Shown piece after piece: positions 1 to 64,000 of a stretch of 64,000 bases of DNA (positions within the stretch are counted from its first letter, which is position 1; every line of letters begins with the position of its first letter). This DNA comes from Verrucomicrobiota bacterium. GTDB taxonomy: Bacteria > Verrucomicrobiota > Verrucomicrobiia > Opitutales > Opitutaceae. The stretch is from NCBI GenBank assembly GCA_030605125.1, contig JAUWBD010000002.1, positions 13,179 through 77,178 on the forward strand, given 5' to 3'. The position numbers and the translations under genes are program-made. The notes under the pieces were generated by a model. It was given only the letters and a program-made list of their open reading frames with translations, did not search any database and had not been told where the DNA came from.

Positions 1-549
1 ATCGACGACCGCAACGCGATCCTGTTTCCCGAAAAGATCGGCGGCCGCTACGCCGTATTGAGGCGTCCACTACACGCTGCCGGCGCCGCCGCGCCCGCGC
101 AGGGTTCGCACATCTGGATCAGCTTTTCCGACGACCTGCGCGTCTGGTCCGAGCCCGAGATCCTCGCTCGCGCCCAGTTTCCGTGGGAGAGCAACCGCAT
201 CGGCGGATCGACGCCCCCGATCCGCACCGAGGCGGGCTGGCTGGTGTTTTACCACGGCGTGGAGGACGAGCGTCGCGACGTGAAACGCGTGGTCTATCGC
301 ATGGGCGCGATGCTGCTCGCGCTCGACGACCCGCGGCGCGTGCTCGCGCGTTGCCCGCTGCCGCTCCTCCAGCCCGAAACCTACTACGAGCGCGTCGGCG
401 CCTACATCCCGAACGTCGTCTTCCCCACCGCCTGCGTCGTGCGCGACGACACGCTCTGGCTCTACTATGGCGTCTGCGACACCGCCATCTGCCTCGCCCG
501 CGCCTCGATGTCGGAGGTGTTGGCCGAGGTGCTGCGCCATCCGGCATGA
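1..549 (+). CDS. GH130-family glycosidase/phosphorylase, 5'-truncated
   Basis: Frame open from base 1: DDRNAILFPEKIGGRY, WESNRIGGSTPPIRTEAGWLVFYHGV, YRMGAMLLALDDP, IPNVVFPTA, LYYGVCDT are typical GH130 beta-propeller motifs. Confidence 0.85.
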   Translation: MDDRNAILFPEKIGGRYAVLRRPLHAAGAAAPAQGSHIWISFSDDLRVWSEPEILARAQFPWESNRIGGSTPPIRTEAGWLVFYHGVEDERRDVKRVVYRMGAMLLALDDPRRVLARCPLPLLQPETYYERVGAYIPNVVFPTACVVRDDTLWLYYGVCDTAICLARASMSEVLAEVLRHPA

Positions 550-2105
550 ACCCTTCCGCCTCGATCCACGCCGGGCCCAAGAATCCGCGCTCGCCACTCC
601 CGCCGACGGCGCGACCCGATCTGCCGCCCCTGCGCGCCGGCCCGCTCGCGCTCTGGTTTCAACCCGAGGACGCCCGCCTGCGTCACATCTGCGCCGGCGG
701 CGTCGAGTTGATCCGCGGCATCACCGCCCCCGTCCGCGACGCGCGCTGGCGCACGCTCCCGATCCGCTTGGAGAACCTGCACGTCGAGCGCGGCACCGAC
801 CACTTTCGCGTGAGCTTCGACGCGCTTTGCCACGCGGGCGACGTCGCCTATCGCTGGCGCGGCGACTACGAGGGAAGCGCCGCGGGCGAGTTGCGCTTGC
901 GCTTCTCCGGCGAGTCGCTCGGCGAGTTTCGCGCCTGCCGCATCGGCTTCTGCGTGCTCCACCCCGCCGAAGTCGCGGGCCGTCCGCTGATCGTGGAGCA
1001 CACCGACGGTCGGCGCACCCACGGCCAGTTTCCCACCCGCATCTCGCCCCATCAACCCGCCCAAGACATCCGCGCGCTCACCGTGGACCACGCGCCGGGC
1101 CTCGTCTGGGTCGCGCGACTCGAGGGCGACACCTTCGAGATGGAGGATCAACGCAACTGGCTCGACGCCTCCTTCAAAACCTACTGCACGCCGCTCTCGC
1201 GCCCGCATCCCGTCCTCGTTCGACCGGGCGACTGCGTTGAGCAGAGCGTCCACCTCTCGCTGCTCCACGCCGAGACCGTGCCGTGGATCGAGCCCGCCGC
1301 GCCGCCGCATCCGCCCGCCCCGCGTCCCGCCGCCGGAGCGCCTCGCCCGGCGCTCGGCCTCGCCTGGCCGAGCGACGACACCGCGCCGCTCTCGCCGACC
1401 GAACGCGCCGCGCTGCGCGCCCTCGGCCTCGATCATCTTCGCGTGGACATCCGCCTCGACGACGCGGACGCCATGCGGGCCGCGCAGGTGGGGCTCGCCG
1501 AGGCCGCGGAGGCCGGCCTGCCCGTCGAGCTCGCGCTCCACCTCGACGAAGCCAACGCCTCCGAGGCCGAGGCCTGGGCCCGCGCCCACGTCGGCGTGAT
1601 CGCGCGCTGGATCATCGTCGAGCGCGGCCGCCCCGCCCTCACCGACCCGCGCTGGCCCGCCGCGCTGCGCGCTTGGCGCGCCGACCACCCGCCGGTGCCC
1701 GTGATCGGCGGCGGCGATCGCGAGTTTACCGCGCTCAATCGCAACCCACCGCCCGCCTCCGCGCTCGATGGCGTATCCTTCGGCTGCACGCCCCAATCCC
1801 ACGCGCACGACGAGCGCTCCATCCTCGAGACGCCCGCCATGCTCCCGCTCGTCGTCGCGCAGGCGCGCGAGCTCGGCGGTGGCCGGCCCGTCCACGTCGG
1901 CGTGATCACGCTGCACCCCGCCGGCCGCGTCGCCGCGGGCGAAGATCCGCGCCTCGCCACCGCCCTCGGCGCGGAGTGGACGCGCGCCGCGATCGAGGCG
2001 CTCACGGCCGGCGGCGCCGCCAGCGCCACCTTCTACACCGTGCGCGGCGTGCTCGCAGCGCCCGCGCTGCAACCCCTCTTCCGCGCCTCGCGCCCCTCCG
2101 CATGA
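546..2105 (+). CDS. apnL: Probable D-apionate lactonase
   Basis: ATG 546 overlaps upstream TGA (ATGA). N-terminus LRAGPLALWF..LRHICAGGVELIRGITAPVRDARWRT and FEMEDQRNWLDASFKTYCTPL resemble ApnL; context of apnO/apsD-like genes. Confidence 0.7.
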   Translation: MNPSASIHAGPKNPRSPLPPTARPDLPPLRAGPLALWFQPEDARLRHICAGGVELIRGITAPVRDARWRTLPIRLENLHVERGTDHFRVSFDALCHAGDVAYRWRGDYEGSAAGELRLRFSGESLGEFRACRIGFCVLHPAEVAGRPLIVEHTDGRRTHGQFPTRISPHQPAQDIRALTVDHAPGLVWVARLEGDTFEMEDQRNWLDASFKTYCTPLSRPHPVLVRPGDCVEQSVHLSLLHAETVPWIEPAAPPHPPAPRPAAGAPRPALGLAWPSDDTAPLSPTERAALRALGLDHLRVDIRLDDADAMRAAQVGLAEAAEAGLPVELALHLDEANASEAEAWARAHVGVIARWIIVERGRPALTDPRWPAALRAWRADHPPVPVIGGGDREFTALNRNPPPASALDGVSFGCTPQSHAHDERSILETPAMLPLVVAQARELGGGRPVHVGVITLHPAGRVAAGEDPRLATALGAEWTRAAIEALTAGGAASATFYTVRGVLAAPALQPLFRASRPSA

Positions 2106-2926
2106 AAATCGGCCTCACCTCCTACGCCTACGCCTGGGCCATCGGCGTGCCGGGCTTTCCCGAGCCGGAAAGCCCGATGAGCGCCTCCGCCCTCCTCCGC
2201 CGCGCCGCCTCGCTCGGCCTCGAGGTGGTGCAGCTTTGCGACAACCTTCCACTGCTCGCGCTCGATTCCCCCGCGCGCCGCGCCCTCGCCGCCGAGGCCG
2301 CCGCCCTGCGCCTAGAGCTCGAGCTCGGCGGCCGCGGCCTAACGCCGCAAAACCTCGACGACCACCTCGTCCTCGCCCGCGATCTCGGCGCGCGCCTGCT
2401 CCGCTTCGTCATCGACGGGCCGGGCAACTACCACCCCTCGCTCGACGAGGCCGCCGCCATCATCCGCCCGCGCCTCACCGCGCTCGAGGAAGCCGGCCTC
2501 ACGCTCGCGATCGAGAACCACGACCGCTTCCGCGCCGTCGAGCTCGCCGCCTGCGTCCGCTCGCTCGCGCACCCGCGCGTCGGCATCTGCCTCGACACCG
2601 CCAACTCGCTCGGCGCGGGCGAGGATTTCTCCACCGTCTTCGCCGCGCTCGGCCCCCTCGCGGTCAACCTCCACGTCAAGGACGTGCTCGTGCGCCGGCT
2701 GCCGCACCAGCTCGGTTTCAGCGTCAACGGCTGCGCGGCCGGCCGCGGCGTCGTCGCCCTCGCCCTTCCCGCCGCGCTCGCCTCGCTCGCCGCCGGAACG
2801 CGTTGCCGATCCGTCCTGCTCGAGTCCTGGCCTGAGCCCGGCCCCGACCTCGCCGAGACCTGCGCCCGCGACGACGCCTGGGCCGCCGAGGGCGCGGCCT
2901 GGATCAAACCTCTTTTGCACCAATGA
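2102..2926 (+). CDS. oiaC: Xylose-isomerase-like TIM barrel, probable 3-oxo-isoapionate decarboxylase
   Basis: ATGA overlap at 2102; IENHD, CLDTANS, NLHVKD metal motifs of the AP-endonuclease-2/TIM family; position between apnL and apnO. Confidence 0.6.
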   Translation: MKIGLTSYAYAWAIGVPGFPEPESPMSASALLRRAASLGLEVVQLCDNLPLLALDSPARRALAAEAAALRLELELGGRGLTPQNLDDHLVLARDLGARLLRFVIDGPGNYHPSLDEAAAIIRPRLTALEEAGLTLAIENHDRFRAVELAACVRSLAHPRVGICLDTANSLGAGEDFSTVFAALGPLAVNLHVKDVLVRRLPHQLGFSVNGCAAGRGVVALALPAALASLAAGTRCRSVLLESWPEPGPDLAETCARDDAWAAEGAAWIKPLLHQ

Positions 2927-3762
2927 AGATCAAGACCATCGCCATCCTCGGCGCGGGCGGAAAAATGGGCATCCGCACCGGCGACAAACTCCGCGCCCAC
3001 GGCGGCTACGAGATCCTCGCCGTCGAGACCGGCGAGGCCGGCCGCGCCCGCCTCGCCGAGCGCGGCGTCACCCCGCTCACCGCCGACGAGGCGCTGCCCC
3101 GCGCCGACGCGCTCATTCTCGCCGTGCCCGACCGCGCGATCAAGGACGTCGCCCCCGCCGTGATTCCCCTGCTGCGGCCGGGCGCCCTCGTCATCTCGCT
3201 CGATCCCGCCGCGGCCTACGCCGGCATCATCCCGGTGCGGCCCGACCTCGCCTACTTCGTCACCCACCCCTGCCACCCGCCGATCTACCACGGCGAGACG
3301 AGCCCCGAGGCCTTGACCGACTACTTCGGCGGCATCGCCGCGCGGCAGAGCGTCGTCTCCGCGCTCTACGCCGGCCCCGAGGAGGCCTACGCGGCGGGCG
3401 AGCAGATCGCCGCGCTCATGTTCGCGCCCATCCTGCGCCTGCACCGGATCAGCGTGGAGCAGATGGCCTTCCTCGAGCCCGGCGTGGTCGAGAGCACCAC
3501 CAGCTCGCTCCTCGTCGCCTGCAAGGAGGCGCTCGACGAAGCGGTGAAGTTCGGCGTGCCCCCCGAGGCCGCGCGCGATTTCGTGCTCGGCCACATCCAG
3601 GTGCAGCTCGCGGTGATCTTCGGCTACGCACCCTTCCCCTTCAGCGACGGCGCCTACAAGGCCATCGAGATCGCCAAGACCCGCATCCTCCGCGACGACT
3701 GGAAAACCCCGATGACGCTCCCCGCCATCCAGGACGCCGTGAAACAGATCGTCGCCGTCTGA
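2923..3762 (+). CDS. apnO: Probable D-apionate oxidoisomerase
   Basis: Rossmann GAGGKMG, VTHPCHPP motif, EQMAFLEPG; ATGA overlap at 2923. Confidence 0.75.
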   Translation: MKIKTIAILGAGGKMGIRTGDKLRAHGGYEILAVETGEAGRARLAERGVTPLTADEALPRADALILAVPDRAIKDVAPAVIPLLRPGALVISLDPAAAYAGIIPVRPDLAYFVTHPCHPPIYHGETSPEALTDYFGGIAARQSVVSALYAGPEEAYAAGEQIAALMFAPILRLHRISVEQMAFLEPGVVESTTSSLLVACKEALDEAVKFGVPPEAARDFVLGHIQVQLAVIFGYAPFPFSDGAYKAIEIAKTRILRDDWKTPMTLPAIQDAVKQIVAV

Positions 3763-3799
3763 TCGCTCCCCCCTCCGCCCCGCCCTCCTTCCCCCCGCC

Positions 3800-4834
3800 A
3801 TGGCAACCCCTTCCCGTCCCCTCCGTTTCGTCATCCTCGGCACCGGTTTCTGGGCGCGCTACCAGCTCGCCGGCTGGCGCGAGGTGCCCGGCCTCGAATG
3901 CGTCGGCGTGTGGAACCGCACCCGCGAAAAAGCCGAGGCCTTCGCGCGCGAGCACGGCGTGCCCCGCGTCTTCGCCAGCGCCGAGGAGGCCTGCGCCGCG
4001 CCCGGCATCGACTTCGTGGACATCATCACCGACGCCGATTCGCACGCGCCGCTCGCCGCCCTCGCCGCCCGCCACGGCCGCGCCGTCGTGGTGCAAAAAC
4101 CCATCGCGCCCACGCTCGCCACCGCCGAGACCATGGTCGCCGCCGCGCGCGCCGCCGGCCTGCCCCTGCTGGTCAACGAAAACTGGCGCTGGCAGGCCCC
4201 CCTGCGCGCGCTGGGCGAGACGCTGCGCACCGGCGTGCTCGGCGAGGTCTTCCGCGCGCGGCTGGATTTCATGAACGACTTCGACGTCTTCGCGAACCAG
4301 CCCTTCCTGCGCACGCTGCCCCGCTTCATCCTCACCGACCTCGGCGTGCACGTGCTCGACACCGCGCGCTGGCTCTTCGGCGAGCCCGCCTCGCTCTTCG
4401 CCCGCACCCGCCGCGTGCGGCCCGACATCGCCGGCGAGGACGTCGCCACCGTCGTGCTCAACCTCGCCTCGGGCGCCACCGTGGTCTGCTCGCTCTCCTA
4501 CGCGGGCAACCCCTACGAGCACCACCGCTTCCCCGACACCCTCGCCCTGGTCGAGGGCTCGCTCGGCTCGATCGAGCTCGCCGCCGACGGCTGGCTGCGC
4601 GTCACCACCCGCGAGGGCGTGCGCTCCCGCCGCGTAGCGGATCCGCACTACGCCTGGGCCGACGCCCGCTACGCCCGCGTCCACGCCAGCATCGTCGCCT
4701 GCCAGCGCCACCTCGCCGCCGCCCTGCGGGGCGAGACGCCCTGCGAGACCGACGCGACCGACAACCTTCGCACCCTCCGCCTCGTCGAGGCCGCCTACGA
4801 CTCCGCCGAGCGCGGCGCCGTGATCGCGCTCTGA
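3800..4834 (+). CDS. apsD: Gfo/Idh/MocA oxidoreductase, probable D-apiose dehydrogenase
   Basis: GTGFWA Rossmann start, VQKP, ENWRWQ, DLGVHVLD; operon context. Confidence 0.6.
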   Translation: MATPSRPLRFVILGTGFWARYQLAGWREVPGLECVGVWNRTREKAEAFAREHGVPRVFASAEEACAAPGIDFVDIITDADSHAPLAALAARHGRAVVVQKPIAPTLATAETMVAAARAAGLPLLVNENWRWQAPLRALGETLRTGVLGEVFRARLDFMNDFDVFANQPFLRTLPRFILTDLGVHVLDTARWLFGEPASLFARTRRVRPDIAGEDVATVVLNLASGATVVCSLSYAGNPYEHHRFPDTLALVEGSLGSIELAADGWLRVTTREGVRSRRVADPHYAWADARYARVHASIVACQRHLAAALRGETPCETDATDNLRTLRLVEAAYDSAERGAVIAL

Positions 4835-4893
4835 GGCTCGGCCACCCGCCGCCCCGCTTCCCGCAACATCCACAAACTCGCACCACCCCCACC

Positions 4894-6264
4894 ATGGCCG
4901 GCGCCACCTCCACGCTTCACCTCCTCAAGGAAGAGTTCATCCAGCGCAGCGACGAAGGCTGCCTCATCCCGCCCGCGCTCCGCCGACAGTTCGAGGCGCT
5001 CGACCAAAAGGCCAACCGCTGGGACACCGCCCTCGCCGACCCGATCTACGACGCGCTCATGCGCCTGCCCGAGGACCGCGCCCTCGCCGACCGCGAGCCC
5101 AACGACCTCGCCGCCATCCGCGCCCTCGCGCCCGCCGCCCCGCCCCTCCCCGCCTGGTCGCCCGACGACGCCACGCTCCTCGACCGCCTCCACGGCGCCT
5201 GGCTCGGCCGCGCCACCGGCTGCGCCCTCGGCAAACCCGTTGAAAACCGCGCCCTCCAGCGCGACGCCGCCGGCCGCCTCGACGGCCGCCGCCGCGTGCG
5301 TGACTACCTCGAGAAACGCGGCGACTGGCCGCTCGCCGATTTCATCTCCAATCGCGACGTCGGCGACGGCGACAAGATCCCCGCCTTCCGCTCCTACCGC
5401 GAAAACATCGCCTTCATGGAGTCCGACGACGACATGTTCTACACCGCCGTCGGTCTCGTCGCCCTGGAAAACCACGGCCGCGACCTCACCTGGATGCAGA
5501 TCGCCCGCGCCTGGTTGCGCCACATCCCGATCGCCTCGCTCTGCACCGCCGAGATCAACGCCGTCACCAACCTCCTCTCCCGCTCCGCCGCCGCCAAGGA
5601 GGGCGACGCCACGCCCGAGTGGTGCCGCCGCCACCGCAACCCCTACCGCGAATGGATCGGCGCCCAGATCCGCGCCGACGCCTGGGCCTACGCCGCCGCC
5701 GGCGACCCCGCCCTCGCCGCCGAGCTCGCCTGGCGCGACGCCTCCTGGACGCACGAGCGCAACGGCATCTACGGCGCGATGTTTTTCGCCGCGATGATCG
5801 CCGCCGCCTTTGTCGAGACCGACCTCGGGCGCCTGATCGACGTCGGCCTCGCCCACATCCCCGCCGACTGCCGCCTCGCCCGCTGGGTCCGCCGCTGCCG
5901 CGAGTGGTGCGCCGCCTCGCCCGACTGGGAGGGGGCGATGCAGCGCCTCGAGGACGAGCTCAACGAGATGCACGCCGTGCACACGATCAACAACGCCCTC
6001 GTCGTGCTCATCGCGCTGCACTACGGCCGCGGCCGGCTCGACGACACGGTGTGCATCGCGACCATGTGCGCGCTCGACACCGACTGCAACGCCGCCACCG
6101 CCGGATCGGTCGTGGGCGCGATGCTCGGCCGCGCCGCGCTCGGCAGCCGCCTCGCCCCGCGCCTGAACGACCGCGCGCGGCTCGACATGATCGGCTTCCA
6201 CGACGTGTCCTTCGCCGAGCTCGCCGCCCGCCACGCCGCCGTCTGGCACACCTTGCGCGCCTGA
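4894..6264 (+). CDS. ADP-ribosylglycohydrolase-family protein
   Basis: GAWLGRATGCALG, ESDDDMFYT, IGAQIRADAWAY, LDTDCNAATAGS: Mg-binding ARH/DraG motifs. Confidence 0.85.
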   Translation: MAGATSTLHLLKEEFIQRSDEGCLIPPALRRQFEALDQKANRWDTALADPIYDALMRLPEDRALADREPNDLAAIRALAPAAPPLPAWSPDDATLLDRLHGAWLGRATGCALGKPVENRALQRDAAGRLDGRRRVRDYLEKRGDWPLADFISNRDVGDGDKIPAFRSYRENIAFMESDDDMFYTAVGLVALENHGRDLTWMQIARAWLRHIPIASLCTAEINAVTNLLSRSAAAKEGDATPEWCRRHRNPYREWIGAQIRADAWAYAAAGDPALAAELAWRDASWTHERNGIYGAMFFAAMIAAAFVETDLGRLIDVGLAHIPADCRLARWVRRCREWCAASPDWEGAMQRLEDELNEMHAVHTINNALVVLIALHYGRGRLDDTVCIATMCALDTDCNAATAGSVVGAMLGRAALGSRLAPRLNDRARLDMIGFHDVSFAELAARHAAVWHTLRA

Positions 6265-6413
6265 TCCGCCGCGCCACAGTGGCGTTTTACTATTTTATCT
6301 TAAAACACGCGGGGTCTCGCGGGGGGCCCTGGCGCTTCCATTTTGGCGTCAATCGGCAAAAGCATCCCTGCGTCCGCACGGTCGCCGCGCCGCTCGAAAA
6401 CGCCCCCAGCCCC

Positions 6414-7211
6414 ATGGAAAAATACTCCCGCCTCCTCTCCGCAGTCCTTGGCGCCGCCCTGGCTCTTCCTTCGATCTCCACCGCGAGCATCATCGCCTAC
6501 GACTCCTTTCTCTATCCCGAAAACGCGCCGCTCGCCGGGCAATCCGGAGGCGGCGGCCAGTGGAGCGAGCCGTGGTCGGTGGCGCAAAACATCACCCACG
6601 CGGTCATCGAGCGCGGGTCGGTGCGATTTGGCGACGGCTCCGGGAACCCCCTCGGCGACGCCTCGAAGGAGTCCTCCGCCTCACGCAGTTTCGCGAGCTA
6701 TTCCGGCCAGACGGTGTTCCTGAAATTCTCCTTCGTCCTCGCGCACGGCACCAGCGCCGATCCGGACCGCTTCTACCTTCGGTTGAGCGGACGCGGCGCC
6801 GGCGGCGGCTGGGGAACGCTCGAAGTCGGCACCGGCCTCAATCACGCGTTTGCCAGCGACACCCCCTCCGCGAAAGGCGACCAGCGCATCACCGCGCGCG
6901 TCCACAGCACCGCGGCGCATCGTGTCGCGGCCGGCGGACAGGTGTCGGACTCCGTTGAATACACCGTCGTCGTGGAGCTCTCCAAAAACGACCCGGCGCC
7001 CACCAGCCGCTACTCCACCCTCCGGCTTTGGGTGAATCCCGCGGCCAACGACTACGACGCCGCGGAAGTGAGGCAGATCAGCTACAACCAGATGCTCTAC
7101 TCCGTGAACAAGCTCTTCGTTTTCCTCGATGAAACCGAACCGGGCGACGTTTTCCGCCTTCACGACGTCATGGTCGCCACCTCCTGGGAGGATGTGACGG
7201 CGGCGCATTGA
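6414..7211 (+). CDS. Secreted hypothetical protein (resembles PEP-CTERM passenger domains but has no sorting tail)
   Basis: Signal peptide MEKYSRLLSAVLGAALALPSISTA; AYDSFLY..LAGQSGGGGQWSEPW start; ends VATSWEDVTAAH*. Confidence 0.7.
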   Translation: MEKYSRLLSAVLGAALALPSISTASIIAYDSFLYPENAPLAGQSGGGGQWSEPWSVAQNITHAVIERGSVRFGDGSGNPLGDASKESSASRSFASYSGQTVFLKFSFVLAHGTSADPDRFYLRLSGRGAGGGWGTLEVGTGLNHAFASDTPSAKGDQRITARVHSTAAHRVAAGGQVSDSVEYTVVVELSKNDPAPTSRYSTLRLWVNPAANDYDAAEVRQISYNQMLYSVNKLFVFLDETEPGDVFRLHDVMVATSWEDVTAAH

Positions 7212-7392
7212 TCCGAGTTTAGACGGCGCCGACAGCCTTGCGCTTTCGTCGCGCTAAATTTCGTCATGCGAAGCTATCCACGACGCTTCGCCCAGATTTC
7301 ACACGCCGCCCCTAAACCGGGGCGTTGATTATTCGTCCTAGACCGAAGGGCAGACTCTACTTCAGCGTGGTGGCACTCCCGCTCCCTCGCAG

Positions 7393-8298
7393 ATGCCCGC
7401 CCCGGAAAGCTCCTTGCTCAGCGTCGCCCGCCTCGGCGTCGGCTGGGAACACGATGAAAACTTCGTCATCGATCGTCCCGGCACCGGCGACTACCTGCTC
7501 ATCCACTTCACCCGGCCCGCGCTGATCACGCTCGGCGGCCAGACCCACCGCTGCCCGCCGCACACCTGCATCCTCTACACGCCGGACCACGACCAGACCT
7601 ACCGCGGCGACGGCTGCGGCCTCTCCGACAACTGGATCCATTTCCTCGGCGATTCGGTCGAGGCCCTCGCCCGCCGGCACGAGATCCCGCTCAACCGGCC
7701 CTTCCGGCTCGCGCAGGCCGCCTTCGTGCCGGCCGTGATCAACGAGATGCGCACCGAGATCCACCGCAAGGAGCCGCACTACGCCGAGGTCGTGGACCTC
7801 TTGCTCCGCCAGCTCTTCCTCCTGCTCCAGCGGCACATCGAGCTGAGCTCGCGCAAGCGGCTCACCGGCCGCAAGGCCGAGCTCGCCGCCGCGCTCGGCG
7901 ACGTGCAGGCGCGCGTGCTCGGCACGCTCGACCACCCGTGGACGGTGCGCGAGATGGCGGCGTCGGTGCACCTCAGCCGCTCGCGCTACATGGGGCTCTA
8001 CCGCGAGTTTTTCGGCGGCTCGCCGGTCGAAGATTTGATCAACGCCCGCGTGAAGCACGCCCAGTGGCTGCTCTCCGCCACCACCCTCGCGGTCGGGCAG
8101 GTGGCGGGCGAATGCGGCTTCCGCAGCCTCTACCACTTCAGCCGGCTCTTCAAAAAACGCGTCGGCTGCTCGCCCTCGGAGTTCGCCAGCAAGTTCGGCA
8201 AGGCCACCTCGCTCGGCCGCGGGGTCAACGAGACCATCGCCGACAAGGGCGTGCAGTTCCCCTTCGTCGAGATGCCGCGGGCGAAGAGGAAACGCTGA
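7393..8298 (+). CDS. AraC-family transcriptional regulator
   Basis: N-terminal cupin (DYLLIHF, NWIHF) and C-terminal double HTH (WTVREMAASVHLSRS..GFRSLYHFSRLFKKRVGCSPSEF). Confidence 0.92.
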   Translation: MPAPESSLLSVARLGVGWEHDENFVIDRPGTGDYLLIHFTRPALITLGGQTHRCPPHTCILYTPDHDQTYRGDGCGLSDNWIHFLGDSVEALARRHEIPLNRPFRLAQAAFVPAVINEMRTEIHRKEPHYAEVVDLLLRQLFLLLQRHIELSSRKRLTGRKAELAAALGDVQARVLGTLDHPWTVREMAASVHLSRSRYMGLYREFFGGSPVEDLINARVKHAQWLLSATTLAVGQVAGECGFRSLYHFSRLFKKRVGCSPSEFASKFGKATSLGRGVNETIADKGVQFPFVEMPRAKRKR

Positions 8299-8304
8299 CG
8301 CCGC

Positions 8305-10806
8305 TCAGCGGCCCGTCTTCACGCGCAGGACACCGAATGAACTCGCCGGCAAGGTGCGCGCAAAGGCGCCGTCCTTGACCTCGAGCGCCACCGCCTCGGT
8401 CCGCGGCGCGACGCGCCCGGGTTCCTCGAAGGTGTTGACCGCGCCGGCGTCGTCGCTCGCGAGCAAAGTCCACTCGGCCGCGCTCACGCCCTCGGGCAGC
8501 ACGCCCGCGGCGCCGGTCTCGACCCGCGCGGTGATCTCGACCGCGGACGGGTTGACCAAAAAGAAGACCCACTCGCCGGCGCGCTCGTCGCGGCCCGCCG
8601 CCACGTAGAGCGGCTCGCGCTTCAGGTCGGCGAGGCTGGCCTCGTGGACCAGCTGGTCGTCGATCCAGGCGCGGATCCGCGGCCCGCGCAGCTCGAGCCG
8701 CAGCTCATACCAGCGGCCCGTCTCGATCCGCCCCGGCGCCTCGGCGCGCGGCAGCCCGGGGATGTCGAGCGCGTGGCGCTGGTTTTCCCAGCCGCCGATG
8801 TTCCAGCGCGCCATGCCCGCCTCGCCCGCGCCGAAGTGGACGAGGAAGCCTTCGCGCCCGGAGAATTTGCGCGCCTTGAGCCGGAGCGTGTAGTCGCGCC
8901 AACCCTCGTCGCCGGCAAACGCGGCCCGGTCCGCCGAGGCGTCGTCGGTCTGCCGCAACACGCCGTCGCGCGTCTCCCACTTGCCGCGCAACAGCTCCCA
9001 AGCCGACGCGCCGCCGGCGAAGTCATCGCGGAACAGCACGCGGCCGTCGGCGGCGATCACCTCGACGTCGCGAAACTCGGCGCCGGTGTTCCAGGTGCCG
9101 AGGCCGATGCGCCCGCCGGCCGTGGGCGCGGGCGGCGGGGCGCCCGCCGGCTCGACGCTCGTGGGGAACACGCGGTCGGGCCGGTTTTGCCCGAAGAGCG
9201 CCTGCACGTGGTAGGACGCGGTGCGCAGCACCCGGGTCGAGTCGAACCAGATCAGGTTGGGCTCCCACTGCGCCCGACCGCGCTTGGCGAGGAGCGGGGC
9301 GTAGGCGGCCATCTCGACGACGTCCGCGTTGCGCAGGAGCCCGGTCATGTAGGCCGCCTCGGCCAGCGCCGCGCGATGCGTGCTGCGCCGCCCCGCCTCG
9401 TGCGCGGCGAACTCGCCGACGAAGACCTTCGGGCCGGCGCGGTCGTAGCGCGCGTAGCGGTCGGAGTTGGCCAACAGCCAGCTCGGCGGCACGTAGTAGT
9501 GCTCGTCCACGAGATCCGCCGGCACGCCCGCCTTGAAGCGATCCCAGGCGAACCGCCACAGGTCGTCGTCCACGAACGGGCCCGAGGTGCTGACGATCTT
9601 GATCTCCGGATGCCGCTCGCGGATCGCGCGGTGAAAGACGACGTAGCGGTCGAAGTATTCCTGGTTCCACTGCTCGTTGCCCACCGCGAGGTATTTCATG
9701 CCGAAGGGCTCGGCGCGCCCCATCGCCGCGCGGACAGCGCCCCAGCGCGAGGTCGCGGGACCGTTGGCAAACTCGATCAGATCGAGCGCGTCCTGCACCC
9801 AGACGCCGAGCTCGTCCATCGCGCAGTGCACCCCGCGGCGCGCCTGGCAGGCCATGCCGCAGTTCACCACCGGCAAGGCCTCCGCGCCGAGATCCTCGGC
9901 GAGCTGGAAATACTCGAAGAAGCCCAGCCCGTAGGTCTGGTGATACTCGGGCGAGCGCTCGTCGCGCCACAGGTTCCAGTTTTGCCGGCGCTCCGCGACG
10001 TCGCCCACCGTGTCCTTCCAACGGTAGGCGTTGGCCAGCCCGTGCCCCTCGACGATGCAGCCGCCGGGGAAGCGCAGGAAACCGGGCTTCATGTCGGCCA
10101 GGGCCTGCGCGAGGTCGGGCCGCATGCCGTTGCGGCGGCCCTTGAAGGTCTCGGCGGGGAACAGCGACACCATGTCGAGATCCGCCGCGCCGGTCTCGTG
10201 CAGGAGCACCACGAGGCGCGCCTTGGGATCGGCCGCCGCGGCGCGCAGCTCGACCTCGCGCTTCCGCCACGCGTCGCCGATCTGCTCGATCTTCGTGCCC
10301 GCCAGCCGCCGGCCGTCCTCGCCTTCGAGCACGACCTCGAGCGTCACGCTCGTCCCCGGATTCGCCGAGCGCGCGTGCACCGAAAAACGATAGACCGCGC
10401 CCTCGCGCACCGGGATGCCCGCGTCGAAGCCGTGGTTCGCCACGCCGTAGCCCTCGCCGGGCAGCTCGACCAGGAGGCGCAGGTAGTTCGGGTTGTTGGC
10501 GTGGAGCCCGTCGCCGCCGTGGATCGCCAGCTGCCCCCGCGCCGCGCCGCGGCGGATCTCCCGCCACGCGTGCAGGCGGTTGGCGTGCTCGAAGGAGCGG
10601 TTCTCGATCAACTCGCCGTAGAGACCGCCGTCGGCCGCGTGGTTGATGTCCTCGAAAAACAGGCCGTGCATCGTCGGCGCCACCGCGATCCCCGGCGCGC
10701 GCGCATCCACCCGCACCCGCACCTCCGTGGCGTGCACGCCGACGGCGGCGGCGGTGAAACCGAGGGCGACCAATCCGGAGACCGAGGACAGGCGAGGCAT
10801 CGTCAT
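8305..10806 (-). CDS. Alpha-L-arabinofuranosidase GH51 with inserted lectin/ConA-like domain, secreted
   Basis: GLFFEDINHAADGGLYGELI, LRFPGGCIVEG, AVGNEQW, DEHYY, FVGEFA, MAAYAPL; signal peptide after ATG 10806/10800. Confidence 0.9.
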   Translation of the reverse strand: MTMPRLSSVSGLVALGFTAAAVGVHATEVRVRVDARAPGIAVAPTMHGLFFEDINHAADGGLYGELIENRSFEHANRLHAWREIRRGAARGQLAIHGGDGLHANNPNYLRLLVELPGEGYGVANHGFDAGIPVREGAVYRFSVHARSANPGTSVTLEVVLEGEDGRRLAGTKIEQIGDAWRKREVELRAAAADPKARLVVLLHETGAADLDMVSLFPAETFKGRRNGMRPDLAQALADMKPGFLRFPGGCIVEGHGLANAYRWKDTVGDVAERRQNWNLWRDERSPEYHQTYGLGFFEYFQLAEDLGAEALPVVNCGMACQARRGVHCAMDELGVWVQDALDLIEFANGPATSRWGAVRAAMGRAEPFGMKYLAVGNEQWNQEYFDRYVVFHRAIRERHPEIKIVSTSGPFVDDDLWRFAWDRFKAGVPADLVDEHYYVPPSWLLANSDRYARYDRAGPKVFVGEFAAHEAGRRSTHRAALAEAAYMTGLLRNADVVEMAAYAPLLAKRGRAQWEPNLIWFDSTRVLRTASYHVQALFGQNRPDRVFPTSVEPAGAPPPAPTAGGRIGLGTWNTGAEFRDVEVIAADGRVLFRDDFAGGASAWELLRGKWETRDGVLRQTDDASADRAAFAGDEGWRDYTLRLKARKFSGREGFLVHFGAGEAGMARWNIGGWENQRHALDIPGLPRAEAPGRIETGRWYELRLELRGPRIRAWIDDQLVHEASLADLKREPLYVAAGRDERAGEWVFFLVNPSAVEITARVETGAAGVLPEGVSAAEWTLLASDDAGAVNTFEEPGRVAPRTEAVALEVKDGAFARTLPASSFGVLRVKTGR

Positions 10807-11024
10807 GGAAAACAAGGGGGTTGAGGTATGCTCCTGCGATTGCTCCGGCGGCCCCGCCACGGCAAACCCGATCACGCCGCGTCGGACGAAACGGCAAAGA
10901 CTCGCGCATCCGTGCGGCGCCCGGCCCGCCCGGCCTTGGCCTTTTCCGCCCAAAGCTTGATTAAAAGTCCTGCCCGGCAGCATTGCCGTTGCGGCGCGGC
11001 GGCGCCTGCGCTGCAACCACGCGC

Positions 11025-12056
11025 ATGCTTCCCGCCACGTCGCCCCGCCGTGTCGCCCTCCTCTCGCTGGTTTTTCTGCCCCTCATGATCGCTCCGCCCG
11101 CCACCGCCGAGCCCGCCGCCGCCACCGGCGCGCCGCCGTCGTGGACCAATCCCCTCGTGCGCCATCGCGCCGACCCCTGGGTGCTTCGCCACGGCGACGA
11201 CTACTACTTCATCGCCACCGTGCCGGAATACGACCGCATCGAGCTGCGCCGCGCCCCGAGCCTCGCCGCGCTCGACGCCGCGCCGCCCGCGGTCATCTGG
11301 CGCAAGCACGCCTCCGGGCCGGCCAGCCATCACATCTGGGCGCCCGAGCTTCACCACCTCGACGGCAAGTGGTATGTCCACTTCGCCGCCGGCCGCGCCG
11401 ACGACATCTGGGCCATCCGCATGTATGTGCTCGAGTGCGCCTCGCCCGATCCGCTCGCCGGCCCCTGGATCGAGCGCGGGCAGATCAAGACCCACCTCGA
11501 CAGCTTCTCGCTCGACGCGACCACCTTCGAGCACCGGGGCGCGCGTTACCTCGTGTGGGCGCAGCACGACCCCGAGATCGGCGGCAACACCTGCCTGTTC
11601 ATCGCGCGCATGGACACGCCCTGGAGCATCGTCGGCCGCCCCGCCCGCCTCTCGAGCCCCGAGCATCCTTGGGAGACGGTCGGCTTTCGCGTCAACGAGG
11701 GCCCCGCGGTCCTCGTCCGCCACGGGCGCGTCTGGATCGCCTACTCCGCCAGCGCCACCGACGCCAACTACTGCCTCGGCCTGCTCGCGGCCGACGAGCA
11801 CGCCGACCTGCTCGATCCGCGCTCGTGGAAAAAATCCCCCGCGCCCGTGCTCGCCACCGACGAGGCCGCCGGCGTTTTCGGCCCCGGGCACAACAGCTTC
11901 ACCACCCTGCCCGACGGGCGCGACGTGCTCGTGTATCACGCCCGTGAATACCGCGACATCGCCGGCGATCCGCTCGCGAACCCCGACCGGCACACCCGGG
12001 CCGCCATCCTCGGCTGGTCCCCCGCCGGCGAGCCGGTGTTTTCCTTCGGCCCCTGA
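11025..12056 (+). CDS. GH43 alpha-L-arabinofuranosidase/xylosidase, secreted
   Basis: RADPWV, IWAPELH, SLDATTF, VNEGP, GPGHNSF. Confidence 0.9.
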   Translation: MLPATSPRRVALLSLVFLPLMIAPPATAEPAAATGAPPSWTNPLVRHRADPWVLRHGDDYYFIATVPEYDRIELRRAPSLAALDAAPPAVIWRKHASGPASHHIWAPELHHLDGKWYVHFAAGRADDIWAIRMYVLECASPDPLAGPWIERGQIKTHLDSFSLDATTFEHRGARYLVWAQHDPEIGGNTCLFIARMDTPWSIVGRPARLSSPEHPWETVGFRVNEGPAVLVRHGRVWIAYSASATDANYCLGLLAADEHADLLDPRSWKKSPAPVLATDEAAGVFGPGHNSFTTLPDGRDVLVYHAREYRDIAGDPLANPDRHTRAAILGWSPAGEPVFSFGP

Positions 12057-12078
12057 GCGCCCCGCCCACTCCCGCCCC

Positions 12079-13068
12079 ATGATCCGCCCGCCCGCCCCGG
12101 GCCGCGCCGCCGCCCGCGCCCTCCACCCCCTCTACCGCGACCCCGTCCACGATGGCGCCGCCGATCCCGTCGTCGTCTGGAACGAGCGCGCCGGCGCCTG
12201 GTGGATGTTCTATACCAACCGCCGTGCGGCCGACCCCGCCCTGCCCGAGATCTCCTGGATCCACGGCACCCGCATCGGCATCGCCGCCTCGACGGACGGC
12301 GGGGAAACCTGGCGCCACCACGGCGAGGCCCGGCTGCCGCTTCCGCCGGAATACGGCCCGCTCGAGGAGCAGACCCACTGGGCGCCGGAAATCGTGCGCC
12401 ATGAGGACGCTTACCACCTGTATCTCTCGGTCGTGCCGGGCATCTTCATCGACTGGCAACACCCGCGCGCGATCCTCCACTTCACCAGCCCGGACCTCGA
12501 GAACTGGACCTACCGCTCCACTCTCCCGCTCGGCTCGGATCGCGTGATCGACGCCTGCGTCGCCCGCCTCGCCGACGGCCTCTGGCGCATGTGGTATAAC
12601 GACGAGCGGCTGGACAAAGCCATCGCCTACGCCGACAGCCCGGACCTCCACCAGTGGGTGGATCGCGGGCTCGTTCGCCTGCCCGGGCGTCGCCCCGGCG
12701 AGGGGCCGAAGGTCTTCGCCTTCGCCGGCTCCTGGTGGATGGTGATCGACGAGTGGTGCGGCCTCGCCGTTTACCGCTCGGCCGACGCCGCGAACTGGGG
12801 CCGCCAGCCGGGCGAGAACCTTCTCTGCCGGCCCGGCGTCGGCGAGGACGACGGGGCCGTGGGCCGGCACGCCGACGTGGTCGTCAACGACGGCCGCGCC
12901 TGGCTTTTCTATTTCACCCATCCCGGCAAACCGCGCGCCGGGGCCGCGCCCTCGCTCTGCGATCATCGCCGCAGCTCGATCCACGCGGTGGAGCTTCTCG
13001 TCGATCCGGAGGGCCGCCTCGTCTGCGACCGTGACCGCTCCCCGCCGCCGCGGCTCGTGGCCAGGTAG
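12079..13068 (+). CDS. Five-bladed beta-propeller glycosidase (GH43-like), no signal peptide
   Basis: DGAADP, HWAPE, VIDAC, EGPKV catalytic-type motifs. Confidence 0.75.
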   Translation: MIRPPAPGRAAARALHPLYRDPVHDGAADPVVVWNERAGAWWMFYTNRRAADPALPEISWIHGTRIGIAASTDGGETWRHHGEARLPLPPEYGPLEEQTHWAPEIVRHEDAYHLYLSVVPGIFIDWQHPRAILHFTSPDLENWTYRSTLPLGSDRVIDACVARLADGLWRMWYNDERLDKAIAYADSPDLHQWVDRGLVRLPGRRPGEGPKVFAFAGSWWMVIDEWCGLAVYRSADAANWGRQPGENLLCRPGVGEDDGAVGRHADVVVNDGRAWLFYFTHPGKPRAGAAPSLCDHRRSSIHAVELLVDPEGRLVCDRDRSPPPRLVAR

Positions 13069-13090
13069 GGCGGCACCGCCGGGGCCGCCG
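13065..13090 (+). repeat. REP-like hairpin with GTAG head
   Basis: GTAG-GGCGGC-ACCGCCGGG-GCCGCC; its TAG is the stop codon of the upstream gene. Confidence 0.5.
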
Positions 13091-13092
13091 CG

Positions 13093-13134
13093 TTGCCTCT
13101 CCGCCCTTGCCTCTCCGCCCTTGCCACTCCGCCG
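13093..13134. repeat. 14-bp tandem repeat x3
   Basis: TTGCCTCTCCGCCC twice, then TTGCCACTCCGCCG, between convergent genes. Confidence 0.85.
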
Positions 13135-13136
13135 CC

Positions 13137-14360
13137 CTACTCCGTCGCCGTTTCCGGCACCGGGATCAGCATCAGGTCGAGGCTCTTGCCGTCCGACAGC
13201 ATGCCCGACTGCACGAGGATGCGCGTCCCGTCGGGGCTGAAATTCGGGTGCGTGTGGTCGGGCTTCATCACGTGCCCCGTCGAGACGAGCCGGATCTCGC
13301 CCGTGCGCCGGTTGAGCAGGTGGATCTCGCCGTCGAAGTTGTCGCCCACCGCCCAGCGCCCGTCGGCCGTGCCGTGGCTGTGCCAGAAACCGTTTCCGCG
13401 GCTCGTCTGGCCGAGCGGCGTCACCTCCTCGGTGCGCAGGTTGATCGCCATGATGCCCGTCGGGCGCTTCCGCAGCTCGGGCGTGTGGCCCATGAGGTTG
13501 AAGATCAGCGTGTCCTTATCGACCACGACCTCGTGCGTCACCCAGTCGTGCTCCGCCTCCCGGAAGACCGGGCGGTTGTCGCTGCCGTCGCCGCGCACCG
13601 CCCAGATCCGCTGCGGCGCGTCGCCGCCGGTCTCGTTGCAATAGATGATCTCGCCCGGCACCCAAGGGTTCACCTGCACGTGGCCCATCAGGAACGGCGT
13701 GCGCAACACGACGCGGTAGTCGCCGCTCTCGAGATCGACCGCCGCGATGCCGCTCGGCACCTGAGGGATCGGCTTGCCCGGCTCGCGCGGCGGCGCGTCG
13801 GCGAAGCGCACGCCGAAGTAGGCCTTGGTGCCGTCCGCGTCGATGTCGAAGCCGCCCGCGCCCTTGTGCTCCGGGGGGAGTGTCGCGATCACGCGCTCGT
13901 AGGCCGCGCGCTCCTTCACCGCGCCCGCCGCGCTGTCCGCCAGCAGGGCCGCCATGTCCAGCACCACGAGCCGCTCGGGCTCGGGCGCCTTGCCCCGTAG
14001 AAAGTAGAGCCGCAGGTCGCGGCGCGAGACGTTGAGCGAGTAGGTGTTCACGTCGGGGCCGTCCGTGATCTGCACGATGTCGCCCGTGATCTCGTCCACC
14101 GCGTAGGCCTGCGGCGTGCGCGACGGGTTGCGATCGGAGGAGCGAAAGATCACGTGCCGCCCGTCCGCCGCCCACTGCGGGTGCGTCTGGTAGATTTTCA
14201 TGTCGTTGCTCGGCGCGCTGGTCAGCGCGACCAGCGTCCGGCCGGTCACGCGATCGACGAGCACGCGCCGCTCCGGCGGCGAGCGGCGGCCGAGCTCGGC
14301 TTCGGCCGCGTGGAGCGAGGGGAGGAGGGCCATCAACGAAAACAAGAGGGGCAAACGCAT
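13137..14360 (-). CDS. Oligogalacturonate lyase family (PL22/Ogl-like beta-propeller)
   Basis: Signal peptide MRLPLLFSLMALLPSLHAA; KIYQTHPQW, GHVQVNP, YCNETGGDAPQRIW, VTHE, FWHSH, HTHPNFSPDG. Confidence 0.8.
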   Translation of the reverse strand: MRLPLLFSLMALLPSLHAAEAELGRRSPPERRVLVDRVTGRTLVALTSAPSNDMKIYQTHPQWAADGRHVIFRSSDRNPSRTPQAYAVDEITGDIVQITDGPDVNTYSLNVSRRDLRLYFLRGKAPEPERLVVLDMAALLADSAAGAVKERAAYERVIATLPPEHKGAGGFDIDADGTKAYFGVRFADAPPREPGKPIPQVPSGIAAVDLESGDYRVVLRTPFLMGHVQVNPWVPGEIIYCNETGGDAPQRIWAVRGDGSDNRPVFREAEHDWVTHEVVVDKDTLIFNLMGHTPELRKRPTGIMAINLRTEEVTPLGQTSRGNGFWHSHGTADGRWAVGDNFDGEIHLLNRRTGEIRLVSTGHVMKPDHTHPNFSPDGTRILVQSGMLSDGKSLDLMLIPVPETATE

Positions 14361-14424
14361 AGGGGTTAGGGGATCTCGCCGCCGAGCCTCGCGCGCCCCC
14401 GCCCGCGACGCCACCCCCGGCTCA

Positions 14425-14437
14425 TCGAACCGTAAGA
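14425..14437. promoter_or_regulatory. Operator-like palindrome (motif A)
   Basis: TCGAAC-C-GTAAGA, 65 bp upstream of the Ogl start. Confidence 0.55.
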
Positions 14438-14448
14438 TTTCACCCACC

Positions 14449-14474
14449 TGGAGGGACGCCGTCCCCGGCGTCCG
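14449..14474 (+). repeat. REP-like hairpin with GGAG head, copy 1
   Basis: TGGAG-GGACGCCG-TCCC-CGGCGTCC-G; identical 26-mer at 20223-20248. Confidence 0.75.
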
Positions 14475-14585
14475 CGCCCCCGACGCGATCTTCCGCCTCC
14501 CCTGAGGCCATTGGCCGTAACATCGATCCCCCTCGTTCCGCGTAGCGGAACCGCACTCCCCAGCGGCGCTCATTGAGCCGCCGCA

Positions 14586-15299
14586 TTAGCGGTCAACTCC
14601 CTCCCGCACCGAGAACTCCCGCACCTCGATCCGCGACCACACGGTGCGAAACCCAAACCAGCCCTCGGTCAAGGGCTCCGGGTCCACGAAATCGAAAAAC
14701 ACCACGCCGTCCCGCGCCCACGTCGTTCGCCCGCCCTCCTCCACCGTGATCTCGATCCGGTAGGCGCGCCCCGCCTCGAGCAGAAACTCCGCGCCCGACA
14801 GATCATGCTCGGGCCGCAGCGGCCGCCCGCCCGCGCCATCGTAACGACGAAATCGCGTGGTGCTGTTCCCGTTGCCGCCGTGGCCCACGTAGTAGGTGCG
14901 CAGACCGTCATAGGTCTCGAACTTGCCCGTGCGCCCGTTCTCCTTCGCGAAAAAATCTCCCGGCGTCCTCGGGTCGGTCGCCATCCAAAAGCAGTTGAGG
15001 TCGGAGACGCGCCGCCCCTCGCCGCCCGTCACCGTAGCGATAAACTGGATACGCACCGGCGCCCGCAGCGGCTCGCGCCGCCAGACCGTGCAGCCCGCCG
15101 CGTCGTCGATCACCAGCACGCCGTCGCGCGCCGTCACCGTGCCGCCCGGCTGCTGCTCCACCACCCAGCCCTCGAGCCCACGAGCAAACCACTCCGCCGC
15201 CTCCTCCGCCGCCAACGACGCCGGCGCCGAATCCGCGGCGACCGCTCCCGCCGCGAGCCCGCATGCGGCACGCACGATCCTGGTTCCGGTTTTTTTCAT
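14586..15299 (-). CDS. ConA-like protein, DUF6250/YesU-like
   Basis: GCTVW, RVSDLNCFWMATDP, YYVGHGGNGNSTTRFRRY, GWFGFRTV; pectin-locus context. Confidence 0.65.
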   Translation of the reverse strand: MKKTGTRIVRAACGLAAGAVAADSAPASLAAEEAAEWFARGLEGWVVEQQPGGTVTARDGVLVIDDAAGCTVWRREPLRAPVRIQFIATVTGGEGRRVSDLNCFWMATDPRTPGDFFAKENGRTGKFETYDGLRTYYVGHGGNGNSTTRFRRYDGAGGRPLRPEHDLSGAEFLLEAGRAYRIEITVEEGGRTTWARDGVVFFDFVDPEPLTEGWFGFRTVWSRIEVREFSVREGVDR

Positions 15300-15345
15300 A
15301 CTGTAAACTTGGGCTTCCGTTGCGGTTGGCGCGAGGTTGTCCCGA

Positions 15346-15358
15346 CCTTACCGTCAGA
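15346..15358. promoter_or_regulatory. Operator-like palindrome (motif A)
   Basis: CCTTAC-C-GTCAGA in the divergent yesU-like/PL11 spacer; weaker copy TCATAC-T-GTAAAC at 15296-15308. Confidence 0.5.
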
Positions 15359-15384
15359 TTCGCCCCACCCTCCCCAACCACCCC

Positions 15385-17280
15385 ATGCATCCCCTGTGCA
15401 TTCGCCGGCGCCTCGCCGCCGGCCTCCTTTCCGTTCTCCTGTTCGCCGCGCCCTGCGTCGCCGCGCCGGCCCCCCTGGAAAAACTCCAGCGCGGGCTCGT
15501 CGCGCTGAAGCAGGAGAATGGCCAGGTCTTCGTCTCGTGGCGCCTTCTCGTCACCGACCCCGCCGCCACCGCCTTCAACCTCTACCGCACCAACGGCGAC
15601 GGCGCGCCGCGCAGGCTCAACTCCGCCCCGCTCGCCGGCCCCACCTCCTTCGTGGACGAGAACCCCGGCGCCGGCGAGCTCCGCTACTTCGTGCGCCCGG
15701 TGCTGCGGGGCCGCGAATACGACCCCGCCCCCGCCTTCACCCTCGCGGCCGACGCCCCCGCGCGCGCCTGGCTCGAGATCCCGCTCCAGCGCCCGGCCGA
15801 CGGCGTCGCGCCCGACGGCGCCACCTGGACCTACTCCGCCAACGACGGCTCCATCGGCGACGTGGACGGCGACGGCGTGCACGAGTTCTTCATCAAATGG
15901 GAACCGTCCAACGCCAAGGACAACTCCCAGCCCGGCGTCACCGGCCCCGTTTACCTCGATTGCTACCGGCTCGACGGCACCCTGCTCTGGCGCATCGACC
16001 TCGGTCGCAACATCCGCGCGGGCGCCCACTACACGCAGTTCATCGTTTACGACTTCGACGGCGACGGCCGCGCCGAGCTCGCCTGCAAGACCGCCGACGG
16101 CACCATCGACGGCACCGGCAAGGTCATCGGCGACGCCGCCGCCGACCACCGCAATCCGGGTGGCTACATCCTCCGCGGCCCCGAGTTTCTCACCGTCTTC
16201 GACGGCCTCACCGGCGCCGCCATCGACACCGTGCCCTACATCCCCGGCCGCCATCCCGACACCGAGAATCCGACCGGTGATCAGCTCAAGGAGGCCTGGG
16301 GCGACGGCTACGGCAACCGCGTGGACCGCTTCCTCGCCGGCGTCGCCTCGCTCGACGGCAAGACCGCCTCGCTGATCATGGCCCGCGGCTACTACACGCG
16401 CAGCGTCGTCGCCGCCTGGGACCTCCGCCGCGGCAAGCTCGTCTCGCGCTGGGTCTTCGATTCGCACGCCGGCCCCGAGGCGAATCGCGCTTACGCCGGG
16501 CAGGGCAACCACTCGCTCTCCGTCGCCGACGTGGACGGCGACGGGCGCGACGAGATCATCTACGGCGCCATGACCATCGACCACAACGGTCGCGGCCTCT
16601 ACTCCACCCGCCTCCACCACGGCGACGCGCTGCACGTCGGCGACCTCGACCCCACCCGCCCCGGCCTCGAGACCTTCTCCCCGCACGAGGCCCCGAAGGG
16701 CAACGGCGGCATCGGCACCTCCTTCCGCGACGCCAAGACCGGCCGCATCCTCTGGTCCACCCCCGCCGAGCGCGACGTCGGCCGCGGCGTCGCCTTCGAC
16801 ATCGATCCGCGCCACCCCGGCGCCGAGGCCTGGGCCTCCAACAACGGCAACCTCTACAACGCCAAGGGCGCGATCATCTCCGACAAGCGCCCCTCCTCGA
16901 TGAACTTCGCCGTCTGGTGGGATGGCGACCCGCTCCGCGAGCTCCTCGACCGCACCCACATCAACAAGTGGAACTGGGCCGACTCCACCGAGACCCGCCT
17001 CCTCACCGCCGAAGGCTGCGCCCACAACAACGGCACCAAGGCCAACCCCGTCCTCTCCGGCGACATCCTCGGCGACTGGCGCGAGGAGGTCGTCTGGCGC
17101 ACCGAGGACAGCTCCGCGCTCCGCATCTACGTGAGCACGATCCCCACGCCCCACCGCCTCGTCACCCTGCTGCACGACCGCCAGTATCGCTTCGCCCTCG
17201 CCTGGCAAAACGTGGGCTACAACCAGCCCCCGCACCCGAGCTTCGACATGGCCACGCGCCTGCGCACCCCCGCGCGATGA
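15385..17280 (+). CDS. Rhamnogalacturonan lyase PL11 (YesW/YesX-like), paralog 1
   Basis: EKLQRGLVA, YSANDGSIGDVDGDG, KWEPSNAKDNS, NIRAGAHYTQF, GHGD-type HHGDALH, NGTKANP, WQNVGYNQPPH. Confidence 0.93.
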   Translation: MHPLCIRRRLAAGLLSVLLFAAPCVAAPAPLEKLQRGLVALKQENGQVFVSWRLLVTDPAATAFNLYRTNGDGAPRRLNSAPLAGPTSFVDENPGAGELRYFVRPVLRGREYDPAPAFTLAADAPARAWLEIPLQRPADGVAPDGATWTYSANDGSIGDVDGDGVHEFFIKWEPSNAKDNSQPGVTGPVYLDCYRLDGTLLWRIDLGRNIRAGAHYTQFIVYDFDGDGRAELACKTADGTIDGTGKVIGDAAADHRNPGGYILRGPEFLTVFDGLTGAAIDTVPYIPGRHPDTENPTGDQLKEAWGDGYGNRVDRFLAGVASLDGKTASLIMARGYYTRSVVAAWDLRRGKLVSRWVFDSHAGPEANRAYAGQGNHSLSVADVDGDGRDEIIYGAMTIDHNGRGLYSTRLHHGDALHVGDLDPTRPGLETFSPHEAPKGNGGIGTSFRDAKTGRILWSTPAERDVGRGVAFDIDPRHPGAEAWASNNGNLYNAKGAIISDKRPSSMNFAVWWDGDPLRELLDRTHINKWNWADSTETRLLTAEGCAHNNGTKANPVLSGDILGDWREEVVWRTEDSSALRIYVSTIPTPHRLVTLLHDRQYRFALAWQNVGYNQPPHPSFDMATRLRTPAR

Positions 17281-18176
17281 GCTCCGCCCCGCCGTCGCTT
17301 CACCTCTTCGCCTACTTCACCGGCGGGGGCGAGGGCGGCCTGCGCCTCGCCGCCAGCCACGACGCCGCCGCCTGGCACCCGCTCGACGACGGCGCGCCGC
17401 TGCTCGCCCCCGCGCTCGGCGCGAGCCGCCTCATGCGCGACCCGCATCTCTCGCGCGGGCCCGACGGCGTCTTCCACCTCCTCTGGACCACCGGCTGGAA
17501 CGATCCCTTCATCGGCCACGCCTCCTCCCGCGATCTCCTCCACTGGTCGGAGCAACGCGCGCTCCCCGTGATGGACGCCTTCCCCGGCACGCTCAACTGC
17601 TGGGCGCCCGAGGCCATCCACGATCCCGCCACCGGCGAGCACCTCGTCCTCTGGTCCTCCACCGTGCCCGGCCTCCACGCCGCCACCGCCGGCCTCTGCG
17701 AAGACGCCTACAACCACCGCCTCTACGCCTGCCGCACGCGCGATTTCGCCCGCCTCTCGCCCGCGCGGCTTTTCTTCGACCCCGGCTTTCCGGTGATCGA
17801 CGGCACCCTGCTCCGCGCCCGCGGCGAGTGGCACCTCTTCTTCAAGGACGAGACGCTGCGCCCCGCGCCGCGCAAGACACTCCACCACGTCCGCGCCCCC
17901 TCGCTCGACGGCCCTTGGAGCGCGCCCTCCCCCGCCCTCGGGCCCGCCTGGGCCGAGGGCCCCGCCGCGCTCGACCTCGGCGACCGCGTGCTCCTCGTCC
18001 ACGACATGTATCGGGAGGGCCACTACGGCGCGCTCGTCTCCTCCGACCTCTCCTCCTGGGCCGCCCCCGCGTCCGGCTGCGCCCTCCCGCGCGGCTCCCG
18101 CCACGGCAGCCTGCTCACCGTTCCCGCCTCCGCCCTCGCCCCCGCGCTTCTCGCCCGTCTCCCCGCCTCCCCATGA
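17277..18176 (+). CDS. GH43-like beta-propeller glycosidase, no signal peptide
   Basis: ATGA overlap; LFAYFT, MRDPHL, CWAPEA, VIDGT, WAEGP, RHGS. Confidence 0.8.
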   Translation: MSSAPPSLHLFAYFTGGGEGGLRLAASHDAAAWHPLDDGAPLLAPALGASRLMRDPHLSRGPDGVFHLLWTTGWNDPFIGHASSRDLLHWSEQRALPVMDAFPGTLNCWAPEAIHDPATGEHLVLWSSTVPGLHAATAGLCEDAYNHRLYACRTRDFARLSPARLFFDPGFPVIDGTLLRARGEWHLFFKDETLRPAPRKTLHHVRAPSLDGPWSAPSPALGPAWAEGPAALDLGDRVLLVHDMYREGHYGALVSSDLSSWAAPASGCALPRGSRHGSLLTVPASALAPALLARLPASP

Positions 18177-20212
18177 TCGTCCCGCGTCTCGACTCCGCAC
18201 TCGCCTACGGCGGCGACTACAACCCCGAGCAATGGCCCGAAACCGTCTGGCCCGAGGACGCCCGCCTCATGCGCGAGGCCGGCGTCAATTTCGTCAGCCT
18301 CGGCATCTTCGCCTGGTCGCGTATCCAGCCCACGCCCACGACCTGGGACTTCGCCTGGCTCGACCGCGTGATGGACCTCCTCCACGCCCACGGTGTGCGC
18401 GTCTGCCTCGCCACCGCCACCGCCTCGCCGCCCGCGTGGATGGCGCGCCTTTACCCGGACTCGCTCCCCGTCACCGCCGACGGCGTGACGCTCCACTTCG
18501 GCTCGCGGCAGCAGTTCTCCCCCAGCTCGCCCGACTACCGCCGACACGCCGCCGCGCTCGTGCGCCGCCTCGCCCGCCGCTACGCCCGCCACCCCGCGCT
18601 CGCCACCTGGCACGTCGGCAACGAATTCGCCTGCCACATGAACGAGTGCCACGGCGAGCACAGCGTGCGCGCCTTCCGGGCGTGGTTGAAAAACAAATAC
18701 AAGACCCTCGCCGCGCTCAACGACGCCTGGGGCACCGCCTTCTGGAGCCAGATCTACGGCTCGTGGGACGAGATCCACACCCCGCGCCGCGCGCCCTTCA
18801 TCTCCAACCCATCCCAACTGCTCGATTTTCGCCGCTTCACCAGCGACGCCTTTCTCGAGCTCTACCGGATGGAGCGCGCCATCCTGAAGCGCGCCACGCC
18901 CGAGGTCCCGGTGACGACCAACCTCATGGCCTTCTTCAAGCCCCTCGACTACCGCGCCTGGGCGCGGGAGATGGATTTCGCCGCCTGGGACGCTTACCCC
19001 GACCCCGCGCTGCCCGACGAGGGCCGCCACTGGTCCGCCGTCGGCCACGATCTCACCCGCTCGCTCAAGCCCGGCCTGCCCTTCATCCAGATGGAGGCCG
19101 CCACCTCCGCGGTGAACTGGCGCGAGCTCAACCGCCCGAAGCCCGCCGGGCTCATGCGCCTCCAGAGCCTGCAAGCCCTCGCGCGCGGCGCCGACGGCGT
19201 GATGTTTTTCCAATGGCGCGCCTCCCTCTCCGGCGCCGAGAAATACCACAGCGCCATGGTGCCGCACGTCGGCGCGGAGCGCAGCCGCATCCACGACGAG
19301 GTGCGCCGCCTCGGCGCCGAGCTCAAAAAGCTCGCCCCGGTCGCCGGCTCGACCGTGCGCGCGCGCGTCGCCATCGTGATGGACTGGGAGGCCTGGTGGG
19401 CGCTCGAGCTCGAGGCCCGCCCCGTGCGCCTCGACTACATGGCGACGCTCCACGCCGTGCACCGCGCCTTCTACGCGCAAAATCACGCGGCGGACTTCGT
19501 CCACCCGGAGGCGGACCTCTCCGGCTACGCCCTCGTCGTCGCGCCCGTGCTCTACCTGCTCACCGCGAAGGGCGCTGCCAAGCTCGACGACTACGCGCGC
19601 CGCGGCGGCACCCTGCTCGCCACCTACGCCAGCGGGATCGTGGACGAGCACGAACGCGTCGTGCCCGGCGGCTACCCCGGCCTGCTCCGCGACACGCTCG
19701 GGGTCTGGGTCGAGGAGTGGGCGCCCCTGGGCGCGCGCTTCACCAACCGCCTGCGTTTCCGTCGCGATCGGGCCGCGCGCTCCGCGGCCGGAGAGCTTAG
19801 TTGCCGCGAATGGACCGAGCTTGTGCACGCCGAGCAGGCGGAGGTGCTCGCGACTTTCACCGACGATCTGCTCGCCGGCCGGCCCGCCCTCACGTGCAAC
19901 CAGGTCGGCCAAGGGCGCGCGTTCTACCTCGCGAGCGGACTCGACGCCGCCGGCTGGGACGCGCTCGCCGCGCGCCTCGCCGCCGAGCTCGGGCTCGAGC
20001 CGCCGCTCCAAGCCCCGCGCGATGTCGAGGTCTCGGAGCGGGTGGACGCCGAGGGCCGGCGACACGTTTTCATCCTCAACCATCGCCACGAGCCCGTCAC
20101 CGTTTCGCTCGCTGCCTTGCGCGGCACGGATCTCCTCACCGGCCGCCGCGTCGCGAAGCGCATCCGCCTCGCCGCCCTCGACGCCGCCGTGGTCGCGGCG
20201 GACGGCGCGTAG
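18173..20212 (+). CDS. Beta-galactosidase GH42
   Basis: YGGDYNPEQW, LGIFAWS, WHVGNEF, FIQME, FFQWR, GAEKYH; ATGA overlap. Confidence 0.95.
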   Translation: MIVPRLDSALAYGGDYNPEQWPETVWPEDARLMREAGVNFVSLGIFAWSRIQPTPTTWDFAWLDRVMDLLHAHGVRVCLATATASPPAWMARLYPDSLPVTADGVTLHFGSRQQFSPSSPDYRRHAAALVRRLARRYARHPALATWHVGNEFACHMNECHGEHSVRAFRAWLKNKYKTLAALNDAWGTAFWSQIYGSWDEIHTPRRAPFISNPSQLLDFRRFTSDAFLELYRMERAILKRATPEVPVTTNLMAFFKPLDYRAWAREMDFAAWDAYPDPALPDEGRHWSAVGHDLTRSLKPGLPFIQMEAATSAVNWRELNRPKPAGLMRLQSLQALARGADGVMFFQWRASLSGAEKYHSAMVPHVGAERSRIHDEVRRLGAELKKLAPVAGSTVRARVAIVMDWEAWWALELEARPVRLDYMATLHAVHRAFYAQNHAADFVHPEADLSGYALVVAPVLYLLTAKGAAKLDDYARRGGTLLATYASGIVDEHERVVPGGYPGLLRDTLGVWVEEWAPLGARFTNRLRFRRDRAARSAAGELSCREWTELVHAEQAEVLATFTDDLLAGRPALTCNQVGQGRAFYLASGLDAAGWDALAARLAAELGLEPPLQAPRDVEVSERVDAEGRRHVFILNHRHEPVTVSLAALRGTDLLTGRRVAKRIRLAALDAAVVAADGA

Positions 20213-20222
20213 CACCTCGCCT

Positions 20223-20248
20223 TGGAGGGACGCCGTCCCCGGCGTCCG
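20223..20248 (+). repeat. REP-like hairpin with GGAG head, copy 2
   Basis: Identical to 14449-14474; lies between convergent genes. Confidence 0.75.
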
Positions 20249-20259
20249 TTTGAGCGTTT

Positions 20260-23200
20260 TCAGCGCACGCGCAGCCGCAAAAACCGCGTCGGCGCCGTCA
20301 CCGTATCCGTCACGGTCACCGGGCCGGCCACGTTCTCCGCGCCGCTGCTGCTCCAGATCACGCTCCACGTCGCACCCGCGGCGAGCGAGCTGGTGGCCTC
20401 CACCTCATAGACGAGCGCCGGATCGGCGATGCGTTGAAAATTCAGCGTGAGACGTTCGCCCACCACCGACGCCGCGGGCGAGACCGTCGATCCATCCGCG
20501 CGCAAAGGATCCCCCCCGAGCGCATACTCGAGACGGTTCGGGAGCCCGTCGCCGTCCGGATCCGCGGTCGGGCCCGCGAGCGACTCGGCGGCGCCGCGGC
20601 CAAACCGCTCGTCGGTCCAGCGCTCGAACGGGCTGCGCGTGTCGGTGAGCGTGAGCACGATGCTCCCCGGCGCGATGGCGAAGCTTCCCGCCAGATAGGG
20701 CGTCGCGCTCGGCGGCGACCACTGGAGGTTCGGGTTGCCGGCAAGTGCGCCGGTGAAACTGAGCACGGTGTAGTCGCCCGCATCCAGCGCGCCGCCCAGA
20801 TCCTCGGCCACGACCGTGATGTTGCCGTTCAGCGTCGCGGCGCCCGCCAGCGCCGGGCCGCGCCGCCGCGCGGGCTCCACGCCCAGGGCGAGCCTCGCGC
20901 CGGAGGACAGGCTCACGGAGCCGCCCACCGCGCCCGGCCCGCCAAAGGTGGCGCCGCTCGCGACCGTGACCGCGGTGTTGCCCAGCGAACCGGTGACGAG
21001 CAGGCGCCCGGCGGACACGGTGGTGCTGCCCGTGTAGGTGTTGGCCCCGGCGAGCACCAGCCGGCCCGCGCCGGTTTTGGCGAGCGAGGTCGCCGCGTTG
21101 CCGTTGGTGATCGCGCCTGCGAAAACCGTGTCGGTGCCGCGCGCGCCGACGGTGTAGGCCACCGCGACGTTGTTTCCCGAACCCGATGCGCCCGACAACA
21201 CCGCGCCCGCCTCGCCGGAGAGCGAGCCGAGGGTGAAGGCCGTGCCGGAGCGGGCCGTGAGCGTGCGCGTGCCCAGATCGAAATCTGCGAGCGCCGAGCC
21301 TGAGCCGCCGAAGAAGCGGAAGGAGCCGACGCCGGCGAAGACCACCCGCCCCGCGAAGGAGGCGAGCGAGCCCTCGAGGTCGAAGACGCTGCTCGCATCG
21401 AGCGTGAGCACGCCCGCGCCGGAGACCGCGCGAATGCCGTGGTTGCCGCCCGAGTGGCCGCCCGAGATTTGCGCGACGCCGTCCACGATGATGGCGTTTT
21501 GCGGCGCGAGCGCGCCGGTCGCCCACACTCCGCCGCGCAAGGTCACGGCGCCGGTGCCGAGCGCCGAGGCGTGGCCGCTCGCCAGCACGCCCTCGTGCAG
21601 CGTGACGCCGCCGCCGTGGGTGTTGGCGTTGTGGATCGTGAGCGTGCCAGGGCCGCGCTTCACCAAGGCCGCCGCGCCGCCGAGCGAGCCCGTGCCGCCG
21701 AGCGCGCGCGGCTGCGAGATGTCCACCGTCAACGTGGACGGCGCGAGCGCGCCCGAGAGCTCGACGGTCGCGGTCGCGGAGCTGTCGTCGATCGTCACCG
21801 AGTCGCCGGTCACGAAGCTGATCGGCGTGCCGTCGTCGGCGCGCGCGAAGTTGACCGCGGCGCCGTCCCACACCGAGGAGACGGCGCCGGTCCAGCGCAC
21901 CGCGAGCGGTTCGCGCGGCGGCGGGACGGGGTCCGTCCGGATGTTCGGCATCGGCGGCGCGGCCATGCCGGCGCCGACGAAAAAACTCGGATGCGGCGGC
22001 TGGTTGTAGCCGACGTTTTGCCAGGCCAGCGCCACGCGATACTGCGGATCGTGCAGGAAGGTGCGGAGACGGTTGGTCGCGGGGATGGTCGTCGAGAAGA
22101 TCAGCAGCGCGGTGCTGTCGGCGTTGCGCCACACGACCTCCTCGCGCCAGTCGCCGAGGATGTCGCCGGATAGACCGGGCGTGTTTTTCGTGCCGTTGTT
22201 GGCCGTGGCGCCGTGCTGCCAGGCGGTGAGCAGATTGCTGCGGCCGGCGCTGAGGTGGTTCCACTTCGAGATCGTGGTGCCGTCGAGCAGCTCGCGCAGC
22301 GGGTCGGCGTCCCACCACACGCCGAAGTTGTAGAACATGTTCGAAGGCAGCGTGGCGATCACCTGCCCATCGGCGGCGTAGAGGTTGTTGTTGTTCGTCG
22401 CCCAGGCCTCGGCGCCGGGATAGCGCGGATCGATGTCCATCATCACGCCGCGGCCCACGTCGGCCGTGGCCGGCGTGGACCAGATGATCGCGCCGGTGGA
22501 GGCGTCGCGCAGCGCGGTGCCGATGCCGCCGTTCGAGCCGGGCGATTCGAAGGGCGAAAAAATCTCCTGCCCGGGCCGCGAGGGATCGAAGTCGGAAACG
22601 TGCAAGGCGTCCCCGTGGCCGAGCCTGCTGGTGTAGCGGCCGGTGCCGTCGGCGTTCACCGTCATCGCGCCGTAGATGATCTCCTGCCGCCCGTCGCCGT
22701 CCACGTCGGCGATCGAGAGCTGGTGGTTGCCCTGGCCGGCGTAGGTCGAGTTGTTGGCCGCGGAGAAGGTCCAGCGGCGTGTCAGGGCCCGGTCGCGCCA
22801 GTCCCACGCCACCAGGTGGGTCTGGGTGTAGTAGCCGCGCGCCATGATGAGCGAGGGCCGCTCGCCATCGAGGTAGGCGACGCCTGCCACGAAGCGGTCC
22901 ACGCGGTTGCCGTAGCTGTCGCCCCAGTCCGACACCGTGCCGCGCCCCGGCAGATAGGCGGTGGTGGCGAGCGCCCGGCCCGTGAGCCCGTCGAAGATCG
23001 TGAGGTATTCCGGGCCGGAGAGGATGTAGCCGCTTGAGTTGCGGTAATCGGCGCTCGCGCTGTCGCCCGCCATCAACACCGGGTCGCCGCGGCCGTCGAT
23101 CGTGCCGGGGGCGGTTTTCACCGCGAGCTCGGCGCGCCCGTCGCTGTCGAGATCGTAGGCGATGAACTGCGTGTAGTGCGCGCCGGCGCGGATGTTTCGC

Positions 23201-23829
23201 CCGAGGTCGATGCGCCAGAGCCGCGTGCCGTCGAGCTTGTAGCCGTCGAGCAGGACGTTGCCGGTGTAGCCGGACTGGGAGTTGTCCTTCGCGTTCGAGG
23301 GCTCCCACTTCACCACGAGGTCGAGCTCGCCATCGCCATCGAGATCGGCGGGCGCGAGGTCGTTGGCCGAGTAGGTGTAGCTCTCGCCGCTCGGCGTCAC
23401 GCCGCCCGGCGGCGGCTGGATCGGCACCGAGAGGAAAGGCTGCGCGGGCGCGTCGGGCGGAAGCGCGAAAGACGCCGACGCGGTCTGCTCCACCCCGCCG
23501 AGCACCGGACGCACAAAATAGGAGACGCCGGCGGCGAGCGCGGCCGAGCCAGGGGTGTCGCGGTAGTCGGTGGTCGTAGCCAGCGGCGAGGAGTTGAGCT
23601 TCACCGGGACGCCCCCACCGACCGAACGGTAGAGGTTGAACGCGATCGCGTCCGGATCGGTGCCGAGCATCCGCCAGCCCACGTGTGTAGTGGTGGCGCT
23701 AATACGGATGGCGACCACGCCCCGGCCGAGGTTCTCCATCCGCGCCTGCCCCCTGGCGAGGGCCGCGGCCAGCACGGAGAAGGAAAGCCAGAGGCAAAGC
23801 GACGCGAGGCGACGGCGTGGGGAAAACAT
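20260..23829 (-). CDS. PL11 rhamnogalacturonan lyase (paralog 2) + autotransporter-associated beta-strand repeats + conserved C-terminal domain
   Basis: PL11 motifs in the N-terminal ~640 aa; LVKRGPGTLTIHNANTHGGG and LAKTGAGRLVLAGANTYTGST repeats; DPDGDGLPNRLEYALG...TRFLRLRVR C-terminus. Confidence 0.9.
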   Translation of the reverse strand: MFSPRRRLASLCLWLSFSVLAAALARGQARMENLGRGVVAIRISATTTHVGWRMLGTDPDAIAFNLYRSVGGGVPVKLNSSPLATTTDYRDTPGSAALAAGVSYFVRPVLGGVEQTASASFALPPDAPAQPFLSVPIQPPPGGVTPSGESYTYSANDLAPADLDGDGELDLVVKWEPSNAKDNSQSGYTGNVLLDGYKLDGTRLWRIDLGRNIRAGAHYTQFIAYDLDSDGRAELAVKTAPGTIDGRGDPVLMAGDSASADYRNSSGYILSGPEYLTIFDGLTGRALATTAYLPGRGTVSDWGDSYGNRVDRFVAGVAYLDGERPSLIMARGYYTQTHLVAWDWRDRALTRRWTFSAANNSTYAGQGNHQLSIADVDGDGRQEIIYGAMTVNADGTGRYTSRLGHGDALHVSDFDPSRPGQEIFSPFESPGSNGGIGTALRDASTGAIIWSTPATADVGRGVMMDIDPRYPGAEAWATNNNNLYAADGQVIATLPSNMFYNFGVWWDADPLRELLDGTTISKWNHLSAGRSNLLTAWQHGATANNGTKNTPGLSGDILGDWREEVVWRNADSTALLIFSTTIPATNRLRTFLHDPQYRVALAWQNVGYNQPPHPSFFVGAGMAAPPMPNIRTDPVPPPREPLAVRWTGAVSSVWDGAAVNFARADDGTPISFVTGDSVTIDDSSATATVELSGALAPSTLTVDISQPRALGGTGSLGGAAALVKRGPGTLTIHNANTHGGGVTLHEGVLASGHASALGTGAVTLRGGVWATGALAPQNAIIVDGVAQISGGHSGGNHGIRAVSGAGVLTLDASSVFDLEGSLASFAGRVVFAGVGSFRFFGGSGSALADFDLGTRTLTARSGTAFTLGSLSGEAGAVLSGASGSGNNVAVAYTVGARGTDTVFAGAITNGNAATSLAKTGAGRLVLAGANTYTGSTTVSAGRLLVTGSLGNTAVTVASGATFGGPGAVGGSVSLSSGARLALGVEPARRRGPALAGAATLNGNITVVAEDLGGALDAGDYTVLSFTGALAGNPNLQWSPPSATPYLAGSFAIAPGSIVLTLTDTRSPFERWTDERFGRGAAESLAGPTADPDGDGLPNRLEYALGGDPLRADGSTVSPAASVVGERLTLNFQRIADPALVYEVEATSSLAAGATWSVIWSSSGAENVAGPVTVTDTVTAPTRFLRLRVR

Positions 23830-23893
23830 GGGGCGCGGGGAAGGGGTTGACGCCACACAGCCCGATCCCGCGCCCGCGCCAAGCCGGCCCGAT

Positions 23894-23906
23894 TATGACA
23901 GTAAGC
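23894..23906. promoter_or_regulatory. Operator-like palindrome (motif A)
   Basis: TATGAC-A-GTAAGC upstream of PL11 paralog 2. Confidence 0.45.
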
Positions 23907-24003
23907 GAGCCATGCGCTTCGCGGCCGCGCGCGACGCCGACGCGTCCGACCGCCTTTGATGTTTCGTCCCGTCGGTTGCGCTTTTGGTCCCTTAAGCGCC
24001 GGA

Positions 24004-24016
24004 TCTTACTGTCAGC
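24004..24016. promoter_or_regulatory. Operator-like palindrome (motif A)
   Basis: TCTTAC-T-GTCAGC upstream of the 24077 gene and the PEP-CTERM gene. Confidence 0.55.
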
Positions 24017-24076
24017 TCCAAAGCGTTTCGCCTCGCGTGCCCTTGATGTGCGGTGCTGGCCCCGCCCCACCCCGAC

Positions 24077-24463
24077 ATGCGCTTTCGTCTCTTCGCGCTT
24101 CTCTGCGCCTTCGCCCTTCCCGCGGTCGCCCAGACCACCTTCGTCAACCCCGCCAAGCCCGGCTCGCCCGAGGCCGCCACCGTCGGCAGCTTGGAAATCG
24201 CCCGCACCGGCAAGGAGGTCCTGCTCACCTGGACCCTGCCGGAGGGCGAGATTCGCATGATCGAGATCATGCGGCACACCAGCCCGCAGGCTCCCGGCCG
24301 CGGCCGTGTCGCCGGCGTCCGCCCCGAGCCGCCGATCTTCGCCGACACCGTGCCCGATGAGCAGGCGATCTACTGGTATTGGCTCAAGATCACCCGCCCC
24401 AACGGCCTGGTGCTCAACATCGGCCCCGTGCCCACGCCCGAGTCCTCCGTCTGGACGCCGTGA
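24077..24463 (+). CDS. Small secreted Fn3-like beta-sandwich protein
   Basis: Signal peptide MRFRLFALLCAFALPAVAQ; VLLTW..IEIMRHT..FADTVPD..YWYWLK pattern resembles Fn3-like accessory domains. Confidence 0.65.
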   Translation: MRFRLFALLCAFALPAVAQTTFVNPAKPGSPEAATVGSLEIARTGKEVLLTWTLPEGEIRMIEIMRHTSPQAPGRGRVAGVRPEPPIFADTVPDEQAIYWYWLKITRPNGLVLNIGPVPTPESSVWTP

Positions 24464-24519
24464 CCACCCGCCCGGCCGCGCCCCCTCTCTTCCGTCCTAG
24501 CATCAACCTCCACCACCCC

Positions 24520-26253
24520 ATGAACCCCGCGAAACACAACACGCACTCCCTCCGCCTCCGCAGCCGACTCGTCACCACGCTGGTCGTCGCGATGGCCGCC
24601 CAGGCGCACGCCGCCGACGGCACCTGGATCGGCACCACCGCCGGCAACTGGTCCGATACCGCCAACTGGACCGACGGCATCGTCGCAGGAGCGACGACCG
24701 GCACCACCAGCGCCGACATCGCGTCCTTCCCCGTCGGCTCCGCCATCGGCGCCGTCACCGTCGATGCCAATCGCAACATCTCCGGCATGACCATCAGCGG
24801 CTCGGTCGGCACGCCCGCCACACTCTCCTTCACCGGCGGCTCCTTCCTGCTCAGCAGCGGCGGCAAGATCGAGGCCACCTCCACCGGCGGCAACGTCACC
24901 ATCGGGACGCCGATGACGATCCAGGGCAACGGCGGCAGCTACACCCTCAGCACCAGCACCCCGGGCACTAACCGTAACTTCAACATCACCGCCGCCATCA
25001 GCGGCGTCTCGACCACAGGTAACACCACCACGCTCAACCTCGAGGGCACCTCCACCGCGCTCAACACAATCAGCGGCGTGATCAGCGACGGCACGGGTGG
25101 AGGTCGCCTCGCGGTCAACAAGTCCGGCACGGGCCAGTGGACCATCAACGGCGCCACCTTCACCGGCGGCCTCACCGTCACCGGCGGCACGATCCGCACG
25201 GCCAACTCCGGCAACACCTCGCTCCAGCTCGGCAGCGGCCAGATCACCTTGGACGGCGGCTCCCTCACGCTCGGCTCCACCGGCGCCACCAACCTCGACA
25301 ACGCGCTCTCGGTCGGCGCCGGCGGCGGCAACATCACCTTCCGCTCCAACCACAGCTTCAACCCCTCCGCCCTCACCGGCACCGGCACGCTCAATCTCTT
25401 CCACTCGAACAGCGCCGGCACCGTCATCACCACCAACGACCTGAGGGATTTCGCCGGCAACATCGCGCTCAACCAGAACGGCGCCAACAGCCTCGCGATC
25501 CGCCTGGGCAACACGGCCAACTACGCCTCCGGTCGCAACGCCGGCTTCATCCTCAACGCCAACACCTCGATCATCACGCAGGCCGGCACCAACGGGGCGT
25601 TTACCATCGAGCTCGGCGCGCTCTCCGGCGCGGCCGGCTCCTCCATCGGCGGCTCGGGCGCGGGCACCGGTATCTTCACCTACCAGATCGGCAACCGCGG
25701 CGAAAACACCACCTTCGCCGGCAACATCGTGAACGGCGGATCGCGCACCGGCCTCGCCAAGGTCGGCGCCGGCTCGCTCACGCTCACCGGCACCGGGCAT
25801 ACCTTCAACGGCGGCATCACGATCAACGGCGGCTCGATCGTGCTCGGCGGTAACGGCCTCCTGCCCGACGCCAACAACCTCGTGCTCGGCGGCGGCAAGC
25901 TCGACCTCGCCGGCTTCTCCGAGACGCTCGCCGACCTCAGCCTCGTGGCGGACACCGTCTCCACCATCGACTTCGGCGCCGGCGCCTCGACCTTCTTCGT
26001 CAACAGTGTCGTCGGCACCGGAGCGCTCTCCGTGCTCAACTGGACCTCCGGCTCCGATCTCTTCCGCGTGGGTGCCGATCCCACCGCGCTGCTCCCGCAG
26101 ATCACGATCAACGGCCTCGCCGCGCAGGCCTCGTTCAACGGCGGGCTCAACGTCTGGGAGCTAAGCGCCATCCCCGAGCCCTCCGCCTTCGCCGCCCTCG
26201 CCGGTCTCGGCGCCCTCGGCTGCGCCGCGCTCCGCCGCCGCCGCCGCGCCTGA
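24520..26253 (+). CDS. PEP-CTERM surface protein with autotransporter-associated beta-strand repeats
   Basis: Signal peptide; G/T/N/S-rich; NKSGTGQWT and AKVGAGSLTLTG repeats; C-terminal IPEPSAFAALAGLGALGCAALRRRRRA. Confidence 0.95.
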   Translation: MNPAKHNTHSLRLRSRLVTTLVVAMAAQAHAADGTWIGTTAGNWSDTANWTDGIVAGATTGTTSADIASFPVGSAIGAVTVDANRNISGMTISGSVGTPATLSFTGGSFLLSSGGKIEATSTGGNVTIGTPMTIQGNGGSYTLSTSTPGTNRNFNITAAISGVSTTGNTTTLNLEGTSTALNTISGVISDGTGGGRLAVNKSGTGQWTINGATFTGGLTVTGGTIRTANSGNTSLQLGSGQITLDGGSLTLGSTGATNLDNALSVGAGGGNITFRSNHSFNPSALTGTGTLNLFHSNSAGTVITTNDLRDFAGNIALNQNGANSLAIRLGNTANYASGRNAGFILNANTSIITQAGTNGAFTIELGALSGAAGSSIGGSGAGTGIFTYQIGNRGENTTFAGNIVNGGSRTGLAKVGAGSLTLTGTGHTFNGGITINGGSIVLGGNGLLPDANNLVLGGGKLDLAGFSETLADLSLVADTVSTIDFGAGASTFFVNSVVGTGALSVLNWTSGSDLFRVGADPTALLPQITINGLAAQASFNGGLNVWELSAIPEPSAFAALAGLGALGCAALRRRRRA

Positions 26254-26278
26254 GCCTCGCCCGTTTTTCGATTTGGTC

Positions 26279-26313
26279 AAAGAGCCCGCGTCGCGAGACG
26301 CGGGCTCTTTTTT
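26279..26313. terminator. Bidirectional intrinsic terminator
   Basis: AAAGAGCCCGCGTC-GCGA-GACGCGGGCTCTTT-TTT between convergent genes. Confidence 0.9.
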
Positions 26314-26314
26314 G

Positions 26315-27247
26315 TCAATTCGCCGCCGCCCGCCGCCCGGCCCGCGGCGTCGCCCGCAAGGCCGCCGGGTCCACCCGCGCGATCAGGCGCTTCACCTGCT
26401 CCTCCGGCCGCTCCTTGCCCGCCACCTGCGTGCGCCACTCGTTGGGATAAACCTTGAAGCGCCGCTTGAAAACCCGGCACAGGTCGCTCGCGCTGTTGAA
26501 ACCGCTGCGACGCGAGATCACGTCGAGCGTGTCGCCCGTGTTGGCCAGCAACTGCGCCGCGCGCTCCAGGCGCAGTTGCGTGAGCACGAGGTGCGGGCTC
26601 TTGCCGTAAACCAGGCGGAACTGGCGGCGTAGGTGCGCCACGGATACATGCACCACCTCCGCCAGCGCGTCGAGCGTGGGCCGCTCGTGCAGATGCGAGA
26701 GATACCACTCCGTCGCGCGCTCCACCCGCTCCACCGCGACCGTCTCGAGCGGAAGCGCCGCGCCAAAGTCCCTCCCCCGCAACAGCAGCAGGCTGAGGTC
26801 TATCAGCGCGCGATCGAAGAGCAGCAAAGAGGCTGGCGTCGGCGAGCGGTAGTGCGGCTCGATCGATTTGCCGAGCTGACGGACCATGTCCGCCTCCTCC
26901 GGCTCGAGCGCCATGCTCAGGTGCCCGTGCTCCGCGCAGGCCTCGCGGATCACGTCCGGCACCGTCGAGAAGTGAAAGACCGCGCGGTCGATCTTGCGTC
27001 GCGATTCCCAGCCGTGCGCGCGCTCCGGCGGGAAGACCCACAGCATCGGAGCGCGCTCGAACTTGCCCTCCTCGAAGCCCTCGCCCGTCGGTCGCAGCGA
27101 GCCTTTCAAGCAGGCGTAGAATTCCCAGTTGAAACGCGTCATCTCCGCCACCGGAGCGCTCGAGAGATCCTTTGGCCCGTGGGCAATATAGCGTAGCATG
27201 GGAGGGTAACTGCGCAGAATTCCGCCCGGTATGAGCGATTTTGTCAA
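26315..27247 (-). CDS. AraC-family transcriptional regulator (start may be 27199)
   Basis: RFNWEFY cupin; PTLDALAEVVHVSVAHLRRQF..GFNSASDLCRVFKRRFKVYP HTH pair. Confidence 0.9.
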   Translation of the reverse strand: MTKSLIPGGILRSYPPMLRYIAHGPKDLSSAPVAEMTRFNWEFYACLKGSLRPTGEGFEEGKFERAPMLWVFPPERAHGWESRRKIDRAVFHFSTVPDVIREACAEHGHLSMALEPEEADMVRQLGKSIEPHYRSPTPASLLLFDRALIDLSLLLLRGRDFGAALPLETVAVERVERATEWYLSHLHERPTLDALAEVVHVSVAHLRRQFRLVYGKSPHLVLTQLRLERAAQLLANTGDTLDVISRRSGFNSASDLCRVFKRRFKVYPNEWRTQVAGKERPEEQVKRLIARVDPAALRATPRAGRRAAAN

Positions 27248-27264
27248 TGAGAAGCGCGGCCCCC

Positions 27265-27301
27265 GCTCTTGGATACGTAGGCTCTTGGATGTTCTCTGGA
27301 C
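27265..27301 (+). promoter_or_regulatory. Direct repeats in the AraC/pilin-like divergent spacer
   Basis: GCTCTTGGAT at 27265-27274 and 27281-27290, partial TCTCTGGAC at 27293-27301. Confidence 0.4.
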
Positions 27302-27316
27302 GCATCCCCTAACAAC

Positions 27317-28030
27317 ATGTCCTCGACCCCTCGCCCCGTGTCCCTCCGCCCCGCCGCCGCCCGCTCCGGCTTCACCCTCATCGAGCTGCTTACGGTGATC
27401 GCCATCATCGGCATCCTCGCCGCCATTCTCATCCCCACCGTCGGCAAGGTCCGCAAGACCGCCAAGAGCGCGCAGTGTGCCTCAAATCTCCGCCAGTGGG
27501 GTCAAGCGATCAACCTCTACTCAAACGACAACAAGGGCACCTACTTTATCCAGGGCCGCTGGCCCGATCCGACATCACCAAACTCTCTCGGCTGGGCCTC
27601 CGCCGTTTCCGATCCGGAGTTATGGCCCTACGGCCGCTACCTCTCTGCATCCACCAACGCGTTCAACCTGCGTTTCTGTCCGCTCTACACGAAGCCCTTC
27701 ACTGGTAACAATCCGGTATCCTACGCCATCACGCGCCCGCGAACCGGCAACACGATAGCCCCCGACACCCGCAACGCACCCTTCCGGCAGATCCGCACGC
27801 CCTCGCAGTTTCTTCTCCTCATCGACAGCGATCCCGCGCTGATCTCCACCACCATCTGGGTCTCCAGCCTGAGCGACGCCAACGCTCGCGTGCTCCCCAC
27901 GCTCTCCAATGCCGAGGATGACCGTCACGAAGGCGGCCTCAACGCTCTCTTCGCCGACGGCCACGTGAAACGCCTCACCGCCGCCGACGTCATCGCCCGA
28001 GGCGACATGGCTTATCGCACCGACAACTGA
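27317..28030 (+). CDS. Prepilin-type N-terminal cleavage/methylation protein with C-terminal H-X9-DG motif
   Basis: SG|FTLIELLTVIAIIGILAAILIPTVGKVR (G-1, F+1, E+5), CASNLRQW, RH-EGGLNALFA-DGHVK. Confidence 0.93.
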   Translation: MSSTPRPVSLRPAAARSGFTLIELLTVIAIIGILAAILIPTVGKVRKTAKSAQCASNLRQWGQAINLYSNDNKGTYFIQGRWPDPTSPNSLGWASAVSDPELWPYGRYLSASTNAFNLRFCPLYTKPFTGNNPVSYAITRPRTGNTIAPDTRNAPFRQIRTPSQFLLLIDSDPALISTTIWVSSLSDANARVLPTLSNAEDDRHEGGLNALFADGHVKRLTAADVIARGDMAYRTDN

Positions 28031-28059
28031 TCCACGCCCGCTCCTCCCGCCACTCCATC

Positions 28060-28086
28060 GGCCGCCCCTCGCGGGGCGGCCTTTTT
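28060..28086 (+). terminator. Intrinsic terminator after the pilin-like gene
   Basis: GGCCGCCCC-TCGC-GGGGCGGCC-TTTTT. Confidence 0.85.
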
Positions 28087-28118
28087 GTTTTCCCGCTCCG
28101 CCGCGCCTTCCCGCCCCG

Positions 28119-29147
28119 CTACGCGCCTCCGCCCTTCACCGTCGGCCCGTCTACCCAGGCCGCCGGCAGGGTCGTCGTCATCGGCAGCTCCGGCGCGCCG
28201 CACTCGTGGCGCAGCACCTGCCCGATCAGCAGCTCGATGCCGCGCGCCCCGAGCAGCCTCGGTTGCAGGTCCAGGCCGGCGCAGGGTGCGGTGGTGTTCA
28301 TCACGTTGAGACAACAAAAGCCGTGAGTCTCCGGCACGCGCGCGCCCGCCTCCTCCATCCACGTCTTCACCTCGGGCGAGTGCGCCAGCACCACGTCGCA
28401 CTTCACCGTGCGAAACCACTGGGCGAAATCGCGCGGCCCGACCTCGCTCGCGACCAAGGGCGGCAGGCGGGTCATGCCGTCATGGTGGGTCTGATACGCG
28501 TGGTAGGCCGCCTCCCAGCGGTGCAACAAACGAGCGTCGTGCGCGGCGCCCAGCACCAGGCCGGGCCGCCGGTAGCCCAGCGCCCGCAATCGGTCCAGCG
28601 CGGTCAACATCGCGCGGTAGTGGTCGGGACAGATCGCATGCAGCCCGGGACGCTCGATCACGTAGTCGGAGTAGATTCCCGAAAAATGCGTCCAATCCAG
28701 CCGCGTCAGGTCCGGCGTCTCCTTCACCGGCAACAGAAAAATCCCGCCGATGCCGCGCGAGTGCAGGATCGTGTCGAGGCGCTCGAGCGAGAGGCCCGCC
28801 TTGCCCACCACGAAGACGTCCGCCTTGAAACCGAGCTCCTCCGCGCGCTTGGTCGCGCCCTTCGTCAGCTCCTTGTGGTAACGCGACGGGCCGGCCGGGC
28901 GCCCCTCCGGCCCGTCGAGATCGAGCACCGCCAGCACGCCGCGAAAGGTGCCGGCGCGCGAGCGGCGCATCTCCGACATCAGCGCGCCGGCGAGCGGGTT
29001 TCTCCGGTAGCCCAGCTCCCGCGCCACCTTCAGCACCTTGGCGCGTGTCGCCGGCTTCACCCGCGGACTCCCGCGCAGCGCCTCCGAAACGGTCGTGTGC
29101 GACAAATCGAGTTTCTGGGCGAGCTGGCGAAGCGAGGGGGCGGGCAT
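28119..29147 (-). CDS. LacI-family transcriptional regulator
   Basis: SLRQLAQKLDLSHTTVSEALRGSPRVKPATRAKVLKVARELGYRRN HTH plus sugar-binding-like C-terminus. Confidence 0.93.
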   Translation of the reverse strand: MPAPSLRQLAQKLDLSHTTVSEALRGSPRVKPATRAKVLKVARELGYRRNPLAGALMSEMRRSRAGTFRGVLAVLDLDGPEGRPAGPSRYHKELTKGATKRAEELGFKADVFVVGKAGLSLERLDTILHSRGIGGIFLLPVKETPDLTRLDWTHFSGIYSDYVIERPGLHAICPDHYRAMLTALDRLRALGYRRPGLVLGAAHDARLLHRWEAAYHAYQTHHDGMTRLPPLVASEVGPRDFAQWFRTVKCDVVLAHSPEVKTWMEEAGARVPETHGFCCLNVMNTTAPCAGLDLQPRLLGARGIELLIGQVLRHECGAPELPMTTTLPAAWVDGPTVKGGGA

Positions 29148-29161
29148 CGGGGCGGGGTTCG

Positions 29162-29174
29162 TCTTACTGTAAGA
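29162..29174. promoter_or_regulatory. Perfect palindrome of motif A at the lacI/oxidoreductase divergent promoter
   Basis: TCTTAC-T-GTAAGA, 15 bp upstream of the LacI ATG. Confidence 0.65.
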
Positions 29175-29255
29175 AATGCGGTGCGTCGCGGCTGTGCTCA
29201 AGCCGATTCACCTTCGGCGCGTCACCCCGAACGGTATTTCCCGCTCCTCCCCTCG

Positions 29256-30506
29256 ATGCCCTCCACCCCCGGCTCCCGCCCGCCTCGTGTCGCCCTGATC
29301 GGCGTCAGCGGCTACGGCGGCATCTATCTCCAACTCGTCCGCGAGTCTCTCGCGCGCCGCGAAATCTCGCTCGTGGCCGCGGTCGTGATCAACCGCGAAC
29401 AGGTCCCCGAAATCGTCGCCGAGCTCCGCTCGGCGGGCGCCGCGATCTACGCCTCCACGGAAGAGTTCCTCTCCCACGAGTCCGGCCGGGTCGATCTGTG
29501 CCTGATCCCCGTGGGCATCCAGTGGCACGCGCGCCTCACCGTCGCCGCGCTCCGCGCCGGGATGAACGTGCTGGTGGAGAAGCCGCTCGCGGGCTCGGTC
29601 GAGGATGTCGCCGCGATCCGCCGCGCCGAGTCCGAGGCCGGCCGCTGGGTCGCCGTCGGTTTCCAGGACCTCTACGCGCTCGAGGCCCGTTGGCTGAAGA
29701 CGCGCCTCCTCGAAGGTGCCATCGGCCGCATCCAAGAGGTGCGCATGCTCGGCCTCTGGCCCCGCCCCCGCGCCTACTTCTCGCGCAACCACTGGGCCGG
29801 ACGCGTCACCGCCGACGGCGCCGCGGTCCTCGACTCGCCGCTGAACAACGCCTTCGCCCACTTCGTCAATCTCTGCCTCTTCTTCGCCGGCCCCTCCGAG
29901 CAGGAGTCCGCGTCGGCGCAAGTCGAGTCGGCCGAGCTTTTCCGCGCGCACGATATCGAGATGTTCGACACCGCCGTGGTCCGCGCGAGCGCCCCGGGCG
30001 GCCCGCGCTTCTGGTTTGGCGTCAGCCACGCCACCGCCGAGACCCGACAACCCGAGATCTCGATCCTCGGCTCCGAAGGCTCCGCCGAGTGGTGGCACGA
30101 GCAACGCTGCGTCATCCTCGACACCGCCGGCCATCGGCAGGTGTTCCCCCTGCCCTCCACCGAGGAGTCGCGGCAGCTCATGTTCTCCGCGGTCGTCGCG
30201 CGGCTCTCCGATCCCTCGGCCTTCGTTTGCACCACCGCGGTGGCCGAGCAACACACGCGGCTGATCGAGGGCGTCCAGCGAGCCGCGGGCGTGCGCGCCT
30301 TTGACGCCACCTCCGTGGACTGGACGCCGGACCTCTCCACCCGGAGCGAGATCCCCTCGGTGCGCGGGTTGGCCGAAGCGCTCGACCGCGCCTTCGTCGC
30401 CGGCTCCTCGCTCGCCGCCGCCGCTTCGGCGCCCGTGGCCCCCGCCGCGCCCGCCGTCACCGCCGCGCCCGCCCCGGTCGTCACCCGCCTCGCCGTCGCC
30501 TCATGA
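29256..30506 (+). CDS. Gfo/Idh/MocA oxidoreductase
   Basis: [28 protein letters not shown]. Confidence 0.88.
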
Positions 30507-30817
30507 TCCGCAAAGCATTTGTCATGTCCGTGCACCCCGGCCACGAGGCGGAATACGCCCGTCGCCACCAGCCCATCTGGCAGGAGCTGGCCGACGTGCT
30601 TCGCGCGCACGGCGTGCACAACTACTCGATCCACCTCCACCCGGAGACCCGCCAACTCTTCGCCTACGCCGAGATCGAGAGCGAGGAGCGCTGGCGGGCC
30701 ATCGCCGACACCGAGGTCTGCCGTCGCTGGTGGCGCCACATGGCCGACCTGATGCCGGCCAACCCCGACTCCAGTCCCGTCTCCACCTCGCTTGCCGAGG
30801 TCTTCCATTTGCCCTGA
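30503..30817 (+). CDS. rhaM: L-rhamnose mutarotase
   Basis: [43 protein letters not shown]. Confidence 0.93.
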
Positions 30818-30895
30818 GCTTTCCGCGCGGACCGCTTCCGCTCCGCGCGACTCTCCACCCCGTCCGTCCCACGCCTCGCGCGTGCCCGCCGCCCC

Positions 30896-33640
30896 ATGCC
30901 CCTCAGCCGTCGTTCCTTCGTCCGCGGAGGCGCCCTCGCCGCCGCCTCGCTGCCCCTCGCTTCGCTCCTCCGCGGTGCGAGCACGCCGCCACCCGCGCCG
31001 ACGGCGGCCCCCGCTTTGCCGCCCGATCCCGCCCGGCCCGATCGCGCCGTGCTGCGCTGGCTCGAGGGCGCGCCCGCCGACCACATCGGCTCGGCGCTTG
31101 GCGTGTCCTGGCGTCGCGGCGCCGTGCCCGCCGGCACCGGCTTTGCGCTCCAAGGCAAGGGCGGAGCCGGCATCCCCGTCCAGTCCTGGCCGCTTGCCAC
31201 CTGGCCCGACGGCTCGCTCAAGTGGACCGGCCACGCCCTCCCGGCCGGAGCCGATCTGCCGGAGAAACTTGAACTCATCCCGGGCCGCGAGCCCGCCCGC
31301 CCGTCGCGGCCCGTCGTCGTGCGCGAATCGCCCGACGCCGTGGAGATCGACACCGGCGTGATCCGTTGCGTCGTCCCCCGCCGCGGGCCGCACCTCGTCT
31401 CCTCGCTTCGCTGCGACGGAAGGGAAATCGCCCGCGCCGGCCGCCTCGTCTCGCTTCGCAAACCCTCGCCCGACCAGGAGACCCCGGCCGAGCGTTGCCA
31501 GGGGGAAACCCGTTCGCTCGTGGTCGAGCAGGCGGGCCCGGTGCGCGCCGTCGTGAAGCTCGAGGGCCGCCAACTCTCGCCCGACGGCCGCGCCTGGCTC
31601 CCCTTCACCGTCCGCCTCTACCTCCACGCCGGCGGAGACGCCGTGCGCGTCATGCACTCGTTCGTGTATGACGGCGACGAATACAAGGACTTCGTCGCCG
31701 GCCTCGGCCTGCGCTTCGAGGTGCCGCTGCCCGACGCCCCGCACGATCGCCACGTCCGCTTCGTCGGCGAGGAGGGCGGCGTCTTCGGCGAGGCCGTGCG
31801 CGGCATCACCGGCCTGCGCCGCGATCCCGGCGCCGAGGCCCGCGCGGCCCAGGTCGCCGGCCGCCCCACCCCGCCGCTCGCCGACTGGGCCCCGGCCGTC
31901 CGCGACCGGCTGCACCTCGTGCCCGCCTGGGGCGACTACACCCTCGCGCAGCTCTCCTGCGACGGCTTCGAGATCCGCAAGCGCACCGCCCCCGGCCACG
32001 CCTGGATCAAGGCCGCCGCGGGACGCCGCGCCGCCGGCCTTGGCTACGTCGGCGGCGTCTCGGGCGGCCTCGTCTTCGGTCTCCGCGACTTCTGGGAAAA
32101 ATATCCCGCGCAGCTCGACATTCGCTCCGCGCACACCGACACCGCCGAGGTCACCGCCTGGCTCTGGTCCCCCGAGGCCGCGCCGATGGATCTGCGTTTC
32201 TACCACGACGGCATGGGCATGGAGGACCACGCCGCCGAGCTCGCCGGCCTCGATATCACCTACGAGGACTACGAAAAGGGCTTCGGCACGCCCCACGGCA
32301 TCGCCCGCTCGCACGAGCTCGTCTTCCGCGCCGTCGCCGCCACCCCGGCGCGCGAGGAGTTCCCCCGCTTCGCGGAGTCGCTCCGCCGGCCGCCCCAGCT
32401 CGCCGCCTCGCCCGCCCATCACCTCGCCTCCGGCGTCTTCGGCGCCTGGGGCCTTCCCGACCGCTCCGACCCGCGCAAAGCCCGCCTCGAGGACCAGCTC
32501 GATTTCACGCTCGCCGCCTACCTCGGGCAGGTGGAGCAACGGCGCTGGTATGGCTTCTGGGACTACGGCGACGTCATGCACAGCTACGACGCCGACCGCC
32601 ACGAATGGCGCTACGACGTCGGCGGCTTCGCCTGGGCCAACTCCGAGCTCTCGCCCGACCTCTGGCTCTGGTATTCCTACCTCCGCTCCGGGCGGGCCGA
32701 TGTTTTCCGCCTCGCCGAGGCCATGACCCGCCACACCGGCGAGGTGGACGTCTATCACCTCGGCCGCTTCAAGGGCCTCGGCACCCGGCACAACGTCCAG
32801 CACTGGGGCTGCTCGGCCAAGCAGCTCCGCATCAGCACCGTCGCGTATCGGCGTTTCCACTACTTCCTCACCTCCGACGAGCGGACGGGCGACCTCATGC
32901 GCGAGCTGGTCGGCGCCGACGAGGCCTTCCTCACCCTCGATCCGATCCGCAAGATCCGCAAGGAGCCCCTGCCGCCCCCGCGCCGCGACGCCGCCTCGGT
33001 CGGCTTCGGCACCGACTGGGGCTCGCTCGCCTTCGCCTGGCTCACCGAATGGGAGCGCTCCGGCGACGCGCGCGCCCGCGACAAGCTCCTCGCCGGCATG
33101 CGCACCATCGGCGCGCAGCCGCGCGGCTTCCTCTCCAGCGGCGCGACCTTCAACCTCGACACCGGCGAGTTCTCCGTCGTCACCCACGACGAGATCGGCG
33201 TCTCGCACCTCAGCGCGGTCTTCGGTCTGCCCGAGCTCTGCGCCGAGCTCGACGCCCTCGTGGACGTGCCCGCGTTTCGCGAGGCCTGGCTGCAATACTG
33301 CCTGCTCTACAACGCTTCCCGCGAGGAGCAGCGCGCCGCCGTCGGCCGGGATTTTGGCCGGCTGAATCTCTGGGAGGCGCATTCGCGCCTGACCGCCTGG
33401 GCCGCCGCCAAAAAAGACGATCCCGCCCTCGCCCTCCGCGCCTGGAAGGAGTTCTACTCCGGACGTGCCGGCCATGGCGTGAAACCCGAGCTGAAATCCA
33501 CCCGCGTCTCCGGGCCCGCCGTCCTCAATCCCGTGGACGAGAGCTTCGCCCTCAACACCAACGCCACCTCGCAGTGGGGCCTCGCCGCCATCCAGATGCT
33601 CGCCCTCGTCGGCGACCGGATGCCGGCCGACGTCCGCTGA
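30896..33640 (+). CDS. Tat-exported exo-rhamnogalacturonan lyase (PL26/YetA-like)
   Basis: SRRSFV twin-arginine signal; WPDGSLKW, WYGFWDYGDVMH, WANSEL, MTRHTGEVDVYH, RHNVQHWGC. Confidence 0.85.
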   Translation: MPLSRRSFVRGGALAAASLPLASLLRGASTPPPAPTAAPALPPDPARPDRAVLRWLEGAPADHIGSALGVSWRRGAVPAGTGFALQGKGGAGIPVQSWPLATWPDGSLKWTGHALPAGADLPEKLELIPGREPARPSRPVVVRESPDAVEIDTGVIRCVVPRRGPHLVSSLRCDGREIARAGRLVSLRKPSPDQETPAERCQGETRSLVVEQAGPVRAVVKLEGRQLSPDGRAWLPFTVRLYLHAGGDAVRVMHSFVYDGDEYKDFVAGLGLRFEVPLPDAPHDRHVRFVGEEGGVFGEAVRGITGLRRDPGAEARAAQVAGRPTPPLADWAPAVRDRLHLVPAWGDYTLAQLSCDGFEIRKRTAPGHAWIKAAAGRRAAGLGYVGGVSGGLVFGLRDFWEKYPAQLDIRSAHTDTAEVTAWLWSPEAAPMDLRFYHDGMGMEDHAAELAGLDITYEDYEKGFGTPHGIARSHELVFRAVAATPAREEFPRFAESLRRPPQLAASPAHHLASGVFGAWGLPDRSDPRKARLEDQLDFTLAAYLGQVEQRRWYGFWDYGDVMHSYDADRHEWRYDVGGFAWANSELSPDLWLWYSYLRSGRADVFRLAEAMTRHTGEVDVYHLGRFKGLGTRHNVQHWGCSAKQLRISTVAYRRFHYFLTSDERTGDLMRELVGADEAFLTLDPIRKIRKEPLPPPRRDAASVGFGTDWGSLAFAWLTEWERSGDARARDKLLAGMRTIGAQPRGFLSSGATFNLDTGEFSVVTHDEIGVSHLSAVFGLPELCAELDALVDVPAFREAWLQYCLLYNASREEQRAAVGRDFGRLNLWEAHSRLTAWAAAKKDDPALALRAWKEFYSGRAGHGVKPELKSTRVSGPAVLNPVDESFALNTNATSQWGLAAIQMLALVGDRMPADVR

Positions 33641-33665
33641 CCGCCTTTCCCCTCGCACCCCTCCC

Positions 33666-36014
33666 ATGCGCTTTTTTGTCGTCTGCCTTCTTCTGCTCGG
33701 ATTCGCCGCCGCCGGCCAGGCGAAGCCCGGCGCCGAGCTGAGGCTCGCCCCGCTGCCCCCCGCCCCGGCCGACGCCTCGCTGCTCGCCTCCCACGGCCGG
33801 CAGGTCCTCGTCGTCGCCGGCGCGCGGGTCGCGCCGCTCGGCGCGCCCGCCTCTTCCGTCGAGTGGACCGAGGGCGCCCCGACCGTGCTCGCCCGCGCCT
33901 CCTCCGCGGAAGGCGTTTTCCTCGTCGCTCCCGATCGCGTCGTCCGCCTGTCCGCCGCGGCCAACGGCGCGCCGCCGACCGTGGCCCGCCTGCCCGATTT
34001 GCCCGGAGCGCCGCTCGCCGCGGACGCCGTCGTGGCCGCCGCCGTGCTCGGCAAGCGCCTCTACGTCGCCACCGGCTCCGGCTTCCACGGTCTCGATTTT
34101 TCCGCGGACGCGCCCGGCGCATGGGCGGCATTGCCCCCGGCCCCGTTGCCGCTCGGTCCGGGCTCCGCCCTCGTCGCGCAGCTCGACCAGCTCACGCTCT
34201 TCACGCCCTCCGGCACGCGCGCCTACCTGCCGCAGACCGGCTGGAAAAACCAGGCGCTCGCCGCGGCTCCCTTCGAGCTCGCCGCCGCGCCGGCCGCCGC
34301 GCGCTACGGCGCCGCGCACGTGTTTTTCTCCGACGCCGCCGCCACCCACGCCTACCACGTCCCGACCGATACCTGGGTCCGCCACGAGCTCGCGATCCCC
34401 GTGCCGCGATCCGCCGCGCCGCAGGGCGACGGCCTCGCGATCCTCGGCGCCGACGGCGCGCTCTCCTCGCTCGTCGCCGCGCCGCTGCCCACCGGCTACA
34501 ACTGGCTCGATCACGGCGTGGTCGCCACCTACCTGCTCGCGATGGTCGGCATGAGCCTCTGGTTCGCGCGCCGAAAGCAAAACGCGAACGACTACTTCCG
34601 CGGCGGAAACCGCATCCCGTGGTGGGTCTCGGGCATGAGCCTCTTCGCGACTTTCGCCAGCGCGATCAGCCTCATGGCCATGCCCGGCAAGGCCTTCTCC
34701 GGCGACTGGACCTACTACACCATCAGCCTTTTCGCGCTGCTCGTGCTGCCCGTCACGCTCTTCGTGCTCACGCCCTTCGTGCGGAGGCTCAACATCCCCA
34801 CGGCCAACGCCTACCTCGAGCGCCGCTTCGGCCTGCCCACCCGACTGCTCGGCAGCGTGATCGGCATCTTCACCACCAGCCTCGCGCGCCAGGGCTCCGT
34901 GCTCGTGCTACCCTCCATCGCGCTCTCCACCGTGATGGGCGTGCCGGTCGAGGCCTGCATCATCGTGATGGGCCTCGTCACCCTCGCCTACACCTTTTTC
35001 GGCGGTCTCTCCGCCGTCGTGTGGACCGACACCGTGCAAGGCTTCATCATGATCGGCGCCGTCGTCGGCTGCCTCCTGCTCGCCTGGTCGCGCCTCGACC
35101 TCGCGCCCGCCGAGGCCTGGCAGATTTTGCAACAGGGCGAGAAGCTCCGCGTCTTCGACTGGAACACCGACCTCACCTACCCGACCGCCTGGGTCTTCCT
35201 CATCACCACCGTCGTCTCCGTGCTCGGAGGCGTGGGCAACCAGGACTACATCCAGCGCGTGCAGTGCACGCCCTCGCTCCGCGACGCCCGCCTCGCCGTC
35301 GCCACGCAGCTGCTCGTCGCCGTGCCGCTCAACCTCCTCCTCTTCGGCCTCGGCACCGTGCTCTTCCTCTTCTACCAGCAAAGCCCCGCGTCGCTCAGCC
35401 CGGCGCTGAAGATCGACGGCATCTACCCCTTCTTCGTCGCGCAACAACTCCCGCCCGGCGTCTCCGGCCTGGTCGTCGCCGCGCTGCTCGCCGCCACGAT
35501 GTCCACCATCTCGAGCTGCAACTGCAGCGTCTCCGACATCGTCACCCAGGATTTCTACCGCCGCTTCAAGCCCGGCGCGCCCGACCGCTCGGTGTTGCTC
35601 TTCGGCCGCGTCGCCACGCTCGTCTCCGGCCTCGCCGGCATCGGCACCGCCCTCTGGATGGCCAACGCCACGCTCGGCTCGATGTGGGACCTCGCGATCA
35701 TGGTCACCAACCTCATCGGCAACGGCATCGTCGGCCTCTTCACGCTCGGGCTGCTCACCCGCCGCGCGCACCAGACCGGCGCGCTTGTCGGCGTCGCCGC
35801 CGGCATGGCCGTCGTCATCTGGCTGCAGAACCACAGCACGATCACCTTCTGGCTCTTCACCGCGATCGGCACCGCCGTGACCGTCGGCGTCGGCTACCTC
35901 GCCAGCCTGCTGCTGCCCGGCCGCACGCCCGCCCTCGCCGGGCTCACCTTTTACACCGTGAGGGAAAAACCGGTCCCCGCCGTCGAGGCCCCCGCCGTCA
36001 CCGTCGCGTCCTGA
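33666..36014 (+). CDS. Sodium:solute symporter with a ~270-aa N-terminal extracytoplasmic (Kelch-like) domain
   Basis: Signal peptide; DYFRGGNRIPWW, SLFATFASAIS, VVWTDTVQ, NQDYIQR, AATMSTISS; many transmembrane segments. Confidence 0.88.
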   Translation: MRFFVVCLLLLGFAAAGQAKPGAELRLAPLPPAPADASLLASHGRQVLVVAGARVAPLGAPASSVEWTEGAPTVLARASSAEGVFLVAPDRVVRLSAAANGAPPTVARLPDLPGAPLAADAVVAAAVLGKRLYVATGSGFHGLDFSADAPGAWAALPPAPLPLGPGSALVAQLDQLTLFTPSGTRAYLPQTGWKNQALAAAPFELAAAPAAARYGAAHVFFSDAAATHAYHVPTDTWVRHELAIPVPRSAAPQGDGLAILGADGALSSLVAAPLPTGYNWLDHGVVATYLLAMVGMSLWFARRKQNANDYFRGGNRIPWWVSGMSLFATFASAISLMAMPGKAFSGDWTYYTISLFALLVLPVTLFVLTPFVRRLNIPTANAYLERRFGLPTRLLGSVIGIFTTSLARQGSVLVLPSIALSTVMGVPVEACIIVMGLVTLAYTFFGGLSAVVWTDTVQGFIMIGAVVGCLLLAWSRLDLAPAEAWQILQQGEKLRVFDWNTDLTYPTAWVFLITTVVSVLGGVGNQDYIQRVQCTPSLRDARLAVATQLLVAVPLNLLLFGLGTVLFLFYQQSPASLSPALKIDGIYPFFVAQQLPPGVSGLVVAALLAATMSTISSCNCSVSDIVTQDFYRRFKPGAPDRSVLLFGRVATLVSGLAGIGTALWMANATLGSMWDLAIMVTNLIGNGIVGLFTLGLLTRRAHQTGALVGVAAGMAVVIWLQNHSTITFWLFTAIGTAVTVGVGYLASLLLPGRTPALAGLTFYTVREKPVPAVEAPAVTVAS

Positions 36015-36039
36015 TCCCCGTCCGCTCGCCTCCCGGACC

Positions 36040-37311
36040 ATGCGCCGTCTCCTCGCCCTCCTCGCCGCGCTGCCGCTCCTCGCGTGCGCCGACGCCGCGG
36101 CCGCCGTGCTGCGGTTCCATTTCGATCCCGCCACACCCGCCGAGGGCGCCACCGTGGTGTCTTCCGAAACGCTCTACTCGGCCGCGCACGGCCACGGTTT
36201 CCTGCCCGCCGCCGCGCCCGGCGGCCCGCGCTCCTTCATCGTCGATCTGCCCGAGGGCAACTACGACGTCACCCTCCGCTTCGGTGCGGCCGACCGCGCC
36301 ACCGACACCACCGTCAAGGCCGAGACGCGCCGACTCCTGCTCGAAGCGGTCCGCACCGCGCCCGGCGAATTCGTCACCCGCACCGTCACCGTCAACCTCC
36401 GCACGCCCGCGATCCCCGGCGCGCCCGGCCCGGTCGTGTTGAAGGAGCGCGAACGCGGCGCGCTGCACTGGGACGACAAACTCTCGCTCGAGTTCAACGG
36501 CCCCGCGCCCGCCGTGGTGTCGCTCGAGATCCGCCGCAACGACTCCGCCCTCACCGTTTTCCTCGCCGGCGACTCCACCGTCACCGACCAGCCCGGCGAG
36601 CCCTGGGCCGCCTGGGGCCAGATGCTCCCGCGCTTCTTCGGCCCCGGCGTCGCCGTCGCCAACCACGCCGAGTCCGGCCTCTCGCTCGCCAGCTTCCGCG
36701 GCTCGCGCCGCCTCGACAAAATCCTCTCCGCGCTCCGGCCCGGCGATTACGTCTTCATCCAGTTCGGCCACAACGACCAGAAGGAGAAGGGCGAGGGCGT
36801 GGGCGCCTTCACCAGCTACGCGCAGTCGCTCCGCGACTACGTGGCCGCCATCCGCGCGCGCGACGGACGCCCCGTCCTCGTCACCTCCATGTATCGACGC
36901 CGCTTCGACGAACGCGGGCTCTTCGACACGCTCGGCGATTTCCCGCCCGCCGTCCGCGCCGTCGCGCGGGAAACCGGCGCGCCGCTCATCGATCTGCACG
37001 CCATGAGCGCCACGCTGTTCTCCGCGCTCGGCCCCGAGCGCTCCAAGCTCGCCTTTGTGCATTTTCCCGCCGGCGCCTACGGCTCCGACAAGGCGGTCAA
37101 GGACGACACCCACTTCAGCCCCTATGGCGCCTACGAGCTCGCGCGCTGCATCGTCGAGGGCATCCGCGCCTCCGTGCCCGAGCTCGCCGCGCGCCTCGCG
37201 CCCGAGCTCACCCCCTACGATCCTGCGCGGCCCGGCGATCCCGCGGCCTTCTCCGTCCCCGCCAGCCCGCCCGCCGAGGCCGCGCGCATCCCCGACGGCG
37301 ACGGCCGCTAG
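36040..37311 (+). CDS. Rhamnogalacturonan acetylesterase (CE12, SGNH) with N-terminal beta-sandwich
   Basis: AGDSTV, WGQML, NHAESG, IQFGHNDQK, DDTHF. Confidence 0.9.
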   Translation: MRRLLALLAALPLLACADAAAAVLRFHFDPATPAEGATVVSSETLYSAAHGHGFLPAAAPGGPRSFIVDLPEGNYDVTLRFGAADRATDTTVKAETRRLLLEAVRTAPGEFVTRTVTVNLRTPAIPGAPGPVVLKERERGALHWDDKLSLEFNGPAPAVVSLEIRRNDSALTVFLAGDSTVTDQPGEPWAAWGQMLPRFFGPGVAVANHAESGLSLASFRGSRRLDKILSALRPGDYVFIQFGHNDQKEKGEGVGAFTSYAQSLRDYVAAIRARDGRPVLVTSMYRRRFDERGLFDTLGDFPPAVRAVARETGAPLIDLHAMSATLFSALGPERSKLAFVHFPAGAYGSDKAVKDDTHFSPYGAYELARCIVEGIRASVPELAARLAPELTPYDPARPGDPAAFSVPASPPAEAARIPDGDGR

Positions 37312-37317
37312 CCAGCC

Positions 37318-38319
37318 ATGCGCCGCCTCCTGCTCGCCCTCGGTCTCCTCGGGTCCGCGCTCGCCGCGCCCGACCCGTCCGCCGCGTCCACCGGGCTCGG
37401 CTACCTCCTCGAGCACCAGACGCCCCTCGGCGGTTGGCCGAAGAACACCGACTTCTCGCTTCCTCCCGCGCGCCCGCCGCGCGACAGCGACGCCACCATC
37501 GACAACGGCGCCACCACCACGCCGCTGCGGCGCCTCGCCGCCGCCCTCGCCGCGGAGCCCCGGCCCGCGCCGGAGCACCTCGCCGCCTTCACGCGTGGCG
37601 TCTCCTACCTTCTCGCCGCCCAATACCCCGGAGGCGGTTGGCCCCAGTTTTATCCCCTGCGCGGGGGCTACCACGACCACGTCACGTTCAACGACGACGC
37701 GATGGTCAACGTGCTGGCCTTGCTGCGCGACGTGGCCGATGCCGCCCCGCCCTTCACCTTCGTCGATCCCGAGCTCCGCGCCCGCGCCGCCGCCGCCGTG
37801 GAGCGCGGGGTGGACTGCATTCTCCGCGCCCAGGTCCGGCGAGACGGCGTGCTCACCGTCTGGTGCGCGCAACACGACCCGCGCACGCTCGCGCCCGCTT
37901 GGGCCCGTAACTTCGAGCCGCCGTCGCTCTCCGGCCACGAAAGCGTCGGCATCGTGCGTTTCCTCATGTCGGTGAAAAATCCCTCGCCCGAGGTCGTCGC
38001 CGCGATCGAAGGCGCGGTCGCCTGGTTCCGGAAAACCCGCATCGACGGGCTCCGCCACGAGCGGTTCACCAATGAGCACGGCGAGTCCGACCGACGCGTC
38101 GTGCCCGCCGCCGGGACCCCGCCGCTCTGGGCCCGCTTCCATGATCTCGAAACCGACCGACCGCTCTTCGTGGGCCGCGACCGCGTGATCCGCCACGCGC
38201 TCGCCGAGATCGAGCGCGAGCGACGCGTCGGCTACGCCTACTACACCACCGCGCCGGCCGCGCTGCTGGAGCGCGATTACCCGCGCTGGCGCGCCCGCCT
38301 CGCCGCGCCGTCGCGTTGA
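37318..38319 (+). CDS. Pectate lyase PL10 (PelA-like)
   Basis: GGWPKN, TIDNGAT, QYPGGGWPQFYP, TFNDDAM, WCAQHD, ARNFEPPS, ERRVGY. Confidence 0.92.
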   Translation: MRRLLLALGLLGSALAAPDPSAASTGLGYLLEHQTPLGGWPKNTDFSLPPARPPRDSDATIDNGATTTPLRRLAAALAAEPRPAPEHLAAFTRGVSYLLAAQYPGGGWPQFYPLRGGYHDHVTFNDDAMVNVLALLRDVADAAPPFTFVDPELRARAAAAVERGVDCILRAQVRRDGVLTVWCAQHDPRTLAPAWARNFEPPSLSGHESVGIVRFLMSVKNPSPEVVAAIEGAVAWFRKTRIDGLRHERFTNEHGESDRRVVPAAGTPPLWARFHDLETDRPLFVGRDRVIRHALAEIERERRVGYAYYTTAPAALLERDYPRWRARLAAPSR

Positions 38320-38334
38320 TCCGCCCGCTCCGCC

Positions 38335-40074
38335 ATGACGCCCGCTCCGCTCCGGCTCCCCGGCACGCTCCCGCTCTACCTCTGGTCGTGCCGTCGCGCC
38401 TTCACGCCCGGCCTCTGCCTCGCTGCGCTGCGCATCCTCTGCATCGCGCCGCTGCCGGTCGTGTTTCAACGCATCCTCGACGTCCACCTGCCCGCCCGGG
38501 ACCAGGCGGGCATCCTCGCGCTCTGCGCGCTCACGCTCGGACTCCTCGTTGCGCACCAGTTCTTCAGCGTGCGCGGCGCCTCCCTCCTCGGCGCCGCCGT
38601 CGCCCGCTCCGTCCTCGATCTGCGCGGGCGCATTTTCCACAAGGTCCAGTTCCTCAGCCTCGCCTACCTCGACCGCCAGCAGACCGGCCGCCTCCTCTCC
38701 AAATACTCCTTCGACACGCAGAAGATCGAGGGGGTGATGATGCCAATCCTCAACAGCTTCCTCCCCGACACGCTCTACAGTCTGCTCACCTTCGCCGTGC
38801 TGCTGAAGCTCAACGCGCGGCTCGCCCTCGTCGTGCTGCTCATGCTGCCGGTCTTCGCCATCATGCGCGCCCGCTACTTCCGGCGTTTCCGCGAGAAAAA
38901 CGAGGCCCACCGCGTGGCGCAGGAGAAACTCGCCGGCGCGGCCAACGAGTTGTTCACCGCGCTCAAGCTCGTGCGCGTTTACGGCGAGGAGTCGCGCGCC
39001 GCCGGCCGCCTCGCCGCCGAGGACGACGCCGTGGCGCGCTCCCGCGTGGAGCTCATCGCCGTCTCCTCCGGCTTCGGCGCCTTCAGCTTCGCCGCCATCA
39101 AGCTCCTCTCGCTCGTCGTCATCGCCGGCGGCGCGCTGCTCGCCATCCACGGACAGGTGAGCGCCGGCACCGTGGTAGCCTTCGTCGCCGGCGTGCCCGT
39201 GCTCGTCGGGCCCGTGCAGATGTTCGCCCAGGTGAGCGAGCAGCTCTTCGTCGGGCAGGCCGCCTACCGCAGCGTCAACGAGCTGCTCGACGCGCCCTAC
39301 GTCGAGGAGTGGCGCGGCTCCGCCCGCCCCGAGCCGCTGCGCGGCGGCATCAGCTTCGACCACGTCCGCTTCCATTACGACGGCGACGAGCGCGCCGCCC
39401 TGCACGATCTCACGCTCGAGCTGCGGCCCGGCGAAAAGGTCGCCTTCGTCGGCCCCTCGGGCGCGGGCAAAAGCACCGTGGTCAACCTCCTCCTCGGCCT
39501 CCACCGTCCGCAGTCAGGGGAGATCCGGATCGACGGCGTCCCGCAGGCCGCGCTCGACCTGCGCTGGTTCCGCCGCCGCGTCGCGCTCGTGATGCAGGAA
39601 AACATCCTCCTTTCCGGCACCATCGCCGACAACCTCCGCTTCTCCCGCCCCGAGGCCACCGACGCCGAGCTCGAGCATGCCGCCCGCCTCGCCCACGCCG
39701 ACGAGTTTATCCGCCGCCTGCCGCAGGGCTACCAGACCCGCGTCGGCGAGCGCGGGGCCACGCTCTCCGGCGGCCAGCGGCAACGCCTCGCCATCGCCCG
39801 CGCCCTGCTGCGCGATCCCGTCATCCTCGTCCTCGACGAGCCCACCTCCGCGCTCGACTACGAGAGCGAGCGGCTCATCCAGCGCTCGCTCGACGACATC
39901 GCCCGCGGCCGCACCGTCATCACCATCGCGCACCGCCTGAGCACGATCCGGCACGCCGACCGCATCGTCGTGCTCGAGGAGGGCCGCGTCGTCGAGCAAG
40001 GCACCTACGAGGCGCTCTCCGCGCCCGGCGGCTACTTCGCGCGCAAGCAGTTCACCGCCGTCCCGATCGCCTGA
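38335..40074 (+). CDS. ABC transporter, fused transmembrane + ATPase (exporter fold)
   Basis: Walker A GPSGAGKST, signature LSGGQ, Walker B LVLDEPTS, IAHRLS. Confidence 0.92.
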   Translation: MTPAPLRLPGTLPLYLWSCRRAFTPGLCLAALRILCIAPLPVVFQRILDVHLPARDQAGILALCALTLGLLVAHQFFSVRGASLLGAAVARSVLDLRGRIFHKVQFLSLAYLDRQQTGRLLSKYSFDTQKIEGVMMPILNSFLPDTLYSLLTFAVLLKLNARLALVVLLMLPVFAIMRARYFRRFREKNEAHRVAQEKLAGAANELFTALKLVRVYGEESRAAGRLAAEDDAVARSRVELIAVSSGFGAFSFAAIKLLSLVVIAGGALLAIHGQVSAGTVVAFVAGVPVLVGPVQMFAQVSEQLFVGQAAYRSVNELLDAPYVEEWRGSARPEPLRGGISFDHVRFHYDGDERAALHDLTLELRPGEKVAFVGPSGAGKSTVVNLLLGLHRPQSGEIRIDGVPQAALDLRWFRRRVALVMQENILLSGTIADNLRFSRPEATDAELEHAARLAHADEFIRRLPQGYQTRVGERGATLSGGQRQRLAIARALLRDPVILVLDEPTSALDYESERLIQRSLDDIARGRTVITIAHRLSTIRHADRIVVLEEGRVVEQGTYEALSAPGGYFARKQFTAVPIA

Positions 40075-40091
40075 TTTTTTCCCGCCTCGCC

Positions 40092-42455
40092 ATGCCGTTT
40101 CTCGCGATCCCCGCTCCGTCGTCCGTCCAGCCCGAGGAGGTGTTTTCACTCGGCGCCTCGCGCAGCCCTTCCGGGGCCGAGATCCGCGTGGACCGGATGT
40201 CACTCCGCCTCGACGGCGCGCGTTGGATGCCCGTCATGGGCGAGCTGCACTACGCTCGCGTGCCCGCCGCCGACTGGCGCGAGGAGTTGCTCAAGATGAG
40301 AGCCGGCGGCATCGACTGCGTCGCCTCCTACGTGTTCTGGATCCATCACGAGGAGAGCGAGGGCGAGTTCGGCTGGAGCGGCGACCGTGGGCTGCGTCGC
40401 TTCGTCGCCACCGCCGCCGAGTGCGGGCTGCGCGTCGTCGTCCGTCTCGGCCCCTGGTGCCACGGCGAGGTGCGCAACGGCGGCCTGCCCGACTGGATCG
40501 TCTCCCGCCACGGCGCGCGCGCCCGCACCGACGACCCCGCATACCTGGCCTCCGTCCGCGCGCTGTTCGCGCAAATCTTCGCGCAGCTCGACGGCCTGCT
40601 CTGGAAACAGGGCGGCCCGATCGTCGGCTTCCAGATCGAGAACGAATACTGGGGACCCGCCGAGCACCTCCTCACGCTCAAGCGCCTCGCGCGCAAGGCC
40701 GGTCTCGACGCCCCGCTCTACACCCGCACCGGCTGGCCCGACCTCACCACGCCCATGCCCTTCGGCGAGCTCCTCCCGCTCTACGGTGCCTACCCCGAGG
40801 GCTTCTGGGATCGCGACCTCGCGCCGATGCCGGGCTTCTACCCCGCCTCGTTTCGCTTCACCCCGCTGCGCACCGACGCCGGCATCGCCACCGATCTGCT
40901 CGGCCAACGCGAGGCAGCCGACACGCCTGGCACCGAACGCTACCCCTTCCTCACCTGCGAGCTCGGAGGCGGCATGATGAGCAGCTACCACCGCCGCATC
41001 CGCATCGATCCGCGCGACATCGAAAGCCTCGTCCACGTCAAGCTCGGCTCCGGCGGCAACCTCCCCGGCTACTACATGTATCACGGCGGCGTGAACCCCG
41101 AGGGCCGCACCACCCTCCAGGAGTCGCAGGCCACCGGCTACTGGAACGACCTCCCGGTAAAGAACTACGACTTCCAGGCTCCCCTCGGCGCCGCCGGGCA
41201 GCTCCGCCCCCACTACCACCGCCTGCGACGCCTGCATCTTTTTATCCGCGACCACGGCTCGCTCCTCGCCGGCCTGCCCGCCCATTTTCCCGCCGACCGA
41301 AAAACCTCCCCCGACGACCTCGCCACGCTCCGCTGGTCCGTCCGCTCCGACGGCCGCTCCGGCTTCGTATTCATAAATAACTACGAGCGCCTCCGCCCGC
41401 TCCCCGCCAAGCCCGGCGTCCGCTTCGCTTTCGACCTGCCCGACGGCCGTCGCGTCGAGTTTCCCTCCGTCGTGGTCGATATCCCGGCCGACTCGACCCT
41501 CGTCTGGCCCTTCGGGCTCCCGCTCGCCCCCGGCGTCCACCTCGACCACGCCACCGCCCGCCTCCTCTGCCAGATCGACGAGGGCGCGATCCGCACCGTC
41601 TTCTTCGCGGCCACGCCCGGCGTCCCCGCCGAGTTCGCCTTCGACGGCGCCGCGCCCGAGATCCTCGCCCCCGGCCGGCGCGTGGCGCGCGTCGTCCCCG
41701 GGGCCGATGGCGCCACCGTCCGCATCGTCCTGCTCGACGACGCCGACAGCCTCGCGCTCTGGAAAGCCGACTGGCTCGGCCGTCCCCGCGTCTTCCTCAG
41801 CCGCGCCGCCCTCGTCTTCGACGGCGACACGCTTCGAGTCTCCGCCGAAAACCCCGCCGACCTCGCCGTCTCCGTCTTCCCCGCGCTCGCTCCGTCCGAG
41901 TCCCTCTTCACGCCCCTGCCACTTCACCTCGCGCCCCACCCCTCGGGCATCAACCATTGGTCATGTCAGACCAGCGCCTCGAACGCGCTAGAGGACCTTG
42001 GTCATTGGTCATTAGTTATCTCCCCGCTTCGTCCCGCCGGTCCCGCTCGCGAGATTCCGCTCGGCCACACCCAGCCCGCCGTCGCCGTCGCTCCCACCGA
42101 CGCCGACTTCGCGCACGGCGCCGCCTGGCGCGTCGCGCTCCCCGCCGATCTCGACCCCGCGCGCACCCCGCTCCTCCGCCTCCGCTACGTCGGCGACGTC
42201 GCCCGCATCCTCCTCGGCGGCCGCCTCGTCCTCGACGATTTCTACCACGGCGACGTCCTCGAGCTCGACCTCGCCCGCCACGCCTCCGCCCTCGCCACCG
42301 GCGCCGATCTGGTCGTCGAGATCCTCCCTCTCCGCGCCGACGCGCCCATCCTGCTCCCCGCGGGCCTCCGCCCGCCCGCCGACTCCGCGCCCCTCGCGCA
42401 CCTCCACTCCGTCGAGCTCGTGCCGCGTTTCTCCGCGATCGCCCGGCTTTGCTAG
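40092..42455 (+). CDS. Beta-galactosidase GH35-like
   Basis: MGELHYAR, YVFWIHHE, RLGPWCHGE, FQIENEY, CELGGG, YYMYHGG, YDFQAP. Confidence 0.88.
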   Translation: MPFLAIPAPSSVQPEEVFSLGASRSPSGAEIRVDRMSLRLDGARWMPVMGELHYARVPAADWREELLKMRAGGIDCVASYVFWIHHEESEGEFGWSGDRGLRRFVATAAECGLRVVVRLGPWCHGEVRNGGLPDWIVSRHGARARTDDPAYLASVRALFAQIFAQLDGLLWKQGGPIVGFQIENEYWGPAEHLLTLKRLARKAGLDAPLYTRTGWPDLTTPMPFGELLPLYGAYPEGFWDRDLAPMPGFYPASFRFTPLRTDAGIATDLLGQREAADTPGTERYPFLTCELGGGMMSSYHRRIRIDPRDIESLVHVKLGSGGNLPGYYMYHGGVNPEGRTTLQESQATGYWNDLPVKNYDFQAPLGAAGQLRPHYHRLRRLHLFIRDHGSLLAGLPAHFPADRKTSPDDLATLRWSVRSDGRSGFVFINNYERLRPLPAKPGVRFAFDLPDGRRVEFPSVVVDIPADSTLVWPFGLPLAPGVHLDHATARLLCQIDEGAIRTVFFAATPGVPAEFAFDGAAPEILAPGRRVARVVPGADGATVRIVLLDDADSLALWKADWLGRPRVFLSRAALVFDGDTLRVSAENPADLAVSVFPALAPSESLFTPLPLHLAPHPSGINHWSCQTSASNALEDLGHWSLVISPLRPAGPAREIPLGHTQPAVAVAPTDADFAHGAAWRVALPADLDPARTPLLRLRYVGDVARILLGGRLVLDDFYHGDVLELDLARHASALATGADLVVEILPLRADAPILLPAGLRPPADSAPLAHLHSVELVPRFSAIARLC
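41955..42019 (+). repeat. Intragenic repeat element, copy 1
   Basis: 33-bp core CATGTCAGACCAGCGCCTCGAACGCGCTAGAGG (41962-41994) flanked by TTGGTCA heptamers, inside the GH35 ORF. Confidence 0.8.
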
Positions 42456-42463
42456 TCCGCGCC

Positions 42464-43423
42464 ATGTCTCCCCGCCCCCTCCTCGCGTTGCTCCTCACCC
42501 TGTCCTCCGCCTTCGCCTCGGCGTCGCCGGCGCCCATCCGCCGCGACCTGGGCATCCACGATCCCTCCACCCTGGTCCGCGCCGAGGGCTACTGGTGGGT
42601 GTTTGGCACCGGTCACCAGATCCTCTCCGCCCGCTCCAGCGACCTCCTCCGCTGGGAAAAATTTCCGCGCGTGCTCCCCTCGCCTCCCGCCTGGGCCCGC
42701 GAGGTTGCGCCCGGCAACGACAAGGCCCACTACTGGGCGCCCGACCTGATCCGCGTCGGCGAACGCTGGCTGCTCTACTACTCGGTCTCCGAGTTTGGCA
42801 AAAACAGCTCCGCCATCGCGCTCGCCTCCTCGCCCGTCCTCAGCCCCTCCGACCCCGCCCGCCGCTGGACCGACCACGGCATCGTCCTCCGCTCCCGCCC
42901 CGGCGACGATTTCAACGCCATCGATCCCTCGCTCCTCCTCGACCGCGACGGCCGCCTCTGGATGGCCTTCGGCTCCTTCTGGGCCGGCCTCTTCCTCGTC
43001 GAGCTCGATCCCGCCACCGGCCTGCGCCTCGATCCCGCCGCGCCGCCGCTCCAGCTCGCCTGGTCCGAGGAGATCGAGGCCCCGACGCTGTATCAACGCG
43101 GCGACTACACCTACCTCTTCATCAACGAGGGCCGTTGCTGCCGCGGCAAAGACAGCACCTACCGCGTTCTCGTCGGCCGCTCCCGCTCCGTCGCCGGTCC
43201 CTACCTCGACCGCGAGGGCCGCGATCTGCGCGATCGCGGCGGCAGCCCCCTCCTCGCCACCGAGGGCGACTTCATCGGTCCCGGCCACGCCACCGTCGTC
43301 GAGGACGGGCCGCACCAGTGGCTCGCGTTTCACTTCTACGACGGCGCCCGCAACGGCGCCCCCACCCTCGGCCTCCGCCCGCTCTTCTGGAGCGCCGACG
43401 GCTGGCCCACCCTTTCCGAATAA
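42464..43423 (+). CDS. GH43 endo-1,5-alpha-L-arabinanase-like, secreted
   Basis: IHDPS, YWAPD, FNAIDP, FGSFWAG, IEAP, GPGH. Confidence 0.88.
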   Translation: MSPRPLLALLLTLSSAFASASPAPIRRDLGIHDPSTLVRAEGYWWVFGTGHQILSARSSDLLRWEKFPRVLPSPPAWAREVAPGNDKAHYWAPDLIRVGERWLLYYSVSEFGKNSSAIALASSPVLSPSDPARRWTDHGIVLRSRPGDDFNAIDPSLLLDRDGRLWMAFGSFWAGLFLVELDPATGLRLDPAAPPLQLAWSEEIEAPTLYQRGDYTYLFINEGRCCRGKDSTYRVLVGRSRSVAGPYLDREGRDLRDRGGSPLLATEGDFIGPGHATVVEDGPHQWLAFHFYDGARNGAPTLGLRPLFWSADGWPTLSE

Positions 43424-43448
43424 CCCAAAAATCTTCCGCCCACCCCCC

Positions 43449-45494
43449 ATGCGCTCCCCTCACTGGTCATTGGACATGTCAAACCAGCGCCTCGAACGCG
43501 CTAGAGGTCATTGGTCATTCCGCGGCCTCCTCGCCGCCACCGCCCTCCTCCTCGCCCTTCCGCCCACCACGGCCGCCGCCACCACCCCGCAGGTCGAGCG
43601 TCTCGGCCGCGGCCTCGTCGCCGTGGCGCAGCCCGACGGCCGCGTCTTCCTCTCCTGGCGCCTGCTCGCCGACGATCCCGCCGACATCGCCTTCAACGTC
43701 TATCGCACCACCACCCGCCCCCCCGGCGCCTCCGCGATCGACTTCGGTCAATACCGCTCCGTGCCCGACCTGCCCGAGGGCACGGTGAAGCTCAACGCCG
43801 CGCCCGTCCGCGACGTCACCTGGTTTATCGACCCCGCGCCCGCGCTCCAAAACGAGACCGCCTACGTCGTCCGCCCCGTCCTCGCCGGCGTCGAGCAGGA
43901 CGCCTCACGCCCCGTCACCCTCGCCGCCGGCTCGCCGCCGCGCGCCTACCACCGCCTCCCGCTCCAAAACCCGCCCGGCTACGAACCGCTCGAAGCCTCC
44001 GTCGGCGACCTCGACGGCGATGGCGAATACGAGCTGATCCTCATGCAGGCCGGCGCCTATCGCGACAACTCCCGCTCCGGCCCCACCGATCCCGCCATTC
44101 TCCAGGCCTACCGGCTCGACGGCACGCTGCTCTGGCAGATCAACCTCGGCAAAAATATCCGCGCCGGCGCGCACTACACCCAGTTCATCGTTTACGACCT
44201 CGACGGCGACGGCCGCGCCGAGCTCGCCTGCAAGACCGCTGACGGCACCATCGACGGCCTCGGCAAAGTGATCGGCGATCCCGCCGCCCATCACGTCAAC
44301 GCCGCCGGCCACGTCCTCGCCGGCCCCGAGTTTCTCACCGTCTTCGACGGCCTCACCGGCGCCGCGCTCGACACCGTCCCCTACGAGCCCGCCCGCCACC
44401 CGACCAACCCGCTCAACCCCACGCGCGAGGAGCTGCGCGCCGTCTGGGGCGACGGCAACGGCAACCGCTCCGACCGCTACCTCGCCGGCGTCGCCTACCT
44501 CGACGGCTCGCGCCCCAGCCTGCTCATGGCCCGCGGCTACTACACCCGCTCCACCATCGCCGCCTGGGATTTCCGCGACGGGCGGCTCGTCAAACGCTGG
44601 CTCTTCGATTCCGACGCCGGTCCCGAGTCCAACCGCGCCTACCGCGGCCAGGGCAACCACTCGCTCTCCGTCGCCGACGTGGATGGCGACGGGCGCGACG
44701 AGATCATCTACGGCGCCGCCGTCATCGACGACGACGGCACCGGCCTCCACTCCACCGGCTGGGGCCACGGCGACGCCCTCCACGTCTCCGACCTGAACTG
44801 GGACAACCCCGGGCAGGAGATCCTCACCCTCCAGGAGCGCTTCTCCACCGAGGGCATCTCGCTGCGCGACGCGCGCGGCGGGCGTCCCATCTTCACCGTG
44901 CCCTCGCTCAAGGCCGACGAGGACGGCGGCGACAAAGGCGAAGGCCCCGGCCGCGGCGTCGCCTTCAACATCGATCCTCGCCACCCGGGCTCCGAGGTCT
45001 GGGGCATCGGCGCCGGCATCACCGGACTCTACGCCGCCGACGGCACCCGCCTCGGCGACCGCCCCGCCGACATGCCCGCCAACTTCGCCGTGTGGTGGGA
45101 TGGCGACCTGCTCCGCGAACTGCTCGACCAAAACTTCGTCGCCAAGTGGAACTGGGAAACCGGCGCCGTGGACCGCCTGCTCACCGCCCACGAGTGCATC
45201 TCCAGCAACGGCACCAAGGCCACGCCCGCGCTCAGCGCCGACCTCTGGGGCGATTGGCGCGAGGAGATCATCTGGCGCACGCGCGACGGCTCCGCGCTCC
45301 ACATCTACACCAGCACCATCCCCACCCCGCACCGCATGGTCACGCTGATGCAGGACCCGCAATACCGCTGCGCGATCGCCTGGCAAAACGTCGCCTACAA
45401 CCAGCCCCCGCACCCCGGCTTCGCGCTCGATCCCGGCCTGCCGCTCCCCGTGCGCCGCGAGGTCCGCGTCGGCCCCGCGGGCGGCCGTGATTGA
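43449..45494 (+). CDS. Rhamnogalacturonan lyase PL11, paralog 3
   Basis: ERLGRGLVA, GDLDGDG, NIRAGAHYTQF, GHGDALH, NGTKATP, WQNVAYNQPPH; start 43449 or 43476. Confidence 0.92.
   Translation: MRSPHWSLDMSNQRLERARGHWSFRGLLAATALLLALPPTTAAATTPQVERLGRGLVAVAQPDGRVFLSWRLLADDPADIAFNVYRTTTRPPGASAIDFGQYRSVPDLPEGTVKLNAAPVRDVTWFIDPAPALQNETAYVVRPVLAGVEQDASRPVTLAAGSPPRAYHRLPLQNPPGYEPLEASVGDLDGDGEYELILMQAGAYRDNSRSGPTDPAILQAYRLDGTLLWQINLGKNIRAGAHYTQFIVYDLDGDGRAELACKTADGTIDGLGKVIGDPAAHHVNAAGHVLAGPEFLTVFDGLTGAALDTVPYEPARHPTNPLNPTREELRAVWGDGNGNRSDRYLAGVAYLDGSRPSLLMARGYYTRSTIAAWDFRDGRLVKRWLFDSDAGPESNRAYRGQGNHSLSVADVDGDGRDEIIYGAAVIDDDGTGLHSTGWGHGDALHVSDLNWDNPGQEILTLQERFSTEGISLRDARGGRPIFTVPSLKADEDGGDKGEGPGRGVAFNIDPRHPGSEVWGIGAGITGLYAADGTRLGDRPADMPANFAVWWDGDLLRELLDQNFVAKWNWETGAVDRLLTAHECISSNGTKATPALSADLWGDWREEIIWRTRDGSALHIYTSTIPTPHRMVTLMQDPQYRCAIAWQNVAYNQPPHPGFALDPGLPLPVRREVRVGPAGGRD
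43461..43519 (+). repeat. Intragenic repeat element, copy 2
   Basis: Core CATGTCAAACCAGCGCCTCGAACGCGCTAGAGG (43475-43507), 32/33 identical to copy 1, with TGGTCAT heptamers. Confidence 0.8.
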
Positions 45495-45513
45495 TCGCGA
45501 TCGGTCGCGATAA

Positions 45514-45526
45514 TCTGACTGTTCGA
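45514..45526. promoter_or_regulatory. Operator-like palindrome (motif A)
   Basis: TCTGAC-T-GTTCGA upstream of the PL4 gene. Confidence 0.55.
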
Positions 45527-45595
45527 TCCCGGGCGTCTGCCGTTGCGCGACCGGCCCGCGCAAGCTCGGGGCGCTTTACCCCGCCCGCCCCGATC

Positions 45596-48500
45596 ATGCC
45601 CCGTTTTTTGCGCGTCCTCGCCCTTCTCTGCGCCCTGTCCGTCTTCATCGACGACGCACGGCTCCACGCCTTCGGCCTCAGCTCCACCTCGACCTACTTC
45701 CAGGTCGATACTGGCGCGGGCCTCGTCTTTCGCGTCCGCCGCACCGACAACGGCTCCAACACCCAGTCCGCCGGCGACATCATGAGCCTCGTGTGGAACG
45801 GCGTGGAGTATCAAAACCAGTCGCGCGGCTCCCAGGTCACCTCCGGCTTCGACTACCTCTACACCGGCGTCTCCGCCGTCAGCGTCTCCGCCGCCACGGT
45901 GGGCAACGACTTCATCAAGGTCACCGTCAGCGCCGGCGACCTCACCCACTACTACATGGCGCGCCGCGGCCTGCCCCACATCTACATGGGCACGCACTTC
46001 AGCACCCAGCCCGACATCCACGGGCTCGTGCGCTACATCTTTCGCATCCCGCAACACCTCCTGCCCAACGGCCCCGCGCCGTCCGACATCCGCCAGACCA
46101 CCAGCACCATCGAATCCGGCGACATCTTCGCGCTCCCCAACGGCCAGTCGCGCTCCAAGCACTACTCGAACATGCGGCTCAAGGACTGGGCGCACATCGG
46201 CGCCACCGGGCCCAACGTCGGCCTCTGGATGCTGCGCGACGATCACGAGGGCGGCTCCGGCGGGCCCTTCTACCGCTCGCTCCTCAACCAGTGCGGCGAC
46301 GACCAGGAGATCACCTACATCGTCAACTACGGCCAGGCCCAGACCGAGGCCTTCCGTCCCGGCATCCTCAACACCTACACCACCGTCTTCACCACCGGCG
46401 GCCCGCCCCCCGCCACGGTGGACACCTCCTGGTTCGCGCAGATGGGCCTGCTCGGCTTTCTCCCGCCCTCCGGCCGCGGCGGCGTCCGCGGCACCGCCAT
46501 CGCCAACCGCGACACCGCCTTCGACTACACCGTCGGTCTCGCCAACTCCACCGCCCAATACTGGGCCGACGCCGACCCCGTCACCGGCGCCTTCCTCCGC
46601 GAGGATGTCCGCCCCGGCGACTACACGCTCACCGTCTATAAAAACGAACTCGCGGTCCACACCGCCTCCGTCTCCGTCGCCGCCGGCGTCATCACCGAGT
46701 TGCCCGCCATCACACTCGCCGCCGACCCCGCCCGCACCGCGCCGCTCTGGCGCGTCGGCGCCTGGGACGGCACTCCGCTCGAGCTCTCGAACGGGCCGCT
46801 CGTCACCACGATGCACCCCTCCGATCCGCGTCTCGCCACCTGGACGCCCGGCACCTTCGTCGTCGGCCAGTCCGATCCCGCCACCGCCTTCCCCTGCTAC
46901 CAGTGGACCGCGGTCAACGGCTCGCAAACCATCCAGTTCCAGCTCGCCGCCGGCCAGCAGGTCGCCTCCACCGTGCGCGTCGGTATCACCGTCGCCTACG
47001 CCAACGCCCGCCCCCGCATCACGGTCAACAACTGGACCTCCTCCATCCCCGCCATCTCCACCCAGCCCGGCACGCGCACGCTCACCACCGGCAGCTACCG
47101 CGGCAACAACACCACCTACACCTTCAGCGTGCCCGCCAGCGCCCTCGTCGTCGGCACCAACACGCTCACGCTCAGCCCCGTCAGCGGCTCCGGCGGCACC
47201 GGTTTCCTCAGCGCCGGCTACAGCCTCGACTGCGTAGACTTTTTCCAAGGCGCCGCGACCACCCGCGAGCTGCCCGCCGCGGTCTCCGGCCTCGCCGTCG
47301 TGCGGCCGCCCTCCGTCCGCCGCGCCGACCTGTCGTGGAGCGTCGTGGCCGGCGCCGCCGGCTATCGTATCACCCGCGCCACTACGCCCTCCGGTCCCTG
47401 GACCGTCCTCGCCGCCAACCACGCCGCCACCACCTACACCGACGCCGCCGTGGCCGACGCCTCCGTCTTCCACTACCGCGTCGCCGCCAACAACAGCACC
47501 GGCTCCGGCCCCTTCGCCACCGCCAGCATCGCCCTCGACATCCCGCCCCGCCCCGCCGCCGCCCTCGTCTGGACCGCCGCCGAGTCCGCGCTCTGGGACG
47601 GCGCCGCGCTCAACTGGCGCGAGCAGGCGGGCGCCGCGCCCGACTTCTTCCTCGATGGCGACCAAGTCCGTTTCGACGACAGCGCCCCCGCCACCTCCGT
47701 CACCCTCGTCGGCACGCTTCGGCCCGCCGCCACCGTCGTGGACACCGCCGCCGCCTACGCCTTCTCCGGCGCCGGCGCGCTCTCCGGCTCCGGCACGCTG
47801 CAAAAATCCGGCGCCGGCACGCTCACGCTCAACAACGTCAACAGCCTCGCCGGCGCCACCACCGTCTCAGCCGGCACCCTCGCCCTCGGCGGCGGCGCGG
47901 CCCTCGGCGCGAGCGAGGTCACGCTCCTCTCCGGCGCGGCCTTCCGCCTCGCCGGCGCGGGCACCACCTTCGTCGGCAGCCCGCTTCGCCTCCCCGCCGG
48001 CGCCAGCGCCACGCTCTCCTCCGCCGCGCTCGGCAACGGCTACGGCGGCGCCGTCGCGGGCCCGGCCGGCTCCACCCTCACGCTCTCCGGCCCGGTCAGC
48101 TTCAACGTCTCCGGCTCCGCCCAGCTCGCCGCCTTCGCCGGCGTGCTCGAGATTCCCGCCGGCTCGCAACTGCGTTTCTCCTCCACCTCGGGAGCCAACG
48201 GCAACGGCGGCGCCAACACCCATTTCGTCGTCCACGGCCTGCTCAACACCCGCAACGCCTCCGGCGCGGGCGGCGTCGTCCTCGGCGCGCTCTCCGGCTC
48301 GGGCCGCGTCGAGGGCCAGACCAACACCACCGCCGGCACCGTCACCTACCTCGTCGGCGGCAAGGGCCTCGACACCACCTTCTCCGGCGTCATCGCCAAC
48401 GGGGCCAACGGCGCCGCCGCCCTCACCAAGCTCGGCTCCGGCGCGCTCACGCTCACCGGCGCCCACACCTACACCGGCGCCACCACCGTCAACGCCGGCT

Positions 48501-49231
48501 CGCTCGTCCTCGTCGGCTCGCTCGGCTCCGGCCCCGTGTCCGTCGCCGCCGGCGCGGCCTTCGGCGGCGGAGGCGGCCTCGGCGGCAACCTCACGCTCGC
48601 CTCCGGCTCCACGCTCTTGCTCGGCGTCGCCCCCGGCTCCACCCGCGGCCCCGCGGTCGGCGGCGCCGCCACGCTCAACGGCACGATCACCGTTTCCCCG
48701 CGTCTTCTCGGCGCCTCGCTCGCCCCGGGCGTGTATCCGATTCTCACCTACAACGGGGCGCTGGCCGGCTCGCCCACCCTGCTCTGGTCCGATCCCACCG
48801 GCTCGGGCCTGGTCGCGAGCTTCGATCACGCACAACCCGGCGAGCTCCGCGTCGTCCTCCGCACCCCGTTGCAAGTCTGGCGGCAGACCTGGTTCGACAC
48901 CGCCGACCCCACCGGCCCCGCCGCCGACACCGCCGACCCCGACGGCGACGGCCTCCCCAACCTCCTCGAATACGCGCTCGGCACCGATCCCCTCGCCGCA
49001 GACGCGCCTCATCTGATTTCCCTCACTCCCTCGTCCCTCCATTCCCTCTCCTTAACCTTCTTCCGCGCCCGCGCCGAGCTCACCTATCGGGTCGAGGCCT
49101 CCTCGGACCTCGTCGTCTGGACCGTCCTTTCCACCAACCCCGGAGTCGTCGGCGACGAGGTCACCGTCACCGACACGCAAGCCCTGTCCTCCTCCCCCCG
49201 CCGCTTCCTCCGGCTCCACGTCTCCCACTAA
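45596..49231 (+). CDS. PL4 rhamnogalacturonan lyase + Fn3 + autotransporter-associated beta-strand repeats + conserved C-terminal domain
   Basis: GDIMSL, HYYMARRGLPHIYM, RSKHYSN, LWRVGAWDGTP, GSYRGNN, YSLDCVD; QKSGAGTLTL and TKLGSGALTLTGAHTYTGATT repeats; DPDGDGLPNLLEYALG...RRFLRLHVSH. Confidence 0.85.
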   Translation: MPRFLRVLALLCALSVFIDDARLHAFGLSSTSTYFQVDTGAGLVFRVRRTDNGSNTQSAGDIMSLVWNGVEYQNQSRGSQVTSGFDYLYTGVSAVSVSAATVGNDFIKVTVSAGDLTHYYMARRGLPHIYMGTHFSTQPDIHGLVRYIFRIPQHLLPNGPAPSDIRQTTSTIESGDIFALPNGQSRSKHYSNMRLKDWAHIGATGPNVGLWMLRDDHEGGSGGPFYRSLLNQCGDDQEITYIVNYGQAQTEAFRPGILNTYTTVFTTGGPPPATVDTSWFAQMGLLGFLPPSGRGGVRGTAIANRDTAFDYTVGLANSTAQYWADADPVTGAFLREDVRPGDYTLTVYKNELAVHTASVSVAAGVITELPAITLAADPARTAPLWRVGAWDGTPLELSNGPLVTTMHPSDPRLATWTPGTFVVGQSDPATAFPCYQWTAVNGSQTIQFQLAAGQQVASTVRVGITVAYANARPRITVNNWTSSIPAISTQPGTRTLTTGSYRGNNTTYTFSVPASALVVGTNTLTLSPVSGSGGTGFLSAGYSLDCVDFFQGAATTRELPAAVSGLAVVRPPSVRRADLSWSVVAGAAGYRITRATTPSGPWTVLAANHAATTYTDAAVADASVFHYRVAANNSTGSGPFATASIALDIPPRPAAALVWTAAESALWDGAALNWREQAGAAPDFFLDGDQVRFDDSAPATSVTLVGTLRPAATVVDTAAAYAFSGAGALSGSGTLQKSGAGTLTLNNVNSLAGATTVSAGTLALGGGAALGASEVTLLSGAAFRLAGAGTTFVGSPLRLPAGASATLSSAALGNGYGGAVAGPAGSTLTLSGPVSFNVSGSAQLAAFAGVLEIPAGSQLRFSSTSGANGNGGANTHFVVHGLLNTRNASGAGGVVLGALSGSGRVEGQTNTTAGTVTYLVGGKGLDTTFSGVIANGANGAAALTKLGSGALTLTGAHTYTGATTVNAGSLVLVGSLGSGPVSVAAGAAFGGGGGLGGNLTLASGSTLLLGVAPGSTRGPAVGGAATLNGTITVSPRLLGASLAPGVYPILTYNGALAGSPTLLWSDPTGSGLVASFDHAQPGELRVVLRTPLQVWRQTWFDTADPTGPAADTADPDGDGLPNLLEYALGTDPLAADAPHLISLTPSSLHSLSLTFFRARAELTYRVEASSDLVVWTVLSTNPGVVGDEVTVTDTQALSSSPRRFLRLHVSH

Positions 49232-49253
49232 CCGGCGCTTTCCGCGCGCCGTG

Positions 49254-49266
49254 TCTTACTGTTCGA
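49254..49266. promoter_or_regulatory. Operator-like palindrome (motif A)
   Basis: TCTTAC-T-GTTCGA upstream of the CE12 pair. Confidence 0.55.
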
Positions 49267-49318
49267 TTGCCGCGCGCTCCGTCCCCGCCGCCGCTTCGCG
49301 CACACTCCGCCTACCCCT

Positions 49319-50227
49319 ATGCATCTCGCTTTCCCCCTGCGTTTGCCCGCCTGGCTGGCGTGTCTCTTCGCCGCGGCCGCCTCGCTGCTCGCCGCGCCCG
49401 CCGGCCAGCCGCTCGACGACCAGCCGGTTGAGAGCGGCTCCGGTGCCGCGCCCGCCGCCAAAGCGCGCTCCGCCACGCCCACGCTCTGGATCATCGGCGA
49501 CTCCACGGTCAAAGTCGGCACGCCCGGCCAGCGCGGCTGGGGCGATGAGCTCGCGCCGTTTTTCGATCCCGCGCAGGTCGTGCTCGTCAACCGCGCCATC
49601 GGTGGCCGCAGCTCGCGCACCTTCCTCACCGAGGGCCGTTGGGACGAGATCCTCCGCGAGCTGCGCGCCGGCGACGTCGTGATCATGCAGTTCGGCCACA
49701 ACGACGCCTCGCCGATCAACGAGGACCCGCCCGTCACCAACTCCACCCGCGCCCGCGGCACGATCCGCGGCAACGGCGACGAGACCGTCTTCGTCGAGAA
49801 AAACATCCTCACCGGAAAACCCGAGACCGTGCACAGCTACGGTTGGTATCTTCGCCACTACATCGCCACCGCGCGCGAAAAAGGCGCCGTCGCGATCGTC
49901 TGTTCGCCCATCCCGCGCAAGAGCTGGAGCCCCGAGGGCAAGATCAACCGCGCCTCCGGTTCCTACGGCCTCTGGGCGAGGCAGGCCGCCGAGCAGGGCG
50001 GCGCGCTCTTTATCGATCTCAACGAGATCATCGCCCGCGGCTACGAGAGCCTCGGCGCGTCCGCGGTGGACGCGCATTTCGCCGACCGCGGCACGCACAC
50101 CTCCGTCGAGGGCGCGCGCTTCAACGCCCGCGCCGTCATCGCCGGCCTCCGCGGCCTCGATGATAAAAACCCGCTCGCCGCCGCCCTCTCCGCCGAGGGC
50201 AAAGCCGTCGAAGCGTTTACCCCCTAA
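49319..50227 (+). CDS. Rhamnogalacturonan acetylesterase (CE12/SGNH)
   Basis: IGDSTV, RGWG, NRAIGGRSSRTF, QFGHND, DRGTHT. Confidence 0.9.
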   Translation: MHLAFPLRLPAWLACLFAAAASLLAAPAGQPLDDQPVESGSGAAPAAKARSATPTLWIIGDSTVKVGTPGQRGWGDELAPFFDPAQVVLVNRAIGGRSSRTFLTEGRWDEILRELRAGDVVIMQFGHNDASPINEDPPVTNSTRARGTIRGNGDETVFVEKNILTGKPETVHSYGWYLRHYIATAREKGAVAIVCSPIPRKSWSPEGKINRASGSYGLWARQAAEQGGALFIDLNEIIARGYESLGASAVDAHFADRGTHTSVEGARFNARAVIAGLRGLDDKNPLAAALSAEGKAVEAFTP

Positions 50228-50374
50228 ACCAACCCCTCCAGCACCGCCCTTCCTGCCGCGGCCATTGGCCGCCCATCGACACCCGCCGGCCCGGCCCCCG
50301 AGGCCGCGCCTCTTCCTCCCCGAGATGCCCATTGGGCCATCTCTTTAGTGGTTTAAACCCCAGATTTCCCGCCC

Positions 50375-51250
50375 ATGTTTTCCCTCCGCCCGCTCCTTCG
50401 TCTTCTCGCCCCGCTTTCCGTCCTCGCGACCTTCGCCTGCTTCGCCGCGCTGCCCGCCCGCGCCGCCGAGGACGAGCGTCCGGTGGTCAAGGACTCCGGC
50501 GTGGCGCCCGAGAAACCCGCCGCCGGCTCCCTGCCCACGCTCTGGATCGCCGGCGACTCCACCGTGAAGAGCAACGCCCCGCAGCGCGGTTGGGGCCAGG
50601 ACCTCGCGCGCTTCTTCGACCCGGCCAAGATCAACGTGGTCAACCGCGCCATCGGCGGCCGCAGCTCGCGCACCTTCTACACCGAGGGCCGCTGGCAAAG
50701 CATCCTCGACGAGCTCAAGCCCGGCGACTGGGTGCTCGTGCAGTTCGGCCACAACGACGTCGGCCGCCCCGACGCGTCCTCCAAGTTTCGCGGCTCGGTG
50801 AAGGGGATCGGCGACGAGACCGAGACCGTCACCAAACCCGACGGCGGCACCGAGGTCGTGCAGAGCTACGGTTGGTATCTCAAGACCATGGCCCGCAGCG
50901 CCCGCGCCAAGGGCGCCAACGTGGTGCTGCTCTCGCCCGTGCCGCACAAGCGTTTCGACGCCGCCGGCAAACACGTCCGCGGCTGGGACGAATGGCGCGG
51001 CTGGGTAGCCGCCTGCGCGCAGGCCGAGGGCGCCTACTTCGTGGATCTGTGCGAGCTCGTGTCGCGCGGATACGACCGGCTTCCGCAGGCCGAGATCGAG
51101 GCCTTCTTCGCCGACGCCCGCACCCACACGACCGAGGCCGGCTCGCTCTTCAACGCCCGCGCCCTCGTCTCGGGCCTGCGCGCGCTCCCCCGCTCCCCGC
51201 TCGACCCCGCCCTGTCCGCCGAAGGCCGCGAAGTCGCGCCCGCCCGCTGA
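50375..51250 (+). CDS. Rhamnogalacturonan acetylesterase (CE12/SGNH), tandem paralog
   Basis: AGDSTV, RGWG, NRAIGGRSSRTF, QFGHND, DARTHT. Confidence 0.9.
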   Translation: MFSLRPLLRLLAPLSVLATFACFAALPARAAEDERPVVKDSGVAPEKPAAGSLPTLWIAGDSTVKSNAPQRGWGQDLARFFDPAKINVVNRAIGGRSSRTFYTEGRWQSILDELKPGDWVLVQFGHNDVGRPDASSKFRGSVKGIGDETETVTKPDGGTEVVQSYGWYLKTMARSARAKGANVVLLSPVPHKRFDAAGKHVRGWDEWRGWVAACAQAEGAYFVDLCELVSRGYDRLPQAEIEAFFADARTHTTEAGSLFNARALVSGLRALPRSPLDPALSAEGREVAPAR

Positions 51251-51271
51251 TCGCCGCGCTCCCGCGCACGC

Positions 51272-51355
51272 TGGTGCCCGGGACAGGGATCGAACCTGCA
51301 CGCCTTGCGGCAAGGGCTTCTAAGACCCTCGTGTCTGCCATTCCACCACCCGGGC
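51272..51355 (-). tRNA. tRNA-Leu(TAG)
   Basis: Reverse complement GCCCGGG-TG-GTGGAATGGCAGACAC-G-AGGGT-CTTAGAA-GCCCT-TGCCGCAAGGC-GTGCAGG-TTCGATC-CCTGT-CCCGGGC-A-CCA; long variable arm. Confidence 0.96.
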
Positions 51356-51428
51356 ATGGGCGAGCCGCTAGCGAAGGGCCGAGCAGGCCTCGTCCGCAAG
51401 CGCCTTCCTCACCCGGAGCTTGCTCCGA

Positions 51429-51863
51429 TCAGGCCGAGGCCTCGGTGGAGTGCTTGCGCCCCGGCGCCACCGGCTTGCCGCCGCTCCCCGCGAACGGCAC
51501 CGACGTGCGCCCGCCCCCCTCCTCCTGCGCCTCCAACTCCGGGTGCAAGGCCGCCCGCACCATGCGACGGAGCGCGCGCGATGATACCCGCACATTCACC
51601 GTCCGCCGCCAAAAGCCCCGGTTGGCCGGGTGGTGGGCAAACTCCTCCGCCTCGTAAGCGAACTCACGGAAGCGGCGCAAGAGCCCCACGCTCCGCACGA
51701 AATCCGCGTCCGCCGCAAAATGCTGCGGCCAGAAAAAACCCACCAGCGGCGCCAGCCACCGCGCATGCGGGTAGAGGCTGCGCATCAACACCGCCGACTG
51801 ATACTGCTCCAGCTTCAGCCCATGTTTCTCGCAGTAGAGTTCGGCGAAGGTCTTGTCGGTCAT
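51429..51863 (-). CDS. Hypothetical protein
   Basis: MTDKTFAELYCEKHG...; balanced amino-acid composition unlike shadow ORFs. Confidence 0.65.
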   Translation of the reverse strand: MTDKTFAELYCEKHGLKLEQYQSAVLMRSLYPHARWLAPLVGFFWPQHFAADADFVRSVGLLRRFREFAYEAEEFAHHPANRGFWRRTVNVRVSSRALRRMVRAALHPELEAQEEGGGRTSVPFAGSGGKPVAPGRKHSTEASA

Positions 51864-52040
51864 TGGAAGTTCGGGGGTCGAAAGCTTGCTCACCAGACGT
51901 TTGACGGCGATCGGAAGCAGCTTACCCGCATGCAAATGCCGCACAACGGCCAAAGCCCAAAAGAGCGGTAAGCATCTTTGGGTAGGAACCTTCCCCGGGC
52001 CGATGCCGGGACTTTACCCCGCCCGCGAAGGGCGCGCCCG

Positions 52041-53174
52041 CTAGCGCCGCAAGACGAACAACTGCTCGATCACGGTGCGCAAATCTTCGTCGGGAGTGGC
52101 CACGCCTCGCACCGTGCGCACCAGGCGCCGGCCGCGGTTGGCCGCGAGCAGCTCGGCATCGGCCTTCATCACCCGCACCTCGCCCGGACGCCATCCGGCA
52201 AGCTCCGCCGCGCCCAGCCGGCGCCAGCGCAGCGGCACGCCCGTGGCGCCGAAATCGATCTCCCAACCACCCACGATCAGCTCCCCGCCCGGCTCCACCA
52301 GGCTGGGATAACGCCGCACAAAGTCGGGCTCCTTCGCCTTCGCGATTCGCACCGTGACCGCGACCGGTTGCGCCGCAAAAACCTCGTCGAGCCGGAAAAG
52401 CCCGCCCGCGCGACGCCGCGCGTAAAAGTCGAGCGGGTCGAGCCCCATCAGGTTCATGCCGTTCCACAGGCCGTGCTCGTTGCGGCTGCCGAAGCCGCGC
52501 CCGTCATACCACTCTTGGAAACGATCCGTCATGCGCAGGCCGATCTCCAGATGCAGGTGCGCGCGCTCCTTCGGGATCGTGTAGCCCCCGGCGCTGCGGC
52601 CCATGATGCCCAGCACCTCGCCGGCCGCCACCGCGCGCCCCGCGACCAGCCCCGGCTCGATCCGCGCGAGATGCGCGTAGAGCGAATACACCGCGGGCGA
52701 CTGCTCCGGATGCTCGAGCACGACGTAGCGCCCGTAGCTGCTCGCCCCCTCCCGCGCGCTCACATGCCGCACCACGCCGGCCATGATCGCGAAGACGGGA
52801 TCGAGCGCCTCGCCGCGCGCATCGCGTCGCACGGGAAACAAGTCGAGGCCCTCGTGAAACTGCCTCCCGCTGCTGCGGGTGCTGCCATAGAGCCCCGACT
52901 GCACCTCGCCCGAAACTGTGGGCTGGGCAAACTGCCCCGCGTCGGCGCCGCGCATGAAGGCGTCGTTGGGCGTGGGCCAGACGAGCTCGACCGGACGCGG
53001 CAAAACCACTCGGGCCTCCGCCGCCCCGCCGGCCGCTCCGGCCGCCGGACGGGCACGCGCCGGCGCACCCGCGGCTCCGGTCGCATCCGTCTCCGCATCC
53101 TCCCGACAACCCGCGCAAATCACGCACGCGGCCAAGGCCGCGATTCGCCACCAAGCGCCCATCCGGTCGATCAT
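52041..53174 (-). CDS. M23-family metallopeptidase (lipoprotein-like signal)
   Basis: FHEGLDLF (HxxxD) and AHLHLEIG (HxH); YGRYVVLEH, LYAHL. Confidence 0.9.
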   Translation of the reverse strand: MIDRMGAWWRIAALAACVICAGCREDAETDATGAAGAPARARPAAGAAGGAAEARVVLPRPVELVWPTPNDAFMRGADAGQFAQPTVSGEVQSGLYGSTRSSGRQFHEGLDLFPVRRDARGEALDPVFAIMAGVVRHVSAREGASSYGRYVVLEHPEQSPAVYSLYAHLARIEPGLVAGRAVAAGEVLGIMGRSAGGYTIPKERAHLHLEIGLRMTDRFQEWYDGRGFGSRNEHGLWNGMNLMGLDPLDFYARRRAGGLFRLDEVFAAQPVAVTVRIAKAKEPDFVRRYPSLVEPGGELIVGGWEIDFGATGVPLRWRRLGAAELAGWRPGEVRVMKADAELLAANRGRRLVRTVRGVATPDEDLRTVIEQLFVLRR

Positions 53175-53683
53175 TTCTGGCTTCGCTCGAGCTCGTCGCG
53201 CAGATCCTTCGAGGTGCGCACGATGTTGCGGGCCAGCTTTTCCAGCTCCTCGTCGGGGATCTCGACGTAGGTCACCAGCACGCCTTGGGCGAGCGGGCGG
53301 TCGATGCGGCGGGCGCCGACCGGCTGGCCATTGATCGTGGTCACGACGCGTTTGCCTTGGTTGGGCACGCTGAGACGGAAGAGATCGCGCGAGGCGGCCG
53401 AGGTGAACTTGAAGACGAGGCTCTTGCCGAGCTCGTTGTCCACCACGTCGCAGCCCTCGATGTCATACTCGGTGAAGTGCGCCTTCGCCTCCACCGGGAT
53501 GGCCACGCCGCTCTGGGGCAGGCGCACCATCGCGCCGGCGTTGGTCGCGTCCGCCTCGAGGAGGAAACGCACGACCGCCACGGGGTAGTTTTTCTTCTTC
53601 GTCTTCGAGGACATGCAACCCGCAGCGGAGCCGAGGACGACCAGACCGAGCAGGGGGATCAACAGCAGGCGAAGGTAGCGCAT
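53171..53683 (-). CDS. Lipoprotein with SecD/SecF head-like domain
   Basis: Lipobox AAGC; LVFKFT..LFRLSVPNQGKRVVTTINGQPVGARRIDRPLAQG resembles the SecDF periplasmic head; ATGA overlap with the M23 gene. Confidence 0.55.
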   Translation of the reverse strand: MRYLRLLLIPLLGLVVLGSAAGCMSSKTKKKNYPVAVVRFLLEADATNAGAMVRLPQSGVAIPVEAKAHFTEYDIEGCDVVDNELGKSLVFKFTSAASRDLFRLSVPNQGKRVVTTINGQPVGARRIDRPLAQGVLVTYVEIPDEELEKLARNIVRTSKDLRDELERSQK

Positions 53684-53798
53684 GGAGCCAAACTGCGCGG
53701 CGTCCAGCCTCGCTGGCAAGCCACCAAGGATGAAAGCGCGCCACACGAGTCGCGCGCGAGGTGCCGCCGCCCCTTGCCCGCCCCCGCGCCGCCGCCCG

Positions 53799-54581
53799 CT
53801 ACCCGGCGGCGGCCTCGTCCTCGCCGAGCAAGCCGAGCTGCGCGGGATCCACCCGGCCCGACAGCAGCTTGCGCAGGAAAGTCTCGCGATGCTCGACGCA
53901 GCGCCCGAGGCGCATCACCGCCTCGCGGTGCTCCTCCGTGCCGTAGCCTTTATGCTGCGCAAAACCGTAGCCCGGGTGGAGCGCGTCGAGCTCGGCCATG
54001 ATCCGGTCGCGCCGCACCTTCGCGATCACCGAGGCCATCGCGATGCAGAGCGAGCGCGCGTCGCCCTGCACCACGCCGTGGTGCGGATACGGGAAGTTTT
54101 TGAGCGCCAGCCCGTCGATCAGGATGCGCGCCTGCGATTGCGGACGGTAGGCCGCGATCTCCTCGGGCGAGGAAAACAGGTCGGGCTCGCGCGGCGGCGC
54201 GGCGAAGGAGCTGGGCGGGTAGATGCCCTCCAGCGCGCGACGCATGGCGAGCTTGGTGGCGCCGAGGATGTTCTCGGTCTCGATCTCCGCGACCGTGGCC
54301 TCGCCGATCTGGGCGTGGATCCGCCCCTCGGCCGCGAGCGCCTCGAAATCGAGATAGAGCGCGTCGCGTTCGGCGGCGGTGAGCTGTTTCGAGTCGTTGA
54401 TCCGGCGCGCGTTTTCCTCGGCCCAGCGGCTTTCGAGAAAGGCCCGCGTCACCAGCACGGCGGCCGCGACCACGGGGCCGGCGAGGGCGCCGCGCCCGGC
54501 CTCGTCCACCCCGATCAGCTCGGGATGCTCCTGCAATTGCTTCAGATCGAAGCCGCGGAGCTGACGACGTTTGGCGGGCAT
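53799..54581 (-). CDS. rnhB: Ribonuclease HII
   Basis: GVDEAGRGALAGPVVAAA, DSKQL, IDG, GDARSLCIAMASVIAKVRRD, YGFAQHKGYGT. Confidence 0.95.
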   Translation of the reverse strand: MPAKRRQLRGFDLKQLQEHPELIGVDEAGRGALAGPVVAAAVLVTRAFLESRWAEENARRINDSKQLTAAERDALYLDFEALAAEGRIHAQIGEATVAEIETENILGATKLAMRRALEGIYPPSSFAAPPREPDLFSSPEEIAAYRPQSQARILIDGLALKNFPYPHHGVVQGDARSLCIAMASVIAKVRRDRIMAELDALHPGYGFAQHKGYGTEEHREAVMRLGRCVEHRETFLRKLLSGRVDPAQLGLLGEDEAAAG

Positions 54582-54643
54582 TGGGCGGGAGGACGAAAAG
54601 GCGGACGGAAAAACGACGAGCGAAGCAGGCGCCGGGGCGCGGC

Positions 54644-55666
54644 TCAAGCGCGGGCGCCCCACTCCTGCTTGGGCGGCGGCGGCTTGAGCGGGAGCTCGTC
54701 GAGCTTGCCCGCCTCGCTCACCACCTCGTAGGCGGTGCGGAAGTGCAGCTTGGCGAAGTCGCGCAGCGCGTCGGCGCCGAGGCGGCGGATGATCTCGTGC
54801 GCCTGCGCCTTCACCGCCGAGCTCGCGCCCTTTTGCAGCGGCGCGCCGAAGCGCCGCGAGAGGCCCTGCATCTGCCGCACATACTCGGCGCGCGCGACGA
54901 TCGAGGCGGCGGCGACCACCGGGTCCTCCTCGGCCTTGGTGCGCATGCGCAGCTCGAAGCCGCTCACGCCGAGCTTGGTGAGCTCGCGTTGCACGAGCGG
55001 GTCCTCGGTGAACTGGTCGAGCAGGCCCCAGGCGACCGGTTTCTCGGCCAAGGCCTCCTGGAGGGCGCGGGCGTGCTGAAAGGCGAGGATCTGGTTTTGG
55101 CTTCGAAAGCGCGTCCCCATGAGGCTGTTGTATTGGCGCATGTCGCGGGCGTGGATGACCTTCACCACCACGCCGTGCGTGCCGCGGATCACGCGGTCGA
55201 GCTCGAGGATGCGCGACTCGGTCATCTTCTTCGAGTCCTGCGCGCCGGCGGCCCGCCAGGCCTCGATCATGCTCTTCGAGCCGATCACGGTGGCGGCGAT
55301 GAGCGGGCCGAAGAAGTCGCCCTTGCCCGATTCGTCGCAGCCGGCGTGCGTCTCGAACCAGTCGGGGTGCAGCACCTCGTCGTAGCCGAGCTTGGCCGCG
55401 CCGGTGATCTCGGGCTCGATCACCATGGTCACGAACTCCTCGGTGCCCTTGCCGGCGACGACCACCTTTTTGCTCTCGTAGCCGGTCACGTTGACCTTCG
55501 CGGCCTCGTTGCGGAAGGCGAAGCGGGCGTAGGCCACGTCGAAACGCTCCCAGCCGCGCGCGGCGAGGAGGGCGCCGAGCTTGGTCAACTGCTCGTCGGT
55601 GACCTTGAGCGTGTAGCTGGCGAGCTTTTTGGGCGCGTCGGGATCGGCGTCTTTCTTCTTGGGCAT
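54644..55666 (-). CDS. rnhC: Ribonuclease HIII
   Basis: N-terminal TBP-like domain (YESKKVVVAGKG), GCDESGKGDFFGPL, DSKK, DQF, VAAASIVAR, AKLHFRT. Confidence 0.92.
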   Translation of the reverse strand: MPKKKDADPDAPKKLASYTLKVTDEQLTKLGALLAARGWERFDVAYARFAFRNEAAKVNVTGYESKKVVVAGKGTEEFVTMVIEPEITGAAKLGYDEVLHPDWFETHAGCDESGKGDFFGPLIAATVIGSKSMIEAWRAAGAQDSKKMTESRILELDRVIRGTHGVVVKVIHARDMRQYNSLMGTRFRSQNQILAFQHARALQEALAEKPVAWGLLDQFTEDPLVQRELTKLGVSGFELRMRTKAEEDPVVAAASIVARAEYVRQMQGLSRRFGAPLQKGASSAVKAQAHEIIRRLGADALRDFAKLHFRTAYEVVSEAGKLDELPLKPPPPKQEWGARA

Positions 55667-55800
55667 TCGGGAGGCCGCGGAGTTGGCCACAGAAGGGGCA
55701 AAAAGCACAAAAGGAATCTGCGAAGGCGCCTGCGGCGCCAGTTGAAGAGGGAAGATGAAGATTAAGTTCAACCACTACCTGAGCGATCCATTCGAACCTT

Positions 55801-56200
55801 TTAAACCGCGAAGAGCGCCAAGGGCCGCGAAGAAAAAACTAATTTCAGATCAGGGCTTCGCGCTTAGATCCTAAATCTTTGGGGTGTGCTTTCGGGTGTT
55901 TCACAACCCGGTGGCGAGTCTGTCCTTCGCGATTCTTCGCGCGCTTCGCGGTTAAAAATCTGGATCCGTGTCTATCCGTGCCATCCGTGGTTAAATAAAA
56001 CCCCTGCAGGCGGCGCGCCGAGGCTCGCCGTCGAAAGCGAAGCCGAGGCTCCGCACTCCAAATTTCTAACGCGAAGAGCGCCAAGCGCCGCGAAGAAAAA
56101 CCCATGTGCAGAATCAGGCCTTTGCGTTCTTCGGCCCGTTCTTCGCGTCTTCGCGCCAAAATCCTAAATCTTTGGGGTATGCTTTCGTGTGTTTCGTGTG
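55801..56200. repeat. Nested inverted and direct repeats in an A/T-richer spacer
   Basis: 33-bp direct repeat (55805-55837 and 56068-56100, 31/33 identical); 35-bp direct repeat (55868-55902 and 56161-56195, 33/35); inverted CTTCGCG arms (55924-55956, 56127-56155); ATCCGTG x3 (55964-55995). Confidence 0.85.
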
Positions 56201-56245
56201 TTGGCAGACTGTCGCTTCGCTCGAAACGTGGTCCCTTACCCACCC

Positions 56246-57292
56246 GTGTCCGCCCAAGCGCTCATCGCCTCCGCCCCCGCCTTCCAAGCCGCGCTGCTTG
56301 GTTGGTATCACGCGCAACGCCGCCGCCTGCCCTGGCGCGAGGAGCCCTCGCTCTACAAGACCGTGGTGAGCGAGTTCATGCTCCAGCAGACGCAGGTGAA
56401 GACGATGCTGCCCTACTTCGCGCGCTGGCTGAAGGCGCTGCCGGATTTCGCCGCGCTCGCCGCCGCCTCGGAGGCCGAGGTGGTGAAGCTCTGGGAAGGC
56501 CTCGGTTACTACACCCGCGCGCGCAACCTCCACAAACTCGCCCGCGCGCTGGTCGCCCTGCCGGAGCCGCCGCGCACGCGCGAGGCCTGGCTGGAGCTGC
56601 CCGGCATCGGCCCCTACACCTCGGCCGCGATCACGAGCATCGCCTTCGGCGCCCCGGCCGCGGTGGTGGACGGCAACGTGGTGCGCATCCTCTCCCGCCT
56701 CGCCGCCGACGGCCGCGCCTGGCGCGACACCACCGCGGCGGGCAAGGACCTCGCGCCGCTCGCGGACGCGCTCCTCAACCACGCCGAGCCGGGCGACCAC
56801 AACCAGGCGATGATGGAGCTCGGCGCGACGGTCTGCACGCGCCACAACCCGCTTTGCACCGTGTGCCCCGTGCGCGCCTTCTGCGCCGCCTGCCGCGCCG
56901 GCGAGCCCGAGGCCTACCCGCGCCTCGCGGCCAAGGCCATCGAGGCCGTCACCGTCCTGCGCGCCTGGTGCCGCCGCGCGGGCGACGGCGCGCTGCTCCT
57001 GCACCGCACCGCCTCGACCGCGCGCCGCCTCGCGGGCCAGCACGAGTTGCCCGCGGCCGAGCACCTGGGCGTGGGCGCGCTGGAGCTGGCCGCGGCCGGC
57101 GCGCCGCTCGCGGTGAAGAAGCGCGGCATCACGCGCTTCGCCTTCACCGAGCCGATCCACCCCTGGCCCGAGGAGCGCCTGCCCCGCGCGCTCCCGGCCG
57201 GGCTGGTGTGGATCGCGCCGGCGGAGCTCGAGTCGGTCCTCATGTCGGGTCCGCACCGCCGCTGGGTGCGGGAGTTGTTGGCGCGCGATTGA
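56246..57292 (+). CDS. mutY: A/G-specific adenine glycosylase
   Basis: RRLPWR, VSEFMLQQTQV, WEGLGYYTRARNL, LPGIGPYT, VDGNV, QAMMELGATVC..P.C..CPVRAFC Fe-S motif; GTG start 56246 likely. Confidence 0.95.
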   Translation: MSAQALIASAPAFQAALLGWYHAQRRRLPWREEPSLYKTVVSEFMLQQTQVKTMLPYFARWLKALPDFAALAAASEAEVVKLWEGLGYYTRARNLHKLARALVALPEPPRTREAWLELPGIGPYTSAAITSIAFGAPAAVVDGNVVRILSRLAADGRAWRDTTAAGKDLAPLADALLNHAEPGDHNQAMMELGATVCTRHNPLCTVCPVRAFCAACRAGEPEAYPRLAAKAIEAVTVLRAWCRRAGDGALLLHRTASTARRLAGQHELPAAEHLGVGALELAAAGAPLAVKKRGITRFAFTEPIHPWPEERLPRALPAGLVWIAPAELESVLMSGPHRRWVRELLARD

Positions 57293-57337
57293 CGCGACGC
57301 GGCACCGGGCGCAAAAGCGGCGGTCAGACCCGACGCC

Positions 57338-57772
57338 ATGAAGACCTTACGCGCCCTCCTCGCCCTTTCCCTCGCCGCCTCCGCGGCCGTTTTTTTCGCC
57401 GGCTGCTCCACCGTGCCGCTCAGCAAGGACGGGGAGATGCAGGCGACCTTCGTGGCGGGCGAATTCCGCATGCTGGTCAACGCCGACGCCCCGCGCACCG
57501 CGGCGGCGACCTCGGAGGCGTTCAAGCAGATGGGGCTTTTCGAGGTGAAGCGCGAGCTGCGCACCTTCGACGCCGAGCTGGCGGCGCGCTCGCCGAAGGA
57601 CGAGAAGATCCGCGTCGTGATCAAGGAGATCAACAGCAAGCAGACCGAGCTGCGCATCCGGGTGGACGTGGTCGGCGACCGGAATTTTTCACGCAAGCTG
57701 TATGAGCGCATCGAGGCCAACCTCGGCGCCGCCGGCACCGGCCAGGCCCGCGCCGGCATGAGCGGCTGGTGA
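57338..57772 (+). CDS. DUF3568-like lipoprotein
   Basis: Lipobox FAGC; KIRVVIKEINSKQTELRIRVDVVGDRNFSRKLYERI. Confidence 0.7.
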   Translation: MKTLRALLALSLAASAAVFFAGCSTVPLSKDGEMQATFVAGEFRMLVNADAPRTAAATSEAFKQMGLFEVKRELRTFDAELAARSPKDEKIRVVIKEINSKQTELRIRVDVVGDRNFSRKLYERIEANLGAAGTGQARAGMSGW

Positions 57773-57818
57773 GGCGGCCGGGCGGTTCCATCCAACCCGG
57801 GATTCGCAAGCGAACGCC

Positions 57819-59009
57819 CTACGCCGCCTCCGCCCGCGCCAACTTTATCCCCTGCTTCGCCGCCCAGAGCGTGAGGTCGCGCTTCGACAGCGCCGCCGCG
57901 ATCAGGTCGGGGAACTTGTCCGGCGTGCAGGCAAACACCGGCACGCCCAGCGCCGCAAAGGCCGCCGCGTTTCGCGGATCGAAGGCCGGCTGCCCGTCGT
58001 CGCTCAGCGCGAGGAGCGCGATCAAGCGCACGCCCGCCGTCACCAAACGCGCCGCCGTCTTCAACATCTGCCCCACGTTGCCGCCTTCGTAGAGGTCGCT
58101 CACCAGCACCATCACCGTGTCCGCCGGGCGCGTCACCAGCCCTTCGCAATACACCAGCGCGCGGTGAATGTCGGTGCCGCCGCCGAGCTGCGCGCCAAAG
58201 AGCAAATCCACCGGATCGCGCAAATCCTGCGTGAGATCCACCACCGCAGTGTCAAAGACCACCATGCGCGTGCTCACCGCCGGCAGCGTCGCCAGCACCG
58301 CACCGAAGATCGACGAATACACCACCGAGGTCGCCATCGATCCGCTCTGGTCCACGCACAGGATCACGTCGCGCAGCGAGGCGCGCCGCCGCCCGTAGCC
58401 CACGAGCTTTTCCGGGATGATCGTGCGCTGCTCCGGCTGGTAATGCTTCAGGTTGGCGCGCACCGTCCGCGCCCAATCGATCTCGCGCAGCCGCGGCCGG
58501 TTGTTGCGGATGCTCCGCGCCAACGCGCCGCCCACCGCCTGCCGCATCGGCTCGGCCAGCCGTCGCAAAATCTCGTCCACGATGCGCTGCACCACCTGCC
58601 GCGCCGTCTCGCGCGTCTTCTCTGGCATGGCGCGATTCAGGGAGATCAGCGTCGCCGCCAAGTGCACGTCGGGCTCCGCCGCCGAGAGCAGCTCGGGCTC
58701 GAGCAGCAACTGCTTCAGGTCGAGCCGCTCCATCGCGTCGCGCTGCATCACACTCACCACGCTGGTCGGGAAAAACTTTCGGATGTCGCCCAGCCAGCGC
58801 GCCACTTTAGGAGCCGAGCCGCCCAGCCCGCCCTTGCGCGACTGCGGTTTGCCATCCTGCTCCGGCCCCGTGCCCTCCTGGTAAAGCGCCGCCAGGGCCT
58901 CGTCCATGCGCACGTCGTCGCCGCTCAGGTCCGCGCCGAGCGGCTCCGCGCTCTCCTGCCCCAGCACCAAGCGCCAACGCCGCGCCTCCTCCGTCTTCGT
59001 CGTGCTCAT
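57819..59009 (-). CDS. vWA (CoxE/YehP-like) domain protein
   Basis: RRWRLVLG, VARWLGDIR, MIDAS motif VDQSGSM, GGGTDI, VSDLYEG; ATGA overlap with the upstream gene. Confidence 0.9.
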   Translation of the reverse strand: MSTTKTEEARRWRLVLGQESAEPLGADLSGDDVRMDEALAALYQEGTGPEQDGKPQSRKGGLGGSAPKVARWLGDIRKFFPTSVVSVMQRDAMERLDLKQLLLEPELLSAAEPDVHLAATLISLNRAMPEKTRETARQVVQRIVDEILRRLAEPMRQAVGGALARSIRNNRPRLREIDWARTVRANLKHYQPEQRTIIPEKLVGYGRRRASLRDVILCVDQSGSMATSVVYSSIFGAVLATLPAVSTRMVVFDTAVVDLTQDLRDPVDLLFGAQLGGGTDIHRALVYCEGLVTRPADTVMVLVSDLYEGGNVGQMLKTAARLVTAGVRLIALLALSDDGQPAFDPRNAAAFAALGVPVFACTPDKFPDLIAAALSKRDLTLWAAKQGIKLARAEAA

Positions 59010-61339
59010 GATTTTATTCCCTCCCCGAGCCCCAGCAGGCTCGCCGTCAAGGCGACCGCCGGCCGGGCCCGCGCCTCGTCGATCTCCCAAAGCTCCGCCC
59101 CGCCGCCCGAGCCGCGTCCGCCCCCGGCACCGCTACCTGCACCGCCGCTTGCCAAGCCGGCCACCGCCTGCCCGATCTGCCCGCGCTCCGGCGGTGTGAA
59201 CCGCGCGAAGGTGCGCCGCACCAAGGGCAGCACGGCCTGAAACTGCTCCGCCGGCAGCCCCGCCAGCCACGCGTGGAGCAGCGCAAGCAAAGCCTGGTCG
59301 TGCACCAGCACCGCGCCGCCGCCGCTCAAAAAACCCTCCAGCCACGCCGCCGCCGCTTCCGCGCTCTGCCCGGCGGAGAGCGCGTGGCTGAGCCGCGTGG
59401 CGACGCCCTCCGCGTCGAGCGCGTCCGCATCGCGTTGCATGCGCGTGCAGAGCCCGCGCAGCGCCGGGTGTGCCGAGCCGTGGTCCATGATGCGCCGCGT
59501 CGTCGCCCGCCACTCCTCGGCCAGCGGCTCGTCCTCGATCAGCCGGATTGCTTCGTCGTGGCCCGACACGAGCTGCGCCAGCTCCGCCGCCGCCTCCTCC
59601 GCCAGCCCCGACACCGCGCCGGGCAACTCGACGTGCGCCCGCCGCGCGAGGCCGATCACGATGCCGCGCACCGCCGCGAGGTCGGTCTGCCTCACGCTGC
59701 CGTAGCGCGCCAAGCGCGCGAGCGGCGCGATGGCGCGCAAGAGGCCCGGGGGATCGTCCACCGAGGCCGCCGCCGCCTGCACCCGCGCGAGGATCGCCTC
59801 GCCCGCCGCCGGCAGGTCCGCGAGCAGGGCCAGCTCGAGCAGCTCGACCAGCGTTTCCAAGGGCGGATTGCCCTCCGCGGTCCGCGCCAGACGCGTCTCC
59901 GCGGCGGTCGCGAGGGTGTTGCCAAACGACGAGGCGTCGATGATCGCGAGCACCAGCTCCGCCGCCCATTGCAGCGACCAATGCTCGCGGAAAGTCCCCT
60001 TGCCGCCGCGCGCCTGCACCGGCTTGCCCCAGTGCACACGCACCGCCCGCAGCCGGTGCAAAAACACGCTGCGCGCGCGTCCGCTCGGCTCGCGCAGGTC
60101 CAGCTCGAGCGGCGTCACGCTCGCCGTCGGCTTGAGGCGCAGCGACTTTTGCTGGCGCTCGATGTCGTCCTGCAAAGGCAGCTTCGCCAGACCCTCGGGC
60201 AACTCGCCGAGGCGCTCGCCGACCAGCAGCGGACGCTTCAGCAAGCCGAGCAGCGCCCCGTCGCCCTCGCAAAACACCGCGCGCATCGCCTCCAGCGTCT
60301 CGGACAGCCCCGCCGCCGGCCGCCCGCGCAAGCCCGCCAGCGCCTGCGCGAGACGCACCGCCTCGATCACGCTCGCGCTCGAGGCCGACACATCGTGACC
60401 GCGCAGCACCCGCGCCGCCTTCGTGATCCAGCGCGCCGTCGGATCGCCTTCGCCCATCGCGCCGCGCTCCCAGAGGTGTTCATACCAACCGGGCGACTCC
60501 ACGCCCGCCCCGTAGCCGCTGGCCGAGGTGAGGCGCTCGAATGTCCAGGGCGCCCAGGTGGCGCGCACCTTCGCCTTCGGCATACCCTTGAGCAAAGCCG
60601 CGTCGTCCGCCGCCTTCACGGCCTGCCGCAGCGCAGGCAAATGCCAGGCACCGCAGACCACCGCGATGTTCTGCGCCCCCGCTTTCTCCGCCTCGCGGAT
60701 GCCGCGCCGCATCCAGGCCTCGCGCCGTAGATCGTGCTCGGTCTCGGGCAGGGCCAGCTCGGTTCGCAGCGCGGTGAGCGCCTCACCGACCGCCGCGAAA
60801 AGGTCACCGTCGTGCGCGCGCTCCTCGACGCGATCGTTCCACCAACGCTCGCCGTCGCTGTAGCCGTCGGCCTTCGCCAGCCAGCTCAGCGGATCGCCGC
60901 GCGCGGCCTCCGGCTGCGGCTCCGGCTCGGGCTCGGACGCCGACGCCGCGCTCTTTTCTTGCCCCTCCTCCGCCTGCTCGGCCGCCGCCGCGGCGGCGCG
61001 CTCCGCCTCCTCCTTCGCCGCGTCGATCGCGAAGCGGTGCGTGCAGGGCAGATCGAGGAAGCGCACCGGCACGCCCTGCGCCGTGGCCCAGCGCAGCGCC
61101 TGCCACTCGGGGGAAAACTCCGCGAAGGGGTAAAACGCCGCGCGCCGCGGATTCTCCACATCGTAGATCAAGATCGCCACCGGCGGCTTGAGCGCGGGGT
61201 CCCGCACCGCGTCGATCAACTCGTCCGCGTCCGGCGGACCCTCGATCAACACCAGGTCCGGCCGAAGCGCGTCGAGCGCCTTCACCAGGCTGCGCGCGCA
61301 GCCGGGCCCGTGGTGACGAATGCCGAAGATCGTCGTCAT
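59006..61339 (-). CDS. DUF5682 (YehM-like) protein
   Basis: FGIRHHGPG, LIEGP, YPFAEFSPEWQA, REAWM, VCGAWH, TWAPWT..SGYGAG. Confidence 0.85.
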   Translation of the reverse strand: MTTIFGIRHHGPGCARSLVKALDALRPDLVLIEGPPDADELIDAVRDPALKPPVAILIYDVENPRRAAFYPFAEFSPEWQALRWATAQGVPVRFLDLPCTHRFAIDAAKEEAERAAAAAAEQAEEGQEKSAASASEPEPEPQPEAARGDPLSWLAKADGYSDGERWWNDRVEERAHDGDLFAAVGEALTALRTELALPETEHDLRREAWMRRGIREAEKAGAQNIAVVCGAWHLPALRQAVKAADDAALLKGMPKAKVRATWAPWTFERLTSASGYGAGVESPGWYEHLWERGAMGEGDPTARWITKAARVLRGHDVSASSASVIEAVRLAQALAGLRGRPAAGLSETLEAMRAVFCEGDGALLGLLKRPLLVGERLGELPEGLAKLPLQDDIERQQKSLRLKPTASVTPLELDLREPSGRARSVFLHRLRAVRVHWGKPVQARGGKGTFREHWSLQWAAELVLAIIDASSFGNTLATAAETRLARTAEGNPPLETLVELLELALLADLPAAGEAILARVQAAAASVDDPPGLLRAIAPLARLARYGSVRQTDLAAVRGIVIGLARRAHVELPGAVSGLAEEAAAELAQLVSGHDEAIRLIEDEPLAEEWRATTRRIMDHGSAHPALRGLCTRMQRDADALDAEGVATRLSHALSAGQSAEAAAAWLEGFLSGGGAVLVHDQALLALLHAWLAGLPAEQFQAVLPLVRRTFARFTPPERGQIGQAVAGLASGGAGSGAGGGRGSGGGAELWEIDEARARPAVALTASLLGLGEGIKS

Positions 61340-64000
61340 GCCTGGTCGTTGTCCGCGTCCGCCCCGGCTTCGCCGCCAGCCGCCGCGCCGATGCCCGCGA
61401 TGGCCTTCAGGTCGCCCACCGTCTCCGAATACACCACCGGCGGCACCACGCCAAAGGCCAGCACCCGCGCATCGTTGGCCTGCGGATCATCATAGACGTA
61501 GCTGCCGCGCTTAACGCTGTCGGCGCGCGTGAAACGCGCCACGCCGAGCGTGATCGTCTCCATCGGATCGATGCCGATGTAGAGCCCGTCGATCTCGAGC
61601 GACACCTCCACGCCCGCGCCCGGGAAGGCCTTGAAGTAGCCCGCCACGCCGCCCGCATCCACGACCGAGCCGCGCATCCAGCCGCGCCGCTCCGCCCGCG
61701 AGCGAAAGGTGCCGGCGCCGAGTGTCTTGTCCTGCGCCACCGCGAGCTCGCGCCGGTTGGCGTGCAGCGGATCGAGCCGCTCCACCGGACGCTCGAGCTG
61801 GGGAAAAGGCGCCTCGACCTTGAACCGCGCGAGGTGCGCGCGCCACGCCGCGATGGCGTCCGCCGTGAGTTCCAGAGGATGCACCATGCCGATCTGCGTC
61901 TCCGCCTCGGGCAACTCCTCCAGGCCGCCCGCCGCGTCGGCGAGCAGACCGTTCGGGTAGCGGCGGAAACAACGCAGCAGCGCGCCGTCCGCGCCATAGA
62001 TGCCCCAGACCAGCCGGGTGGCGAAAGCGCGCAGCACCGGGTGCCGCTCGTAGAGTTCGCGCCAGCGGGCCACCGGCCAGCGCCGCTGCCGCACGAGCGC
62101 CAACTCGAGCCGCGCGGTCTGGCCCTTGGCCGCCTCGCGCAGGAGTTTGCCCAGCTCCTTCACCTCGGCCCTGAGCGCGTCGGGCGCGGAGGCGGGCAAG
62201 CCCTTCAGTGTCTTGTCGGATTCCGGGTCGGACCACGCGAGCTTCAGGTCCACGCCCAGCTCGGCGCGGGCCGCGCCGCCCTCCCAGGTGAAGTCGCGCA
62301 GGCCGTCCTCGTTGAAGCCGAAGCCCGGCACCACCAGATCGCCGAGCTCATCCGCCGAAAGCCCGCGCGCGTCCGCCGCGGCCTGGAACGCCTGCGCGGC
62401 GGCCGCCCCGATGTTGCGCTGCTTGCTGCGATAGCGCGTGGCGAGGGCGTCAAGAAACATCAGCGCCTCGTCGCTGCCTTGGAGCGCGATGGCCTGCGCG
62501 GCGTATTCGGCGAGCTTGCCACGCCCCTTCTCGCACCACTTCGGTATCCAAGAATTAATGACAGGCAGGATACGCGTGTCACCCAGCGCCCCCGCGAGCA
62601 CGAGCGCCCAGCGGTCCTTCGCCTCCTGCGGCGAGGCGAGCCAGGCCTCCAGCAGGGCAAGCGCGAAGTCACCCGAGCGCGCGCGGTCGAGCTGGGCCAG
62701 CAAAGGCGCGATCTCGGGCGTCACTGTGACCGCTTTGTGGGCCGCTTGAGTGGCGAGGAGGTGGGTGACGAGCAGTTGACCGAACTCGCGCCCGTCAGGT
62801 GTGACGAGCTTTGGCAACGAGGATGGTTCGGCCCAATCCGCCGGTGCCTTCGGGGCGCGCTTCCGTCGAGCGAGTTCCGATTCCCACGACGAAACATCCC
62901 GTTGCGATTCAGTCGCGCGCTCAGACATGACGTCGGCGGGCGTTGAGCAGCCTAGTTTTTCCAAAGCGCGCCGCAGCTCGGCGCGGACCGCCGCGGACTT
63001 CTCCGTCGCCAGCGCCTCCTGCAGGAGCGGTGCCAGAGCAGCCTCTTCCAACGCGGCGAGAAGGGCTGCACCGCCAATCCGCTGGTCGGCCCGCTTGGCT
63101 CGCACGAACTCTGCTCCCAGCCTCCGCACGTCATCCGGATCCGACTTCGACAGGACTTCCACGGCGACCTCGCGCAACTGCTTCGAATTGGAACCCAAAA
63201 GTTCGCGCCACTCCTCGCAGAGGAGCGCGGCATGGCGTTCCGCCACTTTCCTCAGGACCTCGACCTTTCTCTCAACCACATTGATCGAGCGGAGGATTCG
63301 CCTCAACGCCTCGATCCGAGGCGCGGACATATCGTCTTTCGCTAGATCAACAAGCGCGAAGACGGCAGCCCCCTTGGCGTTGGCATCCGAACACTCCACG
63401 AGTGCGTCCACCACGGCAGCCCCCGCCGAATCGAGCCGTTCAAACGCCAGCTTATAAGCTTCCCGATACTCCCGCCCCATGGTCACACCGTAGAGCGTGA
63501 GAAAACCTCCACGCAGCACCGCCGGCAGGACCTCAAGCGCAAGGTCCGGAGCGCCCTCGACCAAGCGAAGCAAAATGTCGGCATAGGCCGCCACCGCGGG
63601 CTCACGTGCGCTCCGCAGAAACAAGTCTCGGTGACGATCCGGCCGGCGTCGCATCAACTCCTCGAGAACCGAGGCTCGCTGCACGGAGTCCGCAGGAGAA
63701 CAGACAAATCCCTCCGCGACCGGATCAAACTCACTGGTGCGAACGAGCAAAGCGCTCACCTCTTCGACCGACGGCAGTTTCTTCGACTGCGGCGGATAGT
63801 TGATGTGCAGCCAGTCTCGGACGATCTCGGGCCGCTCCGCGGCAAGTGCGCGCAAAAGGCAGACGCCGCCCCGCCCCAGCGCTTTCGTGAGTTCTGCCTG
63901 GGGCAAGTCCAGGATGTGACGTTCCCAACGCAGAACGACTTTGTCCTCCTCTGCTTCGTCATTCCATGCCGAGAACGAGGATCCCCACAGCCCGGATTCG
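61336..64000 (-). CDS. DUF4132 (YehI-like) protein, 5'-truncated (frame open to the window edge)
   Basis: C-terminal DELGDLVVPGFG, RLELALVRQRRW, HPVLRAFATRLVWG, IGMVHPLEL, PFPQLER, VYSETVGDL; no stop codon in frame from 63906 to 64000. Confidence 0.85.
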   Translation of the reverse strand, partial: ESGLWGSSFSAWNDEAEEDKVVLRWERHILDLPQAELTKALGRGGVCLLRALAAERPEIVRDWLHINYPPQSKKLPSVEEVSALLVRTSEFDPVAEGFVCSPADSVQRASVLEELMRRRPDRHRDLFLRSAREPAVAAYADILLRLVEGAPDLALEVLPAVLRGGFLTLYGVTMGREYREAYKLAFERLDSAGAAVVDALVECSDANAKGAAVFALVDLAKDDMSAPRIEALRRILRSINVVERKVEVLRKVAERHAALLCEEWRELLGSNSKQLREVAVEVLSKSDPDDVRRLGAEFVRAKRADQRIGGAALLAALEEAALAPLLQEALATEKSAAVRAELRRALEKLGCSTPADVMSERATESQRDVSSWESELARRKRAPKAPADWAEPSSLPKLVTPDGREFGQLLVTHLLATQAAHKAVTVTPEIAPLLAQLDRARSGDFALALLEAWLASPQEAKDRWALVLAGALGDTRILPVINSWIPKWCEKGRGKLAEYAAQAIALQGSDEALMFLDALATRYRSKQRNIGAAAAQAFQAAADARGLSADELGDLVVPGFGFNEDGLRDFTWEGGAARAELGVDLKLAWSDPESDKTLKGLPASAPDALRAEVKELGKLLREAAKGQTARLELALVRQRRWPVARWRELYERHPVLRAFATRLVWGIYGADGALLRCFRRYPNGLLADAAGGLEELPEAETQIGMVHPLELTADAIAAWRAHLARFKVEAPFPQLERPVERLDPLHANRRELAVAQDKTLGAGTFRSRAERRGWMRGSVVDAGGVAGYFKAFPGAGVEVSLEIDGLYIGIDPMETITLGVARFTRADSVKRGSYVYDDPQANDARVLAFGVVPPVVYSETVGDLKAIAGIGAAAGGEAGADADNDQA

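Follow-up and report, generated by a model that had tools for sequence, protein, structure and literature searches.

A conserved odd palindrome as the putative operator of a LacI-family regulator in a rhamnogalacturonan locus of Opitutaceae

The stretch of DNA analyzed here, referred to as the window in the following, comprises 64,000 nucleotides and stems from an Opitutaceae (Verrucomicrobiota) MAG with a genome of 4.88 Mb, a bacterium of soil and freshwater. The GC content of this genome is 69–72%, its intergenic DNA being A+T-richer, and the rhamnogalacturonan locus is a 36-kb stretch that makes up 0.8% of it. For the gene map, Pfam was combined with a codon log-odds model that had been trained on this genome; a GC3 filter alone had left large gaps and was dropped. 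The relevant features are, by position in the window:

14425–14437, minus strand: site TCTTACGGTTCGA, 64 nt before the ATG (14360) of a PL22-like oligogalacturonate lyase gene (13137–14360)
15296–15308, minus strand: weak site GTTTACAGTATGA, overlapping the start codon of a DUF6250 gene (14586–15299)
15346–15358, plus strand: site CCTTACCGTCAGA, 26 nt before the ATG of PL11 lyase a (15385–17280)
23894–23906, minus strand: site GCTTACTGTCATA, 64 nt before the ATG (23829) of a PL11-PATR gene (20260–23829)
24004–24016, plus strand: site TCTTACTGTCAGC, 36 nt before a small ORF (24053–24463), which is followed by a PATR/PEP-CTERM protein gene (24460–26253)
26315–27247: gene for an AraC-family protein inside the locus
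28119–29147, minus strand: gene for a LacI-family transcription factor of 342 aa (start ATG 29147), the proposed binder
29162–29174, no strand assigned: perfect palindrome TCTTACTGTAAGA, 14 nt before the LacI ATG and 81 nt before the ATG of the divergent GFO operon
29256–45494, plus strand: candidate operon of tightly packed genes running away from LacI
45514–45526, plus strand: site TCTGACTGTTCGA, 69 nt before the ATG (45596) of a PL4-PATR rhamnogalacturonan lyase gene (45596–49231)
49254–49266, plus strand: site TCTTACTGTTCGA, 52 nt before a GDSL esterase gene (49319–50227), with a second GDSL gene (50375–51250) next to it

According to Pfam, the candidate operon encodes a GFO/IDH/MocA oxidoreductase (GFO), a RhaM mutarotase, a PcRGLX-type exo-rhamnogalacturonan lyase, an SSF symporter, a GDSL esterase, a pectic acid lyase (Pfam Pec_lyase), an ABC exporter-type protein, GH35, GH43 and PL11. 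Its intergenic gaps are mostly below 50 bp, the two largest being 46 bp and 78 bp, the latter counted from the longest start, which the scoring model placed later. The LacI gene lies on the opposite strand, divergent from GFO-RhaM-PL26 (PcRGLX). The GFO-RhaM-PcRGLX-GDSL core is syntenic with LacI in six relatives of the same genus, and the adjacency of LacI, GFO and RhaM is also found in a genome of another family (G028).

The original prediction had described a 13-bp motif recurring in non-coding spacers. Its seven 13-mers are all present exactly where they had been placed, as is the weak copy at 15296, and on the new gene map all seven are intergenic, 14–81 nt upstream of a start codon. The motif is an odd palindrome, TCTKAC-N-GTMAGA, with the minimal form TCnnAC-N-GTnnGA. 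The perfect palindrome at 29162 is the sole exact TCTKACNGTMAGA in the genome; it had been located 15 bp upstream of the LacI gene, correctly so, as 14 nt separate it from the LacI ATG, a start that is fixed by the N-terminal sequence MPAPSLRQLAQKLDLSHTTVSEALRG. In G014, an identical copy of the 14425 site follows the DUF6250 gene at the corresponding position, and the 13-mer recurs unchanged in G022 and G017. With a leave-one-out rank of 41 in the genome, the site at 15346 is the weakest of all seven. The weak copy at 15296 scores only 10.3 bits; its counterpart CCTTACAGTATGA is kept over the DUF6250 start codon in G014, with the start codon itself accounting for part of this conservation. 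No intergenic site lies within 1–13000, in keeping with the earlier remark that the motif was not seen upstream of the apiose or arabinan genes. An RNA hairpin or a mobile repeat was rejected, given a 6-bp stem with a 1-nt loop and no common flanks between the sites.

The recurrence of the motif holds in the sharper tests, but not for a loose degenerate pattern at 2 mismatches, which yields 21 matches in the window against 16.2 expected. That pattern was too loose and was replaced by counts of half-sites, a pattern of independent origin and PWMs tested by leaving one site out. By these measures, the sites are specific to the locus: five of the 11 copies of TCTTACNGT in the 4.88-Mb genome are found inside the 36-kb stretch, as are four of the six copies of CTTACTGT. 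The pattern TCTKACNGTMAGA, derived independently from other genomes, has 65 genome matches with up to 2 mismatches, eight of them in the locus (binomial P 4.8e-8), and in intergenic DNA only, 6 of 32 (P 5.8e-10). A reversed-pattern control gives 0–2 matches per genome. In the genome-wide leave-one-out PWM scan, every held-out site ranks 2nd to 41st among ~9.8 million positions. The top off-locus PWM matches that we inspected in the window's own genome (C231, C95, C244, C202, C191 and C198) look like chance, being located upstream of genes unrelated to pectin use (e.g. gltB-like and pheT-like, as read from N-terminal sequences).

The site before the LacI gene is kept across genera. In 20 orthologous upstream regions, TCT(T/G)ACAGT(A/C)AGA is retained throughout while the flanking bases vary, and TCTKACAGTMAGA stands at the same place before every LacI orthologue found, at protein identities from 87% to 53% and in genomes with a GC content from 70% to 53%, the 53%-GC genome belonging to another family. 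The distance to the ATG is 18–27 nt, with the palindrome at −91 in G028. Five genomes have TCTGACAGTCAGA, in which a change from T/A to G/C is mirrored in both half-sites, as is expected for a dimer on a palindrome. No change in the recognition helix tracks the T4/A10 and G4/C10 variants; the helix is identical in both groups, so operator position 4 simply tolerates T or G. Among 41 genomes, the palindrome is found in all 18 with a LacI orthologue, but in just one of the 23 without (Fisher P 9e-11), where the lone match is a tandem repeat beside a gap. G025 and G029 have PL11 genes and lack both regulator and motif. Within the genus, a genome has either all three of regulator, motif and PL11 genes or none of them, so that co-occurrence at this level is unable to separate the regulator from its targets.

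Sites also precede target genes in the relatives, namely PL11 genes in G023, G012, G024, G015 and G021, a GH43 gene in G003, PL22-like lyase genes in G022 and, by site identity, in G017 and G024, and the genes for a TonB receptor and GFO in Lacunisphaera. The order of site, small ORF and PL11 gene, compared with the 24004 site, recurs in G023, G015 (C52), G012 and G024, and orthologous counterparts of the 49254 site precede GDSL2 orthologues in G008 and G009. Matches to the asymmetric pattern outside the genus (G026, G027, G030 and G039) have no rhamnogalacturonan genes nearby and were set aside. The target sites are asymmetric: in about nine target promoters that are independent of each other, the TCTKAC half is always distal and the GTYCGA half proximal to the gene. 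Such a fixed asymmetry is not what a plain homodimer operator would lead one to expect, and it counts against the reading as an operator of the LacI-family regulator.

The proposed binder is a member of the LacI family. Its residues 10–50 match the LacI-type helix-turn-helix domain (HTH, PF00356) with 35.9 bits against a cut-off of 27 bits, and phmmer matches it to the DNA-binding domains of CcpA, CytR and CelR. The sugar-binding domain, Peripla_BP_1, scores below the Pfam cut-off (16.2 vs 22.2 bits), a point against the assignment. In Foldseek searches with the AlphaFold2 model (pLDDT 88.3), however, only full-length LacI-family repressors rank as best PDB matches (CelR, CcpA, LacI and PurR; E 8e-17 to 1e-14, ~355–364 alignment columns), and judging by this model, the protein has the full LacI fold, including the C-terminal two-lobe core of the type I periplasmic-binding-protein fold. 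The hinge NPLAGALMSEMRR is near-invariant, with a helix at 51–62 in the model. All 25 aligned homologues have L56 (numbered after E. coli LacI by our own alignment), the hinge leucine by which LacI-family proteins read the center of the operator. The recognition helix LSHTTVSEALRGSPRV is identical in all orthologues of the same genus and shows 1–2 conservative changes in Lacunisphaera and G028. An even palindrome with a central CG, a typical but not obligatory family trait, is not shared: the putative operator is palindromic, but odd, with an AC-N-GT center, and its 13 bp fall short of the 16–22 bp usual in the family, which also speaks against the operator reading.

On the basis of these sequence comparisons, we consider it likely that the 13-bp palindrome is the operator of an autoregulated, local LacI-type repressor of rhamnogalacturonan use, and that its perfect copy at 29162 is the common operator of the LacI gene and the divergent GFO operon. 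As a dimer, this LacI protein would attach to its own promoter region as well as to at least six further promoters in the rhamnogalacturonan-I locus. Its effect would most likely be repression, lifted once the cell receives a product of rhamnogalacturonan breakdown; candidate signals are L-rhamnose and an unsaturated galacturonyl-rhamnose oligomer. Operator and autoregulation, both part of the original prediction, survived all computational tests, that is, specificity, conservation with covariation, co-occurrence and conservation of the regulon in relatives.

The site might nevertheless be regulatory and be bound by another protein, such as the AraC-family protein of the locus or a factor encoded elsewhere. 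Besides the position of the AraC gene, its orthologue in G022 and G024, which lies ~7 kb from a site with a PL11 gene behind it, would fit, and co-occurrence within the genus fails to separate AraC from LacI as locus-encoded factors. Still, such an assignment is improbable: the AraC orthologue is found in only 7 of 17 motif-carrying relatives, and the perfect palindrome always adjoins the LacI gene, Lacunisphaera and G028 included. The usual targets of AraC-family proteins are direct repeats or long asymmetric ones rather than palindromes of 13 bp. If the site were mainly a promoter element, read by RNA polymerase or an alternative sigma factor, this would account for the half-sites keeping a fixed orientation relative to the downstream gene. 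Furthermore, ATAAT-like boxes touch two sites (45509–45514 and 23890–23895), with GATAAT directly 5' of the 45514 site, and no canonical promoter was found otherwise, a scan of 14300–30000 for sigma-70-like promoters having returned none. Yet the autoregulatory copy is a perfect palindrome whose variants are symmetric in both halves, the signature of a dimeric binder, and the start codons follow at variable spacing, between 14 and 81 nt away. Likewise, no ECF sigma factor is among the genes scanned against Pfam, and the gene of a close LacI paralogue is likewise preceded by a palindrome of this architecture, one that is particular to it, which is why we give little credence to a role mainly as a promoter element. 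A sigma-54 reading of the conserved block ATAATCCGCTTGTCC was rejected by eye, the GG/GC spacing being unfitting and the GG not conserved.

Hybrid operators for two paralogous LacI proteins, acting as competing homodimers or as a heterodimer, are another way to account for the asymmetry. A paralogue of 48–50% identity occurs in at least ten relatives and is preceded by TTCAGAC-A-GTC(C/T)GA, and in target sites such as TCTGAC-T-GTCCGA one half-site of each type is joined; the paralogue adjoins PL22-like and GDSL target genes in G022 and lies a few kb from target sites in G024 and G009. The second paralogue would, however, have to be lost from the window genome, which has no such protein (the next best match is 34% identical) and yet keeps asymmetric sites. 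The proximal half in the window is moreover mostly TCGAAC, a mismatch to the TCRGAC of the paralogue, and a heterodimer would be hypothetical, making this arrangement hardly probable. Lastly, the recurrence could be accidental or simply reflect the A+T-richer intergenic DNA of a GC-rich genome, as the unenriched loose pattern might suggest. This is refuted by the half-site counts, the conservation before orthologues, where the site is kept and covaries across genera, the reversed-pattern control and the intergenic test, with P still at ~6e-10.

An operator of a local LacI-type repressor can be compared with several known systems. In Bacteroides, RG-I PULs serve the same task through hybrid two-component regulators, which are activators of another family with other DNA motifs. 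In the rhamnogalacturonan locus of Bacillus subtilis, this task falls to the AraC-family activator RhgR (YesS), again of another protein family and with another motif (PMC3870299). Predicted LacI-type regulators of rhamnose or rhamnogalacturonide use are RhiR (Rhizobiales and Erwinia; rhi locus), RhaR (Actinomycetales) and RhmR (Chloroflexus), for which local control over the uptake and breakdown of rhamnose-containing pectin fragments is predicted (PMC3870299), as it is here. By their description, however, they are set apart by 20-bp palindromes of four other consensus sequences in other phyla, compared with 13 bp here (PMC3870299). A further difference lies in the enzymes under the predicted control, which in the window are secreted lyases of the families PL11, PL4 and PL26 that carry PATR/PEP-CTERM anchors.

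With E. coli LacI, GalR and PurR, Bacillus CcpA and CelR (PDB 5ysz), the window protein shares the HTH, the hinge helix and the two-lobe periplasmic-binding-protein-like core, and with the same local sugar repressors it has in common a palindromic operator and autoregulation, both predicted here, as well as a divergent regulator-operon layout and sites near start codons. By contrast, their operators are even, 16–22 bp long and centered on CG, and its effector domain, unlike theirs, is too diverged for Pfam. In our alignment, the recognition helix has His17, Thr18 and Glu22 where E. coli LacI has Tyr17, Gln18 and Arg22. Among 1303 LacI-family regulators, 90% have even operators with a central CG; autoregulation is found in 72%, and most sites lie 30–140 nt upstream of start codons (PMC4052901). 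The earlier remark that the AC-N-GT center departs from the classic CG center is therefore right, but the departure has precedents, with odd palindromes in 4% of these regulators (PMC4052901). For instance, LacR, GalR and EbgR share the odd half-site spacing and the single-base-pair center; their motifs have 17–21 nt and belong to other orthologous groups and phyla (PMC4052901).

Pectin-degrading Opitutaceae are common in soils, freshwater and rhizospheres, but hardly any regulons of transcription factors are mapped so far in Verrucomicrobiota. The original description of the motif as undescribed is consistent with the literature searched, in which we found no paper on a Verrucomicrobia LacI regulon. 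The outcome is an experimentally tractable predicted regulator-operator pair with a defined regulon, which comprises PL11, PL4, PL26 and PL22-like lyases, GDSL acetylesterases, GH35, GH42 and GH43, a sodium:solute symporter and, in Lacunisphaera, a TonB-dependent receptor. As a concept, this sugar switch, although real, is ordinary and in line with what one would expect at a locus of this type; for the LacI family, it is one more example of the rare odd palindromes. The motif could serve to annotate rhamnogalacturonan loci in related MAGs, and the predicted pair could act as a pectin-responsive switch.

The window protein belongs to a Verrucomicrobia expansion of ~57 LacI paralogues per genome. 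A bolder and rather speculative view, which we think is unlikely although not far-fetched, is a clade-wide change in LacI DNA reading, in which the Opitutaceae expansion would use short odd operators of the type TCnnAC-N-GTnnGA. Specificity would come from half-site positions 3–4 and helix residues 17–18, with the residues HT pairing with TCT(T/G)AC and RA with TC(A/G)GAC, and mixed half-sites in fixed orientation at the target promoters would allow combinatorial or heterodimeric control. The TCnnAC-N-GTnnGA architecture is found in two orthologous groups, and AC-N-GT palindromes are ~4-fold enriched in the upstream regions of the LacI paralogues of the window genome (6 vs ~1.4 expected).

The genome is a 4.88-Mb draft of 271 contigs with a GC content of ~69%, at which raw ORF lists are useless; therefore, genes were called with a home-made codon log-odds model trained on the long, high-GC3 ORFs of this genome, and the predicted products of the window were then scanned against Pfam. 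PEP-CTERM, N-methyl/DUF1559 and PATR domains are present among these products and indicate the PVC superphylum. The gene model and Pfam together delineate a rhamnogalacturonan-I (RG-I) utilization locus at 13.1-51.3 kb, with the following Pfam-assigned genes:

PL11 lyases, three, one of them with fused PATR repeats
PL4-PATR lyase and PcRGLX-type exo-lyase
PL22-like oligogalacturonate lyase and pectic acid lyase
GDSL esterases, three
GH42, GH35 and GH43 hydrolases
RhaM, SSF symporter and GFO/IDH/MocA oxidoreductase
AraC gene (26315-27247) and LacI gene (28119-29147, minus strand; 342 aa, RG LacI in the following)

The original prediction had described seven copies of a 13-bp palindromic motif near TCT(T/G)AC-N-GT(A/C/T)(A/C)GA in non-coding spacers at 14425, 15346, 23894, 24004, 29162, 45514 and 49254, and a weaker eighth at 15296 that overlaps a start codon. 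All eight are found at exactly these positions, and once start codons are corrected, the seven are all intergenic, 14-81 nt ahead of a start. The palindrome is a real and conserved predicted operator of a regulon, and RG LacI is best read as a local, autoregulated LacI-type repressor. The operator has the sequence TCTTACTGTAAGA, while TCTTACTGTTCGA represents a natural asymmetric site. RG LacI starts with the ATG at 29147 (N-terminus MPAPSLRQLAQKLDLSHTTVSEALRG), and, as proposed, a perfect palindrome (29162-29174) lies close to it, at a distance of 14 nt. Likewise, the apiose and arabinan genes at 1-13 kb, for which no site had been noticed, have no intergenic match ahead of them. Two sites at 23894-24016 stand 110 bp apart, center to center, in the divergent spacer between PL11-PATR and a small ORF; those at 15296 and 15346 are 50 bp apart. 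A small ORF of this kind, encoding 136-163 aa with a signal peptide but without a Pfam match, repeatedly separates an operator site from a PL11 or PATR gene, for instance at window positions 24053-24463, G023:C1 ~2563100-2563570 and G015:C52:8076-8567, and its product may serve the secreted lyases as a conserved accessory protein.

The loose pattern first proposed shows no enrichment in the window when 2 mismatches are allowed (21 matches versus 16.2 expected). Sharper tests give a clear signal. TCTTACNGT has 11 copies in the genome, 5 of them inside a 36-kb stretch of the locus, and CTTACTGT has 6, of which 4 lie there. When the genome is scanned with a PWM of the seven sites, just one other position scores >=17.6 bits, and the inspected off-locus matches precede genes unrelated to pectin use (gltB-like and pheT-like, judged from N-terminal sequences). 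Held-out sites rank 2nd to 41st among ~9.8 million positions in a leave-one-out PWM analysis. To guard against circularity, we also used TCTKACNGTMAGA, a pattern taken from other genomes: with <=2 mismatches, it has 65 matches in the genome, 8 of them in the locus (P 4.8e-8), and in intergenic DNA 6/32 (P 5.8e-10).

Orthologues of RG LacI occur in 16 genomes of the same genus (79-87% identity), in two Lacunisphaera MAGs (63-64%) and in G028, a genome from another family (53%; the locus compared has 53% GC). Before every one of them, TCT(T/G)ACAGT(A/C)AGA is kept, 18-27 nt from the ATG (-91 in G028), while the adjoining bases vary. In five genomes, the variant TCTGACAGTCAGA combines a T-to-G change in one half-site with the mirrored A-to-C change in the other, as predicted for a dimer bound to a palindrome. 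In an exact-pattern scan of 41 genomes, the palindrome is present, once or twice each, in 18/18 genomes with an orthologue and in 1/23 without (Fisher P 9e-11); the reversed pattern yields 0-2 matches per genome. The sole match without an orthologue falls in a tandem repeat, adjacent to an N stretch, in a distant genome (L050, G039:C141:5940-5980); the repeats, of the form TCGGACTGTCAGAC / TCTGACGGTCCGA, mimic the motif and have no relation to rhamnogalacturonan genes, and a similar array lies at G039:C209:3289-3333. The order LacI, operator, GFO-RhaM-PcRGLX(-SSF)-GDSL is syntenic in six relatives of the same genus, and LacI, operator, GFO and RhaM are neighbors in G028 as well. One orthologue (L002/L023, G017:C150:2399-3424) contains a single in-frame TGA, and its operator is intact; the stop codon could stem from an error in sequencing, mark a gene that has recently become a pseudogene, or be read through.

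On the protein level, Pfam recognizes the HTH domain of RG LacI alone (35.9 bits), with Peripla_BP_1 at 16.2 bits, under the 22.2-bit cut-off. The best PDB matches of an AlphaFold2 model (25 homologues, pLDDT 88.3) are all full-length LacI-family repressors, namely CelR, CcpA, LacI, PurR and RbsR (E 8e-17 to 1e-14). The recognition helix LSHTTVSEALRGSPRV is identical across orthologues of the same genus, with 1-2 conservative changes in Lacunisphaera and G028, and the hinge NPLAGALMSEMRR is near-invariant, in agreement with the invariance of the operator.

In the LacI family, autoregulation is found in 72% of the members, and sites are mostly located 30-140 nt ahead of start codons (PMC4052901). 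By analogy with this family, RG LacI would repress its targets from operators placed at promoters or slightly downstream of them, until released by a product of RG-I breakdown. A scan of 14300-30000 for sigma-70-like promoters detected none. Some 20 nt ahead of the operator, read in the LacI direction, another stretch of non-coding sequence, (G)ATAATCCGCTTGTCC, is conserved as well and probably includes promoter elements:

29175-29215, LacI-GFO spacer of the window, form GTGAATCGGCTTGAGC, then GCGACGCACCGC; same spacer in loci L001-L017

In the related paralogues L119 and L122, GATAGCnnTTGTCC stands directly ahead of the start.

The relatives also point to the extent of the regulon. Sites precede PL11 genes, often with a small ORF between, as is seen at window 24004; others precede PL11c (G021), GH43 (G003), the GDSL2 orthologues of G008 and G009, a PL22-like lyase with a GDSL gene behind it (G022), and a TonB-dependent receptor and the GFO gene in Lacunisphaera. 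These sites come from a pattern search, so that selection biases their core bases, though not where they lie or how they are oriented with respect to genes. In genomes of the genus, PL11 genes, regulator and motif are jointly present or jointly absent. Outside it, G025 and G029 carry PL11 genes and lack both the regulator and the motif. The AraC gene of the locus has orthologues in just 7/17 motif-carrying relatives. In G015, a weaker site, TCATACTGTCCGA, precedes a gene for a 1098-aa DUF4450 protein (C11 near 61276-64623; L080:10276-13623). This gene, which the LacI-GFO operon precedes by ~20 kb, may be a further regulon member.

The centre of the palindrome is, as originally noted, unlike the classic CG: even palindromes are assigned to 1251/1303 LacI-family regulators, 1173 of these with a central CG, and odd ones to 4% (LacR, GalR, EbgR; PMC4052901). 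The predicted LacI-type regulators of rhamnose and rhamnogalacturonide use, RhiR (Rhizobiales, Erwinia), RhaR (Actinomycetales) and RhmR (Chloroflexus), have motifs of 20 bp (PMC3870299), compared with 13 bp here. We found no description of a Verrucomicrobia LacI regulon or of this motif in the literature searched. The predicted operator has a rare odd-palindrome form and comes from an unstudied phylum.

In all target promoters (~9 independent ones, including relatives), the consensus half TCTKAC is gene-distal and GTYCGA gene-proximal. This genome lacks a paralogue of RG LacI (48-50% identity; MATIRSLAAQLGLSRATVSEALRGVPRV) that at least 10 relatives possess (G022:C6:35613-36617, plus 10 more loci, L124-L132 and L135). 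The paralogue has its own strictly conserved odd palindrome, TTCAGAC-A-GTC(C/T)GA, 3-4 nt ahead of its ATG, with a conserved TTGAC(G) ~21 nt upstream. Given this half-site type, some target sites resemble hybrids of both types. The recognition helix carries RA in the paralogue versus HT in RG LacI. This genome encodes ~57 LacI-family paralogues, most with an S-x-T-V-S-x-A-L-R recognition helix, and upstream of them AC-N-GT-centered palindromes are ~4-fold enriched (6 versus ~1.4 expected). The odd architecture may be typical of the clade, which we rate as rather unlikely. A perfect palindrome of this kind precedes C107:35133 (TGGGACAGTCCCA), and near-perfect ones precede C115:1210 and C238:26544.

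Follow-up and report, generated by a model that had tools for sequence, protein, structure and literature searches.

A pilin-like protein and a PEP-CTERM surface protein as candidate partners in polysaccharide uptake at a verrucomicrobial rhamnogalacturonan-I locus

The question raised by this locus is how fragments of rhamnogalacturonan-I (RG-I) would pass the outer membrane, a step that in other bacteria is the job of SusC/D or another TonB-dependent transporter. The window, the whole stretch of 64,000 nucleotides of an Opitutaceae (Verrucomicrobiota) contig that was analysed, contains a CAZyme cluster that by gene content is an RG-I locus, encoding three PL11 enzymes, PL4, PL10 (Pec_lyase), three GH43 enzymes, a GH51-type arabinofuranosidase, GH42 and GH35, together with a PcRGLX-like protein, GDSL esterases and RhaM. 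No SusC, SusD or TonB-dependent receptor was found in the locus, and the genome encodes only 10 TonB-dependent receptors. The answer favoured here, with a probability of roughly 0.45 and on the basis of gene order and predicted folds, is that a pilin-like protein is a subunit dedicated to this locus, working in a type IV filament system that is shared and that serves both capture and uptake.

The stretch from 24077 to 29174 encodes a secreted Fn3-like protein, a beta-helix PATR/PEP-CTERM protein, an AraC-family regulator, a prepilin with an H-X9-DG motif and a LacI-family regulator (Table 1). An earlier, sequence-only reading had described five non-catalytic genes, and all five are real; a recognisable catalytic domain was sought in each product and found in none. 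It had also taken them for one cassette bounded by two clean terminators, which was mistaken: there are at least three transcription units, and both terminators lie inside the stretch, one after the PEP-CTERM gene and one after the pilin gene. Judged by gene order, the stretch is two modules side by side, each kept separately in relatives, where module A comprises the lyase, Fn3-like and PATR genes and module B the AraC, pilin, LacI and Gfo genes; one relative has module A without module B. Gene calls, family definitions and PEP-CTERM definitions were home-made for this analysis.

Table 1. Features of the stretch and its flanks, in window positions
Feature	Position	Strand	Remarks
PL11 rhamnogalacturonan lyase with PATR repeats and C-terminal '...RFLRLRVR' domain	20260..23856	-	Pfam RGL11_C 8.6e-231, RGI_lyase, PATR
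Site CTTACTGTCAT, most likely motif A	23895-23905	-	lyase/Fn3-like divergent promoter region
Site CTTACTGTCAG, most likely motif A	24005-24015		lyase/Fn3-like divergent promoter region
Small secreted Fn3-like protein, 128 aa	24077-24463	+	ATG 24077; signal peptide MRFRLFALLCAFALPAVAQ
PATR/PEP-CTERM protein, 578 aa	24517-26253	+	PATR 27.2 bits, PF07589 23.9 bits, TIGR02595 17.2 bits
Strong hairpin terminator between convergent PEP-CTERM and AraC genes	26280-26313		AAGAGCCCGCGTC-GCGA-GACGCGGGCTCTT and T run
AraC-family regulator	26315-27199	-	HTH_18 4e-21; open frame extends to 27247
Divergent AraC/pilin control region	27200..27316		conserved TTGACA on AraC strand (27241-27246); conserved CTTGG(A/T) block
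Pilin-like protein, 237 aa	27317-28030	+	prepilin N-methylation motif, H-X9-DG motif
Clean intrinsic terminator 3' of pilin gene	28060-28090	+	9 G-C pairs and TTTTTGTTTT
LacI-family regulator	28119-29147	-	LacI HTH 6.6e-9; open frame extends to 29201
Perfect palindrome CTTACTGTAAG, most likely motif A	29163-29173		16 bp upstream of lacI, 83 bp upstream of Gfo gene
Downstream operon, lacI-side promoter	29256..36014	+	Gfo/Idh/MocA oxidoreductase, L-rhamnose mutarotase, PcRGLX-like, sodium:solute symporter

In module A the PL11 lyase gene is divergent from the Fn3-like gene, and the same order, with the PATR gene following, is found again in one other contig. The Fn3-like protein has no Pfam match, and a weak NCBIfam match (E = 9.8e-6) covers only the N-terminal part of pectate lyase PelI; its 11 homologues (48-80% identity) carry no assigned name, and the three contexts that were read are a lyase with a PATR gene, PATR genes, and a LacI/GH2 sugar locus. 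The larger protein consists of PATR repeats, a disordered linker of about 30 residues and a PEP-CTERM anchor (IPEPSAF...RRRRRA). Its AF2 model (pLDDT 82.8) is a long all-beta helix with a C-terminal transmembrane helix, for which the best PDB matches are CBM89 (7JVI, E = 1.7e-3), a non-catalytic xylan-binding module, and then Ag43-type adhesins. It is a candidate pectin binder, a non-catalytic protein probably of the cell surface; its closest homologue stands in an unrelated context.

In module B the pilin gene is divergent from that of AraC, as had been described, and the two conserved blocks of the 117-bp region between them are also present in five other loci. Orthologues of AraC (66-71% identity) always adjoin a pilin orthologue, and one of them, from among these five loci, begins MLRYLASG; the start here is likely, as in the orthologues, the ATG at 27199 (MLRYIAHG...). 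LacI likely starts at the ATG at 29147 (MPAPSLRQLAQ...), its orthologues (69-80% identity) starting at the same residues. The symporter of the operon downstream has an N-terminal extension of about 300 residues. Across relatives the proteins of the AraC/pilin/LacI/Gfo block share 58-72% identity and its promoter elements are conserved; the pilin diverges about as fast as its regulators, a sign that purifying selection acts on it in place.

The sites of a "motif A" that the sequence-only reading placed at both ends are there if that motif is CTTACNGTAAG, which is most likely: two such sites lie at the left end and one at the right (Table 1). The window has nine CTTACNGTAAG-like matches against 1.16 ± 1.19 in shuffled sequence, none of 100 shuffles reaching nine, and all nine are intergenic or just 5' of genes. 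The palindrome beside lacI is a probable LacI operator, and GGTCTTACAGT(A/T)AGA occupies the same place in four of the five loci mentioned above.

The pilin-like protein carries both features attributed to it, namely a class III signal (RSG|FTLIELL, with E at +5) and an H-X9-DG motif (H204...D214-G215; TIGR04294, 26.8 bits against a cut-off of 19). Its N-terminus matches GspG and GspH models, the GspG match (TIGR01710) involving the N-terminal helix only and scoring 35.8 against a cut-off of 88.85 bits. E+5, C54, C121, H204 and D214 are invariant among 116 homologues. The AF2 model (pLDDT 91.8) is a lollipop, with an N-terminal helix of 51 residues and an alpha/beta head; no PDB entry matched its fold better than E = 1, and the head has neither a solved structural relative nor a recognisable sugar-binding site.

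The expectation that pilin clades track substrate was borne out for the closest orthologues, which stand with rhamnose or RG-I genes. At 58-60% identity the loci keep Gfo, LacI, AraC and pilin genes followed by a GH106 rhamnosidase; one orthologue at 44% identity is still found with Pec_lyase, a PATR protein, RhaM, Gfo, LacI and AraC; in one further locus Gfo, a PcRGLX-like protein and a homologue of the symporter come after the pilin, as does a PATR protein of 1200-1325 residues in three others. It failed for several 45-49% homologues, which are found among housekeeping genes.

The genome has 47-68 pilin-like genes, and the previously suggested test for enrichment of pilin-like and PEP-CTERM genes near CAZymes was positive. 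Sugar regulators (LacI/AraC) occur within three genes of 34 of 68 pilin-like genes (10.5 ± 2.9 in random draws), PEP-CTERM genes within three of 24 of 47 (5.6 ± 2.2) and both together at 13 of 47 (2.4 ± 1.5), while 30 of 90 candidate PEP-CTERM genes lie immediately beside a regulator (5.5 ± 2.2); these enrichments are 3- to 5-fold and exceed all 2000-3000 random draws. Paralogues of the window's CAZymes lie within six genes of 12 of 46 pilin-like genes (3.8 ± 1.8), and for 11 of 47 no regulator or PEP-CTERM gene occurs within three genes. By Pfam the immediate neighbours include LacI/GntR/AraC regulators, GH5, CBM9, beta-helix proteins, GH38, GH16, alginate lyase and sulfatase. LacI genes crowd around pilin-like genes elsewhere too: over 80 loci of other genomes, most of them from Opitutales, their density is 5.3 per 100 kb up to 1 kb from the pilin-like gene and 0.3-1.3 at a distance of 5-10 kb. 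In 46 paralogues of the present genome identity is 84% over the first 28 mature residues and 23% over the remainder, a pattern that suggests one common core with many heads. As foreseen, T2SS/T4P assembly genes are absent from the contig and the machinery is encoded elsewhere, with 12 T2SSE-family ATPases, one prepilin peptidase, four secretins and three exosortases, none of them on the contig of the RG-I locus. Such placement, together with the genome-wide linkage, fits interchangeable subunits on one shared machine.

The result that appears to discriminate most for uptake comes, by analogy, from a paralogue in a B12 operon. The single cobalamin riboswitch of the genome (contig C55, 18538-18728) is followed by genes for a DUF4465/PEP-CTERM protein, a 402-aa secreted protein, a pilin-like paralogue without the H-X9-DG tail, a BtuF-like protein, FecCD and an ABC ATPase. 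In riboswitch loci of genomes of the same family the first gene encodes a secreted protein of 620-656 residues in 10 of 10 cases; a scan of seven of these BtuB-sized proteins identified every one as a TonB-dependent receptor with a Plug domain, and orthologous BtuFCD genes follow the BtuB-sized gene in four of the relatives' loci. A BtuB orthologue was not found in this genome, where the best matches are partial and reach no more than 61 bits at 24-34% identity (the relatives' BtuBs share 30-67% identity with one another), although one could lie in a gap since the genome is about 96% complete. DUF4465 is a B12-binding domain, as demonstrated experimentally (PMC13398666). A PEP-CTERM binder and a pilin-like gene in the place of the relatives' BtuB would thus favour uptake over secretion, as far as a paralogue can serve as a guide.

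We propose that control and capture in the RG-I utilisation locus are centred on this stretch. LacI probably acts on CTTACNGTAAG operators at the promoter of its own gene, the lyase/Fn3-like promoter and two other promoters of the locus, while AraC probably activates the pilin gene from their shared region. Module A would contribute the lyase and, from the divergent operon, the Fn3-like protein and the beta-helix protein, the latter sorted by the PEP-CTERM/exosortase system, probably to the cell surface; module B would set AraC against its private pilin-like gene and LacI against the divergent operon of rhamnose catabolism and transport. The genome's single prepilin peptidase would cut the pilin-like protein, which would then pack through its near-invariant N-terminal helix (Glu +5) into a type IV filament, a T2SS/T4P-like pseudopilus with its motor and secretin encoded elsewhere in the genome. 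The variable head would lend the shared machine its substrate specificity, and pilin and surface binder together would capture fragments of RG-I and move them across the outer membrane. The earlier idea of a substrate-specific pilin working with a PEP-CTERM protein in polysaccharide capture or uptake is therefore kept in part: the enrichment, the orthologue tracking, the distant machinery and the B12 operon speak for it, and the broken-up cassette and the homologues in housekeeping contexts speak against it.

The pilin-like protein might instead be a cargo-specific T2SS pseudopilin that assists in exporting the large surface proteins and enzymes of the locus (PATR lyases, PEP-CTERM proteins) across the outer membrane and has no part in import, a reading that we consider unlikely. 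T2SS pseudopili are the known use of such subunits, and the resemblance to GspG and GspH agrees with this, as does the position of the family beside exported proteins: genes downstream of pilin-like genes are co-directional in 37 of 45 cases (median gap 76 bp) and often encode secreted proteins, exported proteins of 800-1300 residues adjoin them in relatives, and downstream of one pilin orthologue comes a 1200-aa protein whose N-terminus is GspK-like. The B12 operon encodes two exported proteins, and a secretion role would also explain that linkage because they need export too. However, the trio of that operon lies exactly where the importer BtuB would be in a genome with no BtuB left, so that a pure export role would leave B12 without an outer-membrane route, and the GspG match is confined to the helix and far under its cut-off. 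We know, moreover, of no T2SS that needs a separate pseudopilin for each cargo.

Distinctly less probable is a bindosome-like structure, anchored in the inner membrane or short and periplasmic, that hands oligosaccharides to inner-membrane transporters, as sugar-binding proteins with pilin-type signal peptides do in Sulfolobus. It would fit the Pfam name SBP_bac_10, and DUF1559 is labelled a solute-binding family by Pfam and in one paper (PMC2754498), but an experimental basis for this label was not found in the literature. The paralogue directly before BtuF and the ABC importer, and the symporter 5.6 kb downstream in the window, agree with such a role, but a periplasmic binder of the BtuF type is already present in the B12 operon, and transporters are rare around the 47 paralogues, whose 85 immediate neighbours include one SSF protein and a few ABC binding proteins. 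The invariant Glu +5 and near-identical helix point instead to filament packing.

It is still harder to believe that there is no specific link, and that large, mobile surface or biofilm families occur in sugar loci only because these make up much of the accessory genome. PEP-CTERM proteins were reportedly first tied, by Haft and colleagues in 2006, to exopolysaccharide and biofilm formation, and both the homologues in housekeeping contexts and the 11 paralogues with neither partner nearby are in keeping with this view; against it stand the size of the enrichments, the conserved block and its promoters, the purifying selection on the pilin and a paralogue under the riboswitch of a nutrient-import operon. 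That the protein is an extracytoplasmic sensor reporting pectin to AraC or LacI, the "sensing" part of the earlier interpretation, gained no specific support and is scarcely credible: the divergent AraC/pilin pairing is kept in six loci and regulators are the commonest neighbours of the family, but AraC and LacI bind their ligands as soluble regulators in the cytoplasm and can do without a membrane partner, the pilin-like protein offers nothing on the cytoplasmic side except a short leader predicted to be cleaved off, and the B12-operon paralogue is riboswitch-controlled with no protein regulator nearby.

If uptake by a dedicated filament subunit is the right reading, it suggests that pairs of a pilin and a surface protein capture and import nutrients where an outer-membrane transporter normally sits. 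Like SusC/SusD loci of Bacteroidota, this locus has its own regulators, candidate non-catalytic binders at the surface, exported enzymes and an inner-membrane transporter; unlike them, it has a pilin-like gene in the place expected of SusC, SusD or a TonB-dependent receptor, and its surface proteins are PEP-CTERM-anchored rather than lipoproteins. Type IV pilin-like proteins tied, in expression or function, to one insoluble polysaccharide include CbpC/GP25 of Ruminococcus albus (cellulose) and the chitin-regulated pilus of Vibrio cholerae, which are major pilins of a dedicated attachment pilus, whereas here tens of heads share a common core, each with a regulator and a surface partner, and the evidence points to import. 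The bindosome of Sulfolobus solfataricus, in an archaeon with no outer membrane, consists of sugar-binding proteins with class III signal peptides that depend on the T4P-like Bas assembly and are classical ABC substrate-binding proteins encoded with ABC transporters. Nutrient-acquisition proteins with pilin-type leaders and a dependence on pilin processing and assembly are likewise proposed here, but the head, a small alpha/beta domain, is novel, and transporters seldom lie next to the gene. Type IV filament uptake machines, above all the competence pseudopili, which pull DNA through a secretin, share the E+5 helix subunit, the prepilin peptidase, the ATPases, the secretins and the proposed inward movement; the cargo here would be glycan (or B12) rather than DNA, dozens of alternative subunits would each belong to a substrate locus away from the machinery, and the partner would be a PEP-CTERM surface protein. 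The pilin is a member of the H-X9-DG (TIGR04294)/DUF1559 (PF07596, 'SBP_bac_10') family of Planctomycetota, Verrucomicrobiota and Lentisphaerota and does not differ from it in kind, sharing the prepilin leader, the FTLIELL...IAIIGIL helix, the C-terminal H-X9-DG and dozens of paralogues per genome. Planctopirus limnophila has 68 such paralogues, two of them essential, the function of the family being unknown (PMC10632474). To this the present analysis adds a consistent context of regulator, PEP-CTERM/PATR protein and CAZymes, orthologues that track RG-I genes, and a case in which a paralogue occupies the BtuB position. In the planctomycete "fishing-rod" hypothesis, fibres resembling pili bind dextran, and polysaccharides enter the periplasm whole, with pilin-like proteins proposed as the rods and no genes assigned (Boedeker et al. 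2017, PMC5394234; review, PMC12078418); that work concerned Planctomycetes and their crateriform structures, whereas here candidate genes are named in a verrucomicrobial pectin locus.

The source genome (G000; 4.88 Mb in 271 contigs, 95.7% complete) has its relatives among the Opitutaceae and Opitutales, and the window, C124:13179-77178, has a G+C content of about 71%. The RG-I locus around the stretch studied here encodes lyases (three PL11, one PL4 and one Pec_lyase (PL10)), a PcRGLX-like protein, an oligogalacturonate-lyase-like protein, three GH43 enzymes, an arabinofuranosidase, GH42 and GH35 enzymes, three GDSL esterases, a rhamnose mutarotase, a Gfo/Idh/MocA oxidoreductase and a sodium:solute symporter. 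Among the genes scanned between 4.9 and 51 kb there is no TonB_dep_Rec, Plug or SusD domain, so the locus does not qualify as a Sus-like PUL; none of the 10 TonB-dependent receptors of the genome lies on the window's contig, nor do any pilus-assembly genes. The symporter carries an N-terminal extension of about 300 residues with a signal-peptide-like start and without a family match, and an exporter-type ABC half-transporter (ABC_membrane and ABC_tran) lies within an operon of secreted pectin enzymes.

Gene calls and profile searches bore out all five genes of the stretch as the sequence-only reading had named them, and the starts of the AraC and LacI genes were set inside their longest open frames because the orthologues begin MLRY... 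and MPxPSLRQ..., respectively. The weak match of the first protein to PelI fits its designation as Fn3-like. The description of these genes as one five-gene cassette bounded by two clean terminators did not hold, so that the observation as a whole is confirmed in part. Both terminators fall inside the stretch, one closing the Fn3-like/PATR operon and the other the pilin gene. Moreover, the orthologues of the Fn3-like gene and of the pilin gene sit in different arrangements: a 58% orthologue of the former has, like the gene in the window, a PL11-PATR lyase on one side and a PATR protein (there of 559 aa) on the other, and is followed by no called AraC or LacI gene, the gene after PATR being a 221-aa one without a Pfam match, while the 58-60% orthologues of the pilin lie in a block of the form Gfo (reverse), LacI (forward), AraC (reverse) and pilin (forward), followed by a GH106 rhamnosidase. 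The stretch is therefore treated as a module A (PL11 lyase, Fn3-like, PATR/PEP-CTERM) beside a module B (AraC, pilin, LacI, Gfo, RhaM and onward).

Positions of features in the window and, where a contig or locus is named, elsewhere (C55, another contig of G000; L134, a locus of homologues in another genome)
Feature	Position	Strand	Remarks
Motif-A sites	15297, 15347 (15297-15357)		Upstream of first PL11 lyase gene
PL11-PATR lyase	20260-23856	-	'...PRRFLRLRV' domain
Motif-A sites	23895, 24005		Between PL11-PATR lyase and Fn3-like gene
Secreted 128-aa protein (Fn3-like)	24077-24463	+	No Pfam match; weak match to N-terminal part of pectate lyase PelI
578-aa PATR/PEP-CTERM protein	24517-26253	+	PATR repeats, PEP-CTERM anchor
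Terminator	26280-26313		
AraC regulator	26315-27199	-	
237-aa pilin-like protein	27317-28030	+	Prepilin motif RSG/FTLIELL; tail H204-X9-D214-G215
Terminator	28060-28090		
LacI regulator	28119-29147	-	
Motif-A site, perfect palindrome CTTACTGTAAG	29163		16 bp upstream of lacI ATG
Sodium:solute symporter	33666-36014	+	
ABC half-transporter	38335-40074	+	
PL4-PATR lyase	45596-49231	+	'...PRRFLRLRV' domain
Motif-A site	49255-49265		Upstream of GDSL esterase gene
Cobalamin riboswitch	C55:18538-18728		
B12 operon region	C55:18538-24379		
1200-aa protein after pilin gene	L134:10930-14529		

The five genes had also been called enzyme-free, and profile searches agree in finding no catalytic domain in any of them; for the Fn3-like and PATR proteins, Pfam and NCBIfam return PATR and PEP-CTERM alone. 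The PATR/PEP-CTERM protein ends in a PEP motif, a transmembrane helix and an Arg-rich tail (IPEPSAFAALAGLGALGCAALRRRRRA), which score 23.9 bits against PF07589 (cut-off 20.7) and 17.2 bits against TIGR02595 (cut-off 16), and the genome has three Exosortase_EpsH genes. Its structure, predicted from 26 homologues (pLDDT 82.8), is a single long beta-helix followed by a disordered linker (524-555) and a C-terminal membrane helix. The closest fold in the PDB is 7JVI (E 1.7e-3), the capybara-metagenome CBM89, a xylan-binding non-catalytic beta-helix module (PMC8810776); Ag43-type self-associating adhesins rank next, and lyases appear at E > 1 only. On these fold matches it is reasonable to regard the modelled protein as a non-catalytic binder or adhesin, a cryptic active site being possible. 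The closest PATR homologue (P0134) was uninformative as a clue to context, its neighbours being unrelated.

A further C-terminal domain, with the tail '...PRRFLRLRV', is carried by large secreted proteins encoded by about 36 genes genome-wide, among them the PL11-PATR and PL4-PATR lyases of the window. It looks like a previously undescribed sorting or anchoring domain and shows only weak enrichment in the neighbourhood of pilin-like genes (6 observed, 2.2 +/- 1.4 expected).

The pilin-like protein has a prepilin leader (RSG/FTLIELLTVIAIIGILAAILIP) with a Gly end, followed by F at +1, Glu at +5 and a hydrophobic helix of about 20 residues, scoring 31.9 bits against TIGR02532 (cut-off 16.3) and 27.9 bits against PF07963 (cut-off 21.2). 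In 116 homologues F19, T20, L21, E23 (the Glu at +5) and the helix are invariant, as are C54, R59, C121, H204 and D214, the last two belonging to the H-X9-DG tail (H204-EGGLNALFA-D214-G215; TIGR04294, 26.8 bits, cut-off 19). Full-length DUF1559 is not matched, PF07596 giving 23.2 bits where its cut-off is 23.3, with only profile positions 244-262 aligned; the protein is a short-headed relative. Assignment as GspG, the major pseudopilin of type II secretion, was rejected (TIGR01710, 35.8 against 88.85 bits, with only the helix, 1-56 of the 134-residue model, aligned). In the confident AF2 model (pLDDT 91.8) a 51-residue N-terminal helix (21-71) leads into strands and short helices forming an alpha/beta head, against which it packs, and the DG pair sits in the turn of a C-terminal hairpin. 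Foldseek against the PDB found no solved relative of the head, the best and sole pilin match being FimA at E = 1, and a sequence search of the PDB matched only the N-terminal helices of pilins. Machinery suited to a prepilin is encoded on other contigs: one Peptidase_A24, 12 T2SSE-family ATPases and four secretins.

The "motif A" of the sequence-only reading most likely corresponds to CTTACNGTAAG, which, with up to two mismatches allowed, occurs nine times in the window where shuffled sequence gives 1.16 +/- 1.19 (none of 100 shuffles reached nine), every one of them intergenic or just 5' of genes. Such sites do flank the stretch, as had been claimed. Nine of the 11 near-perfect copies in the genome are intergenic, whereas 88% of the genome is coding, and the form GGTCTTACAGT(A/T)AGA occupies the same position upstream of lacI in four orthologous loci. 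The LacI protein itself scores 35.9 bits against PF00356, with a weak match of its core to Peripla_BP_1 (E 0.0086), and the palindrome before its gene is conserved. Motif A is thus probably the operator, predicted from sequence, of a LacI-controlled RG-I regulon that takes in module A, and since further sites precede the first PL11 lyase and an esterase, a single LacI-type regulon is suggested that covers 34 kb or more of the locus. The spacer between the AraC and pilin genes holds no motif-A site; it has conserved blocks of its own, among them TTGACA on the AraC strand. A second candidate operator, TTTGTCAAT (26311, 27240), was rejected because its three window matches were equalled in 18 of 100 shuffles; the copy at 27240 coincides with the conserved TTGACA and is probably a -35 box. 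TTGGTCA heptamers number seven where 2.1 are expected, only one lying within the stretch, beside a terminator, and a general repeat search between 23.8 and 29.3 kb found, besides the repeats in the PATR coding sequence, only weak pairs of the kind that arise by chance.

The proposal that the pilin tracks its substrate holds for the closest orthologues, which keep company with RG-I and rhamnose genes, and fails for some homologues at 45-49% identity. At three loci in other genomes (L126, L127 and L128; pilin 58-60%) AraC is kept at 66-67%, and at L126 and L128 LacI (69-72%) and Gfo (61-62%) are kept too, L128 running on into GH106. Two loci with pilins at 44% have related content, L134 carrying Pec_lyase, a 1545-aa PATR protein, RhaM, Gfo, LacI, AraC and the pilin, and L047 the pilin, an 810-aa protein, Gfo, a PcRGLX-like protein (63%) and a symporter homologue. 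GDSL esterases and LacI are common to L048 and L053, the former additionally having GH115 and a PL22-like protein, and at L049, L050 and L052 a PATR protein of 1200-1325 aa comes after the pilin. Housekeeping genes surround the pilin homologues at P0016, P0022 and P0025 (45-49%), and not all homologues in that range are orthologues. The N-terminus of the 1200-aa protein encoded after the L134 pilin gene weakly matches the minor pseudopilin GspK (E 1.5e-5), and the protein may be a giant tip subunit. Several metagenome bins labelled 'Akkermansia' (L046, L048, L049, L050, L053, L062 and others) all have Opitutales-like pilin loci, with a G+C content of 67-69% in the first five, and these labels look wrong.

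The genome-wide enrichment analysis that the sequence-only reading had proposed gave a positive outcome for both CAZyme paralogues and PEP-CTERM linkage. Among 3850 genes called with a codon-usage model, iterated HMMs and motifs yielded 68 pilin-like genes (47 of the FTLIELLTVIA type), 39 AraC, 87 LacI-like and 90 PEP-CTERM candidates, about 87 of the last appearing genuine; paralogues of the window's 17 CAZymes served as the proxy for CAZyme linkage. A LacI or AraC gene lies within three genes of 34 of the 68 pilin-like genes (random 10.5 +/- 2.9), a PEP-CTERM gene within three genes of 24/47 (random 5.6 +/- 2.2), and both within that distance of 13/47 (random 2.4 +/- 1.5), while 12/46 have a CAZyme paralogue within six genes (random 3.8 +/- 1.8, p ~0.0003). 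One-third of the PEP-CTERM candidates (30/90) directly adjoin a regulator (random 5.5 +/- 2.2). These linkage counts are minima, because about 40% of the pilin-like genes have a contig end no more than three genes away. Direct neighbours include LacI/GntR/AraC, GH5, CBM9, beta-helix, GH38, GH16, alginate lyase and sulfatase genes, together with many small secreted proteins without a family. LacI, AraC and PEP-CTERM genes also become sparser with distance from the pilin-like genes at 80 loci of other genomes, most of them Opitutales, though the counts are small. The paralogues in G000 share 84% identity over their first 28 mature residues and 23% over the remainder, a pattern that would be expected of interchangeable heads on a common filament core. 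As a separate observation, this 4.9-Mb genome encodes about 87 LacI-like, 39 AraC and about 87 PEP-CTERM proteins against only 10 TonB-dependent receptors.

Linkage of this kind could reflect uptake or secretion, and the evidence that bears most directly on the choice comes from the B12 operon. The single cobalamin riboswitch of the genome is followed by a series of genes whose stops and starts overlap. The first three encode a DUF4465 protein of 280 aa that carries a PEP-CTERM anchor, a secreted protein of 402 aa and a pilin-like paralogue of 277 aa, which has N_methyl and the beginning of DUF1559 but lacks the H-X9-DG tail; after them come genes for a BtuF-like binding protein, a FecCD permease, an ABC ATPase and cobalamin salvage. 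DUF4465 domains have been shown experimentally to bind B12 and are usual companions of the TonB-dependent BtuB (PMC13398666). In a Sulfolobus-type bindosome, a substrate-binding protein with a class III signal is encoded together with the cognate ABC transporter. No ABC importer adjoins the window's pilin gene; in the B12 operon the paralogue precedes BtuF/FecCD/ABC. A cobalamin riboswitch scores above the cut-off in 12/30 same-family genomes, and the DNA 3' of 11 such sites, of which 10 loci were usable, was examined. Pilin-like genes had been expected there and were found at 0/11 loci, as were no DUF4465 or PEP-CTERM genes, and it was this absence that brought a replacement of BtuB to light. 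The first gene encodes a 620-656-aa secreted protein in 10/10 loci, with TonB_dep_Rec and Plug domains in all seven scanned, and at four loci orthologues of G000's BtuF, BtuC and BtuD come directly after it. In G000 no BtuB orthologue was found, the best matches being partial (24-34% identity, at most 61 bits), whereas the BtuBs of relatives share 30-67% identity among themselves; against a loss, the gene could fall within the ~4% of the genome that the assembly lacks. By gene order, then, a predicted surface binder and a pilin-like protein occupy the slot where the outer-membrane importer stood.

The favoured reading of these data, to which we assign a probability of roughly 0.45, is that capture and uptake are dedicated to the locus and carried out by a shared type IV filament machine. 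The interpretation that came with the sequence-only reading is supported in part, its computational prediction having been borne out and its single-cassette idea given up. Cargo-specific secretion would also explain the linkage of pilin-like and PEP-CTERM genes, and the exported proteins of the B12 operon need a secretion route as well; apart from the DUF4465, 402-aa and pilin-like proteins, however, that operon holds import components and cobalamin-salvage genes only, and the binder and pilin-like pair in the importer's slot is the best evidence that such pairs serve import. Secretion as the full explanation is considered rather unlikely, and smaller rival readings share the remaining probability. 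For the RG-I locus, the import role would be carried over from the B12 operon by analogy.

More tentatively than uptake at this locus, H-X9-DG/DUF1559 pilins with their PEP-CTERM/PATR partners may form a modular, TonB-independent system of outer-membrane import, in which a shared filament machine would be fitted with substrate-specific heads, one per substrate, each encoded and regulated locally. The substrates in G000 would then be RG-I at this locus, dozens of further glycans at other loci, and vitamin B12, for which the system would replace a lost BtuB. If true, this would account for polymer uptake without SusC/D in Verrucomicrobiota, Planctomycetota and Lentisphaerota, and would give a role to a family that is among the largest without a known function, a single genome carrying tens to hundreds of its members. 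In soils, lakes, oceans and guts, bacteria of the PVC group rank as major degraders of glycans, with "selfish" uptake and largely without SusC/D. Were import wrong, the conserved linkage of regulator, pilin and PEP-CTERM genes would need another explanation, most likely cargo-specific secretion.

The pilin of the window belongs to the H-X9-DG/DUF1559 family, which in the literature searched is without an assigned function (PMC10632474, PMC4807772, PMC2754498). The logic of the locus parallels that of the PULs of Bacteroidota, from which it differs in being without SusC/D. The proposed mechanism resembles DNA uptake by type IV filaments and the "fishing-rod" idea put forward for planctomycetes (PMC5394234, PMC12078418), to which the window locus and the B12 operon give named genes and clear predictions, namely that each substrate should have one pilin-like gene and one surface binder of its own, and that BtuB should have been replaced naturally.

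Follow-up and report, generated by a model that had tools for sequence, protein, structure and literature searches.

A ddrTUVWX-type MoxR-vWA operon with an additional, fast-evolving DUF4132 gene in a verrucomicrobial genome

Introduction

A stretch of 64,000 nucleotides from a Verrucomicrobiota bacterium (GCA_030605125.1, JAUWBD010000002.1:13179-77178), here called the window, ends in three closely packed genes encoding a DUF4132 protein, a DUF5682 protein and a vWA protein. The first-pass annotation described them as a yeh-like operon in a non-canonical order, whose products could form a surveillance, defence or protein-remodelling machine. To which kind of operon do these genes belong, and what may their products do?

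Results

All three genes lie on the minus strand, to which the coordinates refer unless stated otherwise. The DUF4132 gene (61336 to beyond 64000; PF13569, E 3.1e-34) is clipped by the window end, with its 3' 887 codons inside the window. It is followed by the DUF5682 gene (59006-61339), which encodes a 777-aa equivalent of DdrW and YehM (PF18934, E 1.4e-250, profile positions 3-727 of 727), and by the gene for a 396-aa CoxE-like vWA protein (57819-59009; PF05762 VWA_CoxE, E 5.7e-55), the equivalent of DdrX and YehP. Direct reading of the sequence revealed an ATGA overlap at both junctions, one combining the DUF4132 stop with the DUF5682 start (61336-61339, ...gcATGAcg) and one the DUF5682 stop with the vWA start (59006-59009, ...aatcATGAgc). 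The open reading frames, the Pfam matches and both overlaps bear out the translationally coupled three-gene chain proposed earlier. As also stated there, no gene follows vWA in the operon: a convergent DUF3568 gene on the plus strand (57338-57772) stops 46 nt from the vWA stop codon, and this spacer (57773-57818) marks the 3' end.

The missing ATPase and SWIM genes had been predicted to lie upstream or to be absent. Both were found upstream on the same contig, within the 8.3 kb read past the window end. The full operon consists of six genes, namely SWIM, DUF5691, MoxR AAA+, DUF4132, DUF5682 and vWA, with ATGA overlaps at four of the five junctions. The upstream same-strand Pfam matches were SWIM, DUF5691 (E 1.2e-96) and AAA_5 (PF07728, E 3.8e-38). 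DUF5691, the sixth gene, lies beyond the window and was hence invisible to the first-pass annotation. The complete DUF4132 gene encodes about 1022-1036 aa and starts 404-446 nt past the window end (L002 position 9583 or 9625). A strong terminator with a 14-bp stem is located immediately 5' of the SWIM gene, and the neighbours of the operon in this genome are mutY, rnhC, a lipoprotein gene and mcsAB. Together with these upstream genes, the window genes make up one translationally coupled operon of six genes in the ddrTUVWX / yehLMPQ family, of which the window shows the 3' half; its SWIM, DUF5691 and YehL-type MoxR products are DdrT-, DdrU- and DdrV-like, respectively.

The gene order is not a rearranged yeh order, as had been assumed, and matches the alternative layout that is standard in the family, SWIM-DUF5691-AAA-DUF5682-vWA (ddrTUVWX). 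This five-gene order without DUF4132 was detected end to end in 46 of 80 related loci; the remaining ones include loci ended by a contig edge or with two divergently oriented halves. Only the presence of an inserted DUF4132 gene at the junction of MoxR and DUF5682 is unusual. The operon is a ddrTUVWX-type MoxR-vWA operon, a known yet uncharacterised kind, plus one extra fast-evolving DUF4132 gene.

Gene families, order and tight packing are shared with ddrTUVWX of Deinococcus deserti (Deide_18730-18690; PMC5552922) and D. taeanensis (PMC9510100). The D. taeanensis locus on plasmid p_TS293_3 is the published ddrTUVWX, in which a 78-aa ORF separates ddrV from ddrW (PMC9510100); it is annotated as SWIM-DUF5691-AAA-78 aa-DUF5682-VWA, and like ours has an extra ORF at the MoxR/DUF5682 junction. 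D. deserti has nothing at this position, whereas our junction holds a DUF4132 protein of ~1020 aa, and our host belongs to the Opitutaceae (Verrucomicrobiota). Identities to the D. taeanensis locus in blastp were 71% for MoxR, 55% for vWA (against the protein in the DdrX position), 46% for DUF5682 (against DdrW) and 35% for SWIM. DUF5691 gave no significant blastp match to D. taeanensis DdrU, and the two are linked by their shared DUF5691 family call.

The E. coli K-12 cluster yehF-yehH(molR)-yehI-yehK-yehL-yehM-yehP-yehQ contains the homologues YehL, YehM, YehP and YehI as well as a SWIM protein. However, its order is DUF4132-(YehK)-MoxR-DUF5682-vWA-SWIM, with DUF4132 first and SWIM last; it has no DUF5691, whereas our operon has neither YehK nor a WGR protein. 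Identities were 41% to YehL, 36% to YehP and 29% to YehM, and the DUF4132 protein shares 29% with YehI. The SWIM protein aligns weakly with YehQ, at the N-terminus only, and for DUF5691 no homology could be detected with either YehQ or DUF4132. In a tree of DUF5682 sequences, which cluster by phylum, the E. coli-type sequence is very distant. A genuine E. coli-type locus, with WGR-DUF4132, MoxR and DUF5682, is present in the same genus (genome G014).

The description of DUF4132 as large and variable holds. The Pfam domain proper covers residues 596-774 of the window-truncated translation (61678-62214). This protein is the most divergent member of the operon, with 59% identity to its counterpart in genome G020 and 55% to that in Rariglobus, compared to 93% and 91% for MoxR. 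Its GC3 is atypical over the N-terminal ~600 codons (0.69-0.77) and reaches 0.87-0.95 in the C-terminal domain. Most DUF5691-type loci have no DUF4132 within 10 kb, and one to three tandem copies occur in a single verrucomicrobial clade only. The insertion between the ddrV and ddrW equivalents has a single origin, in a verrucomicrobial sub-clade.

Radiation raises the expression of ddrT-X in D. deserti by a factor of 5 to more than 10 via IrrE/DdrO (PMC5552922, Blanchard et al. 2017). In Actinobacteria, the PafBC consensus (tGTCgg-N10-tA-N3-T; PMC8635444) was found upstream of SWIM in 44 of 54 loci, against a chance expectation of ~0.45. Both the literature on the family and the comparison of its loci indicate a DNA-damage response, a link absent from the first-pass annotation. 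At our operon, no PafBC motif was found and, unlike in ddrTUVWX, no RDRM/DdrO-type or LexA-type operator. A search for TGTTC-N4-GAACA with up to one mismatch (<=1) yielded zero sites on the operon's whole contig; the single perfect verrucomicrobial LexA box in this genome lies in front of lexA. A promoter-like element, CTTGATT, occurs at this locus only. Since there is no LexA box here and the CTTGATT element is confined to this locus, a DNA-damage role in this organism would be an extrapolation from other phyla.

The vWA protein has an intact MIDAS, in agreement with the earlier reading. A motif scan of the translation located the DxSxS motif (D220-Q-S222-G-S224; 58338-58352), T279 in GGGTD (58173-58175) and D305 in VLVSD (58095-58097). 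The MoxR protein carries Walker A (GVPGTAKS), Walker B (RVEELTR), sensor-1 (ATAN) and the arginine finger (RRF), and the same motifs, with Walker A in the form GVPGTAK[ST], are conserved in 78 loci. Walker B has EE instead of the canonical DE, and this is kept family-wide. The closest solved relatives of MoxR are the midasin AAA domains (E 4e-16) and NorQ (E 3.5e-7). As in midasin/Rea1 and NorQ-NorD, an AAA_5 motor is partnered with a MIDAS-bearing vWA protein. Motor and MIDAS domain are separate proteins here, unlike in midasin/Rea1 but like NorQ/NorD, and our operon differs from both in having four large partner proteins and no ribosome-assembly or NO-reductase context.

The characterised MoxR-vWA pairs (CoxD/E, NorQ/D, CbbQ/O, RavA/ViaA) are maturation or cofactor-insertion chaperones, and the operon could likewise encode one dedicated to a specific enzyme complex. 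The shared operon of MoxR and a CoxE-type vWA gene, the relationship to NorQ and the 74% identity of MoxR between phyla, which fits a conserved mechanical job, are consistent with this explanation. Nevertheless, we regard it as unlikely: no conserved candidate client enzyme was found beside the operon in 36 loci from several phyla, the known maturation pairs lack three or four extra large non-enzymatic partners such as SWIM, DUF5691, DUF5682 and DUF4132, and regulation by DdrO and by PafBC-type promoters suits a stress function better than a metabolic module.

The confident AlphaFold model of the DUF5682 protein (pLDDT 87.7, pTM 0.81) comprises an N-terminal alpha/beta domain with a TIKI/TraB/ChaN-like predicted fold (residues 1-275, 60515-61339; domain model pLDDT 84.6) and, by DSSP, a C-terminal all-helical repeat domain (about residues 460-770, 59030-59962). 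A fold search with the full-length protein returned helical-repeat proteins only, none at E <= 0.001. For the N-domain, the best Foldseek match in BFVD was a 'TraB family protein' (E 2.7e-4, probability 1.0, TM 0.32/0.42). The top PDB matches, chains of Tetrahymena complex IV subunits, were weak (E 0.07-0.26); these and ChaN (2g5g), which aligns weakly across the entire domain (E 2.5), were the only whole-domain PDB matches, with TM-scores of 0.26-0.34. These results lend support to the likeness to TraB/TIKI proteins noticed earlier. As a side observation, a TraB-family subunit has been reported within Tetrahymena complex IV. The Pfam TraB model PF01963 had zero matches in this genome, and in an hhalign comparison of DUF5682 with the E. 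coli TraB-family protein YbaP, the second GxxH motif alone was paired (with VAVGALH of YbaP, E 0.14).

The RHH, EGP and CGAWH motifs singled out in the first-pass annotation are all present, and 33 orthologues from five phyla show little or no variation in them. The first GxxH motif (G6-I-R8-H9-H10, 'RHH'; 61310-61324) sits at the C-terminal end of the modelled strand 2-7, and its R8, H9 and H10 are invariant, as are G230 and H233 of the second (C229-G230-A-W-H233, 'CGAWH'; 60641-60655). E33 (in LIEGP), E78, E207 and R206 are invariant as well, and the two GxxH motifs and three glutamates are also retained in the E. coli-type sequence. In the model, H9/H10, E33 and H233 come right after beta strands, E78 lies five residues past strand 63-72 and E207 lies within a helix.

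The TIKI/TraB/ChaN superfamily has an alpha+beta fold in which helices flank a central parallel beta-sheet. What defines the TIKI superfamily is a 2His/2Glu motif together with a conserved basic residue (PMC6254334). The DUF5682 N-domain resembles the TIKI/TraB/PrgY/ChaN/erythromycin-esterase superfamily in its predicted beta-sheet core with flanking helices and in its two GxxH motifs with conserved glutamates and arginines. It differs in a helical insertion of ~120 residues (about residues 99-220 of the domain model), in its fusion to a helical-repeat domain of ~500 residues and in escaping the Pfam TraB model. The modelled N-domain appears to hold a conserved 2His/2Glu-like set, and may act as a hydrolase. 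The first-pass annotation counted the lack of a metal site in DUF5682 as grounds for rejecting its reading; this does not hold, because at least one TIKI-superfamily endopeptidase is active without metal (PMC6254334).

Alternatively, the N-domain could be non-catalytic, either binding a ligand (heme or metal, as ChaN does) or serving as a structural TIKI-fold, in which case the complex would only remodel or sequester its targets. ChaN, found among the whole-domain fold matches, is a heme-binding member of the TIKI fold, and the sequence similarity of DUF5682 to active TraB/TIKI proteins is not significant. TIKI-fold proteins without activity do exist, for example PMT (PMC6254334). However, the inactive members lack the 2His/2Glu set (PMC6254334), whereas DUF5682 keeps both GxxH motifs and three glutamates across five phyla, and we give a non-catalytic domain a low probability.

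The surveillance or defence function suggested earlier would make the operon an anti-phage or conflict system, in which the variable DUF4132 would sense the invader and the MoxR-vWA-TIKI module would be the effector. Such a system could explain the very patchy spread of the genes: DUF5682 was found in 3 of 25 genomes of the genus and in 0 of 16 in the remainder of the order, and DUF5691 in 4 of 401 Verrucomicrobiota genomes. One genus holds two different architectures, the same architecture is found in differing contexts, and copies reside on megaplasmids in Deinococcus, Hymenobacter, Rhizobium and Methylosinus. DUF4132 is the fastest-evolving component, with a copy number of 0 to 3 and an atypical N-terminal GC3, and induction by DNA damage is also compatible with a phage- or prophage-triggered system. 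Yet PADLOC models gave no match to the vWA, DUF5682 and DUF4132 proteins, and the genes include no obvious toxic effector (nuclease, NADase or pore). The families that recurred among the 133 proteins flanking 36 loci were MFS transporters, B12-binding proteins, CoA ligases and alpha/beta hydrolases, that is, metabolic and transport functions; defence families were not enriched, and the few matches to defence models were mostly TnpB-like proteins or housekeeping homologues. The neighbouring genes give no defence-island context, and mutY, rnhC, the lipoprotein gene and mcsAB do not suggest one at our locus either. The synteny of the operon is conserved in Streptomyces and Streptosporangiales and the DUF5682 tree follows phyla, unlike typical defence islands. 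We consider a conflict system distinctly improbable.

Discussion

The reading towards which we lean, with slightly more confidence than doubt, is a remodelling machine of midasin-like AAA+/MIDAS type, in which a TIKI-type hydrolase would be the scaffold and the variable DUF4132 an adaptor; it is probably related to stress or DNA damage. Judging from its components, it may work in the manner of midasin or NorQ/NorD, with the vWA partner of the MoxR ring holding an acidic residue of a target protein in its MIDAS site while ATP hydrolysis drives the pulling or remodelling of that target. DUF5682 would be the large scaffold of the putative complex, with its TIKI/TraB-type N-domain cutting or deacylating the engaged substrate. 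The SWIM-DUF5691 pair could be a fixed targeting module, and DUF4132 an adaptor that evolves fast and can be exchanged, broadening or shifting the choice of targets. As the core operon is under damage control in other phyla, the machine probably handles some consequence of genotoxic stress.

A more specific and, in our estimation, rather doubtful proposal is that ddrTUVWX/yeh systems are a bacterial counterpart of eukaryotic Cdc48/p97 together with SPRTN/Wss1, that is, a damage-induced, midasin-like AAA+/MIDAS extractor and a TIKI-type protease by which DNA-trapped proteins would be removed and degraded. The targets would then include DNA-protein crosslinks, poisoned topoisomerases and stalled complexes. 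In this scheme, the nucleic-acid anchor would be SWIM-DUF5691, and different lesions or targets would be served by exchanging DUF4132 or WGR-DUF4132 adaptors. If this were true, the verrucomicrobial clade would have gained one to three such adaptors.

Gene content and boundaries of the operon

Three genes on the minus strand at the end of the window (G+C about 70%) had been described in the first-pass annotation as a chain of ATGA overlaps with an intact MIDAS motif, and their reading frames, Pfam families, junctions and MIDAS set were all confirmed. The vWA gene (window 57819-59009) encodes 396 amino acids once trimmed to its ATG start and matches VWA_CoxE (E 5.7e-55), with a complete MIDAS set (D220xS222xS224, T279, D305). 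The DUF5682 gene (window 59006-61339) encodes 777 amino acids that match the full length of the Pfam profile (E 1.4e-250), and the DUF4132 gene (E 3.1e-34) runs from window position 61336 to beyond 64000. Both the DUF4132/DUF5682 and the DUF5682/vWA junctions are ATGA. NCBIfam gave no match to these proteins. Past vWA, a convergent gene encoding a DUF3568 protein terminates 46 nt from the stop codon of vWA; the operon therefore has no further gene there, as the annotation had proposed. The genes mutY and rnhC are found downstream of the operon.

The window covers C124:13179-77178 in a 4.9-Mb assembly of 271 contigs, and the contig extends 8.3 kb past it. We analyzed this extension in L002, a stretch of the same contig running past the window end (window position = L002 + 54821). 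The MoxR ATPase and SWIM genes, which had been expected to lie upstream or to be missing, were found upstream of DUF4132 on the same strand, together with a DUF5691 gene. Pfam searches identified the MoxR-type AAA_5 ATPase (L002 9604-10692, minus strand, E 3.8e-38) and the DUF5691 protein (L002 10689-12224, minus strand, E 1.2e-96); the SWIM zinc-finger protein (L002 12221-13576, minus strand) carries the motif CxCx7CxH. ATGA overlaps occur again at the SWIM/DUF5691 and DUF5691/MoxR junctions. Upstream of SWIM, a terminator with a 14-bp stem (L002 13693-13663) marks the end of the preceding gene, which encodes a secreted protein, and the six genes thus make up a single unit served by their own promoter.

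Directly upstream, beyond this strong terminator, lies a gene for a 533-amino-acid protein (L002 13713-15314, minus strand) with a clear signal peptide and no Pfam match. Further upstream and divergent from the operon region is an mcsA-mcsB pair (L002 15665-17343, plus strand), encoding a McsA-like UVR-motif zinc protein and a McsB-like ATP:guanido phosphotransferase, i.e., a protein arginine kinase.

Relationship to ddrTUVWX and the yeh cluster

When MoxR was used as a query against plasmids, a gene on a Deinococcus taeanensis plasmid was found in a locus annotated as SWIM, DUF5691, AAA ATPase, a 78-aa ORF, DUF5682 and VWA. The products of the two loci are 71% (AAA), 55% (VWA), 46% (DUF5682) and 35% (SWIM) identical. 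The species description of D. taeanensis reports ddrTUVWX in this strain, with ddrV and ddrW separated by a hypothetical gene of 78 residues (PMC9510100). This operon was defined in D. deserti, where it extends from Deide_18730 (SWIM) to Deide_18690 (VWA-CoxE) (PMC5552922), and it is radiation-induced in an IrrE/DdrO-dependent manner (PMC5552922; PMC6300522).

In contrast, identity to E. coli YehL, YehP and YehM is only 41%, 36% and 29%, and the K-12 sequence record gives the order yehI, yehK, yehL, yehM, yehP, yehQ. The first-pass annotation had read the locus as a yeh-like cluster in a non-canonical order. We reject this description, since the products are closer to those of D. taeanensis and the genes follow the order of ddrTUVWX. 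The locus is a ddrTUVWX-type operon into which DUF4132 has been inserted and not a rearranged yeh cluster. That it belongs to the ddrTUVWX/yeh family of MoxR-vWA operons is close to certain. We also considered whether DUF5691 could be a diverged DUF4132 or the missing half of YehQ, and rejected both (hhalign probabilities of 0.4 and 0.1, respectively). No study on the function of DUF5682, DUF5691 or yehLMPQ was found in the literature searched.

Distribution of the operon and position of DUF4132

A scan of species-representative genomes with the DUF5691 profile yielded at least 498 related loci, of which the best 80 were kept; their arrangements were called by tblastn, a purpose-built DUF4132 HMM and a codon-usage gene caller. 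The arrangement that predominates among these 80 is SWIM-DUF5691-MoxR-DUF5682-vWA, in which MoxR and DUF5682 are direct neighbours and a DUF4132 domain is absent within 10 kb. It occurs in Streptosporangiales, Chloroflexota, Cyanobacteriota, Planctomycetota and some Verrucomicrobiota. In Streptomyces-type loci these genes are all present but divided into two divergently oriented parts. DUF4132 between MoxR and DUF5682 was found, within the same best 80, only in verrucomicrobial loci. It is present as a single copy here, in the congener G020 and in Rariglobus, near which the nearest named homologues place the organism within the Opitutaceae. The DUF5691 protein of Rariglobus hedericola is 65% identical to the one in this operon. 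Two copies occur in an Akkermansiaceae MAG and a Haloferula MAG, and at least three in H. chungangensis.

In a maximum-likelihood tree of DUF5682, all DUF4132-bearing loci fall into one clade (support 99/99), indicating that the insertion was a single event in a verrucomicrobial sub-lineage. The sister of this clade consists of insertion-less Verrucomicrobia; Actinomycetota form their own clade, and Chloroflexota, Cyanobacteriota and Planctomycetota come together in a third group.

Extra genes were repeatedly observed at the MoxR/DUF5682 junction: the 78-aa ORF in D. taeanensis (L121 9080-9316), a 203-aa ORF in Hymenobacter radiodurans (L122 9115-9726) and one to three DUF4132 genes in Verrucomicrobia. 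Oscillochloris trichoides carries two genes (407 and 1150 aa) between DUF5682 and vWA (L033 15028-19713).

DUF5682 was present in three of 25 genomes of the genus and in none of 16 from the rest of the order, and DUF5691 in four of 401 genomes of the phylum. A true E. coli-type locus (WGR-DUF4132, MoxR, DUF5682) is found in another genome of the same genus. Gene order around the DUF3568 gene, chosen as an anchor for locating an insertion or loss of the operon in relatives, varies across the genus. The search with MoxR also detected copies on megaplasmids in other phyla and was more productive than that with DUF5691, whose sole match in the plasmid collection was a mislabelled chromosome. The operon is thus accessory and mobile in Verrucomicrobiota. 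Bacteroides thetaiotaomicron, included as a control genome, gave matches for DUF5682 and DUF5691, so this intensively studied gut species may carry a DUF5691-type system and, if so, would offer a convenient model.

MoxR and DUF4132 proteins

The MoxR protein is 93% identical to its counterpart in G020, 91% to that of Rariglobus and 74% to that of Streptosporangium. Walker A (GVPGTAK[ST]), Walker B, sensor-1 and RRF are kept in 78 loci, including the E. coli type. In these YehL/DdrV-type proteins of both architectures, Walker B reads R-[VF]-E-E-[LV]-T-R (RVEELTR), i.e., Glu-Glu replaces the canonical Asp-Glu. The closest solved sequences are the AAA domains of midasin (E 4e-16) and NorQ (E 3.5e-7).

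DUF4132 is the least conserved product of the operon (59% identity to G020, 55% to Rariglobus), and with more distant copies no alignment is possible over the N-terminal 175-380 residues. GC3 is 0.69-0.77 over the first approximately 600 codons (window 62200-64000; L002 7780-9583), compared to 0.87-0.95 in the C-terminal domain and 0.90-0.94 in neighbouring genes. The G020 orthologue likewise has a low N-terminal GC3. Either faster evolution or replacement of the N-terminal part by recombination would fit this pattern.

The N-terminal domain of DUF5682

PDB sequence searches returned nothing for DUF5682 or vWA. The confident, alignment-based AlphaFold model of DUF5682 (pLDDT 87.7, pTM 0.81) has an alpha/beta domain at the N terminus (residues 1 to approximately 275), interrupted by a long helical insert, followed by a small beta element and, at the C terminus, a helical-repeat domain. 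A fold search with the full-length model retrieved only repeat proteins, and the N-domain was therefore modelled separately (pLDDT 84.6). Its best match in BFVD was a "TraB family protein" (E 2.7e-4, probability 1.0). Against the PDB, whole-domain alignments were obtained only to chains of Tetrahymena complex IV subunits and to ChaN; a non-catalytic ChaN-like domain is a rival, less well supported reading of DUF5682. Tetrahymena complex IV is reported to contain a TraB-family subunit (PMC10060162); the matched chains may be that subunit.

Two GxxH motifs (G6-H9, G230-H233), E33, E78, E207, R8 and R206 are invariant in 33 DUF5682 sequences. The hallmark of the TIKI superfamily is a 2His/2Glu set plus a basic residue (PMC6254334). 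The Pfam TraB model did not match in the relatives, and sequence comparison supports the TraB/TIKI affinity weakly. The likeness proposed in the first-pass annotation, a TIKI/TraB-like N-domain with a conserved putative catalytic set, is therefore moderately supported. Lack of a metal site had been named as an argument against this idea; the argument is unsound because the superfamily includes metal-independent members, as well as inactive ones without the 2His/2Glu set (PMC6254334).

Promoter elements

The GTG start codon of SWIM and a CTTGATT element approximately 30 nt upstream are both conserved in G020 and Rariglobus. We searched the genome for the conserved CCAAATYCTTGATTCCCG element as the mark of a shared regulon, and it was found at this locus only. 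The verrucomicrobial LexA box (TGTTC-N4-GAACA) has one perfect site in the 4.9-Mb assembly, at C178:3226, approximately 20 nt upstream of lexA, so that the positive control worked. Allowing up to one mismatch, no site was found on the contig of the operon; SOS control of the operon here is therefore without evidence and was rejected. Only 20 such sites exist in the whole assembly, which suggests that the SOS regulon of this genome is very small.

PafBC recognizes the consensus tGTCgg-N10-tA-N3-T (PMC8635444). A promoter of this type (tGTC[AG]G-N10-TA-N3-T) was present upstream of SWIM in 44 of the 54 actinobacterial DUF5691-type loci examined (approximately 80%; L021-L087) and in none of 21 non-actinobacterial loci. 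With a background of 0.0084 per 250 nt, about 0.45 of the 54 loci would be expected to carry it by chance. The motif mostly lies 6-8 nt before the SWIM start codon, implying leaderless transcripts. No report of the operon as a member of the PafBC regulon was found in the literature searched. Taken with the Deinococcus data, these promoters indicate that the same core operon is under two unrelated damage-response regulators, PafBC-type in Actinomycetota and DdrO in Deinococcus.

Other upstream elements were observed. On the D. taeanensis plasmid (L121 5040-5070), a 17-bp imperfect palindrome, TTACGCCAGAAACATAA, lies approximately 25 nt upstream of the ddrT (SWIM) start codon and presumably resembles the Deinococcus RDRM operator. 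Three Anaerolineales loci (L020, L029, L064) share TAGAACAWTTTTGCTA approximately 60 nt upstream of the SWIM start codon. In a Leptolyngbya locus (L018), AGTACAAGCGTTCT is located approximately 10 nt upstream of SWIM, one mismatch from the cyanobacterial LexA-box pattern.

Proposed function

Judging from its parts, the AAA+ ring and its MIDAS adaptor would engage a protein substrate and pull on it. DUF5682 would serve as the scaffold of the complex and probably hydrolyze the substrate via its TIKI-like site, SWIM-DUF5691 would provide targeting, and DUF4132 would act as a modular adaptor. For the family, the evidence supports a part in coping with genotoxic stress, which may extend to this bacterium; a dedicated enzyme-maturation chaperone is a less well supported alternative. 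The same applies to a defence system, one of the roles suggested in the first-pass annotation alongside surveillance and protein remodelling. PADLOC gave no match for the vWA, DUF5682 and DUF4132 proteins, and 133 proteins flanking 36 loci are mostly involved in transport and metabolism, with few, explainable matches to defence models, leaving the defence or surveillance reading with little support.

The yehLMPQ/ddrTUVWX family is widespread, with at least 498 loci from the DUF5691-seeded scan alone and a representative in E. coli K-12. Its two architectures can mix: here, a ddrTUVWX-type core is combined with DUF4132, which is otherwise seen with yeh-type clusters, an argument for viewing DUF4132 as a modular adaptor and not as a core subunit. 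The identity with the Deinococcus operon, the PafBC promoters and the TIKI/TraB-like domain of DUF5682 supply defined mutants, inducing conditions and a candidate chemistry with which the family can be tested.
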